DNA from: Opitutia bacterium | GTDB taxonomy: Bacteria > Verrucomicrobiota > Verrucomicrobiia > Opitutales > Opitutaceae | DNA: 64,000 bases | Direction of reading: 5' to 3' | Assembly: GCA_947478395.1 (NCBI GenBank) | Contig: CANJVR010000003.1 | Coordinates: forward strand, 32,001-96,000 | The notes under the pieces: model-generated | Database searches by the model: none | Seen by the model: the letters and a program-made list of their open reading frames with translations, nothing else | What the model was told of the DNA's origin: nothing | Shown: in pieces, positions 1 to 64,000 of the stretch | Layout: each line of letters begins with the position of its first letter | Numbering within the stretch: position 1 is the first letter of the stretch | Translations under genes and position numbers: made by a program

Positions 1-798
1 TTCACGCTACCGGTTTCGAAACTCGCAACGTGGCGCGAGCGCGAGCCCGCGAAACTGCGCGTCGATCCGCTGCTCCAGACAATTTTCCTCCGCCTCAACA
101 CCACGAAGCCCCCGCTCAACGATCCGCGCGTACGCCGCGCGCTTTCGCTGGCGATCGACCGCGACACGCTGGCCCGCACCGTGCTCGCGGGCAGTCGGGC
201 TCCCGCCCACAGCTTCACCCCGCCCTCGACCGGCAGCTACACCGCCCGGGTTCATCTCGGCACCGATTTTGACGCCGCGCGAAAACTCCTCGCGGAGGCC
301 GGCCATCCGGGCGGCAAGGATTTGCCCGCGCTCGAAATCCAGACACTCAACAACGACCTCCACAGCAAACTCGCTGAGGCCCTCCAAGCGATCTGGCGGC
401 GCGAACTCGGCGTGCGTGTAACCGTCGCGCCGACCGAACAGCGGACGTGGATCTCAAACCAACAGACGCTCAACTACGCGATCTCGACCGCGTCGTGGAC
501 CGCGGACTTCCCGGACCCGATCACGTTTCTCGGACTCTTCCCGACCGGCGGCACCTACAACTGGACCGGCTGGAGCAATCCGACGTACGACAACTTGCTC
601 GATTCCGCCGCACTGGCGACCGATGCGGCGAAGCGCGCGGAGATCTTTCAACAAGCGGAAGCACTGCTGCTCACCGACGCGCCCGTCGCGCCGATTTTTT
701 TTGGCGCGCAAATTTATCTCATCGATCCGGCCGTTAAAAACTGGGCGCCGGCGCCGCTGGTGTTTCACCGTTATCAGCTCACGCATCTCGGAAACTGA
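1..798 (+). CDS. ABC peptide transporter substrate-binding protein (OppA family), 5'-truncated by window edge
   Basis: Frame open from base 1 (…RLNTTKPPLNDPRVRRALSLAIDR…); C-terminal WTADFPDPITFL, NWTGWSNPTYD and AEALLLTDAPVAPIF are typical of SBP family 5. Confidence 0.9.
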   Translation, partial: FTLPVSKLATWREREPAKLRVDPLLQTIFLRLNTTKPPLNDPRVRRALSLAIDRDTLARTVLAGSRAPAHSFTPPSTGSYTARVHLGTDFDAARKLLAEAGHPGGKDLPALEIQTLNNDLHSKLAEALQAIWRRELGVRVTVAPTEQRTWISNQQTLNYAISTASWTADFPDPITFLGLFPTGGTYNWTGWSNPTYDNLLDSAALATDAAKRAEIFQQAEALLLTDAPVAPIFFGAQIYLIDPAVKNWAPAPLVFHRYQLTHLGN

Positions 799-804
799 TT
801 TTAT

Positions 805-872
805 GGTGGGAGCGCGGCCGCCCTCGGCCGCATCCGGATTTTCCTGTGGCCCGAGGCGGCCGCGCTTCCATC
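805..872. repeat. REP-like palindrome, family A (GGGAGCGCGGCCGCC…GGCGGCCGCGCTTCC), intergenic copy
   Basis: Inverted arms visible; related copies at 2337, 15565, 52935 and a half copy at 58288. Confidence 0.85.
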
Positions 873-917
873 GAACATTCCTTGTCGCGCCACCCTCGCC
901 CGTCCAACGTCGCCGTC

Positions 918-1385
918 ATGCGTTTCGTTGTCGTCCTGCTTTCCCTCGTGTTCGCCAGCGCCACGTTGCGCGCGGCCGAGATCGAATTCGTGCGCGTCTG
1001 GCCTTCATGGCGCGCCGCGGAGTCGTTTGATCGCATCTCCGAATATTTCACGGAAAAGGAAAACACGGCGGGACGCACCCTGCTCCGCACTCAAGCGACG
1101 TCCCGGGCTGGTTATTATTTTCTCGTGCGGATCAAAGCTCCCGGCACCGCCCCCGCCGGCGCGAAATTCGTGTTGAACCTTATCACGCCGACCGACCCCG
1201 CGGGAAAAACTTACACGTTCCCGTTGAGCGTGGCCGTCGGTGGCGTCTTCGAACTCGGTCTGACCGGGACCGACTGGCCCAATCAAAAAACTCATCCCGT
1301 CGCGTGGAAACTGGAGCTCCTCGCGGCGGACGGACACGCTCTCGCCAGCGCGCAAAGTTTTCTATGGGCGATGCCCAGACCTTGA
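918..1385 (+). CDS. Hypothetical secreted protein
   Basis: ATG at 918, signal peptide MRFVVVLLSLVFASATLRA; stop overlaps the TTG of the next gene. Confidence 0.75.
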   Translation: MRFVVVLLSLVFASATLRAAEIEFVRVWPSWRAAESFDRISEYFTEKENTAGRTLLRTQATSRAGYYFLVRIKAPGTAPAGAKFVLNLITPTDPAGKTYTFPLSVAVGGVFELGLTGTDWPNQKTHPVAWKLELLAADGHALASAQSFLWAMPRP

Positions 1386-2320
1386 ACGCGCCGATCCCGG
1401 AGAGCCCGCGGCCCTTGGGCCAATCGTGGCATCCGCTTGAGGGTATCGGTTCACTCGACGAGCGCGTCCTCGCCGAGACCCTCGATGGTGGTCAGGCGTT
1501 TCGCTGGCGACGTGCAGCCGACGGCACATGGCGCGGGATTTGGGGCGAACACGTCGCGCATTTGCGACGCGCCTCCGATGGTTCGCTGGCCTGGTCCGGG
1601 CCGCGCGCAGAAACCGGCGCCGCTTTTATTCATTATTTCAGCAGCAACGAAATGAATGCGCCCGCCGACTCTCTGCCGTGGCGCAGCGATGCGCACTTGG
1701 CCCGCTGCCTCGCGGCGTTTCCGGGTCTTAAAATCTTACGCCAGCCGTTCGGTGAGACCCTGCTCGGTTTTTTGTGCAGCGCCACGAAGCAGATCGTACA
1801 GATCAAACAAATGGTCGCGCTGCTCGCGGAGCGTCACGGAAAACCCGTAGCGGAACGCATCCGCGTTTCGGGCGAAAGTCTCACGACTTCGGCTACGATG
1901 ATTTATCGTCTGCCAACCTGGCCGGAGCTCGCGGCAGTGCCGGAAACGGAATTGCGCGCCTGCCTGCTCGGCTTTCGTGCGCGCTACATTCACCAGACGG
2001 CGCAGTTCATCGCGGCGCACCCGGGATGGCTCGAAGAAACGGAGACGTTACCTTACGCCGAAGCGAAAGCCCGGCTCTGCTCGCTGCCCGGCGTGGGCGA
2101 AAAAGTCGCGGACTGCGTGTTGCTCTTTGGCGCGGGGAAAATGGAAGCCTTTCCCGTCGATGTCTGGATTTTGAAAGCCATGGCCGAGCGTTACGCGCTG
2201 CATGGTTGGAAGCCCGCGCAAGTCGCGCATTTCGGCCGGATGCACTTCGGTCCGCTCGCCGGCCTGGCGCAGCAATATCTCTTCGCGTGGGAGCGGGCGG
2301 AAGCGCGGGCGGTGAAATAG
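1382..2320 (+). CDS. 8-oxoguanine DNA glycosylase (OGG1-like, HhH-GPD family)
   Basis: TLDGGQAFRW N-domain, LRQPFGETLLGFLCS, HhH motif LPGVGEKVADCVLLF, FPVDVW; TTG start inferred from stop/start overlap. Confidence 0.9.
   Translation: MNAPIPESPRPLGQSWHPLEGIGSLDERVLAETLDGGQAFRWRRAADGTWRGIWGEHVAHLRRASDGSLAWSGPRAETGAAFIHYFSSNEMNAPADSLPWRSDAHLARCLAAFPGLKILRQPFGETLLGFLCSATKQIVQIKQMVALLAERHGKPVAERIRVSGESLTTSATMIYRLPTWPELAAVPETELRACLLGFRARYIHQTAQFIAAHPGWLEETETLPYAEAKARLCSLPGVGEKVADCVLLFGAGKMEAFPVDVWILKAMAERYALHGWKPAQVAHFGRMHFGPLAGLAQQYLFAWERAEARAVK
1846..1897. repeat. GTAG-capped palindrome inserted in frame in the OGG1-like gene
   Basis: CGTAGCGGAA…TTTCG-GG-CGAAA…TTCGGCTACG; terminal arms match 9/10; encodes VAERIRVSGESLTTSAT. 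Confidence 0.7.
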
Positions 2321-2336
2321 TCGACGATTCAGACCC

Positions 2337-2397
2337 GAGAGCGCGGCCGTTCTTAGCGGCCTCCCCCGATTCGGCCGAGGGCGAGCGCCCTCCCACC
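2337..2397. repeat. REP-like family A, degenerate intergenic copy
   Basis: GAGAGCGCGGCCG…CGGCCGAGGGCGAGCGCCCTCCCACC. Confidence 0.65.
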
Positions 2398-2476
2398 AAC
2401 ACCTCCGATACCGAGGGACCGTTCGGCAAAAACGAACTGGCCATCGCCAAGCCGCGGGCCTCTGCTCGATTCCAAT

Positions 2477-4045
2477 ATGCCCCTTCCCCTGCGCTTCCCC
2501 AGCGTGCTGGCCGGCCTCGGCCTAGCGCTCGTCCTGAGTTCTTCTTTAGTCGCCGCCGAGGAAAAGCCCGCCACCCCCGCCATTGCTCCTGCCCTCGCGG
2601 CTGCCAGCGGCGACAGCGCCGTGGAAAACTCCGTCGTGAAAATTTTCACGACCATGCGCTACCCCGATCTCGGCAAACCTTGGACGAAACAAGCCCCGCG
2701 CGAAGCCACCGGTTCTGGCGTCGTCATCGAGGGCAAACGCATTCTCACCAATGCTCACCTCGCCCTCTACGCGAGCCAAGTGCAGGTGCAGGCCAACCAA
2801 TCCGGCGACAAGCTTTCCGCGACCGTTGAATTCGTCGCTGCCGGCATCGACCTCGCGGTGCTCAAACTCGACGACGAATCGTTTTTCGACACCCACAAAG
2901 CCCTCCCGCGCGCCGCCAAATTGCCCGCCATCAAGGACGCGATTCTTGTCTATGGTTTTCCGACGGGCGGCACCAGTCTCTCCATCACGAAGGGTATCGT
3001 TTCCCGCGTCGAATTCACGTCCTACAATTATCCGACCTCCGGCCTCCGCGTGCAGATCGATGCGGCGATCAATCCAGGCAACAGCGGCGGACCCGCGCTC
3101 GTCGCCGATCAGATGGTCGGCCTAGCGTTTTCCCGCCTCGGCGGCGGCGATAACATCGGCTACATCATCCCGGCCGAGGAAATCGAAATCTTCCTGCGCG
3201 ATATCGCCGATGGCCGCTACGACGGCAAACCCGCGATGTTCGACGAACTCCAGACCCTCGAGAATCCCGCGCTCCGCGCCTTTCTCAAACTCGATAAAAC
3301 CGCCGAGGGCATGGTCGTCCACGAGCCGGCCGGCGCCGACGCCAACTATCTGCTCAAAGAGTGGGACCTCATCACCAAAATCGGAACCACCCCGATTGAC
3401 GTGCAAGGCATGATCAACGCCGGCGACAATCTACGCGTTCGCTTCAACTACCTCATCCAAAAGATCGCGGTCGACGGCAAGGTGCCGCTCACCGTGGTCC
3501 GCGCCGGACGCGAGTTAAAACTCGATCTCCCGCTGATCACCACGCCGGCTCAGGTCATCGCCGATCTCCAAGGCGCCTATCCCGCCTACTTCGTGTGCGG
3601 CCCGCTCGTTTTTTCGCCCGCGACCGCGCAGCTCGTCAGCAGCTTTGGCGGCAACAGCAACGTCCTCGCCGTGCTGAGCGCGGTCGGCAGCCCGCTGGTG
3701 ACCCGCCGAAGCGACCATCCGGAATTTCCGGGCGAAGAACTGGTGGTCGTTTCATCACCGCTTTTCCCGCACAAGCTCGCGAAAGGTTACTCCAACCCCG
3801 TCGCGCAGGTGGTAAAGGCGATCAACCACACCCCCGTGAAAAACCTGAAGCATCTCGTTGAAATATTACGGGATTCAAAGGACGAGTTTCTCACCTTCAC
3901 CTTCGACCAGCGCGGGGCCGAGACCCTGGTGTTCCCCCGGCAGGCAATGATCGCGGCGACCGAGGAAATCCTCACCGACAACGGCGTCCGCAGCCAAGCT
4001 TCGCCGGAACTCCTCGCCGTTTGGAACGCGAAGCCAACACCGTAA
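2477..4045 (+). CDS. HtrA/Deg-family trypsin-like serine protease with PDZ domains
   Basis: Signal peptide; ILTNAH, DLAVL and DAAINPGNSGGP catalytic-triad motifs. Confidence 0.92.
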   Translation: MPLPLRFPSVLAGLGLALVLSSSLVAAEEKPATPAIAPALAAASGDSAVENSVVKIFTTMRYPDLGKPWTKQAPREATGSGVVIEGKRILTNAHLALYASQVQVQANQSGDKLSATVEFVAAGIDLAVLKLDDESFFDTHKALPRAAKLPAIKDAILVYGFPTGGTSLSITKGIVSRVEFTSYNYPTSGLRVQIDAAINPGNSGGPALVADQMVGLAFSRLGGGDNIGYIIPAEEIEIFLRDIADGRYDGKPAMFDELQTLENPALRAFLKLDKTAEGMVVHEPAGADANYLLKEWDLITKIGTTPIDVQGMINAGDNLRVRFNYLIQKIAVDGKVPLTVVRAGRELKLDLPLITTPAQVIADLQGAYPAYFVCGPLVFSPATAQLVSSFGGNSNVLAVLSAVGSPLVTRRSDHPEFPGEELVVVSSPLFPHKLAKGYSNPVAQVVKAINHTPVKNLKHLVEILRDSKDEFLTFTFDQRGAETLVFPRQAMIAATEEILTDNGVRSQASPELLAVWNAKPTP

Positions 4046-4270
4046 CGGAACCCCGGGCAGCGCGTGATTCGACGCCACGCCGCACGGGCCATTCGTGGAT
4101 CTGAGGCGCGTAATCGGGTTCACCTTCCGGGCCATATTTCACGCGGGCCTTCAAATTGAAACCCAGGCCTTTCGCGAACGTGGTGCCGCTATGATTTACT
4201 CTCGCCGCGCAGCAATCATTACGCCGGGAAGTTATTGCGCTAGGGCTAAGCCTGACGAAAATTTTCTTAA

Positions 4271-4331
4271 GTAGTGCGGGGCTTCAGCCCCCGTCGAACG
4301 TTCCCAGAACGCGGGCTGAAGCCTCGCGCTC
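4271..4331. repeat. REP-like family C (GTAG…CTTCAGCCC / GGGCTGAAGCCTCGCGC)
   Basis: Inverted arms; related copies at 13265, 33435 and a half copy at 23055. Confidence 0.75.
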
Positions 4332-4346
4332 CCTACAGCCCCCATC

Positions 4347-6587
4347 ATGAAACTTATCCTCCGCTTACCCCGCCTTCGTTCGATCACGTGCATTGGGCTC
4401 ACGCTCGTCGCCACCGTCATCGGTACCACTCACGCTTCGGCCGATCCGTTGCGCGCCGATCTTTCGGCTTACACCGCGGCGAGCGGACTCACGGCCACCG
4501 TCGAAGGGGATCAGCTCACCGTGGTTTGGGCAGATGGGGCGCAGGGTGAGCTCCGGGCTCGCTATGCGATCGACCACGCGCAGCCGGTCATTCGCGAGTT
4601 AGCGGTGCGAAAGGCGGGCGGTAGTTGGGCGGCTCTCGGGCGCGATCTAACGGCGGAGTTCACGGTCAAGACCGGCCACCGCCGCATCGATTTCGTCGGA
4701 CTCAATAATTTCGGGAAAGCCGGTCAGGATATCACGTCGCGCGCGGTAAAAGATCGCGAAGCCTGGTTTTCTTTCTGGGACGCGCCATTCGTGATCCCAG
4801 GTGAGATGACCCGCAATCCCGACCTTCCGCGCCTGCCCACGGAAATCGAAGTCGCCAAGGCCACATTCAACACCGCGTCCTGCACGGTGAAAACCGACGG
4901 CGCACGCCTTGAGGTCGAATTTCCCGGACTGACGATGGGAATTTTCACGGGCGGGATTCGCTTTACCCATTACCGCGGCGCCGGCCTTTATCGCGTGGAA
5001 GCCATCGCGAAAACCGAGCGCGATCTCGTCGCCTACAAATACGACCTCGGGCTCAAGGGCCTCACGACCGCCATGACGCCGCAGGTTCGGTGGCTCGACA
5101 CGGGTGGCAACAATCAGCGCTATCAATTCGGCGGTGTCGTGCACGGCGGTCCGGTGACCGTCCGCGCGAAAAACCGCGTGATGATCGCCGAAGGCCCGGC
5201 GGGCTCGATCGCGGTGTTTCCGCCGCCAACCGTGTTTTTCCCGGCGCGCGAGGTGGACACTAATCTCGGCTACGTGTGGTACCGCAAGGATGCCGAGGGC
5301 CTCTACACGATGGGCGTCAAGCAGGCGGATCACGAGGATGTCCCGAAGTATCTGCAGAACTTCGCCCTCTACAATGCGCCCCCCGGCACGCTCCAGCGAA
5401 TGGCCACGTATTTTTATCTCAGCGCAAATGATGCCGCGGCCACGCGCGCATCCGTGATGGCCTACACCCACAACGACACGTTTGCCCCGATCGCCGGCTA
5501 CAAAACCATGGTGAATCATTTCCACCTGGAGTTCACGGACCACCTGCGCGCGTCCGGCTCGCTCGACACCGAGACGCCCGATCTGGCCGCGATGCGCGCG
5601 CTCGGGATCAACATCATTGGCCTGAGCGATTTTCACGCCGACAAGCTGAAGTTGAACGACTCAGGACCCGGCGGACGATTCGCCGATCAAAAGGACTACT
5701 ACGAAGGCGCGCGCCGGGCATCGGACAAGGACTTCCTCATCACGCCGTGGGAGGAGCCGAGCATCGCGTTCGGCGGCCACTACAATATCCTGTATCCACG
5801 GCCGCTGTTCTACTCCAAGGTTCGCACGCCGGGCCAAGCGTTCCTGGAACAGGATCCCACGTATGGGAAAGTGTACCACACGAGCACCGCGGAGGAAGTG
5901 CAGCAGCTGCTCGAAGCCGAAAACGCCTATTGGTACACGGCGCATCCGCGCACCAAGAGCTCGGCGGGCTATCCGGATTTCTACTGGGATAAGTTCTACG
6001 CGAAGAACGATCATTTCCTGGGCATCGCCTTCAAGCCCGGCATGGGCATGGACCTTTCCGATACGCGACTCGCCGACTGGCGCACCTTCGACGCGATCGA
6101 CACGATGAACAACCTCAACGCCGACACGAACCTGCGTCCGAAGGTTTTAATCGCCGACGTCGACACGTACCAGAAATGGCCGCACGACGACCTGTTTCCC
6201 GGCATCCCCGTCAACTATCTGAAGATGGACCGCGTGCCCGGACCGGACGAGGACTGGGGTTCGATCATGAAGGCACTGAGCGAGGGCAATTTCTTCGGCA
6301 CGACCGGTGAAGTGTACATTCGCAACTACGCGGTGCAGGGCACGGGGAACAAGCGCACGATTTCGGCCGACGTCGATTACACGTTTCCGCTGGAGTTCGT
6401 CGAAGTGGTCTGGGGCGACGGGAAAAAGATTGAGCGTCAGATTATTCGGGCCACCGAGCTGACGCCGATGGGCACAAAGCATTTTTCGATTCCCTTCGAT
6501 GCGACGGGGAAAAAATGGGTGCGATTCGCGGTCTGGGATTCTGCGGTCAACGGCGCCTTCGTGCAGCCGATCTGGCTGCACCGCTGA
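4347..6587 (+). CDS. Large secreted hypothetical protein with probable C-terminal PHP-like metallohydrolase domain
   Basis: Signal peptide; His/Asp motifs NHFH, SDFH, GGHY, AHPRTK; strong codon bias. Confidence 0.7.
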   Translation: MKLILRLPRLRSITCIGLTLVATVIGTTHASADPLRADLSAYTAASGLTATVEGDQLTVVWADGAQGELRARYAIDHAQPVIRELAVRKAGGSWAALGRDLTAEFTVKTGHRRIDFVGLNNFGKAGQDITSRAVKDREAWFSFWDAPFVIPGEMTRNPDLPRLPTEIEVAKATFNTASCTVKTDGARLEVEFPGLTMGIFTGGIRFTHYRGAGLYRVEAIAKTERDLVAYKYDLGLKGLTTAMTPQVRWLDTGGNNQRYQFGGVVHGGPVTVRAKNRVMIAEGPAGSIAVFPPPTVFFPAREVDTNLGYVWYRKDAEGLYTMGVKQADHEDVPKYLQNFALYNAPPGTLQRMATYFYLSANDAAATRASVMAYTHNDTFAPIAGYKTMVNHFHLEFTDHLRASGSLDTETPDLAAMRALGINIIGLSDFHADKLKLNDSGPGGRFADQKDYYEGARRASDKDFLITPWEEPSIAFGGHYNILYPRPLFYSKVRTPGQAFLEQDPTYGKVYHTSTAEEVQQLLEAENAYWYTAHPRTKSSAGYPDFYWDKFYAKNDHFLGIAFKPGMGMDLSDTRLADWRTFDAIDTMNNLNADTNLRPKVLIADVDTYQKWPHDDLFPGIPVNYLKMDRVPGPDEDWGSIMKALSEGNFFGTTGEVYIRNYAVQGTGNKRTISADVDYTFPLEFVEVVWGDGKKIERQIIRATELTPMGTKHFSIPFDATGKKWVRFAVWDSAVNGAFVQPIWLHR

Positions 6588-6600
6588 GCCGGGGAGATAA

Positions 6601-6697
6601 GGTAGGGCGCGTTATCCCTAACGCGCCGGTTAGACGTTGCCCACGATGATACGTAGTCGGAGCCAAACGTGGCGGGTTAAGGATAACCCGCCCTACC
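6601..6697. repeat. REP-like family B (GGTAGGGCGSGTTATCCCTAAC…GTTARGGATAACSCGCCCTACC), intergenic copy
   Basis: Two inverted REP units; near-identical arms at 14844 and 37997, degenerate at 19545 and 24768. Confidence 0.9.
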
Positions 6698-6706
6698 TTC
6701 GACCCA

Positions 6707-7636
6707 TCACTCCCTGACCAGCTTCTTCACCGAACTACCGCGCGTTTCGGCCACATACACCGCGCCGGCCGAATCCACCGCCAGCATGTGCGGACCCGTC
6801 AGGCCCGCAAAATGTCCGATCACTTTTTGGTCCTTGAGATCGATCACGTTCAGATCGTCGATCCCCGCCGTGCCGTCCGTCACGTAGAGCAAATCGTGAT
6901 TCGTGATGAAAAGTCCGAAAGGCGTGCCCACGTTCGCGATCACCTCGAGGTACTTGCCGTCCTGATCGAAAATTTCGATCCGTTTATTGGCACGGTCGGC
7001 CACCAGCACACGGCCCTTCGAATCGATTACGATGGCGTGCGGCACGTCCAGCTGGCCTGGTCCCGAGCCTTTCGATCCCCAGAACTTGATCAGTTTTCCA
7101 TCGGCAGAAAATTTCACGATGCGTGTATTGGTGCTCTCGCCATCCGAGACAAAGACGTCGCCGTTCTTGGCAAACGCCACGTCGCTCGGGCCGTTCAACG
7201 CGTCGGTCGAAGAATTGTCTCCCGCGACGCCTTTCTGGCCGAACGCGAGTAACAAAATCCCGTCCGGGGAAAACTTGAGCACCTGATGCAAACCGCGGTC
7301 GGTGACCCACACGTTATCCTGGCGATCAATTCTCAAACCGTGCGCATTGGGAAAACTCCCGTCGCCCCAAGACCGCAATAATTTTCCCGACGCCGCAAAA
7401 GCCATGACCTTGGCCGGCGCGCCGCGCTGCAGCACGTAGATGGTGCCCTTCGAATCGATATCGACCCCTGTCATCGCGGCCCACTTCGCCCCAGCAGGAA
7501 GCTGCGCCCAATTTTCAGCCACGCGATAGGTGATATCCGCCGCACGAACAGTTCCAGCATAGCCGACAAAGGCCGCGACCACGGTGAGGAGCCGGATCGC
7601 GGCACGGCGCGACAAAAATGAGCAAAGTCGTTCCAA
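6707..7636 (-). CDS. NHL-repeat beta-propeller protein (peptidyl-alpha-hydroxyglycine lyase-like)
   Basis: Repeated NHL motifs: PNAHGLRID, GPSDVAF, VPHAIVID…VADRANKRI. Confidence 0.85.
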   Translation of the reverse strand: MERLCSFLSRRAAIRLLTVVAAFVGYAGTVRAADITYRVAENWAQLPAGAKWAAMTGVDIDSKGTIYVLQRGAPAKVMAFAASGKLLRSWGDGSFPNAHGLRIDRQDNVWVTDRGLHQVLKFSPDGILLLAFGQKGVAGDNSSTDALNGPSDVAFAKNGDVFVSDGESTNTRIVKFSADGKLIKFWGSKGSGPGQLDVPHAIVIDSKGRVLVADRANKRIEIFDQDGKYLEVIANVGTPFGLFITNHDLLYVTDGTAGIDDLNVIDLKDQKVIGHFAGLTGPHMLAVDSAGAVYVAETRGSSVKKLVRE

Positions 7637-7666
7637 GGGATTTACAATGCGCGACTCAGTTCGAGA

Positions 7667-8236
7667 TCACGGCGCCGCCGGCTTCGCGCTGGGCTTGATG
7701 TCCAGCTTCATCAACGACGGGTTCGTGCCTTCAAACTCGAGATTGAGTCGTCCATCGGTTTCCAGCGCCGTATCCTTCAAAGCGCCGGGTTTGACGGTAA
7801 CCGTAAACGTTTTCACCGCGTTTTGTCCGCGAGCCACGCGTACCTCCGGCACCACGGGCTGATGATTCTCGGCCTTCACGCTCGTGACTGATTCCGTCTC
7901 GGCGCCGCCGAGCGTCACGGCAACGTCGTACGTGCCCGGGGGCAGCACCACGTCGAAGCGAAAATATTTGGGCGCCGTCACGCCGCGCGCAGAGCCGGTC
8001 AGCGCGGGTGAGTCGACAAAACCAAAACCGTCGGCGGCCTGAAAAAACGCCGGCGGCCGAATGATTGGGCGGTCTCCATTCGGGCTGCCCTCGAAGGCAA
8101 AATGGAGCGTCGTCGCGCCATCCGGAAAAAACACGCCGGCAAAGGCGGCGGCAGAAACCAAAAGCGCGCCCGCCGCGAGCACCGCGCGCTTGGCTCGGGC
8201 CAGTTTGAGTGATGTATCGGTACGGAAATTGTTCAT
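7667..8236 (-). CDS. Secreted beta-sandwich protein resembling the N-terminal domain of rhamnogalacturonan-processing enzymes
   Basis: Signal peptide; GFGF, FRFDVVLPPGTYDVAVTLG, DGRLNLEF. Confidence 0.6.
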   Translation of the reverse strand: MNNFRTDTSLKLARAKRAVLAAGALLVSAAAFAGVFFPDGATTLHFAFEGSPNGDRPIIRPPAFFQAADGFGFVDSPALTGSARGVTAPKYFRFDVVLPPGTYDVAVTLGGAETESVTSVKAENHQPVVPEVRVARGQNAVKTFTVTVKPGALKDTALETDGRLNLEFEGTNPSLMKLDIKPSAKPAAP

Positions 8237-8248
8237 GGCGGGGTCTCC

Positions 8249-10018
8249 TCAGTAATGCGTGTGGTTCGAGATCGAATGCGCGCGGTAAACCGGATCGGTT
8301 TTTTCCGCGCTCGGATTTGGTTTCGCGTCCTTAAATCCATACACGCGGACCATGCCGTTGCGGCCGACGGTGATCGCCTGGTCGTTGCCCGTGCCCATGA
8401 AATCGAACATGTGAAAAACTTCATCCGGGAAAGCGATCGTCCCGGTGCCGTCCGACTCGATGCGGAAACGCTGCCAGAACAGGACATTCTTTCCATCGCC
8501 CTTGAAATCGCCCTTCGCGAAATTCGGATTTCCGGGGATGGGATTGTTGGGCCAGATGTCGATGCGGTTCCCTTTCGGATCGTACCAACGGAGCAGAGCG
8601 CCAAGTCCGCCGACATAAAAACGCGAGCTGGCGACCACGACCTGGCCGGGAATATCGGCGCGGTAATTTCCACCCTCGATCTTCTGGTTGTGATTGGCGA
8701 AGCGCTGCCAGAGGAGCTTGCCGGTGGTCGCGTCGTACATCGTCGTGCCGACGTCGGATTGGCCGGCGATGAGTTCGAGTTTGCCGTCGCCGTTGAGGTC
8801 GATGAACCGCGCCGAATCGACGTGGTCGTGGTTGTCGGGGAAAAGACCGTAGTTGTTCCAAACCTCCTTGCCGTGCGCATCGAGCATCACGTGCGAAACG
8901 TAGACCTCGTCGATCCCGTCGCCGTTGATATCGACCGGATAAATATAGTGGCCGTGATAATCCTTCAGTCGCGGATGGCTATAGGACCAGAGCAGATTGA
9001 GCGTCGGACCGTAAGCGTTGACGGAGACCGTGCCGCCGGAATCGGTGTAAACGATCAGGCTGTCGGGATACCCGGGATGCAGCTTGGCGATCGCCGTGCG
9101 GAAATTGTTATAAACGTGCGGCAGTGGCTGCGTCGGCCATTCGACCTTGTGCTTGATGTCGCCGGTCGCGCCATCGGCCATCGTGATGTATTCTTTCCCA
9201 TCGATCATGCGCCAGGCGATCACCTCGGCTTTACCGTCGTGATCGAAATCCCAGACAACTCCCGGCGCTTCGAACTGCGTGCGCTCGGGACTACCCGCGA
9301 GCGGCGCCTCCGCGTGCCACAATTCCTTCCCGCTGTTATCGAACGCGTACGTCGAATAATTGGGGGTCAAGACAACGAGATCGGTTTTCCCATCACCGTT
9401 GAGGTCGCCAAATTTAACGCCCTCGATTGCGACCGGCAGCGGGTACTCTTTGAGCAGGACGATGTCCTCGGGATATTCCAACGGGGCCAGATCGGATTCC
9501 TTGAGGTCCGCTTTTCTCGAGAGCAGTACGACGTCGAACGCACAGCCGGGATGAATATCCGTAAGCGTTACCTTCAGCGGACCGGCCGGAAGCGTGAAGC
9601 TGCCGCCCGATTGAAATGCGCCCGCCGGCGCGTCGCCGAAAACGACCGAACTCAACTTATCGCCGACCGATACCTTGAACGAACTACCGTCGGTCAGACT
9701 GCGCGAGCGAACATAGAGGTACCAGTTGCCCGCCTGTGGGAGATTGGCTTTCGCACCGAACGGCGTGGGCGCGAGGAGATTGATGGCGAAGTTCTCGAAC
9801 GTGTACGTCGGCAGCGGCCGCGCGGGCGTCGTCGCGGCTGCACCGCGCCGACCGCCACCGCCACCCGGACGGCCATTGGCGGCGGTGTCGCCGTCGGGAA
9901 GCTCGCCGAGGAACTGCGTGGCATCGAGCACCACGATCCCTGCGCGCACCGGCGCGACAGCGCGGGCAATGGCGGGGACAGAAACAGCTAACACCAGTGC
10001 GATCAAATGGGACTTCAT
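8249..10018 (-). CDS. Secreted FG-GAP/DxDGDG-repeat protein, rhamnogalacturonan lyase (PL11)-like
   Basis: Signal peptide; GDLNGDGKTD, DFDHDGKAE, DINGDGIDE, DLNGDGKLE repeats; HDHVD; ends NHTHY. Confidence 0.7.
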   Translation of the reverse strand: MKSHLIALVLAVSVPAIARAVAPVRAGIVVLDATQFLGELPDGDTAANGRPGGGGGRRGAAATTPARPLPTYTFENFAINLLAPTPFGAKANLPQAGNWYLYVRSRSLTDGSSFKVSVGDKLSSVVFGDAPAGAFQSGGSFTLPAGPLKVTLTDIHPGCAFDVVLLSRKADLKESDLAPLEYPEDIVLLKEYPLPVAIEGVKFGDLNGDGKTDLVVLTPNYSTYAFDNSGKELWHAEAPLAGSPERTQFEAPGVVWDFDHDGKAEVIAWRMIDGKEYITMADGATGDIKHKVEWPTQPLPHVYNNFRTAIAKLHPGYPDSLIVYTDSGGTVSVNAYGPTLNLLWSYSHPRLKDYHGHYIYPVDINGDGIDEVYVSHVMLDAHGKEVWNNYGLFPDNHDHVDSARFIDLNGDGKLELIAGQSDVGTTMYDATTGKLLWQRFANHNQKIEGGNYRADIPGQVVVASSRFYVGGLGALLRWYDPKGNRIDIWPNNPIPGNPNFAKGDFKGDGKNVLFWQRFRIESDGTGTIAFPDEVFHMFDFMGTGNDQAITVGRNGMVRVYGFKDAKPNPSAEKTDPVYRAHSISNHTHY

Positions 10019-10302
10019 GTTGGGATTTCCCCGCGACTACGCTGCGCGCACCGAGGGGTCGGTCGTTGAAACTGGGATCGCCCGGGGCCATCGCTCAAGA
10101 CTGAAGACTCCGAACAGTCTTATTGAGGGCCACGAATCGACCTCAACGGAGGGCTTTCCGGCGTGGCGCGACGAGCGCCGCGTTGAACCGAGAATTGCCA
10201 CGCCCGCCGAGGCGGGCTCGCCCTAACAATTTCGGACCCGGCTCGCAACTTGGCGGCTCGACAAAGTTTCCCGGCCTCGACTTAGGTTAAACTCCGGGTC
10301 TG

Positions 10303-10315
10303 CTGATCCGATCAG
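10303..10315. promoter_or_regulatory. Palindromic candidate operator CTGATC-C-GATCAG (GntR/FadR-like)
   Basis: Perfect 6-bp inverted repeat about 60 bp upstream of the FAH-dehydratase pair. Confidence 0.45.
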
Positions 10316-10377
10316 AAACAACCCTCCGACCCACTTTCGCTCTCTTCCTTCTCATCTCAACTCCACCCGTCCCACTC

Positions 10378-11205
10378 ATGATTCGCGTTTACTCTGATTC
10401 CAACGGTCTCGTCTTCGAACAAGCCGGCATTTTCAAGCGCCCCGCCTCACCGGTTGCGCTCGACGATCTTTTCAGGGCCGAAGATCCCGTCGCGCTCGCC
10501 CAGCACGCGTGGACTTCCGGCACAGCCGCCACGCTGCCGGCGAAACCCAACGCTCCCATCGGCACCCAAGAGGTTTGGGCCGCGGGTGTCACTTACCTGC
10601 GCAGCCGCACCGCGCGCATGGAGGAATCGAAGGATGCCGGCGGTGGTACATTCTACGATCTCGTCTACAACGCCGTGCGCCCGGAAATCTTTTTCAAGGC
10701 CACGCCGGCCCGCGTGGCTGCCCCCGGCACCACCGTCCGCATCCGCAGCGATTCGAAATGGAATGTCCCCGAGCCCGAGCTTACCCTCGCGCTCAACCGC
10801 CAGGGGCGTATCTTCGGCTATACGATCGGCAACGACATGAGCTCGCGCGATATCGAGGGCGAAAATCCGCTCTATTTGCCGCAGGCGAAATGCTACGACC
10901 GCTCCGCCGCCCTCGGCCCGTGTCTCTATCTCACGCGCGATCCGCTCCCGCCGACGACCGCGATTGCGATCGAAATCCGCCGCGGCAGCGCCGCGATTTT
11001 CAACGGCAGCACGACCATCAGCCAGATCAAGCGACCGTTCACCGAACTCGCCGAGTTCCTCTTTCGCGATAACGCGTTTCCCCAAGGCGCGTTTTTGATG
11101 ACCGGCACCGGCATCGTGCCTGACGACAGCTTTACCCTCCACCACGGCGACGAGATCCGGATCACCATTGAGCCCATCGGGACGTTGGTGAACACCGTCG
11201 CCTAA
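10378..11205 (+). CDS. Fumarylacetoacetate hydrolase family protein (2-keto-3-deoxy-xylonate dehydratase XylX-like)
   Basis: QEVWAAGVTYLRS, RPEIFFK, NVPEPEL, GNDMSSRDIEGENPLYLPQAK, MTGTG. Confidence 0.88.
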   Translation: MIRVYSDSNGLVFEQAGIFKRPASPVALDDLFRAEDPVALAQHAWTSGTAATLPAKPNAPIGTQEVWAAGVTYLRSRTARMEESKDAGGGTFYDLVYNAVRPEIFFKATPARVAAPGTTVRIRSDSKWNVPEPELTLALNRQGRIFGYTIGNDMSSRDIEGENPLYLPQAKCYDRSAALGPCLYLTRDPLPPTTAIAIEIRRGSAAIFNGSTTISQIKRPFTELAEFLFRDNAFPQGAFLMTGTGIVPDDSFTLHHGDEIRITIEPIGTLVNTVA

Positions 11206-11260
11206 ATATAGCGGCACCAGCAACCGGTGCCGTTCTTGCGAACTGGGTTTGTTTGCTGTT

Positions 11261-11293
11261 TCTTCGCGTTCCCTTGCCTCCGTCGCGGTTAAA
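11261..11293. repeat. Degenerate short-unit intergenic repeat (CTTCGCGTTCCCTTGCCTCCGTCGCGGTTAAA)
   Basis: Its reverse complement starts AACCGCGA, like the tandem element at 26049. Confidence 0.35.
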
Positions 11294-11321
11294 TTGATTC
11301 CGCGCTCCGTCCCCCAATCCC

Positions 11322-13268
11322 ATGAGCAGCGATCCCATCTTAGATTCCGGTAACGACAGCATCTACACATTGCGCACCACGGCGCGCGGACCTGAGGGTT
11401 CACTGCCGCTCGACGCCGAACGCCTCCGGCAGATGTCGAGCGGCGATCTCTTCGGTTGGACCCAAAACGCCGGCATGGGCTGGTCGCCCGCCGCGATGCT
11501 CGGGAAACAATTCCTCATCCTCAGCACGCAGGGCGGCATCCGCGCGCCCGACGGCACGCCCATCGCCCTCGGCTACCACACGGGTCACTGGGAAGTCGGA
11601 CTGCTCATGGAAGAAGCGGCGCGCGAATTCAAATCGGCCCGCGCGATTCCGTTCGCCGCGTACGTGAGCGATCCGTGCGACGGGCGCACCAACGGTACCG
11701 CCGGCATGCTCGATAGCCTGCCGTATCGCAACGACGCGGCCATCGTGCTGCGCCGGTTGATCCGTTCGCTACCCACGCGCCGCGGCGTGCTGGGCATTGC
11801 GACCTGCGACAAAGGTTTACCCGCCATGCTGCTCGCGCTCGCCGGCACGCCCGATCTTCCGTCGGTGCTCGTGCCCGGCGGCGTGACCTTGCTGGCCGAG
11901 GAAGCCGAAGACACGGGTAAAGTGCAGACGCTCGCCACGCGTTTCGCCCGCGACGAAATCACGCTCGAACACGCCGCCGAAATGGGCTGCCGCGCCTGCG
12001 GTTCGCCCGGCGGCGGATGCCAGTTCATGGGCACGGCCGCGACGAGCCAGGTCGTCGCCGAAGCCCTCGGCCTCGCTCTGCCGCACAGCGCGCTATCGCC
12101 GTCGGGCGCAGAAATCTGGCGCGATCTCGCGCGGCGTTCCGCCCGCGCGCTGCTGGCCCTCGATCTCGCCGGCACGACCACGCGCGATCTGCTTTCCGAC
12201 GATTCTATTCACAACGCAATGGTCACGCACGCGGCATTCGGTGGCTCGACCAATCTCGTGCTCCACATCCCGGCATTCGCGCACGCGGCCGGATTACGCC
12301 AGCCCACCGTCGACGATTGGGCACGCATCAACCGCCTGGTACCGCGCCTCGTCGACTCGTTGCCCAACGGCCCGAAGCACTATGCCACCGTGCAGGTATT
12401 CCTCGCCGGCGGCGTGCCCGAGGCGATGTTGCACCTGCGCGATCTCGGGCTGCTGAAACTCGACGCGCGCACCGTGACCGGTCGCACGCTCGGCGAAAAT
12501 CTCACATGGTGGGAAACCAGCGAACGCCGCCAACGCCTGCGCGAAAAACTCCGCGCGCTCGATGGCATCGATCCGGACAACGTCATCATGTCCCGCGCCC
12601 GCGCCCAGGAACGCGGCCTCACCAGCACGATCACTTTTCTCCGCGGCAATCTCGCGCCCGAGGGCGCACTCGTAAAGAGCACCGCCATCGCCCCGCAGGT
12701 GATCGACGCCGACGGCGTGTTTCTCCACGAAGGCCCGGCCCGCGTGTTCGCGAGCGAGGGTCATGCGATCGCGGCGGTGAAGGCCGGCAGCGTGAAGCCC
12801 GGTGACGTCATGGTGCTCATCGGCATCGGTCCCGGTTGCGGCATGCCTGAAACGTATCAGATTACATCCGCATTGAAGCACGTGAAGGATGGCCAACGCA
12901 TCGCGTTGATCACCGACGGCCGGTTCTCCGGCGTGTCCACGGGCGCGTGCGTCGGACACGTCAGTCCTGAAGCTTGGGCCGGCGGACCGATCGGCCGTGT
13001 GCGCGATGGCGACCTTATCCGTCTCCGAGTCGACACGCGTAAACTCGAGGGCTCAGTCGACGTAGTTTCCCTCACGCCCGAAGAACTGGCCGCGCGCACG
13101 CCGCATCCGAATTTGAAAGTCGATCCGCGCGTGCCGTCCGACACGCGTCTTTGGGCCGCGCTTCAAAACGCGAGCGGCGGCAGCTGGGCTGGCTGCGTGT
13201 ACGACGCCGCGCGCATCGAGCATCTGCTCACGCTCGGCCTCGCCGCTGAAACGGCGGCGAAAAAGTAG
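11322..13268 (+). CDS. YjhG/YagF-family D-xylonate dehydratase (IlvD/Edd superfamily)
   Basis: [54 protein letters not shown]. Confidence 0.92.
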
Positions 13269-13339
13269 CGTGGTGCTTCAGCCCGCGTTTTGAAATACAC
13301 CGCCTGCATCCCGGAACGCGGGCTGCAGAATCGCGCCAC
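13265..13339. repeat. REP-like family C copy whose GTAG supplies the dehydratase TAG stop
   Basis: GTAGCGTGGTGCTTCAGCCCGCGTT…AACGCGGGCTGCAGAATCGCGCCAC. Confidence 0.7.
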
Positions 13340-13463
13340 CTCGGACATCGCCGATCAGGAACTTGCCCCGACGCACACGGAGCAAACAGAGACGCGGTCT
13401 TGCTCCATCCGCTCGGTTTTCTCACGAGAAATCATCCAGCGCGCAGCGACCTTTCCGCGCACG

Positions 13464-14513
13464 CTAAGCGAATAGCGTGCGTTCCAAAAACCAGTAAAGC
13501 CCTGCCGCCACGACCAGCGCCGAGAGGGCAGGCACGCCGCGACGCACGAAGGCGTCGTTGCTTCTCAGGCGCCAAATGATCGGCAGCGTCACGGCGGCGA
13601 TCGCAACCTGGCCGATCTCCACGCCAAGATTAAACGTGAACAACGGCATCAGCAATCCGCCTCCGCCCTGCCCTACGCCGAGTTCGCGCAACACACTCGC
13701 AAAGCCAAAACCGTGAATCAGTCCGAATAAAAATGTGAGCGCCCAGCGCCCCTTCGGCTCCGCGCCTCGCCGCACGAGATTCTCCAACCCGACGAAGACG
13801 ATCGAGGCCGCGATCATCGGTTCGACGAAACGGCTGGAAACGCTGACGACCTTGAGGGTCGCCAGCGCAAGCGTCAGCGAATGCGCGAGCGTGAAACACG
13901 AAATGATGGCGACGATCGATTTGAACCGCGCGCACACGATCAGCAGGCCGAAGAGAAACAACAGATGATCATAGCCCGTCCAGATGTGCTCGATGCCCAG
14001 TTTCACGAACGCCACGGCGGTTGTCGGTTCCTCAACCTTTGTTTCAACATCGCTCGCCACAGGCCTGAGATCGAACTTCACCGTCGGCTCGCGCGCCGTC
14101 AAAAGTCGCTGCGCCAACGCGGGCCCGCCATCGACCTCGACGGTCACAAACTGCCGGTGCCCAGGCGGAAGATCATTCAGCCGCAGCGCGCGTAACTCGC
14201 CCTCGCCGCCGTTTGTCGGACGCAAATAAGTCAGCTCAAACTGGATTTCTTTTTCCGGCGTGATCTTCGTCGTCGTGCTCTGCGGCGTCAGCACCGCAGC
14301 GGCGACGCGCAGTTCAAACAGTCCGCGGATCCACTCCGCCGGCGCCGCTGCGGGTGGCTTCAACGTCCGCAAATCCGGCGGAGCGAACGTCACATCGACC
14401 ACAATTAACTCCGGCCGCACGCTTGCGTGCGCTGTGCTCAAGCCCGGATCGTGGGCGCTTAAATTCACGCCCAAACCGAGGTAAATCACAAACGCGAGCG
14501 CGCGGCCGAGCAT
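13464..14513 (-). CDS. HupE/UreJ family protein (putative Ni/Co transporter) with N-terminal soluble domain
   Basis: Signal peptide ending …SAHDPG; GIEHIWTGYDHLLF, FTLAHSLTL, FGLIHGFGFA, FNLGVEIGQ. Confidence 0.9.
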   Translation of the reverse strand: MLGRALAFVIYLGLGVNLSAHDPGLSTAHASVRPELIVVDVTFAPPDLRTLKPPAAAPAEWIRGLFELRVAAAVLTPQSTTTKITPEKEIQFELTYLRPTNGGEGELRALRLNDLPPGHRQFVTVEVDGGPALAQRLLTAREPTVKFDLRPVASDVETKVEEPTTAVAFVKLGIEHIWTGYDHLLFLFGLLIVCARFKSIVAIISCFTLAHSLTLALATLKVVSVSSRFVEPMIAASIVFVGLENLVRRGAEPKGRWALTFLFGLIHGFGFASVLRELGVGQGGGGLLMPLFTFNLGVEIGQVAIAAVTLPIIWRLRSNDAFVRRGVPALSALVVAAGLYWFLERTLFA

Positions 14514-14673
14514 GTTAAGAGCGTGCGGCCCGATGCCTCGGAAGCGAGCCCGCTTCAACGTTTCAGGCGCCAGCCATTTCAGTTTGCCAGCGTGGCCACG
14601 GCGTCACGGTGAGTGCAACGGACGGGGTGCCGCCACTCGGGCCGGCGATGTCGGCGTGCTTCCCGTCCCGCCC

Positions 14674-14758
14674 GAACCTCGAAAACGCCGACGTGTCGCG
14701 CCGCGCGACGGCGAGCAAAAGCGCAACATCGTGGGACTCCCGGCGCGGCGGGTTTCAT
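14674..14758 (-). pseudogene. Possible remnant of an ECF sigma-factor N-terminus
   Basis: Minus frame reads ESHDVALLLAVARRDTSAFSRF; the ATG at 14758 is one base out of frame. Confidence 0.3.
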
Positions 14759-14843
14759 TCAAGCGGATTCCTGAACCAGCGAACGAGCGGAGAGAACGGG
14801 CAACCGATTATTCTTAAAGTGCGTTCGAGACGGATCGCCCGGA

Positions 14844-14934
14844 GGTAGGGCGGGTTATCCCTAACCCGCCGCTGCGACTCGGCTCACCAAGAGAGCGACG
14901 CCCAACCGGCGCGTTAGGGATAACGCGCCCTACC
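14844..14934. repeat. REP-like family B, intergenic copy directly downstream of ftsY
   Basis: GGTAGGGCGGGTTATCCCTAACCCGCCG…CGGCGCGTTAGGGATAACGCGCCCTACC. Confidence 0.9.
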
Positions 14935-14945
14935 CTCTCGTCCCC

Positions 14946-15917
14946 TCATCCCTCCAGGCCAAAAACCGCGCGCGCGTAATTCTCGGCGCTGAAAGGTTGG
15001 AGGTCTTCCTTTTGCTCGCCGAGTCCGACAAAATAAATGGGTAGTTTGAGTTCGCGCCAGATTCCGACGATCGCGCCGCCCCGACTGGTGCCATCCAGCT
15101 TGGTGATGACCAGGCCGGTGAGCCCGAAATTTTTATGGAAAACCTTGGCCTGCTCAATCGAGTTACTGCCGAGTGATCCGTCGACCACCAGCCAGGCATG
15201 ATGCGGCGCGGACGGATCGAGCTTCTGCAAGACGCGCCGGATTTTCGCGAGCTCCTCCATGAGGTTGCTCTTCGTGTGCAACCGGCCGGCCGTGTCGACG
15301 ATCAGGAAATCGCGGCCGCGACTCTGCGCCGCTTGCAACGCATCGAACGCAACGGCTGCGGAATCAGCCCCGGTGTGGCTGGCGACAATCTCAAGGTCGA
15401 GCCGCTGCGCCCAAGTCTTGAGTTGCTCAACGGCCGCGGCGCGAAAGGTGTCACACGCGGCGACGACCACGGATTTCCCCTCCTGTTTAAGTTTCCACGC
15501 GAGTTTCGCGGTGGTGGTGGTTTTGCCCGAGCCATTCACGCCGATCATGACGATCACGGTCGGGCCGGGTGCGCGGACGCCTACGTCCGCTTTCGCCATG
15601 GCGGCCGAGGCCGGCCGCGCTCCTGGGACGGCTAAATCGCCTTCGCTGCCGACGAGCACCCGCTGCAGCACCGCGGCGCCGATCGCAGCGGCCTGCTGCC
15701 CCACGAGCGAAGCATCTTTTTTGTAAGCCGCCTTGATCTCGCCGAGAATTTCTCCGGTTGTCTCGACGCCGAAGTCAGCGGTGTAGAGCGCTTCCTCGAG
15801 TTCATCGAGCGAGGCCGCATCGATTTTACGTCCACCGAAAAGCCCGCGCGTCTTCGCGCCGATCGCCGCCACGGTCTTGGCGAAGCCGTCTTTGAATTTT
15901 TTGAAAAGACCAAACAT
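14946..15917 (-). CDS. ftsY: Signal recognition particle receptor FtsY
   Basis: GVNGSGKTTT, DTFRAAA, DTAGR, TKLDG, GLGE…DLQPF. Confidence 0.97.
   Translation of the reverse strand: MFGLFKKFKDGFAKTVAAIGAKTRGLFGGRKIDAASLDELEEALYTADFGVETTGEILGEIKAAYKKDASLVGQQAAAIGAAVLQRVLVGSEGDLAVPGARPASAAMAKADVGVRAPGPTVIVMIGVNGSGKTTTTAKLAWKLKQEGKSVVVAACDTFRAAAVEQLKTWAQRLDLEIVASHTGADSAAVAFDALQAAQSRGRDFLIVDTAGRLHTKSNLMEELAKIRRVLQKLDPSAPHHAWLVVDGSLGSNSIEQAKVFHKNFGLTGLVITKLDGTSRGGAIVGIWRELKLPIYFVGLGEQKEDLQPFSAENYARAVFGLEG
15565..15626 (-). repeat. REP-like family A copy inserted in frame in ftsY
   Basis: CCAGGAGCGCGGCCGGCCTCGGCCGC…GCGGACGTAGGCGTCCGCGCACCCGG encodes PGARPASAAMAKADVGVRAPG just before the G-domain. 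Confidence 0.85.
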
Positions 15918-16012
15918 GCCCGAAGTGATGAGTGGCTGGGGAGGAGTGACAAGTCTGAGCCAGACTCCGCTTGCGCAGCCTTTGTCGCTTTCCCCTCGTC
16001 ACTCCATACCCG

Positions 16013-16465
16013 CTACTCCGTCGTCGCCTTGCGCGCGTCGCGGCCGAGCTGATCCTTCAGGCGGTCGAGGATGCCGTTGATAAAGCGCTTGGCGTCGAGA
16101 TTGGAAAATTGCTTTGAGAGATCGATCGCCTCGTTGATCGAAACCACCGGCGGGATGTCCTTGCGGTATTTCATTTCAAAAATTGCGAGCCGCAGGATCG
16201 CGAGGTCGATCTTGGCAATGCGCTCGAACTCCCAGTTGTGCGCGAGGGATCGGATGTGCGCATCGATCTCGGTCAGATTGAGCAACACGCCCTGGATTAT
16301 TTCCTCCGCGTAGGCGTAGTGCGTGCGCGGTTGCTCGAAATTTTCGAAGAACACGCCCAGGTCCTCGGCGAGATTCTTCGGCTCGTTCATGCTCCACGCA
16401 TAGAGATATTGCAGGGCGGCGGCGCGACCTTCGTGGCGCTGCGCAAAAATAACCTTGTTACTCAT
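16013..16465 (-). CDS. nusB: Transcription antitermination factor NusB
   Basis: RAAALQYLY, DLAILRLAIFE, VSINEAIDLSK, FINGILD. Confidence 0.96.
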   Translation of the reverse strand: MSNKVIFAQRHEGRAAALQYLYAWSMNEPKNLAEDLGVFFENFEQPRTHYAYAEEIIQGVLLNLTEIDAHIRSLAHNWEFERIAKIDLAILRLAIFEMKYRKDIPPVVSINEAIDLSKQFSNLDAKRFINGILDRLKDQLGRDARKATTE

Positions 16466-16935
16466 CGGGAATCGCTCCGTTTCAGCGCGGCCATCTCCAG
16501 CGCGGCGCGGGCAAACTCGACCCCGCGGTTGATCGGCCCGAGGCAGCGCGCCTCAGCCTGCGCGCGGGTGTTGGTCACGATCACGCCATTAATCACGGGC
16601 CGGCGCGCGGTGAGACTGACGTGCTGCAGCGCGTGGGATACGCTATGGCCTACCATCTCATGGTGATTCGTGTCACCGCCGATCAGCACGCCGAGCGCGA
16701 TGAGACAATCGTGTTTCCCCCGGTCCGCCAGAAGTTGGATCGCGTAAGGCACTTCATGGGAGCCCGGAACGCGCACGACTTCGACGTGGGCGTCGGGCAC
16801 TCCGTTTTGCCTCAGGGTCGCGCGCAGACTTGCCAATAAACCTTCGACGAGCTCCGCGTTGAAGCGGGCCGCGGCGATCCCAAACGCGAATTTGGAACCA
16901 TCAACGGGAGCGGGCGCGGGTGCGTCGAGACTCAT
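16462..16935 (-). CDS. ribH: 6,7-dimethyl-8-ribityllumazine synthase
   Basis: ARFN, VPGSHEVP, ALGVLIGGDTNH; ribH-nusB adjacency. Confidence 0.95.
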   Translation of the reverse strand: MSLDAPAPAPVDGSKFAFGIAAARFNAELVEGLLASLRATLRQNGVPDAHVEVVRVPGSHEVPYAIQLLADRGKHDCLIALGVLIGGDTNHHEMVGHSVSHALQHVSLTARRPVINGVIVTNTRAQAEARCLGPINRGVEFARAALEMAALKRSDSR

Positions 16936-17019
16936 GGAAGGGTCACGAAACAGCCGGCCCCAGTGCGGCGCAACCTGAAATCTGCCGCAGAAATTTTTCG
17001 GCGGTTCCGCCTCCGATTT

Positions 17020-17096
17020 GTCGGAGCCGGCTTAGGGGTAATTCGGAACGCCGGCCAGCCGGCACGAACCGGAATCGCTCGGCCGCGGGCTCCTAC
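17020..17096. repeat. REP-like family E (GTAGGAGC-type), degenerate
   Basis: GTCGGAGCCGGCTT…ATCGCTCGGCCGCGGGCTCCTAC; related to 36834 and about 62587. Confidence 0.5.
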
Positions 17097-17158
17097 GTCT
17101 TGATCGAGCCGAATCAATTTGCCTCCCATGCCGACCTCGCGCGCAAAGTAAGCGCGCG

Positions 17159-18154
17159 ATGCCCCACCAGCCTGCTCCCCAACGTTACGCGAACCCCGCC
17201 CTCTACCGTCGTTGCGGTCGCAGCGGTCTCCAGCTTCCGCTGCTCTCGCTGGGGCTCTGGCACAATTTCGGCGGCGTGGACGACTTCGCCACCAGCCGCG
17301 CCCTCATCCTGCGTTCGTTCGATCTCGGCATCACTCACTTCGATCTCGCCAATAATTATGGCCCGCCGCCGGGCTCCGCCGAAACGACCTTCGGGAAAAT
17401 TCTGCGCGAGGACCTCGCGGCGCATCGCGACGAACTCATCATCTCCACCAAAGCCGGCTATTTGATGTGGGACGGACCGTACGGTGAATGGGGCTCGCGG
17501 AAAAACCTGCTCGCCTCCCTCGATCAGTCGCTCGCGCGTATGGGTCTGCCATATGTGGATATTTTTTATTCGCACCGGCCCGATCCGGCCACACCGCTCG
17601 AGGAAACAATGGGCGCGCTCGCGCACGCCGTGCGTTCGGGCAAGGCACTCTACGCCGGGGTTTCGAATTACAACGCCGAGCAAACCGCCCGCGCGGCGCA
17701 AATCCTCCGCGACCTCGGCACGCCGTGCCTGATTCACCAGCCGAAATACCACCTTTTCGAACGCACGCCGGAGCGCGGTCTGCTCGACGTACTCACCCGC
17801 GAGGGCATCGGCGGTATCGCGTTTTGTCCGCTCGCGCAGGGCTTGCTCACCAACCGTTATCTCGCGGGCATCCCCGCCGACTCCCGCGCCGCGCACGATC
17901 CGCGTTTTCTAAAACCCGAGCACATCACCGAGGAGAAACTCGGAAAAATCCGCAAACTCGACGCGCTCGCCAAGGTTCGCGGCCAGTCCCTCGCCCAGAT
18001 GTCGCTCGCCTGGGTGTTGCGCCAACCCGCGATCACCTCGGCGCTCATCGGTGCGAGCAAGGTCAGCCAGATCGAAGAAAACGTCGCGGCGTTGAATAAT
18101 TTGACGTTCAACCCAGCGGAGCTGACGGCCATTGAAAGCATTCTGGCGGGCTGA
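17159..18154 (+). CDS. Aldo-keto reductase, YghZ/Gpr (L-glyceraldehyde-3-phosphate reductase) type
   Basis: LSLGLWHNFG, FDLANNYGPPPGSAE, ISTKAGY, YVDIFYSHR. Confidence 0.93.
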   Translation: MPHQPAPQRYANPALYRRCGRSGLQLPLLSLGLWHNFGGVDDFATSRALILRSFDLGITHFDLANNYGPPPGSAETTFGKILREDLAAHRDELIISTKAGYLMWDGPYGEWGSRKNLLASLDQSLARMGLPYVDIFYSHRPDPATPLEETMGALAHAVRSGKALYAGVSNYNAEQTARAAQILRDLGTPCLIHQPKYHLFERTPERGLLDVLTREGIGGIAFCPLAQGLLTNRYLAGIPADSRAAHDPRFLKPEHITEEKLGKIRKLDALAKVRGQSLAQMSLAWVLRQPAITSALIGASKVSQIEENVAALNNLTFNPAELTAIESILAG

Positions 18155-18201
18155 AATCGTCGCTCCGATTTTCACGCCCCGCGGCCAACGAAACCCAAAA
18201 C

Positions 18202-18960
18202 GTGAATCTCATCCTTTTCGAAGCCGCCGAAATCGCCGTGCCGCTGGCACGGACCGACGCACGGGCGATTCACATCCTTGAGGTTCTGCGGCGCCACGCG
18301 GGCGAGACCTTTGATGCCGGCCTCGTTGATGGTCCACTGGGCAAAGCCACGCTCGCCACCATCGCGCCGGATTCGCTGACGTTCACTTTCGCCTGGGGTC
18401 CGCCGCCGCCGCCGGCCGATCCCATCACGCTCATCATCGGATTGCCCCGTCCCCAAACCGCGCGCGACATCTTGCGCGACGCCACGACGCTCGGCGTCGC
18501 CGCGCTGGAGTTTGTCGCGACCGAGCGCAGCGACGCCAACTACGCCGCGAGCACGCTTTGGACCTCCGGCGAATGGCGCCGCCATTGTGTCGCGGGCGCG
18601 GCGCAAGCGTTTGCAACGCGCATTCCCAGCGTTGTCCCCGGGCGGTCGCTCGTCGCCGCGCTTAACTCCCTTCCGAGCGGCGGCACCCGACTGGCGCTCG
18701 ACAATTACGAAGCCAACGCCGCTCTGAGCGAGTGTAACGCATTACGCGCCACGCCCGTCGTGCTGGCGCTGGGGCCGGAGCGCGGTTGGGGCGCGACGGA
18801 TCGTGCGACGTTGCGGGCGCATGGCTTCACGCTCGTGAATCTGGGATCACGCGTCTTGCGCTGCGAGACCGCCGTGATCGCTGGCCTCACGTTAATCCGC
18901 GCTCAGCTGGGTTTGCTCCAAGGCGGATCGGTCAATCTGAAAAACGACACCGTCGGCTGA
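18202..18960 (+). CDS. rsmE: 16S rRNA m3U1498 methyltransferase RsmE
   Basis: LGPERGW and LGSRVLRCETA SPOUT motifs. Confidence 0.9.
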   Translation: MNLILFEAAEIAVPLARTDARAIHILEVLRRHAGETFDAGLVDGPLGKATLATIAPDSLTFTFAWGPPPPPADPITLIIGLPRPQTARDILRDATTLGVAALEFVATERSDANYAASTLWTSGEWRRHCVAGAAQAFATRIPSVVPGRSLVAALNSLPSGGTRLALDNYEANAALSECNALRATPVVLALGPERGWGATDRATLRAHGFTLVNLGSRVLRCETAVIAGLTLIRAQLGLLQGGSVNLKNDTVG

Positions 18961-19496
18961 CGCGCTCCTTTGCCGAGGCGCTTAAGCAAGGTCCAGCCGG
19001 CCGGCGCGAGTTCGATTTCTCCAGGCGCCTCGAAGACCACGAGCGCGTCGGGTTTTGCGGCCAGCCCCACGGCCAGCCGAGCGAAAAGCGCCGGAGCGAC
19101 CTCCGTGATAATTTCGTAAGGGGGATCGATGAAAACCAAATCGGGCACCTCGGCCGCGGGGCCCGCCAACGGGCCATGGCGCGCGTCGGTCTGGAGTACC
19201 GTCAGGCCGGCCGTTTCCCGGCCGAGGCTTTTGCAGACCGCCGCCAGGTTTTGGCGGACACACGCGGCGGCCTTGGCGTTTTGCTCCACAAATAGCCCGC
19301 CGGCTGCTCCGCGGCTCAGCGCCTCCAAACCATAGGCTCCGCTGCCAGCGAACAGATCGAGAAACCATGCGCCCACCACGCGCGCGCCGAGACTCGAAAA
19401 CACGGCCTGCCGCATCCCGTCCGTCGCCGGACGCACCTTGTCGCCTTTCGGCGCGACCAGCGGAATTCCGCGAGCGATGCCGCCGCTTATGCGCAT
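18903..19496 (-). CDS. rsmD: 16S rRNA m2G966 methyltransferase RsmD
   Basis: MRISGG, VRPATD, LDLFAGSGAYGLEALSRG, FIDPPY. Confidence 0.93.
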   Translation of the reverse strand: MRISGGIARGIPLVAPKGDKVRPATDGMRQAVFSSLGARVVGAWFLDLFAGSGAYGLEALSRGAAGGLFVEQNAKAAACVRQNLAAVCKSLGRETAGLTVLQTDARHGPLAGPAAEVPDLVFIDPPYEIITEVAPALFARLAVGLAAKPDALVVFEAPGEIELAPAGWTLLKRLGKGARQPTVSFFRLTDPPWSKPS

Positions 19497-19544
19497 GATT
19501 CGGAGTCGTTAGATAGCGGGCGTCTAAAAAGCAGCGTCCCGCCA

Positions 19545-19640
19545 GCAGGGCGGGTGGTCCGTATCCTTAACCCGCCGCCGCGTCTCGGCTCACCAAAAAA
19601 CGGCTGCTGACCCGGCGGGTAAAAGCTAACCCGCCCTGCC
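19545..19640. repeat. REP-like family B, degenerate copy
   Basis: GCAGGGCGGGT…TATCCTTAACCCGCC…GGCGGGTAAAAGCTAACCCGCCCTGC; shares spacer CTCGGCTCACCAA with the 14844 copy. Confidence 0.7.
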
Positions 19641-19896
19641 TGATTTAAACTCCCTGTGGGAAATTTCACGGCCCCCACCTAACCGGGCGGCCTAAGCGGT
19701 GTCATTCGCTTAATCCACGATCCCCAAAATTTCGGCGAGTAACTTTCCCGGCGCGCTCGGGTCAGGTTATGTAGCCGTGGGCACCGCAGCAGCCTAGCAG
19801 CAGTCCAATGGAACCCGAAGGCGGAATCCGGGATCGTTGGGGCAAAGTTTGCGCACTCATACACATAACATTTGCAGGTTTATGGTTTAGGCCCAC

Positions 19897-19914
19897 TAGT
19901 TAGGCACCTAACTA
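19897..19914. promoter_or_regulatory. Palindromic candidate operator TAGTTAGG-CA-CCTAACTA (MarR-like)
   Basis: Perfect 8-bp inverted repeat in the AT-rich region about 70 bp upstream of the MCE operon. Confidence 0.55.
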
Positions 19915-19985
19915 CATCGCGCATCCTACGAATCCAACTTCTTTAGAGGCCACAAAAACGACCTTTATACCTCGCTACCAACACT

Positions 19986-21479
19986 ATGCTAAATCTTCGC
20001 CTCCTCGCCTGCCTTGGCTTTGCCGCCGGGTGGGTCGCGCTTGGCCGCGCGGAGGAGCGGAACGTCTGGCCGGTGCGAGTCGAGCAGACCAACGCCACGG
20101 GAGGAGTCACGGCCACGGCCTGGGCGGGGCCGTTCGCCGTTCAAAAATCCCAGCCCGAGGGCGGAAAGGTGGCAGGTTTCAGGCCTTTTTATCTCCAGCG
20201 CACCAACGCCGCCGGCCGACGGATCGAAGTCAGCACGCTTTATCCGCTATTCACCTACCGCGCCGATGACGACAGCTACACGTGGTCGGTTTTCAACCTG
20301 ATCAACCGCTCGGGTCCCAATCCCGGCTCGTCACCCCCGCTAGCCACCGTACATCACAAGCGGTTCGACATCTGGCCGTTCTATTTTTCGCGCGACACGG
20401 GAGATCCCGCGACTTCTTACCGCGGACTGCTCCCCATCGGAGGCTCGATCAAAAGCTTTTTTGGTTACGAGCGGATCTCGTGGGTCCTGTTTCCACTTTA
20501 CACGGAGGTAACTACGCGCGGCGCGACCACGACCCTGACGCCGTGGCCGATCGTTCGCGTGACGCGGGGCGCTGAGACGGGCTTCGCGATTTGGCCCCTC
20601 TTCGGCTGGCGAGAACGACCGAATCAATTTCAGCAGCGCTATCTAGTCTGGCCGCTAATGTGGAAAAATTCCGTTCAGCCCAAGGCCGACGATCCAGCCG
20701 GCACCCCACCGACCGAACAAATCGGATTCATCCCGTTCTACACGCGGGAAACGCGGCCAGGTTATTTCGATCAAAATTTCGTCTGGCCCTTTTTCGGCAC
20801 CACGAACCGCACGCAACCTTACGTCTATCGCGAAACACGTTACCTGTGGCCCTTTTTCGTGCAGGCCAAAGGCGATCAGCGCATGATCAACCGCTGGGGT
20901 CCGTTCTACACGCACTCTGTAATCAAGGGGTACGACAAAACCTGGATCGTCTGGCCGCTGTGGCGCCAAGCGCATTGGGCAGAAGATGGCGTCGACCAAT
21001 GCCAAGTCTCCGCGCTGTTTCGCGTCTACTGGTCCCTTGAGCAGCGCAGTCTCGCAAATCCGTCCGCTGCCCCAGCGACCAAAACCCATCTGTGGCCGTT
21101 GTTCAGCGGCTGGGACAATGGCGCTGGCCGCCGCCAATATCAGGTGCTGAGTCCCTTCGAGGCCTTTTTCCCGCACAACGACATCGTCCGTCAAAACTGG
21201 ACACCACTCGTCGCCCTCTACCGCTACGACCAGACCGCCCCGGGCGAAAATCGCAGTTCGCTGCTTTGGGACGCCGTCACGTGGGAACGTCACACCAACG
21301 AGGCCCGCACGGCGTTTCACCTCGGACCGTTATTCAGCGTCGAGACTCACGCCGACGAAAAACTGATCGCCGTCGGTAACGGTCTGCTCAGCTGGCATCG
21401 CACCAGCGGCGCATGGCATTTCCTCTGGTTAAATTTTCCCGCCCAACGCGCTAAAGCCGCCACCACCGCGGCCCGCTGA
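19986..21479 (+). CDS. Secreted or outer-membrane hypothetical protein with many aromatic-Pro-aromatic (WPF/WPL/FPLY) repeats
   Basis: Signal peptide; repeat motif throughout; stop lies 1 nt before the mlaE ATG. Confidence 0.85.
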   Translation: MLNLRLLACLGFAAGWVALGRAEERNVWPVRVEQTNATGGVTATAWAGPFAVQKSQPEGGKVAGFRPFYLQRTNAAGRRIEVSTLYPLFTYRADDDSYTWSVFNLINRSGPNPGSSPPLATVHHKRFDIWPFYFSRDTGDPATSYRGLLPIGGSIKSFFGYERISWVLFPLYTEVTTRGATTTLTPWPIVRVTRGAETGFAIWPLFGWRERPNQFQQRYLVWPLMWKNSVQPKADDPAGTPPTEQIGFIPFYTRETRPGYFDQNFVWPFFGTTNRTQPYVYRETRYLWPFFVQAKGDQRMINRWGPFYTHSVIKGYDKTWIVWPLWRQAHWAEDGVDQCQVSALFRVYWSLEQRSLANPSAAPATKTHLWPLFSGWDNGAGRRQYQVLSPFEAFFPHNDIVRQNWTPLVALYRYDQTAPGENRSSLLWDAVTWERHTNEARTAFHLGPLFSVETHADEKLIAVGNGLLSWHRTSGAWHFLWLNFPAQRAKAATTAAR

Positions 21480-21480
21480 A

Positions 21481-22233
21481 ATGAAACAACTCAATCATAT
21501 CCTCGAGGGCTTCGGCAGCGCCGTGCAGCTTTTGATCCAGTCGGGCAAATACGCCGGCACGCTCGTGCGCCAGAAAGCCCGCTTCATCGAGCAGTGCTAC
21601 CTCATCGGGTACACCACGCTGCCGATCGTAGCCATTCTCAGCTTTTTCATGGGCAGCGTACTCGCGCTCCAAGCCGGATATTCGATGCAGAATTTCGGCA
21701 CGATGCAGTTCATCGGCTCGCTCGTCGGACTCTCCTTCGCCCGCGAACTTGGCCCGGTGATCGTCGCCATCCTCGTCGCGGGACGCGTCGGTTCCGCGAT
21801 CACCGCGGAATTGGCCTCGATGAAAGTTTATCAGGAGGTTGATGCGCTCGTGACGATGAACATCCCTCCGGCCCGCCTGCTGGTGATGCCGCGGCTCGCC
21901 GCGATCCTCGTGATGATGCCCGTGCTCGCCATCATTGCCGATCTGGTCGGCTGGTTCGGCGGGGCTCTCGTTTCCAAATACACCAGCTTCATCGCCATCG
22001 AACCCGAAACTTATTTCGCGACGCTCCGCCGGTACATGAAGTTCAAGGACGTCGCCAACGGCCTCGCGAAGGCCGAGGTCTTCGGTTTCGTGGTCGTCCT
22101 CATTTGCTGCAGCATCGGCCTCAACACGCGCGGCGGTCCCCGCGAAATCGGCGCCTCGGTCACTCGCGCCGTCGTCGTGTCACTGATCTCGATCCTGCTG
22201 TTGGATTATTTCGTCACGAAAGCCCTGCTCTGA
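21481..22233 (+). CDS. mlaE: MlaE-family ABC permease
   Basis: RELGPV, AGRVGSAITAELASMKV.QEVDAL, GASVTRAVV. Confidence 0.93.
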   Translation: MKQLNHILEGFGSAVQLLIQSGKYAGTLVRQKARFIEQCYLIGYTTLPIVAILSFFMGSVLALQAGYSMQNFGTMQFIGSLVGLSFARELGPVIVAILVAGRVGSAITAELASMKVYQEVDALVTMNIPPARLLVMPRLAAILVMMPVLAIIADLVGWFGGALVSKYTSFIAIEPETYFATLRRYMKFKDVANGLAKAEVFGFVVVLICCSIGLNTRGGPREIGASVTRAVVVSLISILLLDYFVTKALL

Positions 22234-22242
22234 TTTCCCGCC

Positions 22243-23061
22243 ATGCCTTCGTCCAACACCACCTGCCCCATCCATCGCAACCCGATCACGTCGGAGGAAA
22301 CTCCGGCCGTCGGCATTACCATCGATGGGCTGACGAAAAATTTCGGTGATTTGCACGTCCTCAAAAACGTTTCCTTCAACGTGGAGCCGGGCGAAATCTT
22401 CGTGCTCATGGGCCCAAGCGGCTCGGGCAAGAGCGTCCTCTTGAAACACATCGTCGGGCTCGAAGCTCCGACCTCCGGCCGCGTGTTGATCGATGGCCGG
22501 AATGTCGCCGCGGAAGACACGCTGGAGCACGTGCGCATCGCCTTGGTTTTTCAGGCGGGCGCGCTGTTCAACTCGCTCAGCGTGTACGAAAATCTCGCGC
22601 TCTACCCCCGCGAACATCGCCTCGGCAACGAGTCCGAGATCCGCGAAAAAGTCACCCGCGCCCTGCAAATTCTTTCGCTCGAAAATACCGCGCAAAAATT
22701 CCCGTCCGAACTTTCCGGCGGCATGAAGAAACGCGTCGCCATCGCCCGCGCCCTCGTGATGGAGCCGCAGCTGATGCTCTACGACGAACCGACCAGCGAG
22801 CTCGATCCGGTCATGAGCGCCACCATCAGCGAAATCATCGCCACCTTGAAGGATCAGTACCATGTGACCACGATCGTCGTCTCCCATGATCGCGAACTGG
22901 CCCTCGGGATCGCCGATCGGGTGGGAATTCTCATCGGCGGCGAACTCGTGAGTCTCGGGCCCCCATCCGAGCTGCAGGCGCCGAAGGATCCACGCATCGC
23001 CGACTTTTTTTCGCCCAAAATCGATTTGAAGAATCCCCGCTTCAAACAACGGCAGGGCTGA
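22243..23061 (+). CDS. mlaF: MlaF-family ABC ATPase
   Basis: GPSGSGKS, FQAGALFNSL, LSGGMKKRVAIARA, LYDEPT. Confidence 0.93.
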   Translation: MPSSNTTCPIHRNPITSEETPAVGITIDGLTKNFGDLHVLKNVSFNVEPGEIFVLMGPSGSGKSVLLKHIVGLEAPTSGRVLIDGRNVAAEDTLEHVRIALVFQAGALFNSLSVYENLALYPREHRLGNESEIREKVTRALQILSLENTAQKFPSELSGGMKKRVAIARALVMEPQLMLYDEPTSELDPVMSATISEIIATLKDQYHVTTIVVSHDRELALGIADRVGILIGGELVSLGPPSELQAPKDPRIADFFSPKIDLKNPRFKQRQG

Positions 23062-23075
23062 AGCCCGTCTCCCAC
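23055..23075. repeat. Half REP (family C) supplying the mlaF TGA stop
   Basis: GGGCTGAAGCCCGTCTCCCAC. Confidence 0.5.
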
Positions 23076-23101
23076 TTAAAATATTTCAATTCACCATCAC
23101 C

Positions 23102-24094
23102 ATGAACACCGCCCAGCAAACCGCCCGCGTCGGGCTTTTTTTCCTCCTCGGCCTCGCCCTCACGTGGGTGACGTTCGAGACGCTCAGCGACGGCAAGATT
23201 TTCAAAGACCGCGGCTACGCTCTCATCGCCGGCTTCGATAACCTCAAAGAACTCAAAGCCGCCGATGAAGTTCGCATGGCCGGCGTCAAAATTGGCACCA
23301 TCGAGCTCACTCGCCTCGCCGGCCGCCGCGCCGAAGCCGTATTGCGGATTGAACCCGGCGTCCGGGTCGCGAAAGACGCCACCGCCACGATCGTCATGGC
23401 GGGGCTCATCGGAACCAACTACATCGGCATCGATCTCGGCACGCCCGGCGCACCCGCCCTCACCGATGGGGCGGAATTACGCACCAAGGTCACACCTGAT
23501 ATCAACTCCATCATGACCGAGATCGGCAATCTCGGACAAAAACTCGACGGCGCACTCGGCTCGATCAGCAACGCGATCGGCGGCAAGGACGGACAGCCGG
23601 GCCTTTTCCAAAAAATCGAAAAACTCGTGAGCGATAATTCAGACAGCGCGAAAATCACGATGAGCAATCTTCAGGACATCACGACCAAGGTGAAAGATGG
23701 CCAGGGCACGCTCGGTCAACTTATCAACAGCCCGCAACTCCACGATGAATTGATTGCAACGATCGCCGAAATTAAAGCGGCGGCGTCCGATACCAAGACG
23801 TTCGTCAACGACACCCAAGGCATCCTCGCGCAAGTGAAGTCGGGCAAGGGCACGCTGGGTACGCTGCTGTACGACGAAGAGTCGGCCGCTAGCATCAAGG
23901 CGACGGTAAAAAATTTCCACGATGTCTCGGACAAGATCGCGAAAGGCGAAGGCACGCTCGGGAAATTGCTCAACGACGACAGCCTGTACATCGGCGTGCA
24001 AAACACGCTGAAGAAAGCCGATCGCGCCATCGACGGCCTCGGCGACAGCGGCCCGATCACGGCCGTCGGCGTGGTCGCAAACTCGCTGTTCTAA
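23102..24094 (+). CDS. mlaD: MlaD/MCE protein with long helical C-terminal region
   Basis: N-terminal TM helix, VRMAGVKIG, GLIGTNYI, three G[KQE]GTLG repeats. Confidence 0.92.
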   Translation: MNTAQQTARVGLFFLLGLALTWVTFETLSDGKIFKDRGYALIAGFDNLKELKAADEVRMAGVKIGTIELTRLAGRRAEAVLRIEPGVRVAKDATATIVMAGLIGTNYIGIDLGTPGAPALTDGAELRTKVTPDINSIMTEIGNLGQKLDGALGSISNAIGGKDGQPGLFQKIEKLVSDNSDSAKITMSNLQDITTKVKDGQGTLGQLINSPQLHDELIATIAEIKAAASDTKTFVNDTQGILAQVKSGKGTLGTLLYDEESAASIKATVKNFHDVSDKIAKGEGTLGKLLNDDSLYIGVQNTLKKADRAIDGLGDSGPITAVGVVANSLF

Positions 24095-24207
24095 GCGCCA
24101 ATCCAAATACCGCTCCGCCCGTGGGTCATCGCGCTTGCGCGTGCGATTTGACCCGGAGCGCGTGTAATCGTGCTGACAACCGCGCGCTTTGCCGCTTTTT
24201 CCCTGCC

Positions 24208-24756
24208 ATGAACTTCCGCGCCCTCGGAGTTGGAGCCGTCATGCTGGTGCTGGTCGGCTGCGGACATCCGGCGGAGCAAAAAATCCTGTCCGAAATAAAA
24301 GGCAGTCCGGATATCGTCGCCCAGGCATCGCAACCAGGCTCGAAATCTCGCGCGTTCGATCTCCGCGCCTTCCAAGTCAGCCCGATTTGGGGCGGGGCGA
24401 ACGCACCTATCGTCGGCTCCGCAACGGGGTCGAATTATCGCGTCAAAATCACCCTTTGGGACAGCGATCCCCGGCAAGGCGACACGGCATTGGCTGAAAT
24501 TTTTTTCCGGGATCAAGAGCAGGCTGCGAAGTCTCCGCCGATTTCAAATCCCGATCCTAACGATCCCAAGGATCCGAATAATCGCAACGCGCAGGGCCAA
24601 GGCCCAGGTCGCACGTATCGCATCGATTTTCCGATCGCGACGCTGGAAGCGGTCATCCAAACGCTGCGCTTCGCCAACGGCGACGTTCACCTCTACTACC
24701 ACGAAGGCCAGTGGGCCATCGGTACGGCGGCCGCCGAATTCATCGGCTCGAATTAG
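24208..24756 (+). CDS. Hypothetical lipoprotein
   Basis: Lipobox LVGC after a hydrophobic signal. Confidence 0.7.
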   Translation: MNFRALGVGAVMLVLVGCGHPAEQKILSEIKGSPDIVAQASQPGSKSRAFDLRAFQVSPIWGGANAPIVGSATGSNYRVKITLWDSDPRQGDTALAEIFFRDQEQAAKSPPISNPDPNDPKDPNNRNAQGQGPGRTYRIDFPIATLEAVIQTLRFANGDVHLYYHEGQWAIGTAAAEFIGSN

Positions 24757-24767
24757 GACAAATCCCA

Positions 24768-24792
24768 GGGCGCGTCAGGGAATGACGCGCCC
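24768..24792. repeat. Hairpin GGGCGCGTCA-GGGAA-TGACGCGCCC between convergent genes (family B half unit or terminator)
   Basis: Perfect 10-bp stem resembling GGCGCGTTAGGGATAACGCGCCC. Confidence 0.6.
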
Positions 24793-24800
24793 CCAGAGCG

Positions 24801-26027
<1,227 letters not shown>

Positions 26028-26048
26028 GGAGAGAAGGTACGGAAGGGA

Positions 26049-26080
26049 AACCGCGAATGGACGCGAATCAACGCGAATGA
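26049..26080. repeat. Tandem 10-mer repeat (CGCGAAT core x3) between argF and argG
   Basis: AACCGCGAATGGACGCGAATCAACGCGAATGA. Confidence 0.65.
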
Positions 26081-26158
26081 TCGGAGCGTGCGACGCATTC
26101 CCGCCCGGGGTTGCGGGCTTCGTTCACGTCTCGTCGCGTCCATGCTCGGTCCAAAAAA

Positions 26159-27112
26159 TTATTGCCGCCGCGCCGATTGCGCCAGCACGGCCATGATCGC
26201 CTTCTGCATGTGCAGCCGGTTCTCCGCCTGGTCGAAAATAATGGAGCGCGGATTATCGAGTACGGCCTGCTCGACTTCCTCGCCCGGATGGGCCGGCAGA
26301 CAATGCATGAACAGCGCGTCCGGCTTGGCGGCCGCAAATAATTTCGCGGTGACGGCGAAGGGCGACATCTGCCGGATGCGTTCCGCCTTTTCTTCTTCTT
26401 TGCCCATGCTGACCCAAACATCGGTATAAACCACGTCCGCATCACGCACGGCCTCGTACGGATCGGTCGTGAATTGGTAAGAGTTCGCCGGGAAACCTTC
26501 TTTTTTTAGCTGAGCCTGGATTTCCGCCCCCGGCGCGAATGCGGGCGGACCGGAGAGCGCGATTTTCATCCCGAATAGATTCGCCCCTAGAATCCACGAG
26601 TTCGGCATATTGCAGGCCGTGTCACCGAGGAAAGCGATTTTCCGTCCGCGCAACGAGGCCACCAAATCGCCGCCAGGAGGCGCCCAACGCTCGGCCATGG
26701 TGAAGGCATCCGTGTAAATCTGGCAGGGATGCAGAAAATCCGTGAGTGCGTTAATCACGGGCAAAGAGCCCGCCGCGGCCAACCGCTCTACTTCGCTGTG
26801 ATCGAAGGTTCGCACGATCAACCCATGGACGAAACGCGACAATACCTTCGCGGTGTCCTCCAGCGATTCCCCGCGGCCCAATTGAATGTCGTTTTTGTTG
26901 AGAAAAAGAGGGTTGCCGCCGAGCTCGTGAATCCCGACCTCAAATGAAACCCGGGTGCGCGTGCTCGATTTGGAAAAAATCATCGCCCACGTCTGCCCCG
27001 CGAGGACGGATGATGCCTGCTGGCCGCGCTGCGCCTTGAATTTGCGGGCGAGCGCGAAAACTTCACCGAGTTCATGCGGCTTGAAGTCCGTCTCCTTAAG
27101 GAAGTGTTTCAT
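26159..27112 (-). CDS. argF: Ornithine carbamoyltransferase
   Basis: SSTRTRVSF, HPCQ, DVWVSMG, HCLP, QAENR. Confidence 0.96.
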   Translation of the reverse strand: MKHFLKETDFKPHELGEVFALARKFKAQRGQQASSVLAGQTWAMIFSKSSTRTRVSFEVGIHELGGNPLFLNKNDIQLGRGESLEDTAKVLSRFVHGLIVRTFDHSEVERLAAAGSLPVINALTDFLHPCQIYTDAFTMAERWAPPGGDLVASLRGRKIAFLGDTACNMPNSWILGANLFGMKIALSGPPAFAPGAEIQAQLKKEGFPANSYQFTTDPYEAVRDADVVYTDVWVSMGKEEEKAERIRQMSPFAVTAKLFAAAKPDALFMHCLPAHPGEEVEQAVLDNPRSIIFDQAENRLHMQKAIMAVLAQSARRQ

Positions 27113-27260
27113 GGCGGAAAAACGATCCACTAAACCCGGCTAGTCCAACTGCACGAGTGAAAAGTGGCGTCACCCGCCCGAGCGCATCGCTCACTCCCGA
27201 ATCGAATTCGCGTGCAACGTAACGATCTCGCGCCCGCGAATCCGCGGCACCGCCTTCGAA

Positions 27261-28490
27261 TCATGCCGGCGCAGCCTTGGCCGACAAAACGGCGCGGAAA
27301 ATCTCCACCGATTTCGACAATTCGTCCGCCGTTGCCGTCAGCGGCGGCAGCAGGCGGATGACGTTTCCGCCGGAAGGCGTCGCCAGCAAACCACGCTCGC
27401 GCAGCGCCGTGACGTACGGCGCGACGTCGTTCGCCATTTGTACGCCGACCAAAAATCCACGGCCGCGGACGGCGACCATCTGCGCCGGGAAATCCTGCAT
27501 GAGTTGTCCGAGCTGTTGCATCCACGTCGCACCCGCCTGCGAAACATGCGCGAGTAGTTGCTCGCGCTCGATGACGTCCAGCACGGCGAGTCCGGCGGCG
27601 CACGCGAGAGGCGTGCCGCCAAACGTCGTGCCGTGCGAACCAGGCTGAAACAGATCAGCGCCGCGTTCGCCCGCCCAAATGGCACCGATCGGGAAACCGC
27701 CGCCCAGCCCTTTGGCCATCGCGATGGCGTCGGGTCGGACACCGGCGTGTTCGAAGGCGTAAAATTTTCCGGTGCGACCGAGCCCGCACTGTACCTCGTC
27801 GAGCAGCAGCAGGAGATTGTGCTGATCGCACAGACGGCGCAGACCGAGCAGGAACTCCGGCGTGCAGGGATTCACACCACTTTCGCCTTGGATGGATTCG
27901 ACGAATATCGCCGCGGTAGCGTCATCGATTAAATCGGCGAAGCTCTGGAGATTGTTCAGCTCGCCAAACGAAAATCCGGGCACCAGCGGACGAAACCCTT
28001 TCTGAATTTTTTCCTGCGGCGTCGCGCTCATGCCGCCGAACATGCGGCCGTGAAATGCGTTTTTCGCGCCGATGATTTTGTAGCACTTCAATTCTTCGCC
28101 GCCGGCTTTGCGCATGCCATGCAAGCGCGCAAGTTTGATCAGGGCCTCATCGGCCTCGGCTCCGCTGTTGCAGAAAAAAATTCGCCCTGGGCCCGCATAC
28201 CCGACCAGCCGCCGTGCGAGTTCCGCCTGATTGGGATGACGAAAAAGATTACTGGTATGAATCAGCTCGGCGGCCTGCCGCTGGATGGCGGCCACCCAAT
28301 GCGGGTGGCAATGACCCAGCGCGCTGACGGCGATACCCGAGGTGAAATCGAGATAGCTCTGGCCCGCGTCGTCCCACACCCGCGTGCCGCTGCCGCGCGT
28401 TAGCGTCAGCGCGGCGCGCGCGTAATTTTTCATCACGTGGGCATCGTACAGGTCCGCGGTGCTGGTGCGGATAAGGGAGGGAGTGCTCAT
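27261..28490 (-). CDS. argD: Acetylornithine aminotransferase
   Basis: DFTSGIAV, NSGAEA, FHGR, DEVQCG, AKGLGGG, HGTTFGG. Confidence 0.94.
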   Translation of the reverse strand: MSTPSLIRTSTADLYDAHVMKNYARAALTLTRGSGTRVWDDAGQSYLDFTSGIAVSALGHCHPHWVAAIQRQAAELIHTSNLFRHPNQAELARRLVGYAGPGRIFFCNSGAEADEALIKLARLHGMRKAGGEELKCYKIIGAKNAFHGRMFGGMSATPQEKIQKGFRPLVPGFSFGELNNLQSFADLIDDATAAIFVESIQGESGVNPCTPEFLLGLRRLCDQHNLLLLLDEVQCGLGRTGKFYAFEHAGVRPDAIAMAKGLGGGFPIGAIWAGERGADLFQPGSHGTTFGGTPLACAAGLAVLDVIEREQLLAHVSQAGATWMQQLGQLMQDFPAQMVAVRGRGFLVGVQMANDVAPYVTALRERGLLATPSGGNVIRLLPPLTATADELSKSVEIFRAVLSAKAAPA

Positions 28491-28580
28491 TTTTCGATGA
28501 TTGATTCTCGATTTTTGATTTCCGGCCGTGGTCTCCGATTAAATCGAAAATCCCGATTCGAAGTTCAAAAATTAAGAAAT
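28491..28580. repeat. AT-rich heptamer-based inverted repeat ((CGATTTT)n…(AAAATCG)n) between argB and argD
   Basis: TTTTCGATGATTGATTCTCGATTTTTGATT…AAATCGAAAATCCCGATTCGAA; second copy at 61605. Confidence 0.65.
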
Positions 28581-29461
28581 CAGCCGTGCACAATTTCAGT
28601 GCCCGTGCCCTCGTGGGTGAAAATCTCGAGCAACACCGAATGCGGCAGACGTCCATCGATGAAGTGCACGCGCTGCACACCTTCTTCAAGGGCGCGCACC
28701 GCACTGCCGACTTTCGGGCGCATGCCTTTGTCGATGACGCCCTTTTCTTTTAATCCGTCGACCTGGCTAATTTTCAGCGTGGAAATAAGCGAGGCGGGAT
28801 CAGGTGGAGCGGAAAGCAGGCCGGGGACGTCGCTCATGTACACCAAGCGCCGCGCGCGGAGCGCACTGGCCACGCGGCCCGCGACCAGATCCGCGTTCAC
28901 GTTGTAGGGCTTGCCGTCGTAGCCTTCGGCGACCGGCGAAATTACCGGGATGAAGCCGTCGGCGATTTCCTTCTTTATTAATTTCACCTTCACCTCGGTG
29001 ACTTCACCGACGAAGCCGAGATCGACGGGATTGCCGTCATCATCCACCGTAAGTTTCTGGCACACGAGGACGCTGTCGCCGGGCAGGCCTTTGGGCTTTC
29101 CGCCGGCGGACACGATGGCGTCGCAGACATCCTTGTTCACGATTTCATCCAGCGTTTTTTTCACGATGGCGATCGTGGCCTCGTCGGTCACGCGCAGGCC
29201 GTTGACGAAATCAGCCTTCAGGCCCGAGCCTTCCATGGCCTTCGTGATCGCCTTGCCGCCGCCGTGCACGACGACGACGTTGATCCCGACCGCGGCGAGA
29301 AAGGCGATGTCGTAGGCCACGCGCGTGCGCGCGACCGGATCAGGATCATCCATGAAACTTCCGCCGTATTTGACGACGAAAGTTGAACCGCGAAAATCCT
29401 GGATGTAGGGCAGTGCTTCGAGCAGCACCTTCGCCTTGGCCGTGATTTCTGCGACGTTCAT
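28580..29461 (-). CDS. argB: Acetylglutamate kinase
   Basis: LEALPYI, VKYGG, VHGGG, GLRVTD, NVNAD, GMRPKV. Confidence 0.96.
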
Positions 29462-29659
29462 GCGCGAACAAGCCCGCGACAATCGAGCGAACGAGACGAA
29501 TAAAAAAGAGAAGAGGCGTGCACGTTTTCCGAGGGAATAAATTTAGTAACGCAGAGCGCGCGACCATTTCCATCACATTTTCACGGCCACGACATATTTC
29601 CATCGATGGAAGCCGGCCCATAAAATCGGCTTCACTCGGCCGCGTCGCGCCACCACTCC

Positions 29660-30982
29660 TTGGCCGTGGCCAGCACTCAATTAATTTTCACCGACCGCGC
29701 GGCGCATCGCGCGTGGCTCGCGCGCCAGGCAAAATTGCCCGCCGGTTTTCGCGTGGGTACCGCCCGATTTGAATTTGTCCCGCGTGAAGCACCCAAGCCC
29801 GCGAAGATGACCCTCACGCTCATCGCACTGGACCGGCCGACGCCGGACTTCGCCGCGATGTTTACGCGCAACGCGCTGCCGGGCGCGCCGATCATCGTCG
29901 GCCGGCAACGGCTGGACGCGCCCACGCTCGGAGCGATCATCGTGAACAACAAAATCTCCAACGTCTGCGCGCCTGGTGGGGTCGCCACCGCCGAACGCAT
30001 TTGCGGCGACGCCGGCGGCCTACTCGGACTCGCCGCCACGCAGGTGCTGCCCAGTTCCACCGGCGTGATCGGCTGGAGCTTGCCCGAGGCCGAGATCGTC
30101 CTCGCATTGCCCCAAGCCGTGGCGGCGCTGGCCGGCGATTCGATTTTGCCGGCCGCAGAAGGAATCGTGACGACCGATCTTTATCCGAAAATTCGCCGGG
30201 CCGACGTGGGCGCAGGCAGCATCGTTGGGATCGCCAAAGGCGCCGGAATGATCGAACCCAACCTGGCGACGATGCTCGTCTACCTGTTAACCGATTTAGC
30301 GGTGCCGCGCGTGGAATTGCGCGCCGCGCTGCAGCGCGCAGTGGAAACGAGTTTCAACACCATCAGCATCGATAGCGACACGAGTACGTCGGACACGGTT
30401 GCGCTCCTTTCTTCGGGCCGCGTGCCGTGTGACGATCTCGCAGCGTTCGAGCGTGGGTTAACTCAAGTGTGCCGCGATCTGGCCGAGGATGTCGTGCGCA
30501 ATGGTGAAGGCGTCCGCCACGTGATTCGCGTGACGGTGCGCGATGCCGCGACCCCGGAACTCGCGCGCGCCTTGGGCAAAGCGATCGTGAACGCGCCGTT
30601 ATTCAAATGCGCGGTGGCGGGAAATGATCCCAACGTGGGCCGGCTTATACAGGCCATCGGCAAGCACGTGGGCGCCCATGCACCGACCACGGATTTGTCG
30701 CGGTTGAGGCTGCGCCTCGGTGGCGTGGAGATTTTCGCAGACGGCGTCTTCCAGTTGAATCCCGAGAAGGAACTCGCCCTGGTCGCTCATCTCCGCGCGG
30801 CGGAACTCTACGCCAGCGCCCCACCGGTCGCCGGCGTGTTTACCGCGGCGGTCGATTTTCCCCCGCACGAACGCTGCGTCGAGATCGAGGTTTCGCCCGG
30901 CAACGGACACGCGGCTGCGACCGTGCTCGGGGGCGATCTCACCCACGAATACGTGAGTGAAAACGCCGACTACCGGAGCTGA
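29660..30982 (+). CDS. argJ: Ornithine acetyltransferase ArgJ (divergent), opposite strand to the other arg genes
   Basis: SSTGVIG, IVTTD, AKGAGMIEPNLATML, DSDTSTSD, NDPNVGR, DLTHEYVSENADYRS. Confidence 0.92.
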   Translation: MAVASTQLIFTDRAAHRAWLARQAKLPAGFRVGTARFEFVPREAPKPAKMTLTLIALDRPTPDFAAMFTRNALPGAPIIVGRQRLDAPTLGAIIVNNKISNVCAPGGVATAERICGDAGGLLGLAATQVLPSSTGVIGWSLPEAEIVLALPQAVAALAGDSILPAAEGIVTTDLYPKIRRADVGAGSIVGIAKGAGMIEPNLATMLVYLLTDLAVPRVELRAALQRAVETSFNTISIDSDTSTSDTVALLSSGRVPCDDLAAFERGLTQVCRDLAEDVVRNGEGVRHVIRVTVRDAATPELARALGKAIVNAPLFKCAVAGNDPNVGRLIQAIGKHVGAHAPTTDLSRLRLRLGGVEIFADGVFQLNPEKELALVAHLRAAELYASAPPVAGVFTAAVDFPPHERCVEIEVSPGNGHAAATVLGGDLTHEYVSENADYRS

Positions 30983-31008
30983 ACGAAGGCGACTTAACGA
31001 CGGATAAA

Positions 31009-32037
31009 TCAAACGAGCCCGGCGGTCTCGGGAAATCCGAACCAGAGGTTCATGATTTGCACCGCCTGCCCACTGGCACCCTTAACCAGATTATCTTCGG
31101 CCGAGGTGAGCACGAAGTTACCGGTGCGCGGATCGTGCACCGCGGAGATATCGATGCGGTTCGTGCCCACGACATGCGCGGTGTCGGGAGTTTCACCGGC
31201 CGGCAGCAGTTGAACAAACGGCGATTCGCTGAACGCTCCACGCCACGCATCGTAGAGCGCTTCGATGGTCGCGCCGGGCGCGGCCGGAACCGTGATGGTG
31301 GTCGCAATACCGCGCCGCATCGGCGCGAGATGGGGATTAAACTGAATGACGACTTTGCCCCCCCCGGTGTGGAGCGTCAGTTGCTCCTCGATCTCGGCCA
31401 GGTGACGGTGCTTGACGAGCCCATAGGCCTTGGCGCTCTCGGCGCGTTCCACAAAAAGATAGGCTTCATCCAATTTCCGCCCCGCCCCGCTGACTCCGCT
31501 GAAAGAGTTGACGACGATATGATCGCGGGCGACGACGCCGGCTTTTAGCAACGGGACCAGAGGAATTAAAATACTGGTTGGGTAACATCCCGGCGCCGCG
31601 ACCAGTTTCGCTTCGGTCTTCCAATTTACCGGCGTCAGTTCGGGCAGCACGAAGCGGGCGGACGCCAGCAATTCGGGCGCATGATGCTCGCCATAGTATT
31701 TTTGGTAGGTGGCCAGCTCCGAGATGCGAAAATCCGCGCTCAGATCGATCACGCGTTTGCCGGCCGCCACCAACGCCCGCGCATAGATCGCGGCGGCGCC
31801 ATGAGGCAGGGCCAGGAAAAAGAGTCCGATGTCGGACTTGGCCAAAGCGGGGGCGTCGGAGTCGACGAATTTCAAACCATGATCGGCACCACGAACCGAC
31901 GGAATGACGCTCCCTAATTTTTTCCCCGCATGGGTGCGCGACGTAACCGCCGAAAGTTCAACCTGCGGATGATTCAGGAGTAGCTTGACCAGTACTTCGC
32001 CGGAATAGCCCGATGCGCCAACGATACCAACTTTCAT
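31009..32037 (-). CDS. argC: N-acetyl-gamma-glutamyl-phosphate reductase
   Basis: GASGYSG, ALPHG, DLSADFR, PGCYPT, SGVSGAG, DNLVKGASGQAVQ. Confidence 0.97.
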   Translation of the reverse strand: MKVGIVGASGYSGEVLVKLLLNHPQVELSAVTSRTHAGKKLGSVIPSVRGADHGLKFVDSDAPALAKSDIGLFFLALPHGAAAIYARALVAAGKRVIDLSADFRISELATYQKYYGEHHAPELLASARFVLPELTPVNWKTEAKLVAAPGCYPTSILIPLVPLLKAGVVARDHIVVNSFSGVSGAGRKLDEAYLFVERAESAKAYGLVKHRHLAEIEEQLTLHTGGGKVVIQFNPHLAPMRRGIATTITVPAAPGATIEALYDAWRGAFSESPFVQLLPAGETPDTAHVVGTNRIDISAVHDPRTGNFVLTSAEDNLVKGASGQAVQIMNLWFGFPETAGLV

Positions 32038-32112
32038 AGAAGAGGAGTGTGCCTTTTCCGAGGCGGATAAATCGAGCCGGAATTTTCGGAAACGACTAGA
32101 CCGCCTGCCATT

Positions 32113-32149
32113 AAAAACAAAACAGCCCGCGCCAGTGAAGGCGCGGGCC
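32113..32149 (-). terminator. Intrinsic terminator of the porin-like gene
   Basis: Minus strand: GCCCGCGCC-TTCACT-GGCGCGGGC followed by TGTTTTGTTTTT. Confidence 0.75.
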
Positions 32150-32199
32150 GAGAAGCGATGCGCTCGAAGCGCACGACGAAAACGCTTAGGCTAGATCAA

Positions 32200-32991
32200 T
32201 TAGAATGAGTAAGCGTAGCTGATCGTCACCACGCCGCGGCCAACCGCGCTCGAGATAGAGCTCTTGGGAAACGAACCCTGCTTCGCGAAGGCATTGCTGC
32301 CTTTGGTGTACGCGAAGCCCACCGTCAGCTTGGATTCCTTGGTCAGTTGGAACGGAGCGGCCGCGCTGAGAAGCCAGTAATTGCCCCACGCCTTCACCGC
32401 CGGAGAAAAATTCCGGCTGGCATCTTTCACCAGGTACGTTCCGCCCACTGCCGAGAAATCGAGCTCCGTGCCGATTTCCTTCAACGGAACAGCATACGCG
32501 GCCGTGAATTCATACGTGGGACCCTTGAGCATGAAATCCCAGTACAATTTCGGCGTCAGCTTCAAACCCGCCAACGTGTAGTTAAAGGCGATGTTGGGTT
32601 CAAAGGTCGAGCGATAGAGCCCCGCGTTGAGGTCAGCGCGCGGATAATAGTAGTAAGTGAATCCAACCACGATGCTTGAAGCAGGATTCAGCGTGACCGT
32701 GTCCGAGCCGTAAAAATCGAACTCAGGATCGGAGACTCCGGGGACTTTGTCCGCTAGGGGGAAATTGCTCCAGACGCCGGCGACGACATCACCGTAGCCC
32801 AGCTCGACCGCGGGCTGGAAGGACGGGCCGCCTAGACGCTGGCCACGAAACATGTACTGCGAGACAATCGACGGCGTGGCGGTGACGGACACCGTGGGCA
32901 CCGCGGACGCGGGGGCCGGAACTGACTGCGCCTGCGCGGAAAACGCGCCGACGACAAGTGCACTGATAAGTGCGAGGGATTTCTTATTCAT
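32200..32991 (-). CDS. TorF-like putative outer-membrane porin
   Basis: Signal peptide, SQYMFRG…PSFQP, EFDFY, alternating beta pattern, C-terminal YSF. Confidence 0.8.
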   Translation of the reverse strand: MNKKSLALISALVVGAFSAQAQSVPAPASAVPTVSVTATPSIVSQYMFRGQRLGGPSFQPAVELGYGDVVAGVWSNFPLADKVPGVSDPEFDFYGSDTVTLNPASSIVVGFTYYYYPRADLNAGLYRSTFEPNIAFNYTLAGLKLTPKLYWDFMLKGPTYEFTAAYAVPLKEIGTELDFSAVGGTYLVKDASRNFSPAVKAWGNYWLLSAAAPFQLTKESKLTVGFAYTKGSNAFAKQGSFPKSSISSAVGRGVVTISYAYSF

Positions 32992-33151
32992 AGTTTGGTT
33001 TGTTTGTTTGGTAGTCTGACTGAACCCGCGCCGACCCTTTGATCGTGCGGGAGGTTCCAAGGTAAACGCTAATACCTCGAGAGGCCACAACCTGAAAATG
33101 CACCGAGGTGACGTCCTTGGTGGCTCTCGGCCATAAATTTATTTTCAGGCC

Positions 33152-33364
33152 TTAAATGCGGAAAATTATCTCATTATTTATTTCCCATGCACCAAGCCCC
33201 AGTAAAGTCAGGCAAATGGTGGTGGCGCCGGGATGCGCCGCGAGATGGCGGAAATCCCAAATTAGCTCGTGGCCGTCGTCATGTCCCGGATGCGCCTGCG
33301 CGAGCGACGTAAGCGTCAGCAGGCAAGATCCCAGAAACCCGGTCCGAACGAATGAATTTCTCAT
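33152..33364 (-). CDS. Small exported His-motif protein (AHPGHDDGH), possibly truncated
   Basis: Signal peptide ending AQA, then HPGH, then one hydrophobic helix; atypical AT-rich 3' end. Confidence 0.6.
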   Translation of the reverse strand: MRNSFVRTGFLGSCLLTLTSLAQAHPGHDDGHELIWDFRHLAAHPGATTICLTLLGLGAWEINNEIIFRI

Positions 33365-33434
33365 CGCGCAGCAAGTAAGCAGTTCGTGTGCCATTTCGCC
33401 AATCCGAATTTGCGCGGGCGAGGTGTCGGCGAGC

Positions 33435-33509
33435 GTAGCGCGCGACTTGAGCGCGCGCACTCGGTGCCAGCGCGTCCAACTCGGAACGCGGGCTGAAGCC
33501 TCGCGCGCC
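33435..33509. repeat. REP-like family C copy
   Basis: GTAGCGCGCGACTTGAGC…GAACGCGGGCTGAAGCCTCGCGC; right arm identical to the 4271 copy. Confidence 0.7.
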
Positions 33510-33513
33510 CAAC

Positions 33514-33543
33514 AAAAAAGCCGCCTCGAACGAGGCGGCTTTT
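33514..33543 (-). terminator. Intrinsic (likely bidirectional) terminator after rpsI
   Basis: AAAAAAGCCGCCTCG-AA-CGAGGCGGCTTTT. Confidence 0.9.
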
Positions 33544-33567
33544 GAAAAACGAAAGCTACGAAGCGAC

Positions 33568-33966
33568 TTAGCGCTTCGAGAACTGGAAGCGCTTGCGCGC
33601 GCCCGGCTGACCGGCCTTCTTGCGCTCTTTGGCGCGGGGATCGCGCTTCATGTGGCCTGCCTTCTTGAGGGCGGGACGAAGTTCAGCGTTCATCTTCTGC
33701 AGCGCCCGGGCGATGCCGTGGGCGACCGCACCAGCCTGGCCGGCGAGTCCGCCGCCCGAGACATTGGCGATGACATCGTATTTTTCCCGCAGCGCGACCG
33801 TGACCAACGGCAACGCGGCGGCCTTGGCGAAACTCTCCGGGACGAAATAGGAATCGAAGCTGCGGCCATTGGCGGTCAGCTTACCGGTGCCGTCGACGAG
33901 ACGGATGCGGGCCGTGGAGGTCTTGCGACGGCCGGTGGCGGTGAAAACGTTCGCGGGTGTGCTCAT
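33568..33966 (-). CDS. rpsI: 30S ribosomal protein S9
   Basis: [21 protein letters not shown]…[10 protein letters not shown]. Confidence 0.98.
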
Positions 33967-33974
33967 GGGCGGAA

Positions 33975-34403
33975 TCAAACGGAAATTTTGACGGGGTTGT
34001 TCATCTCGTGCGTGTGGGTCGGACCGGCGAACACCCGGAGCTTGGTCAGCATCTTGCGGGCAATCCGGTTCTTGGGCAGCATACCTTTGACGGCGTGCTC
34101 GATAATGAACTCGGGGTGGCGTTCCCGCATCAGCTTCATGCTGCGGTAGCTTTCGCCACCGACGAAGCCCGAGAAAAACATGAACTCGTTCTGGTCTTCC
34201 TTCTTACCGGTAAGAACCACCTTCTCAGCGTTGATGACTACGACGAAATCGCCGATATCGACGGTCGGGGTGTAGGAAGCTTTATTGCGACCGCGAATGA
34301 TATTGGCGGCTTTCACGGCGAGACGACCGAGCACTTGTCCCTCGGCATCGATCAGATACCACTTGGGCTGCACTGTCTCCTTCTTGGCGAGGAACGTTTT
34401 CAT
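33975..34403 (-). CDS. rplM: 50S ribosomal protein L13
   Basis: WYLIDA…[23 protein letters not shown]. Confidence 0.98.
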
Positions 34404-34542
34404 GGGAAAAGGGGTTGATAGCTAGGGTTTCAGAGGAGTGTGTCAATGCCTCTTTTCGCTCGGAGCCATCGGAAAGGCGGATCGGTGCATTTGCCGTCAA
34501 CCCAAACTTGTTTTGCCGCGTGATTATGCGAGCGTTTTGCCC

Positions 34543-34938
34543 ATGACCTCTCGTTTTCCACTGCTCGCCGCCGGCCTGCTTGGCCTGACTGGGGTTGCGC
34601 TCGGAGCCTTTGGCGCTCATGCGCTGCGCGAAACGCTCATGGCGCAAGGCACCCGTGGATCCTGGGATACCGCGGTGCACTATCATTTGTTTCACACCGC
34701 GGCGGTTTTCGGCGCCGCGATCTGGTCCAGCCAAGGCGTCGCGCGCAAGGCCGCGCGCCAGATCCTCTCCGCAACGTATTGCTGGACGGCAGGAGTCATC
34801 CTTTTTTCCGGATCGCTCTACGGATTAGCGCTCCAAGGTCCGCGCTGGCTCGGACCGATCACGCCCATCGGCGGCCTCGCGTTTCTCGCCGGCTGGGCCT
34901 GTGTCGCCGCCGCCGGATTAGCTAAACACGAAGCATGA
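34543..34938 (+). CDS. DUF423 (YgdD/TMEM256) membrane protein
   Basis: GAFGAH, TAVHYHLFH, LFSGSLY, GPITPIGG. Confidence 0.92.
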   Translation: MTSRFPLLAAGLLGLTGVALGAFGAHALRETLMAQGTRGSWDTAVHYHLFHTAAVFGAAIWSSQGVARKAARQILSATYCWTAGVILFSGSLYGLALQGPRWLGPITPIGGLAFLAGWACVAAAGLAKHEA

Positions 34939-36347
34939 ACGGAGCGCCGCCGATTCCGGCCGAATTACGCGCAATGCTGGACGTCACGCGCCGGATTGGC
35001 CGGCCACGGCTGGTCGGCGGAGGCGTCCGCGACTGGCTGCTTGAGCTCGAACCGAAGGACTTCGATATCGAGGTCGCGGGCGTCGATTTTGAAACCCTGC
35101 GGCGCGCCCTTTCGCCGTTTGGCGTGACCGATGTGGTTGGCCGAAATTTCGGGGTCCTCAAAGTTCGCGGTGCAACCAGCGGCGTCGAATACGATTTCAG
35201 TTTGCCGCGGCGCGAATCGAAAACCGGGGCGGGCCATCGGGGATTTACGGTCGCGCCGGATCCGGATCTCAGCGACGCCGAGGCCGCCGCGCGGCGGGAC
35301 TTCACGGTGAACGCGATCTCGTGCGATCCCTTCACGGGTGAATTGATCGATCCGCACGGCGGCGTGGCCGACTTGCGGGCGCGCGTCCTGCGGCATACGA
35401 GCGCGGCATTTGTGGAAGATCCGCTGCGCGTGCTGCGGGCGTTTCAGCTGGCGGCCCGCTTCAATTTCTCACTTGCGCCGGAAACGGCCGCCATCAGCCG
35501 GAGTATCGCCGGCACGTTCGCCGAACTGCCCGTTGAGCGCATCTGGGGCGAATGGGAAAAATGGGCGGTGAAAGCAATCAAGCCTTCGCGCGGTCTGGCC
35601 GTGCTCGAGGAAACCGGCTGGCTCGCTCATTTTCCCGAAATCGCCGCGTTGCGGGGCACGCCGCAGGAGCCCGACTGGCATCCGGAAGGCGACGTGTTCA
35701 CCCACACGCAATATTGTCTCGATGCCCTCGTTGTCCTCGACGAGTGGCCGTCATCGTCACCGGCCCACCGGCGCTTGCTCATGTTCGCCGTGCTCGCGCA
35801 CGACTTCGGCAAACCGGGAACCACCGCTCGCGTGGAAAAGCGCGGAGTGCTGCGGTGGACGAGTCTCGGGCACGAAGCAGCCGGCGCTCCGATCGCGGAA
35901 AATTTCCTGCGCCGCATCGGCGCGCCGCTCGAACTCGATGCCCCGGTCAAAGCGCTCGTAGCTCACCATCTCGCGCACCATCATCACGGGGACGACGGCG
36001 AGTTTTCCGACTCCCACGTTCGCCGCCTCGCGCGCAAGCTGGCGCCGGCGACGATCGGTGATCTGGCGTTGGTCATGACGGCCGATGTTCGAGGCCGCCC
36101 TCCCTTGGAATCCCCGCACGTCATGGCGCTGATCGACCAACTGCGCGGCCGGGCTCACGCCCTCGAATTACAAAGCAAGGCGCCCCAGCCTCTCGTCCTT
36201 GGCCGGCATCTGCTTGCCCTCGGCCACCGGCCCGGCCCGGAATTTAAGCCCGTGCTAGACGCCGCGTTTGAGGCCCAACTCGACGGCGCGTTTGCCGACG
36301 AAGCGGGCGGTGCGATTTGGCTGCGCGCTTTTCTCGAGCACAACTAA
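34935..36347 (+). CDS. cca: CCA tRNA nucleotidyltransferase with HD domain
   Basis: LVGGGVRD, DFDIE, RRDFTVNA, EDPLRVLR, HPEGDVFTH, AHDFGK. Confidence 0.92.
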   Translation: MNGAPPIPAELRAMLDVTRRIGRPRLVGGGVRDWLLELEPKDFDIEVAGVDFETLRRALSPFGVTDVVGRNFGVLKVRGATSGVEYDFSLPRRESKTGAGHRGFTVAPDPDLSDAEAAARRDFTVNAISCDPFTGELIDPHGGVADLRARVLRHTSAAFVEDPLRVLRAFQLAARFNFSLAPETAAISRSIAGTFAELPVERIWGEWEKWAVKAIKPSRGLAVLEETGWLAHFPEIAALRGTPQEPDWHPEGDVFTHTQYCLDALVVLDEWPSSSPAHRRLLMFAVLAHDFGKPGTTARVEKRGVLRWTSLGHEAAGAPIAENFLRRIGAPLELDAPVKALVAHHLAHHHHGDDGEFSDSHVRRLARKLAPATIGDLALVMTADVRGRPPLESPHVMALIDQLRGRAHALELQSKAPQPLVLGRHLLALGHRPGPEFKPVLDAAFEAQLDGAFADEAGGAIWLRAFLEHN

Positions 36348-36815
36348 CTCGGCGGACCCAAGCGTCAGCACACCATCGGTCAAAATCCGCGCCCGCAAAC
36401 CCCCGCGTCCTTTCAGCCACTCTTCCGCTCCGGGAGCGACGGCATGGTTCATCCACTGGCAGGGCCGCGCCTCGTCCGTGCCTTCAAATTCCACGCCGCC
36501 GACGGTGAAGCGCCGGCCGATGAGTCCATTCAAATCAGCGCCGGCGATCAGCACGTTGCGGCGAAATGCGCCTGGCGAAAGGTTCGCTACGCCGAACTCG
36601 CGGCCCACGGCTTCATACGTTTCCCAAGCGAAAAACGTGATCTGGCCCTGGTAATCGGGCCGAAAACCATAAAAGCGGTCGCCCTCAATGCCATACCCCG
36701 CGCGGCAACAAATGTTTTGGATTTCCTGCGTCGGGTGTTCACCGGCCGGCAAAGCACGACGGCCGAAAAAATTATGGCCGGGTGAAACATACAGGCGCTG
36801 AATCTCGATCCGCAT
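36255..36815 (-). CDS. MOSC domain protein
   Basis: GIEGDRF, GQITFF, FRRNVL, RPCQWM, GRGGLRARIL. Confidence 0.88.
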   Translation of the reverse strand: MRIEIQRLYVSPGHNFFGRRALPAGEHPTQEIQNICCRAGYGIEGDRFYGFRPDYQGQITFFAWETYEAVGREFGVANLSPGAFRRNVLIAGADLNGLIGRRFTVGGVEFEGTDEARPCQWMNHAVAPGAEEWLKGRGGLRARILTDGVLTLGSAELVVLEKSAQPNRTARFVGKRAVELGLKRGV

Positions 36816-36833
36816 CGAAAAATCGGTATGAAC

Positions 36834-36892
36834 GTAGGAGCTTGCTTGCAAGCGACGGTTTGAGTCGGCTCGCGCTCGAAATCGCCCGGCAG
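36834..36892. repeat. REP-like family E (GTAGGAGCTTGCTTGCAAGCGA…)
   Basis: GTAG followed by a GCTTGC/GCAAGC hairpin, the classical GTAG-REP architecture. Confidence 0.65.
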
Positions 36893-36901
36893 ACCACCCG
36901 A

Positions 36902-36979
36902 TGTCATTGCGAATCCCGCCGCGGGACGAAGCAATCTGGCGGGCATACCGCGGCGCGCTTCGCGCCCTTCGCCATGACA
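36902..36979. repeat. RPE-like palindrome TGTCATTGCGA…GAAGCAATC…TCGCCATGACA
   Basis: Terminal inverted repeat matches 10/11; abuts the family E REP. Confidence 0.6.
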
Positions 36980-37007
36980 AGATTAACCCCCACCCAAAGT
37001 CACTGAA

Positions 37008-38996
37008 ATGATTCGTGCGTTTCAGTGGGACTTGGCGCGCCAGGTGGAGCGGCTCGACTGGCTGCTCGCCCAGCTTCCGCGCTATGCGGCCTGGGGCTAT
37101 CAGGAGCTTTATCTCCACCTGGAGGATGCGGTCGAATACCCCAGTCTGCCCGGCGTGGCGCGACGCGACGCGTATTCGTATCGCCAGCTCGCCCGCCTGG
37201 TCGACGCCGCAACGCGGGCCGGAATCAAGGTCGTGCCCATCGTGAATCTCCTCGGGCACACGCAATATCTGATCAAGGTGCCGGAGCTGCGCGATCTCAA
37301 CGAACTCCGCGCGCCCGACGGCTCGCCGCTGGAGCGGGGCCAGATTTGCCCCCTGCATCCTCGCACCCTGGAAGTCGCCGAAAAATTGCTGCGCGACATG
37401 GCGCCTTTCTGCACGGCGGGGAAGGTACACGTCGGGCTCGACGAATCGTTTCACCTCGGACAACACCCCCAATCACGCGCCGAGATCGCGGCGATCGGAC
37501 TGCCGGCGCATTTCGCGCGTTACGTGGGGCGCCTGCACGCTTTGACGGAGGCGCGCGGACTGCGTCTCGGATTGTGGGCCGACATGCTGGCCCTGTTGCC
37601 CGCGACGATTCCCCTGCTGCCGCGCGGCGTGATCGCTTACGACTGGTATTATTATCCCTTCGCCAAAAAACCGAAGATCGAGCTGAGAAATTTCACGGAC
37701 TACGATCTGGCGCCAGCGTTGCGCGCCCGCGGTATTGAATACTGGGGATGTCCGATGAACGGGGCCTTTCGCTATGAGCCGCTGCCGGTTTTCGGCGAAC
37801 GGCTCGATAACATCCGCGCGTGGTGGCAACGTTGTCATGCCGTCGGCGCGGCCGGAATGCTGGTGACCTCGTGGGAAGCGTACCGCCTCGCGATCGAAAC
37901 GACGACCGTGGTGGACGCCGCGGCGGCGAGCCTGTGGCTGGAGCTCGATGGCGCGAAAAAATCAAATACGGTGCTGCTGGCGCGAGGGCTGGAAAAGGTA
38001 GGGCGGGTTATCCCTAACCCGCCGCGTTTGGATCCGACCGCGTCCAATCGGCGCGTTAAGGATAACGCGCCCTACCTCGATACCGCGAAGGCGCTCCTCG
38101 CGGCGGACGCGCATGCTTTCTCCGGATACGCGCGCTGGGAAAGCAACGATCGCTGGGATGGCACGAGCGACGCCGACGCCCTTTCCATTTTCGAGCGTGA
38201 AGAAAAAAAATTCGCGCAACTGACCGCGCAGGACCTTCCTCCGCCGCTGGCCGCGAGCGTGGCGTGGCGCCGCTATCTGGCCCAGCGCGATGTTTTCGTG
38301 CGGCGGGCGGCGACGCAGGTTTTCGCTTGGCGGCGCGCGGCAGCGAAAAACCAGCCCGCCCGATTTGAAGGCGATCCGACCGCGGAAATTACCGCGTTTG
38401 TTGCCGCCCTAGCCGCGGGGCGAACGGCGGCGCGCGCGATGTGGAAGCGCACGCGCAATCCCAAACCGCGCGGGCAAAACGAAACAATTCTGGCCGCGGA
38501 CGAGCGCCGGCTGCGAGCGTGGCGGTCATGGCTTGGCGCCGTCGGAAAAAACCCCGCGCACGTGTGGACCGCATCCCCCGTGTGCGGCGCGTGGCAGTTG
38601 ACGTTCACGGTCCACAATTTCGCGCCGGCGCTACAGAAGATCGTCGTCGAACAACAGCGCACCGACGGCACGTGGCAAGACCTCGGCGGACGTTTCACGA
38701 TCGAGTTCCGCGCCGCGGCCGCGCGCCGCCGCGCCGCCGTTACGCGGCCTTTTTCCGTCCCGGTGGCCACGGCGGACGCTGCTCTGCGCCTCGCGGTGCG
38801 GGGACTCGGACAAGTCGCGATCAGCGGCGTGATATTCACCGACGGCGCTCGGGTCCTGCGCGCGAAAGGCTGGCGCGTCGGCCAAAAGAAAATCCTCGGC
38901 CGGCCTGCGCCGCGCCGAGGATTTCCCGAGTTGAATTGGACGCAGAATAACGACGCCGTCGCGCTCAGCTTCCCGTTTTCGCCGGCATTTCGATGA
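37008..38996 (+). CDS. Glycoside hydrolase family 20 (beta-hexosaminidase-like)
   Basis: VPIVNLLGHTQY, ICPLHP, VHVGLDE catalytic motif, WADM, DWYY. Confidence 0.85.
   Translation: MIRAFQWDLARQVERLDWLLAQLPRYAAWGYQELYLHLEDAVEYPSLPGVARRDAYSYRQLARLVDAATRAGIKVVPIVNLLGHTQYLIKVPELRDLNELRAPDGSPLERGQICPLHPRTLEVAEKLLRDMAPFCTAGKVHVGLDESFHLGQHPQSRAEIAAIGLPAHFARYVGRLHALTEARGLRLGLWADMLALLPATIPLLPRGVIAYDWYYYPFAKKPKIELRNFTDYDLAPALRARGIEYWGCPMNGAFRYEPLPVFGERLDNIRAWWQRCHAVGAAGMLVTSWEAYRLAIETTTVVDAAAASLWLELDGAKKSNTVLLARGLEKVGRVIPNPPRLDPTASNRRVKDNAPYLDTAKALLAADAHAFSGYARWESNDRWDGTSDADALSIFEREEKKFAQLTAQDLPPPLAASVAWRRYLAQRDVFVRRAATQVFAWRRAAAKNQPARFEGDPTAEITAFVAALAAGRTAARAMWKRTRNPKPRGQNETILAADERRLRAWRSWLGAVGKNPAHVWTASPVCGAWQLTFTVHNFAPALQKIVVEQQRTDGTWQDLGGRFTIEFRAAAARRRAAVTRPFSVPVATADAALRLAVRGLGQVAISGVIFTDGARVLRAKGWRVGQKKILGRPAPRRGFPELNWTQNNDAVALSFPFSPAFR
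37997..38076. repeat. REP-like family B copy inserted in frame in the GH20 gene
   Basis: Arms essentially identical to intergenic copies; encodes VGRVIPNPPRLDPTASNRRVKDNAPY. Confidence 0.92.
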
Positions 38997-39303
38997 CTTT
39001 GCTGGGGCCGATCTTCACATTTCCGGCCGAACCCGGCACGTATTTTTTCAAGAACTCATCGACCTTGCTGTAGAAAGCGATGCTCAGTTCCTCTCGGCGA
39101 AAACCGTGACCTTCGTTGGCCTCGACGATCATCTCGTAGGTCTTACCGTGTTTCTTAAGCGCGGATTCCATGTCGTAGCCTTGGTCGAGATTCACGCGCG
39201 GATCGTTGCGGCCGTAGGCCATCAGAACGGGAACGCGGATGCGGTCGGCGAAGTTGGACGGCGAGGTATCGTAGGCGCGTTTGCTATCGGCGGACTTGTC
39301 GAG
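38965..39303 (-). pseudogene. C-terminal fragment of an S9 prolyl-oligopeptidase-family gene
   Basis: LDKSADSKRAYDTSPSNFADRIRVPVLMAYGRNDPRV…NEGHGF aligns with the C-terminus of 42583-44685; no N-terminus or GxSxG. Confidence 0.85.
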
Positions 39304-39342
39304 GCGTGGAAGCGCCGGGTTCCGCCAGGTTGGCGGTGGCGC

Positions 39343-39378
39343 AAAATAAAAAGGGCGGCCGGTAGAACCGGCCGCCCT
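39343..39378 (-). terminator. Intrinsic terminator of the TonB-dependent receptor gene
   Basis: Minus strand: AGGGCGGCCGGT…ACCGGCCGCCCT followed by TTTTATTTT. Confidence 0.9.
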
Positions 39379-39405
39379 GGTAGAGCAGATTAAACTGGAA
39401 TCAGC

Positions 39406-42390
39406 TTAGAACTGTTTGCGGAGACCGACGTAGAAGAACCGGCCGGCAGGGCGGGCAATCTGCCCCTGGTCGTACCCAACGCCGTTGTAGTAGAGCGGTG
39501 GCTCCTTGTCGAAGGCGTTGTCCACGCCAAGGGTGAGGCGGGTGTTGTTCAGCCAATCCGAAACGCCGGCGGGCAGATCGTAGGCAAAGTACGCGCCGGT
39601 CGTGTAGTAGCGGGCCACCTCATAACCGTCGCGGTTGAAGTCGCCGTAATGGTTGGTGAAGTTGTGGCTGATGCCGGCGTGGTACTGCTTCAGCTCCCAG
39701 TCAAAGGTGCTGGAGATCTTGTAGCGGGGGTAGCCATCGCGACCGGCAAGGTTGGCGGGCGCCACCGCGGGAGTGCGGGTGAAACCGTAGAACTTCGTGT
39801 AGGTGGCGGTGCTCCGGAGGTTGAAGCGACCGTAGTTGGTGGTCTTCACATTATAGATCAGCTCCAAATCGTAACCCTCGACTTTTTGGTAGGCGAGATT
39901 CACGACGCGATCGAGCAGCGACTGGATGCGGCCGGGGACGGTGACCGTCTGGCCGGGGGCGACCGGAGTGGTGGCTCCATTGGGGCCACTCAGGACGTTG
40001 ATCGAGGCCGCCGTGTTGTTGGTGTAGGTCTCGGTGCCCGGATCGCGGACGACGAGATCGGCCGTGCCGCCGCCCACTTCATTCGAGCGAACGTAGGTGG
40101 TGCCGGTGGTGGTGATGATGTCCTGCTGCTCGATGTGGAAGAACGACGAGCCGACCGACAGGCCTTTCAAGTACTTGAACGGCAGATCGTAGACGAAACC
40201 GTATTGGTAGGTCTTGGCGGTTTCGGGGGTGAGATTCGGATTGCCGCCGGCGCGCACGAGGCGCTGGGTCGCGGCGCCGTCAAATGGATCGCCGGTCAGA
40301 GCCTGCGGACGGCGCAAGTCGGCCAACCCGTTGGGCAAGGACTGGCTTTCGCCACCGAAGAGCTGCGGCAGGGTCGGCGCCCGGAAGGTGCGGCTGAGCG
40401 AGCCACGGAGAAGGAGGTCCTTGATCGGCTGATAACGGAGGCCGAAGTAGGGCTTGATGCCGCTGTTGTAGCCTTCGCTAAAGCTCTCGTAACGGGCGGC
40501 AGCGCTGAGTTCGGCCTTGTAGAGAAGGGGCAGAACGGCGGTCTTCACGAGGGGGATGCGCGTCTCGGCGGCGACGGATTTGACCGTGCGGCGGGATTGC
40601 GTGGCATCGGCGAGGCGGACCTGGCCGATGATGTCGTCGAGGGACGTGGAGATGGCGTCGTTGGCGACGTTGAATTTCTCTTTGCGCGCTTCGGCGTAGA
40701 GCGCGAGGCCGATGGCGCCGGTCGGCAGTTCAAACACTTCGCCGGAGACTTTTCCGTCCCATTCATCCAACGAGGCCGTACCGGCCTTCTGCTGCTGAAC
40801 CCGGAGGCCGTTAAGCGTCGAGGCGGAATTCTTGAAGCCCGGGCCACCGAAGATGTTCAGCGCATCCGGCGTGCTCTTGGCGAGCGACGCGCGGAGGCGG
40901 CTTTCCGACATGGCGTTCGTCGTGACATCGGTGTTCTGGTCGTAGCTGTAGGAGTAGCCTGCGTCCCAATCGAACTTGTTGAAGATGGTACCTTGGGCGC
41001 CGAGGAGGATGCGATAGCTGTCGTCGGTGATGTCGGCCTTGCGGGCGCCGAAGTCATTCGGACGATAGTTGAAGGACACATCGACGCCGAAGGGATTCCA
41101 ATAATTGGTCTTCGGGACAACGATGTTGTTGTCACCCGCGGTCGAGATCGGCGAAGGCGCGAGCTCGATGTGGGATTTCAACTGCTGGTACGAGGTCTCG
41201 GCGTAGAACGCCATCGTCTTCGTCACGTCGTAGCGGAAGGTGTTATAAATACCCGTGCGCTGAACCTCGGGCGTCAGCCAGACCCATTCCTGGAAGTTGT
41301 AGAGGTTGGAAGGGTTGCTCTGTGGCGTGAGGATCTGGGCCACGTAGGTGCTGGCGAGCGAAGCGTTGAACACGCCGCCCGAACCGATCTGGGACGGGTT
41401 GGTGAACGCTGGGGTGGCCGAGGCCAGAGAGCCAGGGACCGTGCCACCGACGCCGGGAAGGCGGGTGATCGCGGCGCCCACGGCCAAGCCGGGGATGTTG
41501 ACGCCGTTGGTGCCGTTGATCTGACCGGCGGCGGGACCCGTGAGGCCGATGCGGGCCTGGGGACCGGTGCCGGAGCGCAGATCGTAGCTGCCGGCGGCGA
41601 CGCCATCGGCATATTGCGCGCCTTTGGCGAGGTAGCGCTTGGAGAGGTCGGCGTTGGAGCCGAACGAGGTGTCAACGCCTTTGACCGCGCCGCGCTCGAA
41701 GAAGCTGATCCCCATCGTCGCACTGGCCTTGCCGGACGCTGCACCAGCAAAGATCGAGAAGGTCTTCTCGCCCGCATCGGTCTTGGTGGAATTGCCGTAC
41801 GTGGAGCTCACTTCGACGCCATTGTAGTCTTTCCGCAGGATGATGTTCACGACACCGGCGGTGGCGTCAGCGCCGTAGATGGCAGAGGCGCCGTCCTTCA
41901 AGATTTCGACGCGCTCGACCATCGAGATGGGGAAGCGGTTGAGATCGACGAAGGTGGTGCCGCCGGAAGCGTTGGCGGTGACAACCGTGCGGCGACCGTT
42001 GACGATCACGAGCGTGTTGTTGGCGCCGAGATTGCGAAGGCTGAGCGCCGTGGAGCCGCGGACGGCGGCCGTGGTGCCACCCTCGTTGATGCCGGTGAGC
42101 GTGGCTTCGGGCATGTCACGAAGAAGATCCGTGAGATTGGTGCGGCCCGAGGTCTCGATTTCCTGACGGGAGATAACCTTGATAGGTGAAGGACCTTCGG
42201 CGTCGGCGCGCTTGATGCGCGAACCCGTAACCTCGTATTTCTCAAGATTCTGGATATCGGACTCCGATTTGGTTACTTCGGTGGATTTGACCACGGGCTT
42301 GTCCTGTGCGGCGAGGGCGCCGACAGCGAAGCCCATGACCAAAACGAGACGCAGGGCGTCGGACGCAGCTTTTTGCAGCGATTGGTTCAT
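39406..42390 (-). CDS. TonB-dependent receptor
   Basis: Signal peptide, EVTGSRI, ERVEILKDGASAIYGADA.AGVVNII, NPNLTPE, GVDNAFDKEPP, C-terminal F. Confidence 0.96.
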   Translation of the reverse strand: MNQSLQKAASDALRLVLVMGFAVGALAAQDKPVVKSTEVTKSESDIQNLEKYEVTGSRIKRADAEGPSPIKVISRQEIETSGRTNLTDLLRDMPEATLTGINEGGTTAAVRGSTALSLRNLGANNTLVIVNGRRTVVTANASGGTTFVDLNRFPISMVERVEILKDGASAIYGADATAGVVNIILRKDYNGVEVSSTYGNSTKTDAGEKTFSIFAGAASGKASATMGISFFERGAVKGVDTSFGSNADLSKRYLAKGAQYADGVAAGSYDLRSGTGPQARIGLTGPAAGQINGTNGVNIPGLAVGAAITRLPGVGGTVPGSLASATPAFTNPSQIGSGGVFNASLASTYVAQILTPQSNPSNLYNFQEWVWLTPEVQRTGIYNTFRYDVTKTMAFYAETSYQQLKSHIELAPSPISTAGDNNIVVPKTNYWNPFGVDVSFNYRPNDFGARKADITDDSYRILLGAQGTIFNKFDWDAGYSYSYDQNTDVTTNAMSESRLRASLAKSTPDALNIFGGPGFKNSASTLNGLRVQQQKAGTASLDEWDGKVSGEVFELPTGAIGLALYAEARKEKFNVANDAISTSLDDIIGQVRLADATQSRRTVKSVAAETRIPLVKTAVLPLLYKAELSAAARYESFSEGYNSGIKPYFGLRYQPIKDLLLRGSLSRTFRAPTLPQLFGGESQSLPNGLADLRRPQALTGDPFDGAATQRLVRAGGNPNLTPETAKTYQYGFVYDLPFKYLKGLSVGSSFFHIEQQDIITTTGTTYVRSNEVGGGTADLVVRDPGTETYTNNTAASINVLSGPNGATTPVAPGQTVTVPGRIQSLLDRVVNLAYQKVEGYDLELIYNVKTTNYGRFNLRSTATYTKFYGFTRTPAVAPANLAGRDGYPRYKISSTFDWELKQYHAGISHNFTNHYGDFNRDGYEVARYYTTGAYFAYDLPAGVSDWLNNTRLTLGVDNAFDKEPPLYYNGVGYDQGQIARPAGRFFYVGLRKQF

Positions 42391-42501
42391 AGCTAGTTTA
42401 GGTTGTGGGTTAGGCTCAGCATGAAACTCCCGCCGAGCAGCTTTAGTTTTTAACCAGCAAAAAATTGGTGGCATGTGTGTCATAATCAATCCCGAATTCA
42501 C

Positions 42502-42523
42502 CTGTCTTTAACCTGTCCGTAAC
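42502..42523 (+). promoter_or_regulatory. 11-bp-spaced direct repeat CTGTCTTTAAC/CTGTCCGTAAC (Pho-box/OmpR-family-like)
   Basis: Direct repeat in the divergent TBDR/peptidase intergenic region. Confidence 0.35.
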
Positions 42524-42582
42524 GTGCCTTTCCGAAAGTTGACTCCTCGGACAAACCTAGCTGAGTGCCATTAAACCCACCC

Positions 42583-44685
42583 ATGAAGACTCAATTCGCC
42601 CGCCTGCTGCTGACTCTGATCGTCACTGCACTGACCGGCCTCCCGCGTCTCATCCAAGCCGCGCCCGCACCGCTCATTCCACTCGAAATCCTGTTCGCCG
42701 ATCCCGACATGCAGGCGATCACCCTATCACCGACCGGCCGCTATCTCACTTGGCTGGCCCCGAAAAATCAGCGCATTAACCTCGCGATTATGGATCGTGA
42801 AACGAAGCAGGTCCGCTGGCTCACCAACATGAAGGAAGAAAGCGTCGTCGCCTACCAGTGGGCCAAAAAAGACCGGATCCTGTTTTCCCAACAATTCGCC
42901 GGTCGTGAGGTATACGGCATGTTCGCGTGCGATCCCGACGGCGGGAATCTGCTCGTGATCAACAAACTCGAGCGCATCGAGGCCACGCCCGACGGCGCCG
43001 GCGAGGGCGAACCGCCCGGCAGCGAGCGCGATCTGGTCAAATCGCTGGTCAACCTCATGCCGAGTGACCCCGACCACATTCTCATGAACCGCGTCCGCGG
43101 GCTGTCCTTCCTTGGCGACCTCGTGAAAGTCAACATTCGCACCGGCAAGGAATCGATCGAGGAGCGCAATTACATCGGCGCCCGCACGTGGATCGCCGAC
43201 CGCAACGGCGTGGTGCGCGTCGCCATCTGCACCGATTTTGAGGAGCCCGTGCGCGTGAAATACCGGTCTGATGCGAAGAGCGAGTGGCGCACCATCGGGG
43301 AATTCAGCAAGGAAACTTCTATCTTTCTTGAAGAAGCCGCACCCATCGAACCGCACTGGCGTCCCAGCGTGTTCGCCAAAGACAACCGCACGCTATTCGT
43401 GAAAACTTTCATGGAGCACGACAAGTCGGCCCTGCGCACGCTCGATCCCGAGACTGGCACGTGGGGCCCCATCCTATTTACCCACCCCCGCGTCGAACTG
43501 GGCGACCGCCTCGGCAACTACCGCCGCGGCGGCATTTCGTCCCGCGCCGCGCTTGACGGTTTGATTTTCAACAACAGCGGCGAACTCGCGGGCGTCGCCT
43601 ACGACGACGAATATCCCGAGGTCGAATGGCTCGACCCCAAGATGGCCAAACTCGCGCATGACCTAGACACCGCACTCCCGGGCACGCGCAACGCCATTGT
43701 CAGCACCACGAGCGACGGCAATCTCATGGTTGTGCGCGCCGCCAGCGAACGCGACCCGGGCACGTTCTACCTTTACGATGCAGCCAAACAGGAGCTGAGC
43801 GAAATCGGCCAGGCGCGAAAAGGAATCAATCCAAAGCAAATGGCCGAAATGCGCCCCATCCGCTTCAAGGCCCGCGACGGACTCGAAATCCCCGGCTACC
43901 TCACCGTGCCTGCCGGCCGGGAAGCGAAGAATCTGCCGATGATTCTTGTGCCGCATGGCGGCCCGTTTGGTCCGCGCGACACGTGGGCCTACAGCGACCA
44001 GATTCAATACCTCGCCAACCGCGGCTACGCGGTCCTCCAGGTGAATTACCGCGGCAGCGGCGGCTACGGCCTCGCGTTTCAGCTCGGCGGCTACAAGCAA
44101 TGGGGCCGGAAAATGCAGGACGATCTGAGCGATGGCGTGAAATGGTGCATCGCGGAAGGCATCGCCGACGCCAATCACGTCGGTATCTTCGGCGCAAGCT
44201 ACGGCGGCTACGCCGTGCTCGCCGGCCTCACCCTCACCCCCGAGCTCTACTGCTGCGGCGTGGACTACGTGGGCGTGGCCGATCTCGAACTGCGCCAGGG
44301 CGCGAACACATTCTCGCCACCGCGCATCATCCGCGAAGGCGCCGCCATCCGTGACCTTGATCCATTAAGAGACGCCGCCATCATTCGCGCCACGAGCCCC
44401 GCCGCCCACGTGCAAAACGTCCGCGCGCCGCTCTTCGCGGCGTACGGGAAGAATGACCCGCGCGTACGTTTCGAGCAATGGCAGGTGCTCGAATCACGAC
44501 TCAAGCAGTACGGCAAAACCTACGAAGTCATGATCGCTGAAAACGAGGGCCACGGTTTCCGTAAACTGGAGAACAAACTGGAATTCTACCGCCGCGTGGA
44601 GGACTTCCTCGCGCGCAACATGACCACCAAGGAAGGCAGCGTTAAAATCGGCGCACCGGTGATTGTGCACGATAAAACCAAGTAG
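42583..44685 (+). CDS. Secreted S9 family (prolyl oligopeptidase/dipeptidyl aminopeptidase-like) peptidase
   Basis: Signal peptide; PHGGP, QVNYRGSGGYG, GASYGG, NDPRV, EGHGF. Confidence 0.95.
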   Translation: MKTQFARLLLTLIVTALTGLPRLIQAAPAPLIPLEILFADPDMQAITLSPTGRYLTWLAPKNQRINLAIMDRETKQVRWLTNMKEESVVAYQWAKKDRILFSQQFAGREVYGMFACDPDGGNLLVINKLERIEATPDGAGEGEPPGSERDLVKSLVNLMPSDPDHILMNRVRGLSFLGDLVKVNIRTGKESIEERNYIGARTWIADRNGVVRVAICTDFEEPVRVKYRSDAKSEWRTIGEFSKETSIFLEEAAPIEPHWRPSVFAKDNRTLFVKTFMEHDKSALRTLDPETGTWGPILFTHPRVELGDRLGNYRRGGISSRAALDGLIFNNSGELAGVAYDDEYPEVEWLDPKMAKLAHDLDTALPGTRNAIVSTTSDGNLMVVRAASERDPGTFYLYDAAKQELSEIGQARKGINPKQMAEMRPIRFKARDGLEIPGYLTVPAGREAKNLPMILVPHGGPFGPRDTWAYSDQIQYLANRGYAVLQVNYRGSGGYGLAFQLGGYKQWGRKMQDDLSDGVKWCIAEGIADANHVGIFGASYGGYAVLAGLTLTPELYCCGVDYVGVADLELRQGANTFSPPRIIREGAAIRDLDPLRDAAIIRATSPAAHVQNVRAPLFAAYGKNDPRVRFEQWQVLESRLKQYGKTYEVMIAENEGHGFRKLENKLEFYRRVEDFLARNMTTKEGSVKIGAPVIVHDKTK

Positions 44686-44861
44686 AGTCCTCCCTCACCA
44701 TTGGGCGCCGCGGCGGCGAGATCAGGGTCAAAAACCTGATTTCTGCGGTGCGGTCATTTTGATTCCACCTAGCAATTACAAGAGCCACCCATGCACTGCA
44801 CCGCGGTTCACCAGTTTGGTTTTCCACTCACCCGCCGAGTCGCCACCGGCGGCATGTCCGC

Positions 44862-45866
44862 ATGAAAGAGCTAGCGGCAGTCCTGCGTGACCTCGTCCGT
44901 GAAGGGCGCGCACCCGGGGTGCTCGCCACGCTCGTGTCAGTCGCCGGATCGTCCTACCGCCGCCCCGGCGCACGCCTGCTGCTCACTGCAGAGGGCCGGC
45001 GCCTCGGCTCAATCAGCGGCGGCTGCCTCGAGGAAGACGTTCTCGTTCGCGCCCAACGCGTCGCCGTCACCGGCCAGGGCGAACTCATCACCTATGATAC
45101 TTCGGCCGAAAACGACCTAGTCTGGGGGGTGGGTCTCGGTTGTCACGGTGTCGTGCAGATCCTCCTCGAAAGGCTGCCGCAAAAACCAACGTGGCTCGAA
45201 GTGTTGTCCGCCAATCTCGCCCTGCGACGCCCAACTCCGCTGGCCGTGGTTTGGCGCGCCGCCGATCCCGCCGCACTCGGGACCCACCTTGCAGCCGAAT
45301 TGACATCGGCCGCCAAACCTTCGCCCGACTCCACGGCGGAGATTTTTTTTGACACCATCGCTCCGCCGCCCGCCCTCACCATTTTCGGCGCCGGCGACGA
45401 CGCCATGCCTCTGTCGCGTTTGGTGAAAGAACTCGGCTGGCACCTCACGATCGCCGACCCACGCGCCGCGTTCGCGACGAGCGACCGCTTTCCGCTGGCG
45501 GATAAAATCATCGTTGCCCCGGCAAACGAACTCGTGGGCCGCGCGCCGTTGGATTCCGAGAGCCTCGCCGTGGTGATGACTCACCATTACGTTCACGACC
45601 GTCCGATTCTGGCGGAATTGCTGCAACGTCCCCTCGCCTACGCCGGCCTGCTTGGTCCCAGAAAACGCGCAGGGCAAATTCTCGATGACCTCGGTCATTC
45701 CATTTCCGCGGACCAACGCGCCCGCCTGCACGCCCCCGTTGGCCTAGATCTTGGCGCGGAAACTCCCGAGGAGGTGGCACTGAGCATTCTCGCCGAGATG
45801 TGCTCCGTCCTTCGTCAACGCGACGGTCGCCCCCTCCGCGAGAGAATGCGTCCGATCCATGACTAA
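44862..45866 (+). CDS. XdhC/CoxI family molybdenum cofactor insertion chaperone
   Basis: GSSYRRPGA, GSISGGCLE, GLGCHG, VMTH, HAPVGLDLGAETPEEVALSI. Confidence 0.93.
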   Translation: MKELAAVLRDLVREGRAPGVLATLVSVAGSSYRRPGARLLLTAEGRRLGSISGGCLEEDVLVRAQRVAVTGQGELITYDTSAENDLVWGVGLGCHGVVQILLERLPQKPTWLEVLSANLALRRPTPLAVVWRAADPAALGTHLAAELTSAAKPSPDSTAEIFFDTIAPPPALTIFGAGDDAMPLSRLVKELGWHLTIADPRAAFATSDRFPLADKIIVAPANELVGRAPLDSESLAVVMTHHYVHDRPILAELLQRPLAYAGLLGPRKRAGQILDDLGHSISADQRARLHAPVGLDLGAETPEEVALSILAEMCSVLRQRDGRPLRERMRPIHD

Positions 45867-46470
45867 CCTCACTCCGAGGCCCTCACTTCGTTTCGGCGCG
45901 ATCATCCTCGCGGCTGGCGCATCGACCCGGATGGGCGAGCCCAAGCAGCTGCTACCGCTGGACGGAAAGCCACTCGTGGTGCGTGCAGCCGAAATTGCAC
46001 TGGCTGCCTCCGCCTGGCCGGTGGTGGTGGTGTTGGGCGCCCACGCCGAAAAAATTCGGCCCACGCTCGCCCGCCTGCCGGTCCTGATCGCCGAAAATCC
46101 CGCGTGGCCCGAGGGCATGGCAGCGTCGATTCGGGTCGGCATTACGACCCTGCAACAATTTTCCCGCACGCTTGATGCCGCCCTGATCGCGCTCTGCGAC
46201 CAGCCGGCCTTCACCTCCGCAGTGATTGGCCAACTCCTCGCGGCGCAACGTTCCACGGGGCGAACCATCGTGGCGGCCCGCTATTCCGGACGGCACGGAG
46301 CGCCGGCGCTACTGTTGCGTGACCATTTTCCTGCGCTGACTGCACTCACGGGAGAATCAGGCGCGCGCGATCTACTCAATGATCCATCCGGCCAGGTGAC
46401 TTCGGTCGAACTGCCCGCGCTCGCCCAGGATCTCGATACACCCGCTGATTACGCGGCCCTGAAAAAGTGA
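45859..46470 (+). CDS. Molybdenum cofactor cytidylyltransferase (MocA-like)
   Basis: ILAAGASTRMGEPKQLL, GMAASI, LCDQP, DLDTPADY. Confidence 0.9.
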   Translation: MTNLTPRPSLRFGAIILAAGASTRMGEPKQLLPLDGKPLVVRAAEIALAASAWPVVVVLGAHAEKIRPTLARLPVLIAENPAWPEGMAASIRVGITTLQQFSRTLDAALIALCDQPAFTSAVIGQLLAAQRSTGRTIVAARYSGRHGAPALLLRDHFPALTALTGESGARDLLNDPSGQVTSVELPALAQDLDTPADYAALKK

Positions 46471-46530
46471 ATACAGACCGGGTGAGAGCGGGCCGCCCGT
46501 GACGCCATCGGCTTAAATTCCATTCCGCCC

Positions 46531-47199
46531 ATGACCTTGCTCGATCTTTCCCAGCCTCTCTTCGACAACGCGCCCAATTGTCCGGTGCATCCGCCCGTCT
46601 CGTTTCGCCGCACGGCGGACCACCCCTCGGACGGCTGGCGAATGGAGGAAATCGCGATGGCCACGCACACGGGCAGCCATCTCGATGCCCCGCTCCACAA
46701 AATCGCCGGTGGTGCCAGCATCTCAGATCTGCCGTTGTCCACTTTTGTGGGCCCGGCCCGGATCGCCGATCTTCGCGGGTTGGCTCCGGATACACCCATC
46801 ACGCCGGAATTGCTTGCCCCCCGTTTGCCCGGGCTCGCCGTGAACGATATTGTCCTTCTCGCCACCGGATGGGGAGACCGTCGCGCCAAGACCGAGGAGT
46901 GGCTGCACCATCCACCTTTTTTGCATCCCACGGGGGCCCGGTGGTTGGTGGAGCAACGCGTGCGTGGCGTGGGCATCGATCACTATTCGATCGGCAGCCT
47001 TGGCCCGCTGAACGACGAGACCCATACGCTTCTGCTCGGCGCCGGGGTGTGGATCGTCGAGGAGCTGAAGTTTCCGGCCGCCGCCTTCACCCTTCCGCAA
47101 CCCGTGAAATTCTGGGCGCTGCCCCTCAACTGGCCCGGATGTTCCGGCGCGTTTTGTCGGCCAGTGATCGAAGTGAGTGAAGCGATTACCCGCGGTTAG
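46531..47199 (+). CDS. Cyclase/kynurenine formamidase family metal hydrolase
   Basis: HTGSHLDAPLH, VGIDHYS, IVEEL. Confidence 0.9.
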   Translation: MTLLDLSQPLFDNAPNCPVHPPVSFRRTADHPSDGWRMEEIAMATHTGSHLDAPLHKIAGGASISDLPLSTFVGPARIADLRGLAPDTPITPELLAPRLPGLAVNDIVLLATGWGDRRAKTEEWLHHPPFLHPTGARWLVEQRVRGVGIDHYSIGSLGPLNDETHTLLLGAGVWIVEELKFPAAAFTLPQPVKFWALPLNWPGCSGAFCRPVIEVSEAITRG

Positions 47200-47239
47200 C
47201 GGTGAGAGCGGTTTCACCCAAGGCGTCACCGCTGACGAA

Positions 47240-47300
47240 GTAGCGGCAGGCAGGGACGCCGGTCGCGACCCAAAACGGCCCCGGAAACATAAACCGCCCG
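47240..47300. repeat. REP-like family D (GTAGCGGCAGGC…) with shared tail
   Basis: Tail CCAAAACGGCC.CGGAAA…TAAACCGC also follows the copy at 49208. Confidence 0.55.
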
Positions 47301-47404
47301 CATGCGGCTAAAAAGCGTCGCCCCCTTTCGGTTCGCGGCGGAAGCCTGCGCCACAGCCGCACTCAGAACTTGCGCGGTGCGGGGGAACGTTTCCCTTCTC
47401 CCGC

Positions 47405-47833
47405 ATGAAAGTGTCGTTCACGGCCAAGGAATATACCCGCGTGCTCGAATTGACTCAGATGGGTCTGTGGGTCGCCGCGAAGGCGACGGATCGCTATGCG
47501 GAGGTCGAACAGACGTTGCTCGCGTTCGCCACTCCGCTCGGATGCGCGGATTTGGTCGAAGGGGACGAGGGCGACTTGAGGCCGTCCGAAAAATTGGAAA
47601 CCGGAACCATCGCGAAAAAAATAATGGAGTTTAGCGAAGACGTTTTCTGGCGCGAGTTAGTCGAACGCTTAGCCGAACGAGACCTCCGCGGCGAACTCGG
47701 TCCGACGAAACTCACGGACGAACTGAGCGCCAAAGAAACCCAGCGGCTGGAGGAAATCGAAGAGGGCTATTGGCGGGATTTCGAAGCCCACGGCACCGAT
47801 CACTTGGTCCTGTTAAAGGGCGGGCGGGGCTGA
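47405..47833 (+). CDS. Hypothetical acidic protein
   Basis: 142-aa ORF with protein-like composition filling the intergenic gap. Confidence 0.7.
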   Translation: MKVSFTAKEYTRVLELTQMGLWVAAKATDRYAEVEQTLLAFATPLGCADLVEGDEGDLRPSEKLETGTIAKKIMEFSEDVFWRELVERLAERDLRGELGPTKLTDELSAKETQRLEEIEEGYWRDFEAHGTDHLVLLKGGRG

Positions 47834-47859
47834 GAACGGAGATCGGCGCTAGTCCCAAC

Positions 47860-48030
47860 CGGGCTTTTGCGACCCGAGAAATCCCGCGCTGGAAACCGCC
47901 CCAGATTCCACGCACCCACTCGCCCCATGAGACCATTCGGAACGCGCCGCGCGCACATCAAATCGAAGCTCAACCTTGGAAACACCATGCAGCTCGCGCG
48001 ATGCTGCATCCGCTGGGTCGAGGACGCTTC
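47860..48030 (+). pseudogene. Frameshifted remnant of a LuxR/NarL-type HTH domain
   Basis: One frame reads FATREI…SPHETI; the next reads GTRRAHIKSKLNLGNTMQLARCCIRWVE. Confidence 0.55.
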
Positions 48031-48222
48031 AGACGCCGCCCCCGCGGATCGTCCGATCGGAGCGAGTGACAGCGACCGCCGATCAATCGCGCGTTCGCCC
48101 CGGCCACGCTCGATCCGGAAGTCAACGGCCGCCAGATCACTTGGGTTAAACTCCGGCGATGATGTTTGGAATTTTTCGATTTTATTCGTGCCCTTGCCGG
48201 CCTTTCCCGCCCAATTTCCGCC

Positions 48223-49170
48223 ATGTCCGCTGCCATCGCCCGCCCCGCTCTCATCGTCGCCGACCGCTGGCGCGACTACCAGGTGCTGGAATGCGGCGAC
48301 GGATTAAAACAGGAGCGCTGGGGCGCGTATACTCTCGTCCGACCCGATCCACAGATCATCTGGCCGAGGCATCGTTCGACCACGCTCACCACGGGTGGCG
48401 CGAAGTGGGAGAACTGGGACGGCTTCTACCACCGCAGCGACCAAGGCGGTGGTCGTTGGGAATTTCGCCGCCCCCTGCCCGATCATTGGAAGATCGCCTA
48501 CGAGTCGCTCGGCCTGACTTTTCGCATTCATCCCACCAGCTTCAAACACACCGGGCTTTTCCCCGAGCAGGCGGTTAACTGGGAGTGGTTCAGCGCGAAG
48601 ATCAAAGCCGCGCGCGCGGGCTCCGGTGAACCCCATCAAACCGCCGGCCGGCCGATCAGTGTCCTCAATCTTTTCGGTTACACGGGCGCGGCCACCTGCG
48701 CCGCCGCCAAGGCCGGCGCGAGCGTTGTCCACGTCGATGCCGCTGAGGGCATGGTCAAATGGTGCAAGGAAAACGCCGCGCTCAGCGGGCTGGCCGACGC
48801 ACCGATCAGGTACTTGGTGGACGACTGCCTGAAATTCGCGCGGCGCGAACAAAAGCGCGGGCGAAAATACGACGCCATCATCATGGATCCGCCCACCTAC
48901 GGCCGCGGGTCGACCGGCGAAATGTGGAAACTCGAGGAGCACCTCTGGGAACTCCTCACCGAGTGCCGCGCCCTGCTCAGTGAGCAACCGCTGTTCTTTC
49001 TGATCAACGCTTACACCGCGCGGCTTTCCCCCACCGTTGTCGCCAATCTCCTCGCCGAGCTCATGGACGGACGCGGCGGCACGATCACCGCCGGCGAAGT
49101 CGGCCTGCCGATTCAAGGCGACGGCAAAGTTCTCCCCTGCGGGATCTACGGCCGCTGGGAAACCGGCTAG
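48223..49170 (+). CDS. Class I SAM-dependent methyltransferase (RlmI/RlmK-like)
   Basis: HTGLFPEQ, VLNLFGYTG, VHVDA, IIMDPPTYG. Confidence 0.9.
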   Translation: MSAAIARPALIVADRWRDYQVLECGDGLKQERWGAYTLVRPDPQIIWPRHRSTTLTTGGAKWENWDGFYHRSDQGGGRWEFRRPLPDHWKIAYESLGLTFRIHPTSFKHTGLFPEQAVNWEWFSAKIKAARAGSGEPHQTAGRPISVLNLFGYTGAATCAAAKAGASVVHVDAAEGMVKWCKENAALSGLADAPIRYLVDDCLKFARREQKRGRKYDAIIMDPPTYGRGSTGEMWKLEEHLWELLTECRALLSEQPLFFLINAYTARLSPTVVANLLAELMDGRGGTITAGEVGLPIQGDGKVLPCGIYGRWETG

Positions 49171-49207
49171 AACGGCTTAACGAAAAGCGGAGCCGCTAAC
49201 GACGTTT

Positions 49208-49304
49208 CGGCAGGCGTCCCGGCCTGCCGAAACGAGAACGCCGAACCCGGCAGGCAGAGACGCCTGCCGCTACCAAAAACGGCCACGGAAAAACTTAAAC
49301 CGCT
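49208..49304. repeat. REP-like family D copy
   Basis: CGGCAGGCGTCCCGGCCTGCCG…CGGCAGGCAGAGACGCCTGCCGCTACC plus the shared tail. Confidence 0.7.
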
Positions 49305-50978
49305 CTAGCTTTTCAATCGCCCGACCGCCGCGAGCACGATCGATTGATCCGACGCCAATGCCGGCATCTCGGCAAAAACCGCCGCGGCGGCCGAACGATA
49401 ACTCGTCTTCCCTCGGGTGAGCGCCTGCACATAGCGCGTGGCCCGATCGATCAGTTTTAAATTGGTCGGTCGCACCCAGGTCATGACGTTGCCGGCATAG
49501 CGACCCATGCGGCCCATCAGGACGGTCGAATGCGCATTGAGCGCCAGCTTCAGCAACAACGTCTCCTCCAACGCGGTCGCCGCGATCGGTAACACCACAG
49601 CGACCTGACCCACGCTCAATTGCACGCGGCGGTCCGCCCGCAAGCTCACCAAAAACTCGGCGCCGCTCGCACGTTGTACTTTACCGCGCTCGCTCAGATC
49701 GAAGCCGTTCATCCACCCCATCGTCAGCTGCCGGCGAAATCGAAGGGGCGTCGCCCATGCGAGCGGCCGCGGCGTGCGATCGCCCAGCAGTTGCCGCCAC
49801 GCCGCCGCGGCATCGCGTGCGCCGGCCACCGTCACGTAACACCACGAAAGCCGCGGCCTACTTCGAACCGGATTTAATTGTGCGCGGGGTGCCCCCACCC
49901 CACTTGGACCGCTGCGGGGTGCGGGCGCCCCGCGCACAACCTGCGCCACCTGCGCTCCGGCCACCTGCGCGCGACCGCTCGCGAACTCACCTCGGTTCTC
50001 AAACGGCGCCAAATTAAACGTCGGTGCTCGCTCAGTCGTGTCGGCCAGCACCGTGATGGCCCGATGCGACGCGCGATATTCCACGCGACCGCAGCCGCGA
50101 TAGGCGCGTTGTTCGGCGCACACCAACGCGGCTTGGCGCACATGCGGAAAAGTTTTCACCGTCGAGGCCAGTCCATGCAAAAATCGCCCGCAGTCGGCCT
50201 CGTTGCCACCGTGCAAAAGCGCCCAGCCCACCGCGGCCATCTGCACCGTCGTCGCCTGCAACCGCGTGCTGCCGGCCAGCGCCATCGGACCCACCGTAAG
50301 TTCCAACGCTCGCACCCGGGGATGCGTGAGCACTTCGCGACAGCGCGCCAGCGTGGAAATCAAAATTTTCGCCGGATTGCAGAACACAAACCACACCGGT
50401 CGCACGCTTCGCTCCGCGGCCGCCAGCGCCGCCCCGATCACGTACGGCGTTTCGCCGCCCTCAGTCACAGCGATGAGCAAATCGTTTTTTCTGAAACCGA
50501 GCTGCCGCAAATGCCGCGCGCCATATTCGGGATGATCCTCGAATCCCTCAAATGAGCGGACGAGCGCCGCGTCGCCGCCGGCCATAAACGCGACGACATT
50601 TTCCCGCTGATCTGGTGTCGCCTGACGCCGCCACAGCTCTTCGAGATTCAACACCAAGCGTCCCGTGGCGCCACAACCGACCAGAAAAATCCGCCCCCGC
50701 CCCGCGCGGGTGGCGGCGATTTCTTCCGCGAGGTTGGTGATTAACGGCGCGTGTTTCGCCGTGGCACGGAGCGCCGCCGCGTCGACGGCGGCAAAATCGC
50801 GCAGCGCCGCCGCGGGATTATCCTGCGCGAGCTGCGAGAGCCGTCGCGTCCGCGGATGAATCTGTTCAGTCGGCAAATGGCCCAGGCGAAATTCCCCGGC
50901 CAAGCCCAAAAACGCCTCGAGCGAGTTCAATCCGTTGGCCGCGGCGACCGCGGCGGCCTGCTTTTTCTTTTTAACCAC
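49305..50978 (-). CDS. SIS-domain sugar-phosphate isomerase/etherase (MurQ/glucokinase-regulator-like)
   Basis: LPTEQ, GCGATGRL, MAGGD, EGFED, TEGGETP, GPMALAGSTRLQAT, NLKLIDRA; GTG start inferred. Confidence 0.82.
   Translation of the reverse strand: MVKKKKQAAAVAAANGLNSLEAFLGLAGEFRLGHLPTEQIHPRTRRLSQLAQDNPAAALRDFAAVDAAALRATAKHAPLITNLAEEIAATRAGRGRIFLVGCGATGRLVLNLEELWRRQATPDQRENVVAFMAGGDAALVRSFEGFEDHPEYGARHLRQLGFRKNDLLIAVTEGGETPYVIGAALAAAERSVRPVWFVFCNPAKILISTLARCREVLTHPRVRALELTVGPMALAGSTRLQATTVQMAAVGWALLHGGNEADCGRFLHGLASTVKTFPHVRQAALVCAEQRAYRGCGRVEYRASHRAITVLADTTERAPTFNLAPFENRGEFASGRAQVAGAQVAQVVRGAPAPRSGPSGVGAPRAQLNPVRSRPRLSWCYVTVAGARDAAAAWRQLLGDRTPRPLAWATPLRFRRQLTMGWMNGFDLSERGKVQRASGAEFLVSLRADRRVQLSVGQVAVVLPIAATALEETLLLKLALNAHSTVLMGRMGRYAGNVMTWVRPTNLKLIDRATRYVQALTRGKTSYRSAAAAVFAEMPALASDQSIVLAAVGRLKS
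49878..49970. repeat. Palindrome plus short tandem duplication inserted in frame in the SIS gene
   Basis: TTGTGCGCGGGGTGCCC…GGGCGCCCCGCGCACAA (arms match 16/17) next to three ACCTGCGC units. Confidence 0.8.
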
Positions 50979-51218
50979 GCGGCAGCGAAGCAGCGTTCGA
51001 CACGAGGTCGCAAGCGTGCGGAAAAAATCCCGCAAAGATCTTGCCCGCGGTTGCGACCGGCGCACTGCCTTATTTACGAATTCACGGAACGCGTTCCGCC
51101 TGCATTCAATCCAAGTGAACTGCGGCTGCGACGCAGGCCGCATGACGATCACGAAAGGTGGCGTAACTTTTTCCGTCAGGGGCCGGTGAATTGCCGCAGG
51201 GATGATTTTGGGGACTGG

Positions 51219-52502
51219 TCAGCTCACCATCGTGAGCTTGCTCACATCGAGCACATACATCTGCCGTCCACCGCTGTGCGCGGAGTCGATGCAGACCAGT
51301 TTTCCGTCCCGGCTCGCGCGCGGGTGATGGTCGCAACGCCACTCGCCGAGGTACGTCGGCGGACTGAAGAAATGGCCGATCGGAATTTTGCGGGCGGTCG
51401 GGATATGGTAGAGATAAGGATGCTGATAACGCCTCGCGTCGGGATACGTGTCGTTGAGCACCCACTGGTTTTTCGTGCCGGGCAGGTACGTGTTATGGCC
51501 GTTCACGACCATGTCGTCGGGACCGACCGCCTGCACCTCGGTGGTCCGGTCCTTGTAGAGATAAAACTTTTCCGCGGACAGCGACGGATGCCAGGCCCAG
51601 GCCATGACGTGCTCCGGATCGCGCCAGATGAAATGCGAGGTCTTTCCCCACGGATCTATGCAGAACAGATTTTTGCCGTCCCGATCACAGGTGAACGCGC
51701 GCGTATCGAAGCCGCCTGTCGCGGGTCCGCGATTACGCCAGCGATGCAGAAAAAAGAAACGCGAGCCGTCGGTGTTAAACAGCAGGTGATTGAACCAGTG
51801 CTTCGCCTCCGGCACGGGCGCGGATTCCGGCTTGCCGGTAAACGGCCGCTTCGCGATGTCGGCAAAAGTGAACAGCAATTCCTGTTTTCCCGTCGCCATG
51901 TCCATCCGCCAGATGCCGGCGTCGTCCGGCGCTTTCTTCTCGAAATTAGGATCGGGAATTCCGGTGTAACCGTAGCCCGGGCGACAATCGTTGAGTCGGC
52001 GAAAATCAGGGGCGATCGCAACTTTGCCGTCGGGACTGAGATTATAGATTGGTTGCGGCAGCGTGCGCATTTTCCGCGTCTGCACGTCCGTGACGCGGGA
52101 GACGAAGTGATCGCCCTCGCGATCATTCCAAATCACCTCGCGATCGCTCCCGGGTACCCATTGCAGCATGCATCCTTGCTGCCAGTTCCAGGCGTGCGTG
52201 GTGCCGAGTTCAATCCAGCGATCGCCGTCCTGCAAATCCACCATGCCGATGCGGAGAACGTCGTCGGCCTTCGGCGAACGCCCCTCGAAATCAATTTGGT
52301 TCGCCAGCAAGTAACGGTTGTCGGGGGAAAACTGAAACTTGTCGTAATACCCGAACCAATGAAATCGCGGTCCACGCGTGATCGCACGAACCAGCGGAAG
52401 ATTTTCATCGGTGGCGGTGTCGGCGGCGCGGGCGAGCAGGACACCGAGCGACCCCAAGGCTGGGGTGGCCGCGAGTGCCCGCAGAAAATTACGGCGGTGC
52501 AT
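51219..52502 (-). CDS. Tat-exported beta-propeller protein (oligogalacturonate lyase/TolB-like)
   Basis: MHRRNFL twin-arginine signal; HWFGYYD, WNWQQG, HWFNHL, RCDHHPR. Confidence 0.75.
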   Translation of the reverse strand: MHRRNFLRALAATPALGSLGVLLARAADTATDENLPLVRAITRGPRFHWFGYYDKFQFSPDNRYLLANQIDFEGRSPKADDVLRIGMVDLQDGDRWIELGTTHAWNWQQGCMLQWVPGSDREVIWNDREGDHFVSRVTDVQTRKMRTLPQPIYNLSPDGKVAIAPDFRRLNDCRPGYGYTGIPDPNFEKKAPDDAGIWRMDMATGKQELLFTFADIAKRPFTGKPESAPVPEAKHWFNHLLFNTDGSRFFFLHRWRNRGPATGGFDTRAFTCDRDGKNLFCIDPWGKTSHFIWRDPEHVMAWAWHPSLSAEKFYLYKDRTTEVQAVGPDDMVVNGHNTYLPGTKNQWVLNDTYPDARRYQHPYLYHIPTARKIPIGHFFSPPTYLGEWRCDHHPRASRDGKLVCIDSAHSGGRQMYVLDVSKLTMVS

Positions 52503-52664
52503 GGCTGAAACCGTGCTAGGTTCTTGCTCACACTCCACGTCAAATTTCGAGCGGCCAACCTCCAGGAACGGCCTCTGCAACGGTGGGCGGGACGCGGACA
52601 CCCCGCCACCGTTTCGAACTTCGAGGCCTTGCTCGCCCTGTTCAGCGCCCCCAAGTTTCTTCCG

Positions 52665-53642
52665 ATGCCCGCGCTCGAAACGACTCTGCTCCGACTGACC
52701 GAAGCGGATTGGCGCGCCCGCCAGTCGGCGCACGAAGCTCGCGTGCGCGCGTGGACGGATCCCCACCAAGCCCGCGCGGCCCGCGGAGAAAAGCATCCGG
52801 TCTTCGATTTTTTGTTCACGTATTACGCGTTTCGGGCGGCGTGGCTACGTCGCTGGCATCCGGGACCGGACGTCGCGCTGCTTGGCGAAAGCGCGCGCGA
52901 ATTTCTCCGCTGGCCCGAGTATCGCGAGGTGCACCTAGGAGCGCGGCCGCCGTCGGCCACAACTTCATCAATCGATGCGGACGAGGGCGTCCGCGCTCCC
53001 ACCGCCGTCGCCGTCGATCCCACGCAGTTGCCTGAACATCGCCGCGCTTTCGTCGCCTGGCTGCGCGATCTGTTGACGGCTGTGCAAACCCGCCCGGCCT
53101 TCTTTGGCTGTTTCGGCCTGCACGAATGGGCGATGGTTTACCGGCAAACACCTGACGAGATTCGCCACAACGCCTACGCGCTCCGTTTCCCTCCGGCCGA
53201 ACTCGCCCGCATCGTGGAGGGCTCGCCGATCACCTGCACCCACTTCGACGCGTTTCGCTTTTTCACCGCGCCCGCCCGTCCGCTGAACAAACTCCAGCCC
53301 ACGCGTGAAACCGCGCCGCAACACGAGCAGCGCGGGTGTCTCCACGCCGGCATGGATCTCTACAAGTGGGCGTTCAAGCTGGCGCCGTTTACGCCGAGCG
53401 AACTGATCGCCGATTGTTTCGCCCTCGCGCGCGACATTCGGGAAATCGACATGCGCGCGAGCCCGTATGATCTCCGTTCGCTGGGCTATGAACCCATCGC
53501 GATCGAAACGCCGGCTGGCCGCGCCGAATACGAACAGCACCAGCGTGCGTTCGCGACGCGCAGCGAACCACTCCGCGCGCGGCTCATCATGCTGTGCGAG
53601 CGACTGCTCACAACGGGTGAGACCGAGGTCGGCGTGCGTTGA
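52665..53642 (+). CDS. Conserved protein of the family commonly annotated 3-methyladenine DNA glycosylase
   Basis: KHPVFDFLFTYY, LRRWHPG, CFGLHEWAMVY, CTHFDAFRFF, GCLHAGMDLYKW, DMRASPYDL. Confidence 0.8.
   Translation: MPALETTLLRLTEADWRARQSAHEARVRAWTDPHQARAARGEKHPVFDFLFTYYAFRAAWLRRWHPGPDVALLGESAREFLRWPEYREVHLGARPPSATTSSIDADEGVRAPTAVAVDPTQLPEHRRAFVAWLRDLLTAVQTRPAFFGCFGLHEWAMVYRQTPDEIRHNAYALRFPPAELARIVEGSPITCTHFDAFRFFTAPARPLNKLQPTRETAPQHEQRGCLHAGMDLYKWAFKLAPFTPSELIADCFALARDIREIDMRASPYDLRSLGYEPIAIETPAGRAEYEQHQRAFATRSEPLRARLIMLCERLLTTGETEVGVR
52935..53003 (+). repeat. REP-like family A copy inserted in frame
   Basis: CTAGGAGCGCGGCCGCCGTCGGCC…GCGGACGAGGGCGTCCGCGCTCCCACC encodes LGARPPSATTSSIDADEGVRAPT. 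Confidence 0.88.
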
Positions 53643-53699
53643 GCCCGATGCGCTGGCTTGAGGCTGCAAACGCGTCTTGCGGTCAAGCCACCCTGCTCC

Positions 53700-54029
53700 C
53701 GCGCACTTATTTCTTCGGCACGATTTACCTCACGACATCCGCGAAACACTCCGCTGGTGCCAGCCGATCGCCACCACGCTCAAATTCTAATCGGCCGAAG
53801 ACTTGCCCCGCGCTCAAGGCCAGGCGTGCTCGCCATGAAACGCACCGGCCAGTTTCAGGGAGTCGCCCAAGTTTCACCGCGCACCATCCCCCGGGCAGAA
53901 CGCCCCGAGCTGGGTCTTGCCCTCGTTAAAAACTTCATCGAAGCCCAAGGCGGTCACGCCGGTCCTGATTTCCCAGATCAAGGCGGCAGCGTATTTTGGT
54001 TCGAGTTGCGTGCCGCTCCGGAAGCGTGA
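53700..54029 (+). pseudogene. Decayed histidine kinase HATPase C-terminus
   Basis: LGLALVKNFIEAQGGH…GGSVFWFEL (G2 box and end); N-box-like LTTSAKHS in another frame. Confidence 0.65.
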
Positions 54030-54106
54030 CACAAACTCGCCATCGTCGATCTCACTGACTGCGGATCGCGCTTGGCTCTCAAAAAAACAAACTGTCTATC
54101 TCCCCG

Positions 54107-55189
54107 ATGGCCACCGAGCCCGCCGACTCCCTCATTGCCACCCGGCGCAAGCCGAGCTTTCCCGTGGGCGACGGCCTGCGCTCCTATCTGCGGCGCTACA
54201 AACGCGACCGCGAACTGCCCATCACGTACGAGCGGCTCCGGGATTTCCACGAGGTCATCCCGCTGGCCGACGCCGACGGCCGGCCCACACTGTGGGACAC
54301 GGTCATTTATTCCGCGGAGGAAATGCCCGCACTGAACGAGGCGCTCAAGCAGGTCTACGCCTTGCTGAAAGTGGACGGCGATTTGAGCGTCGTGCAGCAT
54401 CTCTACGTCGACCGCGTCGACTTCTGCACCTTCGGCAACTCAACGCCGTTTCGGATCCGGATCGTCAACGCATTCAATGACAATCAGGACTATTTTTATC
54501 TCAAAAAAGCCGATGCGTCGCGCGTCTACGGGCTCGAACTCGAGCATCTGCTTTCACCCAACCGGCTCAACTTCATCACGCATGGCGCCACGCTCGTCGA
54601 GGAGCACGTTGCAGGCGTGCCCGGGGATATTTTTATCGAGCACTGGCTGGGCCGGCGGCCGGAATTGAAACCGGTGCGCGTCGCCAAGGAACTCGTGAAG
54701 TTCAACGAGCGCTGCTTCGTGCGCCTGCTGGGCGATATGCGCGCGTACAATTTTGTCTTCGTCGTCACGCCGGATTTCGAGGAAGCGCAGTTGCGGTTAC
54801 GCGCGATGGATTTCGATCAGCAAAGTTACAATGGACGGCTCAAGTTTTATCTCCCGCAGTTTTTCAAGGAGAACGCCGCGCTCGCACTTTTTTGCGCGAA
54901 GCATCTGCGGCAAGAAACGGCGCACCAATACCAGCGCGAGGAGCAGACGCTGATCCTGCAACGAGCCAATCTGGCTTCGGACCGACTCAGCTTACTACTG
55001 CACGAAATGTCCCACGACCCGATCGCGCCGATCGAGAAAGTACACCGGCTCCGCACGAGTCTGGCCGAACACTATGGCCGCAACGACTACCTGCGCTGCG
55101 AATCGATGGGCGCATTGGTTCGCGAGAACCTTGAGTCGATTCGACGGCACGTTGGTCGTGCCGTTGTCCCGGAACTTGTGCCGGAATAA
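54107..55189 (+). CDS. Conserved hypothetical protein with atypical kinase-like motifs
   Basis: FYLKK, GLELEH, LGDMRAYNF, AMDFD. Confidence 0.8.
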   Translation: MATEPADSLIATRRKPSFPVGDGLRSYLRRYKRDRELPITYERLRDFHEVIPLADADGRPTLWDTVIYSAEEMPALNEALKQVYALLKVDGDLSVVQHLYVDRVDFCTFGNSTPFRIRIVNAFNDNQDYFYLKKADASRVYGLELEHLLSPNRLNFITHGATLVEEHVAGVPGDIFIEHWLGRRPELKPVRVAKELVKFNERCFVRLLGDMRAYNFVFVVTPDFEEAQLRLRAMDFDQQSYNGRLKFYLPQFFKENAALALFCAKHLRQETAHQYQREEQTLILQRANLASDRLSLLLHEMSHDPIAPIEKVHRLRTSLAEHYGRNDYLRCESMGALVRENLESIRRHVGRAVVPELVPE

Positions 55190-55802
55190 TTCCGCCGGAA
55201 GGAGGAGCCCAATTCCGCCGGATAAAACGGAACGTCTCCGCCCGAATTTCACGCCTCCGTTCCTTTGGTTTTAAAAAACACTTTCTAAAGAGCAGTTGTG
55301 AAAAGCCTATCATCCCTGCCGGCAAAAAAATTTAACCGTTTCGTCCAAACCTTATCCCAGGCGCTTCGATCAACGCCTGAAAAATTCCAGTGATAAGCGC
55401 CGCGGCGTTTCGCTCCTGCGACAGGGTAACGCGAAATCCGCACCGTACGATGACGAGAAGCACGCCCGGATGTGACCAGCCGCGGCAACCCACGACCTGC
55501 ACCGCCTTGTCCCGGCGTATCGCGCGCCGCCGAAAATCTCGGCCAAGGGGCGGCGATATTAGCGTAAGGGAAACGCCCGGAGTGCACCCAAACAACCGAC
55601 CGCGCCGCGATCGCCCGCCGCAAATCCAATTGGGAAATGCGGGGGCGCGACTTCGCGGCGCCATCTGCGGTGTCGCACCCCGATCATCCACCGAGCGAAT
55701 CGCGGACCATGACCGCTTCAGCGGAATTTGAACACCGACCGGCCCGTCGTAGGCCAGGGCGCTGGCCCAGACCGACGATCGCGCACGCCGTTCACACGGC
55801 GG

Positions 55803-56579
55803 TTACTTCATGCGGGAAAAATCTGTCGGCGTGAGGAACACCGACTTAACGTCCGTCGTGAGTGAGCCGCCCGCTTTTGTCTCCGACGCCGTCTTGGCTG
55901 CGATCCATTTGGGATCGGCCCGGAACGCAGCCCAAGCCGTCGTGGCTGCTTCACGACTCGGATAGGCGAGGAGATAAATCAGCGTGCGACCCGCGCCTTT
56001 CGGCGCATCCGTCGGATGCCAGTACGCAACGCTGACGATCCCATGCTGCGCAAACAGTGCGCGCGTGTGATCGCGAAACCGCGCGTTGAGTGCATCGATG
56101 CCATTCTCCGGCGTCGTGTAGGTACGAAGTTCGAACACGCGGGCCGGGGTCGAGGCCTTGCTCACCAGTGCGGGTGAAAAATCGGCCGCGCTCATGAAGA
56201 CCGACTCCGCCTTGGCGACGATCTTACCCTGTGCCTCGCTGGCTTTACGCGCCTCCACCCATTCCGGGTCGGCGTTAAAGGCCGCCCACGATGCAGTCGC
56301 AGCGGCACGGCTCGCATGTTCAAGCACGTAGACGAGCTTCTCGCCCGCGCCGTCCGCGGCATCCATCGGGCTAAAATAGCCGACATTGATCATTCCGTGT
56401 TTTTCAAAGATCCGCGTCGTGTGATCGCGGAAACGGGCGAGGACGTTGGCAATTTTGCCGGGCGTCGCCGTATAGGTGCGCAATTCATAGACGCGGGTGT
56501 CGTCCGCCGCGCGCAGTCCGGCGACGGCGCACAACAGGAGAAAGCTGCCGGTGAGAAAACGAAGCGTGGGATAGTTCAT
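55803..56579 (-). CDS. Secreted tandem NIPSNAP-domain protein
   Basis: Signal peptide; two V[YF]ELRTY…ARFRDHT…F.ADP.W repeats. Confidence 0.9.
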   Translation of the reverse strand: MNYPTLRFLTGSFLLLCAVAGLRAADDTRVYELRTYTATPGKIANVLARFRDHTTRIFEKHGMINVGYFSPMDAADGAGEKLVYVLEHASRAAATASWAAFNADPEWVEARKASEAQGKIVAKAESVFMSAADFSPALVSKASTPARVFELRTYTTPENGIDALNARFRDHTRALFAQHGIVSVAYWHPTDAPKGAGRTLIYLLAYPSREAATTAWAAFRADPKWIAAKTASETKAGGSLTTDVKSVFLTPTDFSRMK

Positions 56580-56607
56580 GGATTTGGGGAAAGAAATTTC
56601 AGGGCAA

Positions 56608-56946
56608 TCAATTTGTCCAGTAGCCGGCGTGAGCCTTGTCGGACCCGGCGCCGGCGAGTTCGCCCGCCTGCGCTTCCTCCGGAGGAAGCTCCTCGATCGG
56701 GGCAAAACGCTCCGAAGTAAAGCCGAGCTCTTGTTTACCTTGATGAAACGGATCGGGGGGATTCGTGAGTTCGGTCAGCAACAGACCGACGGTGGCGGTT
56801 TCACCGCCCCGCACAACTTTTTCCCGGCCCAAAAAAACTTCCCGGATCGTGTAGGTCTCATCTTTCACCGGCAGCTGCTTATACAGCGCGCGGATGAACG
56901 AAGGAAACGTATCGTTGATGCAGACCACTTTCTGACCTTTGACCAT
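56608..56946 (-). CDS. Hypothetical protein
   Basis: GQKVVCIND…YTIR…ERFAP; codon bias typical of a real gene. Confidence 0.75.
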   Translation of the reverse strand: MVKGQKVVCINDTFPSFIRALYKQLPVKDETYTIREVFLGREKVVRGGETATVGLLLTELTNPPDPFHQGKQELGFTSERFAPIEELPPEEAQAGELAGAGSDKAHAGYWTN

Positions 56947-57012
56947 GAGGAAGAAGAATTCGGAAATTGAATAGGTGGCAAAGTGGAAAAAGGAAAATGT
57001 GTCGGATGATTT

Positions 57013-57474
57013 TTATTCGATGCGGCCTTCGTCAAAATCGATCAGATCGGGGACCGACTTGATTTCGCCGGCGCGATCCGCGCAGCCCATGGCCGTAAGC
57101 GCGGTCTTTAGAAATTCTTGGCCGGCCTCGGTCATGCCCTTTTGCACGAGTTCACGATTCCATCGCGCGGCGCGCACCTCTGGAGGAAAAAGCGCCAACA
57201 GACGTCGGTCGATTTCGGCGTCATCGGCTGAAGTATGGACGATGGTCTCGACCTCGACCGGATCCACGCCGAGGTGGAGCGACAAGAATCGATCGAGCCC
57301 GCGCTTGTAATTCTTTGCGTAGCTGGCCGGCAGCGCTCCGTGAGTTTTCACGTATTTGCACTTCGCGATGAAACGCGGGAGATAGAGCAATCCGGTGGCG
57401 GCGTGCGGCAAATAAGGCGACGGCAGCGTGGTCAGCACTTCTCCGGTGGAGCCGGGAATGGGTTTCGAAGACAT
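57013..57474 (-). CDS. DUF5069-like protein
   Basis: LPSPY…LPRFIAK, GLDRFLSLHLG, DLIDFDEGR. Confidence 0.75.
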   Translation of the reverse strand: MSSKPIPGSTGEVLTTLPSPYLPHAATGLLYLPRFIAKCKYVKTHGALPASYAKNYKRGLDRFLSLHLGVDPVEVETIVHTSADDAEIDRRLLALFPPEVRAARWNRELVQKGMTEAGQEFLKTALTAMGCADRAGEIKSVPDLIDFDEGRIE

Positions 57475-57785
57475 GGCGGACAACCAACAACTCCCGGCTC
57501 GTTCGCGCCAGCAAAAGCGCGTTCCGCCTCACGCGCAAATTCACGCCTCAATCAAATCAGGCCATGAGCCGCAGAGCTGGGCCGCGTGCCTGGCTCTTTC
57601 TGTTCGTCCGCCGAAAACTGAACGGCCACGGCGCCAGCCCAGCGACCGAAAAAATTCCCAAGCCCGCGCCCGCTAAAGCGGAAACCGAACGACGCTATCA
57701 GGGCCGGCAAATCACGCGGCGGCAGGAGCGGCTCAAAGCATGGAGCTTGCCGCGCGCAACGCCGCGCCCTCACATCGCTACGATC

Positions 57786-58265
57786 ATGGATAAAGCCGCG
57801 CTGCGCCACGCGATTCTTGCTCAACTGCAAGGCGAACTCGCCACGCTTACGACCGCCGCACACGACGCCCATGCCGAAGCGACCGACGAAGAAAACCGCG
57901 CCGAGGACAAATACGACATGCGCAGCCAGTCCGCCGCCTACCTGGCCGCCGGCCAGGCAAAACTCGCCACCGAACTCTCGGATGCGATCGGCGCATATCA
58001 GACCCTCGCCCTGCCAGAATTCGCCGTCGGCGATATCATCGCGACCGGCGCGCTCGTCACCCTGGAGTCAAACGGGCGGCCGACCCTTTATTTTCTCGGT
58101 CCGGCTCGCGGTGGACTGGAACTCGCGATCGATGGGCGGACGGTCTTGGTCGTCACGGCCGCTTCTCCCTTGGGTCGACAATTCGTTGGGCGCCGGGCCG
58201 GTGACAGCATCGCCCTCCCCGTCCGGACGGGCTCGAGCGTGCACATTATTACGGCGGTTTCCTAG
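57786..58265 (+). CDS. GreA/GreB-family factor
   Basis: AEDKYD…YLAAGQ coiled coil; SPLGRQFVGRRAGD. Confidence 0.85.
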   Translation: MDKAALRHAILAQLQGELATLTTAAHDAHAEATDEENRAEDKYDMRSQSAAYLAAGQAKLATELSDAIGAYQTLALPEFAVGDIIATGALVTLESNGRPTLYFLGPARGGLELAIDGRTVLVVTAASPLGRQFVGRRAGDSIALPVRTGSSVHIITAVS

Positions 58266-58358
58266 CCTAACGGCACCCGCGCGAGATGCGACCGCGACGG
58301 TCCGCGCTCCCTCGACGCCGCCTCAGCGGCACGGGCACCATGCAAGAAGCTGGCCCCG

Positions 58359-58853
58359 CTACGACTTTAGCGCCGCCACGATACGCTTCTCAAAATCTTC
58401 CGCCGGCTCCGCGCCCACTTTGCGAACACGAATCACGCCCGTGCGGTCGATGATGAAGGTCGTGGGAATCGCATCCATGCCACCAAAGGCCTGCTGGATG
58501 TCCTCGTCGCCCATCACCATTTGATAATTTACGCCAAACTTCTCGACGAAGGCCTTGACCACTTCCGTTCCGCCTTGATCGAGCGAGACTCCAATAATCA
58601 CCAGCCCGTCCTTGCCGTACTTATTCTGCAGCGCGACATAGCCCGGGATCTCCGCGCGACAAGGCGGACACCAAGTCGCCCAGAAATCGACGACCACCAC
58701 TTTCCCCTTGAAAGCATCGGAGCTGACCAGTTTGCCGTCCAAATCCTTCAGCTTCCAAGCCGGCGCGGCCCGCGGCACGACCGGTTCGGCCCGTGAACAC
58801 GCCCCGAGGATAAAAACCAAAACCAGGCAAAATGAAGCGCCCAAGGATTTCAT
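58359..58853 (-). CDS. TlpA-family thioredoxin-like lipoprotein
   Basis: LGAC lipobox, DFWATWCPPC, IPTTFIID. Confidence 0.93.
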   Translation of the reverse strand: MKSLGASFCLVLVFILGACSRAEPVVPRAAPAWKLKDLDGKLVSSDAFKGKVVVVDFWATWCPPCRAEIPGYVALQNKYGKDGLVIIGVSLDQGGTEVVKAFVEKFGVNYQMVMGDEDIQQAFGGMDAIPTTFIIDRTGVIRVRKVGAEPAEDFEKRIVAALKS

Positions 58854-58934
58854 GATAAAGAGAAGCTAGGAACGAAAGGGTGAGCCGCAAATTCTCTGCC
58901 CGGATATTCGGGAAACCACACCTTGAGCACCTCC

Positions 58935-59834
58935 TTAGGTGTTGCGCATCTCGGGCAAGTCGAGGCCCAGGGTCTCGATAAATTTCTTCATCGCCGGGGT
59001 CAGCACCCGACCTTTGCGGTGCAGGATCGCGAGGGGGCGCGTAAAATCCTTCCCCTTCAAATGCAGCATCGCGAGCGACCCCTGCTTCACTTCCTGCGCC
59101 ACCGTGGCCTGCGGTACGATGGCGATACCATGGTCGATTTCCACCGCCCGTTTCACCGTCTCGATATTGTCGAACTCCATCACGGGCTCGATCTCGAGTT
59201 TATACTCCCGAAAAATCATGTCGACGGCCTTGCGCGTGGGAATGTCAGGATCGAACGCAATAAACTTCTGGGTCGCCAGTTCACGCACATCCACTTCACC
59301 GCTTTTCGCCAACGGATGGCCGGGCGGCGTGATCAGCACCAGACGGTCGTTGCGAAACGGCAGAACCTCGATCTGTCGCTGCTTCACCGGAAAAGCCACC
59401 AGGCCGAAGTCCACCGCGTTATGCAGAATATCCTCATATACCAGATTGGAGCGCCGGTATTCGACCCGGACGTTCACCGATGGAAAATCTTGAAGGAATT
59501 TCTTAATGAACGGCGGCAGCTCGTGCAGCCCGATCGAGTAAATCGTCGAAATCCGGATCGTGCCGCTGATCACCTTTTTCATCTCCTGCAGCTCGCACAT
59601 GAGTTTTTCATAGGTGTGCAACATCTCCTTCGCCGATTCATACACCTGGTAACCTTCGCGCGTGAGCTGGAACTGCTTCTGGCTCCGGTCGATCAGCAAA
59701 GCCTTGAAGTTCCGCTCCATCGCGCGCGCCTGCTGGCTGACCGCTGATTGCGTAATGCTGTTCAACTTTGCCGACTTGGAAAAGCTCTTGGTCTCAACGA
59801 GGTCGGCGAAGATTTTAAAATTCTCAATTTGCAT
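58935..59834 (-). CDS. LysR-family transcriptional regulator
   Basis: SFSKSA…TQSAVSQQ HTH, LTREG, substrate-binding domain. Confidence 0.95.
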   Translation of the reverse strand: MQIENFKIFADLVETKSFSKSAKLNSITQSAVSQQARAMERNFKALLIDRSQKQFQLTREGYQVYESAKEMLHTYEKLMCELQEMKKVISGTIRISTIYSIGLHELPPFIKKFLQDFPSVNVRVEYRRSNLVYEDILHNAVDFGLVAFPVKQRQIEVLPFRNDRLVLITPPGHPLAKSGEVDVRELATQKFIAFDPDIPTRKAVDMIFREYKLEIEPVMEFDNIETVKRAVEIDHGIAIVPQATVAQEVKQGSLAMLHLKGKDFTRPLAILHRKGRVLTPAMKKFIETLGLDLPEMRNT

Positions 59835-59893
59835 GATTAGCGCACGATTGCTCCTTGAACCTGCGTATTACCGCCCGCGCCGTAAATCTCTAA

Positions 59894-60643
59894 GTGAACT
59901 CGCCGCTCCCTTCTCCGCCATCCCGGTTCATCTCCTACGGTGAGTTCGTGCAACGCGCCGATGGGGTCCGCGCCAGCATCGCAGCTGCCTGCGCCCACGT
60001 CGGCCGGGCCGCGGGCGAAGTCGAACTGCTCGCGGTCACAAAAACCCATCCCGTCATGGCCGCCGACTACGCCGCCCGCTATGGCTTGCGCGCCGTCGGC
60101 GAAAACCGCGTGCAGGAAGCCGCCGAAAAACGGCCCCATTGCTCCGCTCCCGCCCTCGCGTGGGAACTCATCGGGCACCTCCAGTCCAACAAGGCCAAAC
60201 TCGCCGCGCAGTATTTCGACCGCGTGCAAAGCGTGGACAGTGAAAAGCTCCTTAACCATCTCGACCGCGCCGCCGCGGAGCTCGGCAAAATTCTGCCGGT
60301 ACTCCTGCAGATCAACGCGGGCCGCGATCCCGCCAAATTTGGTGCGGAACTGGAAGACGCGCCCCGGCTGGTCGAAATCGCCCTCGCCAAAAAAAATCTC
60401 CGCCTCGACGGTTTCATGACGATCGCCCCACTGAGCGCCACGCCCGCGGAAAACACCGCGCACGCCCAGCGGACATTCGCCGCGTTGCGCCAACTTCGCG
60501 ACGATCTCGCCCTGCGCTTCGCCCGACCGCTGCGCGAACTTTCGATGGGCATGAGCGGCGATCTCGCCGAAGCCATCGCGGCCGGTAGCACTCAGGTGCG
60601 CGTCGGCACCGCGCTTTTCGGGGCGCGTCCCGCACCCGTCTGA
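59894..60643 (+). CDS. yggS: PLP homeostasis protein YggS
   Basis: LLAVTK, GENRVQE, IGHLQSNK, LSMGMSGD, VRVGTALFG. Confidence 0.95.
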   Translation: MNSPLPSPPSRFISYGEFVQRADGVRASIAAACAHVGRAAGEVELLAVTKTHPVMAADYAARYGLRAVGENRVQEAAEKRPHCSAPALAWELIGHLQSNKAKLAAQYFDRVQSVDSEKLLNHLDRAAAELGKILPVLLQINAGRDPAKFGAELEDAPRLVEIALAKKNLRLDGFMTIAPLSATPAENTAHAQRTFAALRQLRDDLALRFARPLRELSMGMSGDLAEAIAAGSTQVRVGTALFGARPAPV

Positions 60644-60744
60644 TCGGGCCGCGCGCGATCACGAATAATTGCACCCATTTTTCGCCTCCGATATTGCCAG
60701 CCCGCTGCAACTCTCCTCGCATCACGCGCGTGGAAAATGAAACC

Positions 60745-61599
60745 ATGAGCCCCGACCGGAAGGGAACTCTGCTCCGGTTGCTCGACGACCCTAGCGTCCC
60801 CGTGCGGCGCGCGCTCCTCGCCCATTTCACCGAGCTCGGCGGTGAAGCCGGGCCTTTTTTGCAAGAGGTCGCCCGCGGCTCCAACCGGATCCTCGCCCGC
60901 CACGCCGCGTGGTTTCTCGACGAGCTGAAGTTCACCGATCCCATCTCTGAGTTTCGCGGATTCATTCGCTCGCTCAACTATGAGCTCGAAACCGGCGCGC
61001 TACTCCTGGCCCGAACGGTCAATCCCTCGCTCGACGTCGGAGCGTGCTGCCACGCCCTCGACGCCATCGCCGCCCGGTGCAACGAACTCATCGCCGAACC
61101 CGCCAGCCCCCGGGAAAAATGCCGGGTGCTCAACCGCGTGTTGTTTCACGAATGGGCTTTCCGCGGCAACGTCGAGCATTACACCGACCCGCGTAACAGT
61201 TTCCTCGACCAGGTGCTCATCCGCCGGCAGGGCATTCCGCTCTCCCTCAGCGTCGTTTATCTGCTCGTCGCCGGCCGCCTCGGCCTTCCGCTCGAACCCG
61301 TCGGTTTACCCGGCCATTTCATCGTGGGGTGCTACGCCGACGACGTGCCCTTTTTCGTCGATCCCTACGATCGCGGTCTTTTCCGCGATACGGACGAGGT
61401 TCTCACGATGCTCCGCGGCCATCAGATCGACCCAATGCCCAGCGATCTGATGCCCACGCCCGTCCGCGAAGTGCTCTGCCGGAACTGTCGCAATCTCGTC
61501 AATCACTACACCGCCGCCGGCGATGGCGAACACGCCAAGCTCTTCGCCAGCTTCGTCGAGGAATTCGAGAGCACCTACGAACGGCACGCTGAGCCGTAG
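60745..61599 (+). CDS. SirB1/YchA-like transglutaminase-fold protein
   Basis: FRGN…YTDPRNSFLDQVL.RRQGIPLSLS, LPGHF. Confidence 0.88.
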   Translation: MSPDRKGTLLRLLDDPSVPVRRALLAHFTELGGEAGPFLQEVARGSNRILARHAAWFLDELKFTDPISEFRGFIRSLNYELETGALLLARTVNPSLDVGACCHALDAIAARCNELIAEPASPREKCRVLNRVLFHEWAFRGNVEHYTDPRNSFLDQVLIRRQGIPLSLSVVYLLVAGRLGLPLEPVGLPGHFIVGCYADDVPFFVDPYDRGLFRDTDEVLTMLRGHQIDPMPSDLMPTPVREVLCRNCRNLVNHYTAAGDGEHAKLFASFVEEFESTYERHAEP

Positions 61600-61604
61600 G
61601 CATC

Positions 61605-61683
61605 ACGATTTTTGATTTTCGATTTTGCGCGCCACCCTGTCGGTCGACTCAATCGAAAATCTGAAATCGAAAATCGAAAATTC
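61605..61683. repeat. Heptamer-based inverted repeat overlapping the aroE 5' end
   Basis: CGATTTTTGATTTTCGATTTT…AATCGAAAATCTGAAATCGAAAATCGAAAAT. Confidence 0.8.
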
Positions 61684-62584
61684 CGAGGTTCTCACCCTCG
61701 ACGCTCTCGACACCTGGGCCCACGCGGGCCCTTCGCTGGCCGTGCTCGGCCATCCGATCAAGCACTCGATCAGCCCGGCGATGCACAACGCCGCCTTGGC
61801 GGAACTCAGCCGCAACGAGCGGGATTACTCCGCCTGGCGCTATTTTCGTTTCGACGTTCCTCCGGCCGATCTCCCCGCGGCACTGGACCGTTTCCATGCC
61901 GCCGGTTTTCACGGTCTCAACCTCACCGTGCCCCATAAGGTGATCGCGTTTTCGCACGTCACCCAGATCGATCCCGACGCCCTGCGCATCGGCGCGGTCA
62001 ATACGCTCCTCCGGAAATCCGACGGGTGGCGCGGCTATAATACCGACGGCTACGGCCTCGCCGCCGCCATCCGCGAAACGCTCGGCCACGAACTCGCCGG
62101 CTCGCATATCATACTGCTCGGCGCAGGCGGGGCCGCGCGCGGCGCCGCCGTTGAGTGCATCCAACGCGGGTGCGCCTCCCTCTCGATTGCCAATCGCACA
62201 CACGAAAATCTGGACGCTCTCCTCTCGAGCCTCGCGCCGCTCGCGGGCGGAATTCCTCTGCGCGGTTTCGATCCCGCCCGCCCGCCGGCCAACCTTCCGT
62301 CCGGCGCACTCGTGATCAACGCCACCAGCGCCGGGCTCCGCCTCACTGATCCTGCGCCGGTCGAACTCTCCGCGCTGCCGCGTCCGTCCGCTGTGTTCGA
62401 CATGATCTACAATCCCCCGCTTACGCCTTTGCTGCAGGCCGCGACCGTCCTGGGAATTCCGCGCGCCAACGGCCTCGCGATGCTCGTCCACCAAGGGGCG
62501 AAATCTCTCGAGATCTGGAGCGGCGCACCCGCCATTCAAACCGCGCCCGCCATGGCGTTCGCCGCCCACGCGGCCCTCGGCTGA
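61625..62584 (+). CDS. aroE: Shikimate dehydrogenase
   Basis: GHPIKHSISP.MHN, NLTVPHK, GAVNT, NTDG, GAGGAA, DMIY, MLVHQG. Confidence 0.95.
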   Translation: MRATLSVDSIENLKSKIENSEVLTLDALDTWAHAGPSLAVLGHPIKHSISPAMHNAALAELSRNERDYSAWRYFRFDVPPADLPAALDRFHAAGFHGLNLTVPHKVIAFSHVTQIDPDALRIGAVNTLLRKSDGWRGYNTDGYGLAAAIRETLGHELAGSHIILLGAGGAARGAAVECIQRGCASLSIANRTHENLDALLSSLAPLAGGIPLRGFDPARPPANLPSGALVINATSAGLRLTDPAPVELSALPRPSAVFDMIYNPPLTPLLQAATVLGIPRANGLAMLVHQGAKSLEIWSGAPAIQTAPAMAFAAHAALG

Positions 62585-62652
62585 TCGGAGCTGGCTTGCC
62601 AGCCGCAAATCTGGCCGCGAGCGTGCTCGCACTTTACCACGGGTTTCACCCC

Positions 62653-63567
62653 ATGTCGTCTTACTTTTCTGCCATCACCGCCAGTTTCCCGTGGTTCTTC
62701 CCCGTGTTCGTCACGGTCCTCGGCGCGTGCATCGGCAGTTTTCTCAACGTCGTAATCTACCGCGTCCCCGCGGAAAAATCGATTGTCACGCCCGGCTCGC
62801 AGTGCGCCTGCGGCCATTCCATCGCGTGGTACGATAATATCCCCGCCCTTTCTTGGCTTGTCCTGCGGGGACGCGCCCGGTGCTGCGGGCAAAAATTCTC
62901 CTTTCGCTATCCGTTCGTCGAGCTTCTGACCGCCGTGCTATTTCTCATCTGCTGGTTGCGCTTTCCCCCGGCGGTGGCGGTCTGCGGGTGGGTCTTTGTG
63001 AGCGCGCTGATTTGCGCCACGTTCATTGATCTTGATCACATGATCATCCCGAACGTTTTCACGCTCGGTTTAGGTGTCGCCGGCGTGGCCCTTTCGCTGG
63101 CCGTGCCGGCTTTGCACGGCCAGCACGATAGTTTTTTCGCCCTGGCGAGTCTGCGCGCCGCGACGATTTCGGTGCAGGGGCTGCTCGTGGGTTCGGGCCT
63201 CGTGCTGTGGTTCGCATTGCTCGCGGAGGCGGTGCTGAAAAAAGAGGCCATGGGCTTTGGCGATGTCACATTTGTGGGCGCGATCGGAGCATTTTGCGGC
63301 TGGCAGGGCGCGGTCGTCGCGCTTTTCGGCGGCTCCGTCGTGGGCATGATCTGGCTTTCGATCGCTTTCGTTTGGGGTAAAATCGCCGGCCGCACGGCCA
63401 CGGCCCAAGTCCTGAAAGCCGAAACGCCCGAGGGAGAACCCGCCGCCATCGGCTTCGGGGTCCACGTGCCGTTCGGACCGATGCTCGCGATCGCGGCCGC
63501 GATTCACTTTCTTTTTCTCCGCGATGCGGTGGCGCGGTACTTCGAGCAGTTTTCGCAAATGTTCTAG
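62653..63567 (+). CDS. pilD: Prepilin peptidase (A24)
   Basis: GSFLNVVIYR, WYDNIP, YPFVE, FIDLD, MGFGD, PFGP. Confidence 0.93.
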   Translation: MSSYFSAITASFPWFFPVFVTVLGACIGSFLNVVIYRVPAEKSIVTPGSQCACGHSIAWYDNIPALSWLVLRGRARCCGQKFSFRYPFVELLTAVLFLICWLRFPPAVAVCGWVFVSALICATFIDLDHMIIPNVFTLGLGVAGVALSLAVPALHGQHDSFFALASLRAATISVQGLLVGSGLVLWFALLAEAVLKKEAMGFGDVTFVGAIGAFCGWQGAVVALFGGSVVGMIWLSIAFVWGKIAGRTATAQVLKAETPEGEPAAIGFGVHVPFGPMLAIAAAIHFLFLRDAVARYFEQFSQMF

Positions 63568-63585
63568 GTCAAGGTCGCGACCGGC

Positions 63586-64000
63586 TCACAGCAGTTCTGC
63601 GATCGCGCGGCGCAAGACCGGCCGCACCGCCCGCGCGAGCGTTTCGTTTGCGTAGCCCATCCACGCAATCGGCGCCGTCGTGTTTAGCGGCGCCCGCAGC
63701 ACTTTCCCATCAGGCGCTTCGACCAGGCATCCCGCCTCCTGCGCGATCAGTGCGGTGCAAATATCGTAAGGGTGACAGCAGAGCGTCGCACTCGAGTAGC
63801 CGAGTTTCGCATACGCCAGTGGCCGCAGATCGCCCAACATACGGTCGTGCCCGACCATCAGTTCGTGCAATTGCCCGCCGGTACAAATGTATTGGTCGTC
63901 GAACACGAGCTGGCCTCCGTTCTTGCCCAGAATCCCCAGCCCGCGCCACACCGCTTCCTCGACGGCGCCGAGCAGCGCCTTTCCTTCCGGAAAAAATCGC
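63586..64000 (-). CDS. Inositol monophosphatase-family protein, 5'-truncated by window edge
   Basis: Frame open to the edge; FDDQYICTGGQ, HPYDIC…AQEAG. Confidence 0.7.
   Translation of the reverse strand, partial: RFFPEGKALLGAVEEAVWRGLGILGKNGGQLVFDDQYICTGGQLHELMVGHDRMLGDLRPLAYAKLGYSSATLCCHPYDICTALIAQEAGCLVEAPDGKVLRAPLNTTAPIAWMGYANETLARAVRPVLRRAIAELL

Follow-up and report, generated by a model that had tools for sequence, protein, structure and literature searches.

In-frame copies of REP/REPIN palindromes in protein-coding genes of a freshwater Opitutaceae bacterium

Four genes within the window (the whole stretch of 64,000 nucleotides analysed here) very probably hold copies of the genome's own REP/REPIN repeats in frame; the copies were likely inserted by REP-associated tyrosine transposases (RAYTs) and are predicted to add 18–41 probably disordered residues to the encoded proteins. 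The reading frame runs open through each of these family elements, and either coding signal or conserved protein sequence flanks it left and right. A preliminary description of this DNA had listed the palindromes and taken them for REP/RPE-like elements of several families, lying between genes and, in frame, within genes that include the essential ftsY. The palindromes are indeed present where it placed them, and genome-wide BLAST and mismatch scans bore out the assignment, as REP/REPIN-type elements, for four of the five intragenic cases. Its count of at least five coding insertions from four families has to be lowered to four from three families, with one singleton besides, and a predicted 18–41 residues replace the 17–30 that it gave for the added peptides.

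Repeat families in the genome

Families F1–F7 were assembled from over-represented 14-mers, and membership was decided by BLAST and mismatch scans against the seeds over the whole 3.3-Mb genome. No fewer than six families of short palindromic repeats came out of the scans, and their 612 units combine into 396 elements. The units (F1, 259; F2, 123; F3, 91; F5, 58; F7, 41; F4, 34) are spread over all nine contigs, measure 23–28 nt and each contain an internal hairpin, and at least two inverted units occur in 189 of the 396 elements. The doublets gave DNA folding z scores of −2.6 to −5.8. Of the properties that define REPs and REPINs, a short (20–40 bp) stem-loop palindrome, a high dispersed copy number and frequent inverted pairing were found here, and all four intragenic family elements of the window are inverted pairs. 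When the patterns were reversed without complementing, they matched nowhere in the genome, compared with 45 matches for F5 and 69 for F2, which excludes a chance origin. The GTAG-capped REPs mentioned in the preliminary description have their counterpart in the heads of F1 (GTAGCGG) and F2 (GGTAGGG); those of F5 and F3 are GGAG and GTGG, and a study of Opitutus terrae reports degenerate heads, GTGG among them (PMC3733652).

Genes were called with a home-made codon-usage caller, so the genome-wide counts are approximate: 320 of the 396 elements are intergenic, and about 20–24 (~5–6%) lie in frame within genes. The 64-kb window is therefore unusually rich in the latter. No element of the most abundant family, F1, was found within a gene (0 of 144), even though five of its six reading frames are free of stops, so that the presence of some families in genes and the absence of others cannot be put down to stop codons alone. 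Each of the five F2 elements within genes is read in the same frame, VGRVIPN, the only stop-free one of the forward arm. Intragenic F2 units had a mean of 1.0 mismatches to the seed (n = 8) and intergenic units 2.95 (n = 101; Mann-Whitney p = 0.013), unlike what a pure picture of decaying passengers would give; intragenic F5 units were no better preserved than intergenic ones. The window contains the following intergenic elements:

808..869, F5 REPIN
4273..4330, F7 pair
6601..6697, F2 REPIN
14844..14934, F2 REPIN just downstream of ftsY
49204..49273, F1 REPIN of the GTAGCGGCAGGCGTC... type, between a SAM-methyltransferase gene and the SIS gene

In-frame elements and their host genes

The four host genes and their elements, followed by two palindromes of other kinds, are:

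14946..15917, minus strand, ftsY (SRP receptor), 323 aa; Pfam SRP54_N at residues 24–68 and SRP54 GTPase at 119–319
15567..15626, minus strand, F5 REPIN made of two inverted F5 hairpins, in frame in the linker between the N and G domains of ftsY; residues 98–118, peptide PGARPASAAMAKADVGVRAPG
37008..38996, plus strand, gene for a GH20-domain protein, 662 aa; Pfam Glyco_hydro_20 at residues 3–197
37997..38076, plus strand, F2 REPIN in frame in the GH20 gene; residues 330–357, peptide KVGRVIPNPP...RRVKDNAPYL
49305..51152, minus strand, gene for a SIS-domain, MurQ/GKRP-like protein, 615 aa; Pfam GKRP_SIS_N and SIS_2
49857..49986, minus strand, 130-nt insert in the SIS gene (net +41 aa; bounds relative to the nearest relative, G015): F3-like REPIN at 49878–49939 and a short CAGGTGGC tandem stretch
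52662..53642, plus strand, conserved gene with the automatic atlas name 3-methyladenine DNA glycosylase (score 0.96); the ORF opens at 52524, with a probable start near 52662
52937..53000, plus strand, F5 REPIN in frame in the glycosylase-like gene; peptide LGARPPSATTSSIDADEGVRAPT
1846..1897, plus strand, singleton palindrome in the OGG1-like gene (1304–2320), within a loop of variable length, GTAGC..GCTAC closing two hairpins
61606..61681, plus strand, AT-rich palindrome of the CGAAAATCGAAAAT type over the aroE start, inverted repeats I9 and I10

The F5 units in ftsY (15567–15624) differ from the seed at three and two positions. Orthologues of ftsY were present in all 31 genomes searched, and the 18-aa insert was missing from 14 of the 14 other same-genus orthologues aligned. 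The G015 gene carries a decayed, longer copy of the insert at the same site, in which the palindrome is lost (fold z −0.66). Residues 98–114, between the N and G domains, have pLDDT values below 50, and coding potential continues in one frame on either side of the insert.

The element in the GH20 gene consists of two inverted F2 units with 0 and 1 mismatch to the seed (fold z −5.3), flanked by coding potential in the same frame. A full-length orthologue was found only in G015 (78% identity), and an F2 element occupies the identical site there. The left arms of the two genomes are identical at 27 of 27 positions; in the right arm, three paired stem changes keep the hairpin, while the flanking codons differ, which again is not what simple decay of a passenger would give.

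The SIS REPIN is composed of two inverted units of an F3-like variant, with 0 and 2 mismatches (fold z −5.8). NCBIfam MurQ models matched the product of the gene below their cut-offs. Homologues were found in four genomes (G015, G019, G029 and G018), and the insert was missing from all four when they were aligned. An insertion sequence with terminal inverted repeats and a target-site duplication does not describe this site, the single one examined: 130 nt replace 7 nt of the empty site of G015, and inspection revealed no direct repeat at the borders.

The glycosylase-like gene gave no match in Pfam and NCBIfam searches; orthologues are present in 16 of the 17 other same-genus genomes, and coding potential lies in frame +2 on both sides of the insert. 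The two inverted F5 units (3 and 0 mismatches) add 17–18 aa that are missing from 12 of 13 orthologues aligned. At the same site the G001 orthologue has a different insert, and the G015 contig breaks off within the right F5 arm. Alignment with orthologues, which the preliminary description had proposed as a check, accordingly came out in its favour, the ftsY, SIS and glycosylase-like inserts being missing from most or all of the sequences aligned.

Other genes that it had named fared less well. The palindrome of the OGG1-like gene, which it had counted as a family case, folds into hairpins (fold z −3.0 and −3.7), but it matched itself alone in the whole genome and nothing in five relatives, and so it does not count as a demonstrated repeat element; members of the genus have between 8 and 30 aa in this loop, which is 14 aa shorter in G015. 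Of the two further cases that had been thought probable, the aroE palindrome is real and lies over the start codon. TTG at 61625, within the palindrome, is the sole in-frame start upstream of the conserved N-terminus, orthologues align from residue 15–24 onward, and the ~19 N-terminal residues probably come from the right arm. As for the methyltransferase, no family element overlaps any methyltransferase ORF within the window.

Mobilisation, age and alternative readings

The window lacks a gene for a mobilising nuclease, as had been stated before, and RAYT genes flanked by F2 and by F5 repeats were found elsewhere in the genome. The gene at C5:141911–142282 scores 78 bits to NF047646, has HUH (PDHVHSL) and Tyr (SNYIRQNP) motifs and sits between inverted F2 units (locus C5:141808–142335); it contains an in-frame TAA in this genome. 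The F5-flanked one is a 55-residue remnant (C6:112969–113133) between F5 pairs (C6:112892–113169). At the position of the TAA, runs X10 and X15 have TAC; X15 has an extra one-base insertion upstream that would shift the frame, and in one natural population the F2 RAYT has no stop and reads through. We did not detect a RAYT adjoining F1, F3 (the family type of the SIS insert) or F7 in the assembly, a point against RAYTs as the general mobilisers, although such a gene could be missed because the assembly is in nine contigs. The F2- and F5-flanked RAYTs are the likely mobilisers.

Three of the four window inserts (ftsY, GH20 and glycosylase-like) are shared with G015 and are therefore older than that split. 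The SIS insert is specific to this genome, as is one in PurL, outside the window, which adds 21 aa including VGRVIPNAP and is missing from five of five relatives. The description of the system as active is at most partly supported: the age of the three shared inserts, the F5 RAYT remnant and the TAA in the F2 RAYT speak against it, whereas the SIS and PurL inserts speak for it. Given these two inserts and the F2 RAYT without a stop in one population, some recent activity is plausible.

We envisage that RAYT would mobilise REPs through single-stranded DNA and that insertion may be more or less untargeted. Selection would then purge copies that break the frame, bring in a stop codon or hit a folded core, and the survivors, confined to linkers and loops, would be tolerated passengers that later decay. 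A role at the DNA or RNA level, such as ribosome pausing at domain boundaries, mRNA stabilisation or gyrase binding, for which the intragenic hairpins would be kept rather than merely carried, seems unlikely to us, although several observations are in keeping with it. These are the identical left arm and the three paired substitutions in GH20, the closeness of intragenic F2 units to the seed, the domain-boundary location of the inserts in FtsY, GH20, an SNF2 helicase and PurL, and the FtsY linker, which holds hairpin pairs both in this genome and in a Lacunisphaera MAG. In addition, PMC3733652 places a single REP of O. terrae FtsY at about the same position (residues 105–111 of 319), a comparison made by residue number on unaligned sequences. 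However, the palindrome is gone from the G015 ftsY copy, most orthologues work without any insert and intragenic F5 units are not the better preserved ones; the conservation of hairpins is documented for a single orthologous pair with full arms, and gene conversion among family copies could yield the same picture. A related proposal, that intragenic REPINs of Opitutaceae are not random survivors, because the same linkers are reoccupied by different REP families across species and at least one orthologous hairpin was kept by compensatory changes, is only slightly less doubtful. The reoccupied sites that it would concern are the FtsY N-G linker, two SNF2 helicase sites, PurL and the glycosylase-like loop. 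If it were true, new REPs would home into or overwrite resident ones, or a structured element at domain boundaries, for example a translational pause, would be selected.

Passenger copies of mobile repeats are also to be weighed against explanations that involve no mobile element or no genuine gene. That the flagged segments are ordinary variable loops, grown by slippage or local duplication and palindromic by chance, is very improbable. This would suit the OGG1-like gene, with its singleton palindrome and its loop of variable length, and also the short tandem stretch beside the SIS REPIN and the further, non-palindromic and genome-specific inserts of PurL. The ftsY, GH20, SIS and glycosylase-like segments, in contrast, match dispersed families whose copies, mostly intergenic, number from tens to hundreds, and the reversed controls matched nothing. 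The possibility, raised in the preliminary description, that the inserts are assembly artefacts, together with that of pseudogenes open by chance, is largely refuted and retains a negligible probability. It could draw on the metagenome-type assembly and on a single additional C, relative to the window, after each of positions 36986 and 52605 in all four runs compared. Nevertheless, contigs from four independent studies run through the SIS insert without gaps, those of two of these studies (runs X9 and X15) also span the glycosylase-like insert, and none of the contigs of the four studies has a joint that skips any insert; at GH20, contigs end within the F2 arms, as a repeat would predict. Furthermore, conserved protein sequence flanks every insert on both sides, and the same-frame coding potential around the ftsY, GH20 and glycosylase-like inserts argues against pseudogenes.

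Precedents and meaning

Insertion of this kind, of which this genome is a further example, was published in 2013 for the related O. terrae PB90-1. According to that study (Di Nocera, De Gregorio and Rocco 2013, BMC Genomics 14:522; PMC3733652), 70 GTAG REPs are intragenic there, with hosts that include FtsY (Oter_1709, residues 105–111), GH20 (Oter_0701), PurL (twice) and UvrA (twice). The two cases share the bacterial family (the nearest named relatives of the present genome are Opitutaceae MAGs), several coexisting REP families that are mostly inverted dimers, in-frame inserts of roughly 7–50 aa in many housekeeping genes, some of them hit twice, and the same kinds of host (FtsY, GH20, PurL, UvrA and helicases). 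Judged by the encoded peptides alone, the families look different, with GARPPSA/VRAP and VGRVIPNPP/RRVKDNAPY here and VAGVADPGPGSASPA, VGPALAAG and GTGVPPV there; likewise, the GH20 site is at residues 330–357 here and given as 457–465 there. Because the phenomenon, the bacterial family and several host genes are already in print, no new question is opened.

The REPtrons (REP/REPIN-RAYT systems) of Pseudomonas, E. coli and Stenotrophomonas resemble the present repeats in that their imperfect palindromes are short, rich in GC and capped by a GTAG-type head, in their inverted doublets with hundreds of mostly extragenic copies, and in a Y1 HUH transposase gene that is present once, between REPs of its own, as at the F2 locus. 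They differ from what we describe in that ~5–6% of elements here are in frame within genes, two of the RAYT loci are damaged in this genome, and F1 and F3 have no RAYT that we could find. Rickettsia palindromic elements (RPEs), which are said to be compatible with protein fold and function (PMC3733652, PMC10969869), can be likened to the present elements in behaviour, as palindromic repeats in frame in unrelated, often essential genes. Their classic families, as summarised there, are ~100–150 bp with a conserved peptide, whereas the elements here are REP dimers of 58–92 bp, and the host is a free-living lake bacterium rather than an obligate intracellular one. RPE-4 and RPE-6 are regarded by Di Nocera et al. 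(PMC3733652) as REPs of the CGTC type.

For annotation, the inserts matter in that they interrupt domain hits, cause metagenome assemblies to fragment and lengthen ORFs at the start, and they offer a natural collection of linker insertions that are tolerated. Only the recurrent occupation of particular sites and the changes that preserve hairpins might repay more work. The orthologue and population evidence indicates that, in this freshwater lineage of Opitutaceae, small selfish palindromes have been adding predicted peptide segments to housekeeping proteins, some before the latest split between species and some after it.

Palindromic repeat families and their position relative to genes

Repeat families were built by assembling over-represented 14-mers counted across the whole 3.31-Mb genome (contigs C1 to C9; the window, with a G+C content of about 62%, is C3:32001-96000). 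A mismatch scan with the seed sequence of each family, after which overlaps were removed, detected 612 units in total.

Repeat families, seeds and units
F1: GTAGCGGCAGGCGTCCCTGCCTGCCG, 259 units
F2: GGTAGGGCGSGTTATCCCTAACSCGCCG, 123 units
F3: TGTGGGCGGGGTGCCCTCACCCCGCA, 91 units, plus 6 units of an F3-like variant
F4: GGGAATGTCACTTAATAGGTGACATGT, 34 units, nearly all single
F5: GGGAGCGCGGMCGCCCYCGKCCGC, 58 units
F7: AACGCGGGCTGAAGC..., 41 units

The units group into 396 elements (clusters of units), 189 of which contain at least two, typically as pairs in opposite orientation, as in REPINs. Because reversed control patterns gave no matches in the genome, as against 45 for F5 and 69 for F2, we conclude that the families are far above chance expectation. 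The F4 loop is AT-rich (for example at C5:171286-171312 and C3:322968-322994), and intragenic F4 always reads as (T/E)CHLIGD(I/M), these being the only stop-free frames; F4 may represent either a family of REPs or a site bound by a protein.

According to gene calls from a purpose-built codon-usage caller (2368 genes, 84% coding), 320 elements are intergenic, 29 lie across a gene end and 47 are inside ORF calls, although many of these 47, at no more than about 130 nt from the ORF 5' end, probably reflect over-extension of the ORF. At 20 of the 396 elements the frame was open for 180 nt on each side and the coding score was positive on both flanks. Four below-threshold elements (that of the SIS gene, C1:697093, C3:379467 and C6:26652) were added by hand on the grounds that they lie deep in long ORFs, which brings the intragenic count to 24; without them it stays at 20/396. 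Based on the count of 24, the intragenic share was 0/144 for F1, 5/85 for F2, 6/70 for F3, 5/33 for F4, 7/37 for F5 and 1/27 for F7, and F1 differed from the other families (Fisher p = 2.6e-5, for elements that are not strictly independent). Stop codons were rejected as the reason for the absence of F1 from genes, since five of the six F1 frames are open. The window holds 14 family elements, 4 of them intragenic.

Insertions in genes of the window

The palindromes listed in the preliminary description are present in the sequence. It had counted at least five coding insertions; those in ftsY, GH20, the SIS gene and the glycosylase-like gene belong to families (F5, F2, F3-like and F5, respectively), and the one in the OGG1-like gene, which has no other copies, does not. 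Most or all of the aligned orthologues lack the insert in the case of ftsY, the SIS gene and the glycosylase-like gene.

Genes and palindromes
14946-15917, minus strand: ftsY; F5 pair 15567-15626, residues 98-118
37008-38996: GH20 gene; F2 pair 37997-38076, 0 and 1 mismatch to the seed
49305-51152, minus strand: SIS/MurQ-like gene; 130-nt segment 49857-49986 in place of 7 nt in G015, the nearest relative
52524-53642, plus strand: glycosylase-like ORF; F5 pair 52937-53000, adding 17-18 aa
1304-2320: OGG1-like gene; palindrome 1846-1897, GTAGC..GCTAC around two hairpins (folding z-scores −3.0 and −3.7)

The F5 pair of ftsY falls between the SRP54_N and GTPase domains and encodes the predicted peptide GARPASAAMAKADVGVRAP. 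When 20 FtsY sequences were aligned, 18 insert residues were absent from all 14 same-genus orthologues other than that of G015, which is 93% identical and in which this site is occupied by a longer insert; the ends of the G015 insert are still F5-like, but its folding is lost (z −0.66). The AlphaFold model of FtsY has pLDDT below 50 at residues 98-114, a stretch that connects the final helix of the N domain to the first strand of the G domain. In a Lacunisphaera MAG this FtsY linker is also occupied by an insert of two hairpins, one of them of exact F3 type.

The GH20 F2 pair is placed after the catalytic-domain match and encodes the predicted peptide VGRVIPNPPR, and same-frame coding potential is positive on both sides. 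Among 30 relatives, G015 alone has an orthologue, in which an F2 element occupies the corresponding position; there is therefore no empty site with which to compare. The left F2 arm is identical at 27 of 27 positions in the two genomes, the proteins being 78% identical overall, and in the right arm three paired substitutions leave the stem intact. When this right-arm variant was searched for as a subfamily, G015 had a single further copy, with 2 mismatches, and our genome and the relatives G001 and G007 had no copy. Between GH20 and a TonB-dependent receptor gene, an 85-aa ORF (38965-39222, minus strand) resembles Peptidase_S9 at the C-terminal end alone (profile positions 152-210 of 213) and looks like a gene fragment.

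The SIS segment, which would lengthen the protein by a net 41 aa, is made up in part of two inverted F3-like units (49878-49939) and a short tandem stretch, and the insert is absent from all four aligned homologues. The glycosylase-like ORF escaped the codon-usage caller owing to its overlap with a minus-strand ORF. It is nonetheless conserved, with orthologues in 16 of the 17 other genomes of the genus, and has a coding signal. It has no match in Pfam or NCBIfam. A protein atlas groups it with clusters auto-named 3-methyladenine DNA glycosylase (score 0.96), and the name, taken from this automatic label alone, is only a lead; the AlphaFold model is poor (mean pLDDT 56.7). The F5 insert is absent from 12 of 13 aligned orthologues, and in the G001 orthologue this site is taken up by a different insert. 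The G015 contig breaks off inside the right F5 arm exactly at this site, and G015 therefore very probably has the insert.

The OGG1-like palindrome, without another match in the genome or in five relatives, sits in a loop that varies from 8 to 30 aa across the genus, and may be the relic of a putative REP dimer. The palindrome at aroE, which had been proposed as a further coding insertion, is of an AT-rich repeat type and overlaps the sole usable start codon, so that its right arm is probably coding, for the N-terminus. An AT-rich heptamer-like repeat type (CGAAAATCGAAAAT / CAAAACTCAAAACCC) occurs in PurL (C9:67413-71810), in an SNF2 helicase gene (C2:572539-575487) and at window 61606-61681; in genes of our genome and of the relatives G007 and G009 it reads as SKIENPKSK- or ETQNPKP-like stretches.

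The inserts could instead have been assembly artefacts, and Logan contigs of four runs from four different studies, compared over window 36500-54500, argue against this. The SIS insert was crossed gap-free by a contig in all four runs and the glycosylase-like F5 pair was spanned in two (X9 and X15). At GH20 the contigs end within the F2 arms (at 38024) and resume at 38050 or beyond, the expected effect of repeats on k-mer assembly. No contig joint skipping an insert was found in the four runs over this interval. Compared with the window, contigs of all four runs have one extra C after 36986 and one after 52605; the latter, which may be an assembly indel, is in the overlap of ORF 52524-53642 (plus) and ORF 51219-52796 (minus) and would alter the N-terminus encoded on the minus strand.

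Candidate mobilisers

A PF01797 search of the genome detected one Y1 gene only (C1:346485-347462), with no F1-F7 repeats at its flanks. This locus (C1:346485-348000) encodes a 325-aa Y1_Tnp protein that scores 62.8 bits to the model of RAYT (REP-associated Y1 HUH tyrosine transposase), and its upstream region is duplicated and holds a 13-copy motif, GGGGAAATGGGCAACCTGACCCC. The search for REP-flanked RAYT genes that the preliminary description had suggested was successful with the NCBIfam RAYT model, which uncovered two further loci, both REP-flanked and both damaged in this genome.

REP-flanked RAYT loci
C5:141911-142282: F2-flanked RAYT with HUH and Tyr motifs, 78.1 bits against a cut-off of 80
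C6:112969-113133: F5-flanked RAYT remnant, C-terminal third only, between two F5 pairs

The C5 gene is bracketed by two F2 units, one on either side and inverted relative to each other, as is classic for REPtrons. It contains one in-frame TAA, which is also TAA in run X9 and TAC in X10 and X15 (X13 gave no cover), and the X15 copy has an additional 1-base insertion upstream, so that inactivating changes in this gene are polymorphic. G015 has an F5-flanked RAYT copy that is similarly broken. Neither search of the genome, with PF01797 or with the NCBIfam RAYT model, detected a RAYT adjoining F1 or F3. The two REP-flanked loci are likely the mobilisers.

Age and spread of the insertions

F5 matches numbered 45 in our genome, 31 in G015, 13 in G001 and 0-6 in 14 other same-genus genomes; those of F2 numbered 69, 171 in G015, 77 in G001 and 38 in G007, with almost none in the remaining genomes of the genus. 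Beyond the genus only single F2 or F5 matches were found. The inserts of ftsY, GH20 and the glycosylase-like gene are shared with G015 (very probably so for the last) and therefore predate the split from it. Judged by sequence comparison, the SIS insert and the F2 unit of PurL (residues 710-730, absent in all five relatives) are specific to our genome. The SNF2 helicase has F2 pairs at two sites, and other species have different palindromes at both.

One hypothesis held that intragenic copies would be both older and more decayed than their intergenic counterparts. This was not supported: intragenic F2 units are nearer to the seed than intergenic F2 units, and F5 showed no difference. The closeness of intragenic F2 to its seed, the conservation of the GH20 arms and the absence of F1 from genes despite open frames are at odds with a simple passenger model. 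These exceptions could be due to gene conversion between copies, to new insertion into REPs already in place or to selection for the hairpin, each of which would suffice; the supporting evidence is thin, with one full orthologous pair at hand. The decayed ftsY copy of G015 speaks against a general constraint.

Intragenic REPs have been reported from several species (Di Nocera et al. 2013, PMC3733652), and the table of such cases in that paper includes 70 O. terrae rows. The O. terrae hosts it names include FtsY (Oter_1709, residues 105-111), GH20 (Oter_0701), DUF423 (Oter_0698), PurL (two inserts) and two uvrA genes. That the FtsY site is the same was judged from the published residue numbers, the O. 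terrae sequence being outside the 80 related loci listed, among which the nearest named relatives of our genome are Opitutaceae MAGs. Window 34438-38996 holds, in order, DUF423, a CCA/poly(A) polymerase-type gene, a small ORF and GH20, which parallels the O. terrae locus tags Oter_0698 to Oter_0701, whose DUF423 and GH20 genes are both given there as REP hosts. The Rickettsia RPE precedent is described in a 2024 review (PMC10969869). It is well supported that the in-frame REP and REPIN insertions in genes of this genome are real and that RAYT loci are identifiable but damaged. The phenomenon itself, of which this genome is a further example, has been described before in the same bacterial family.
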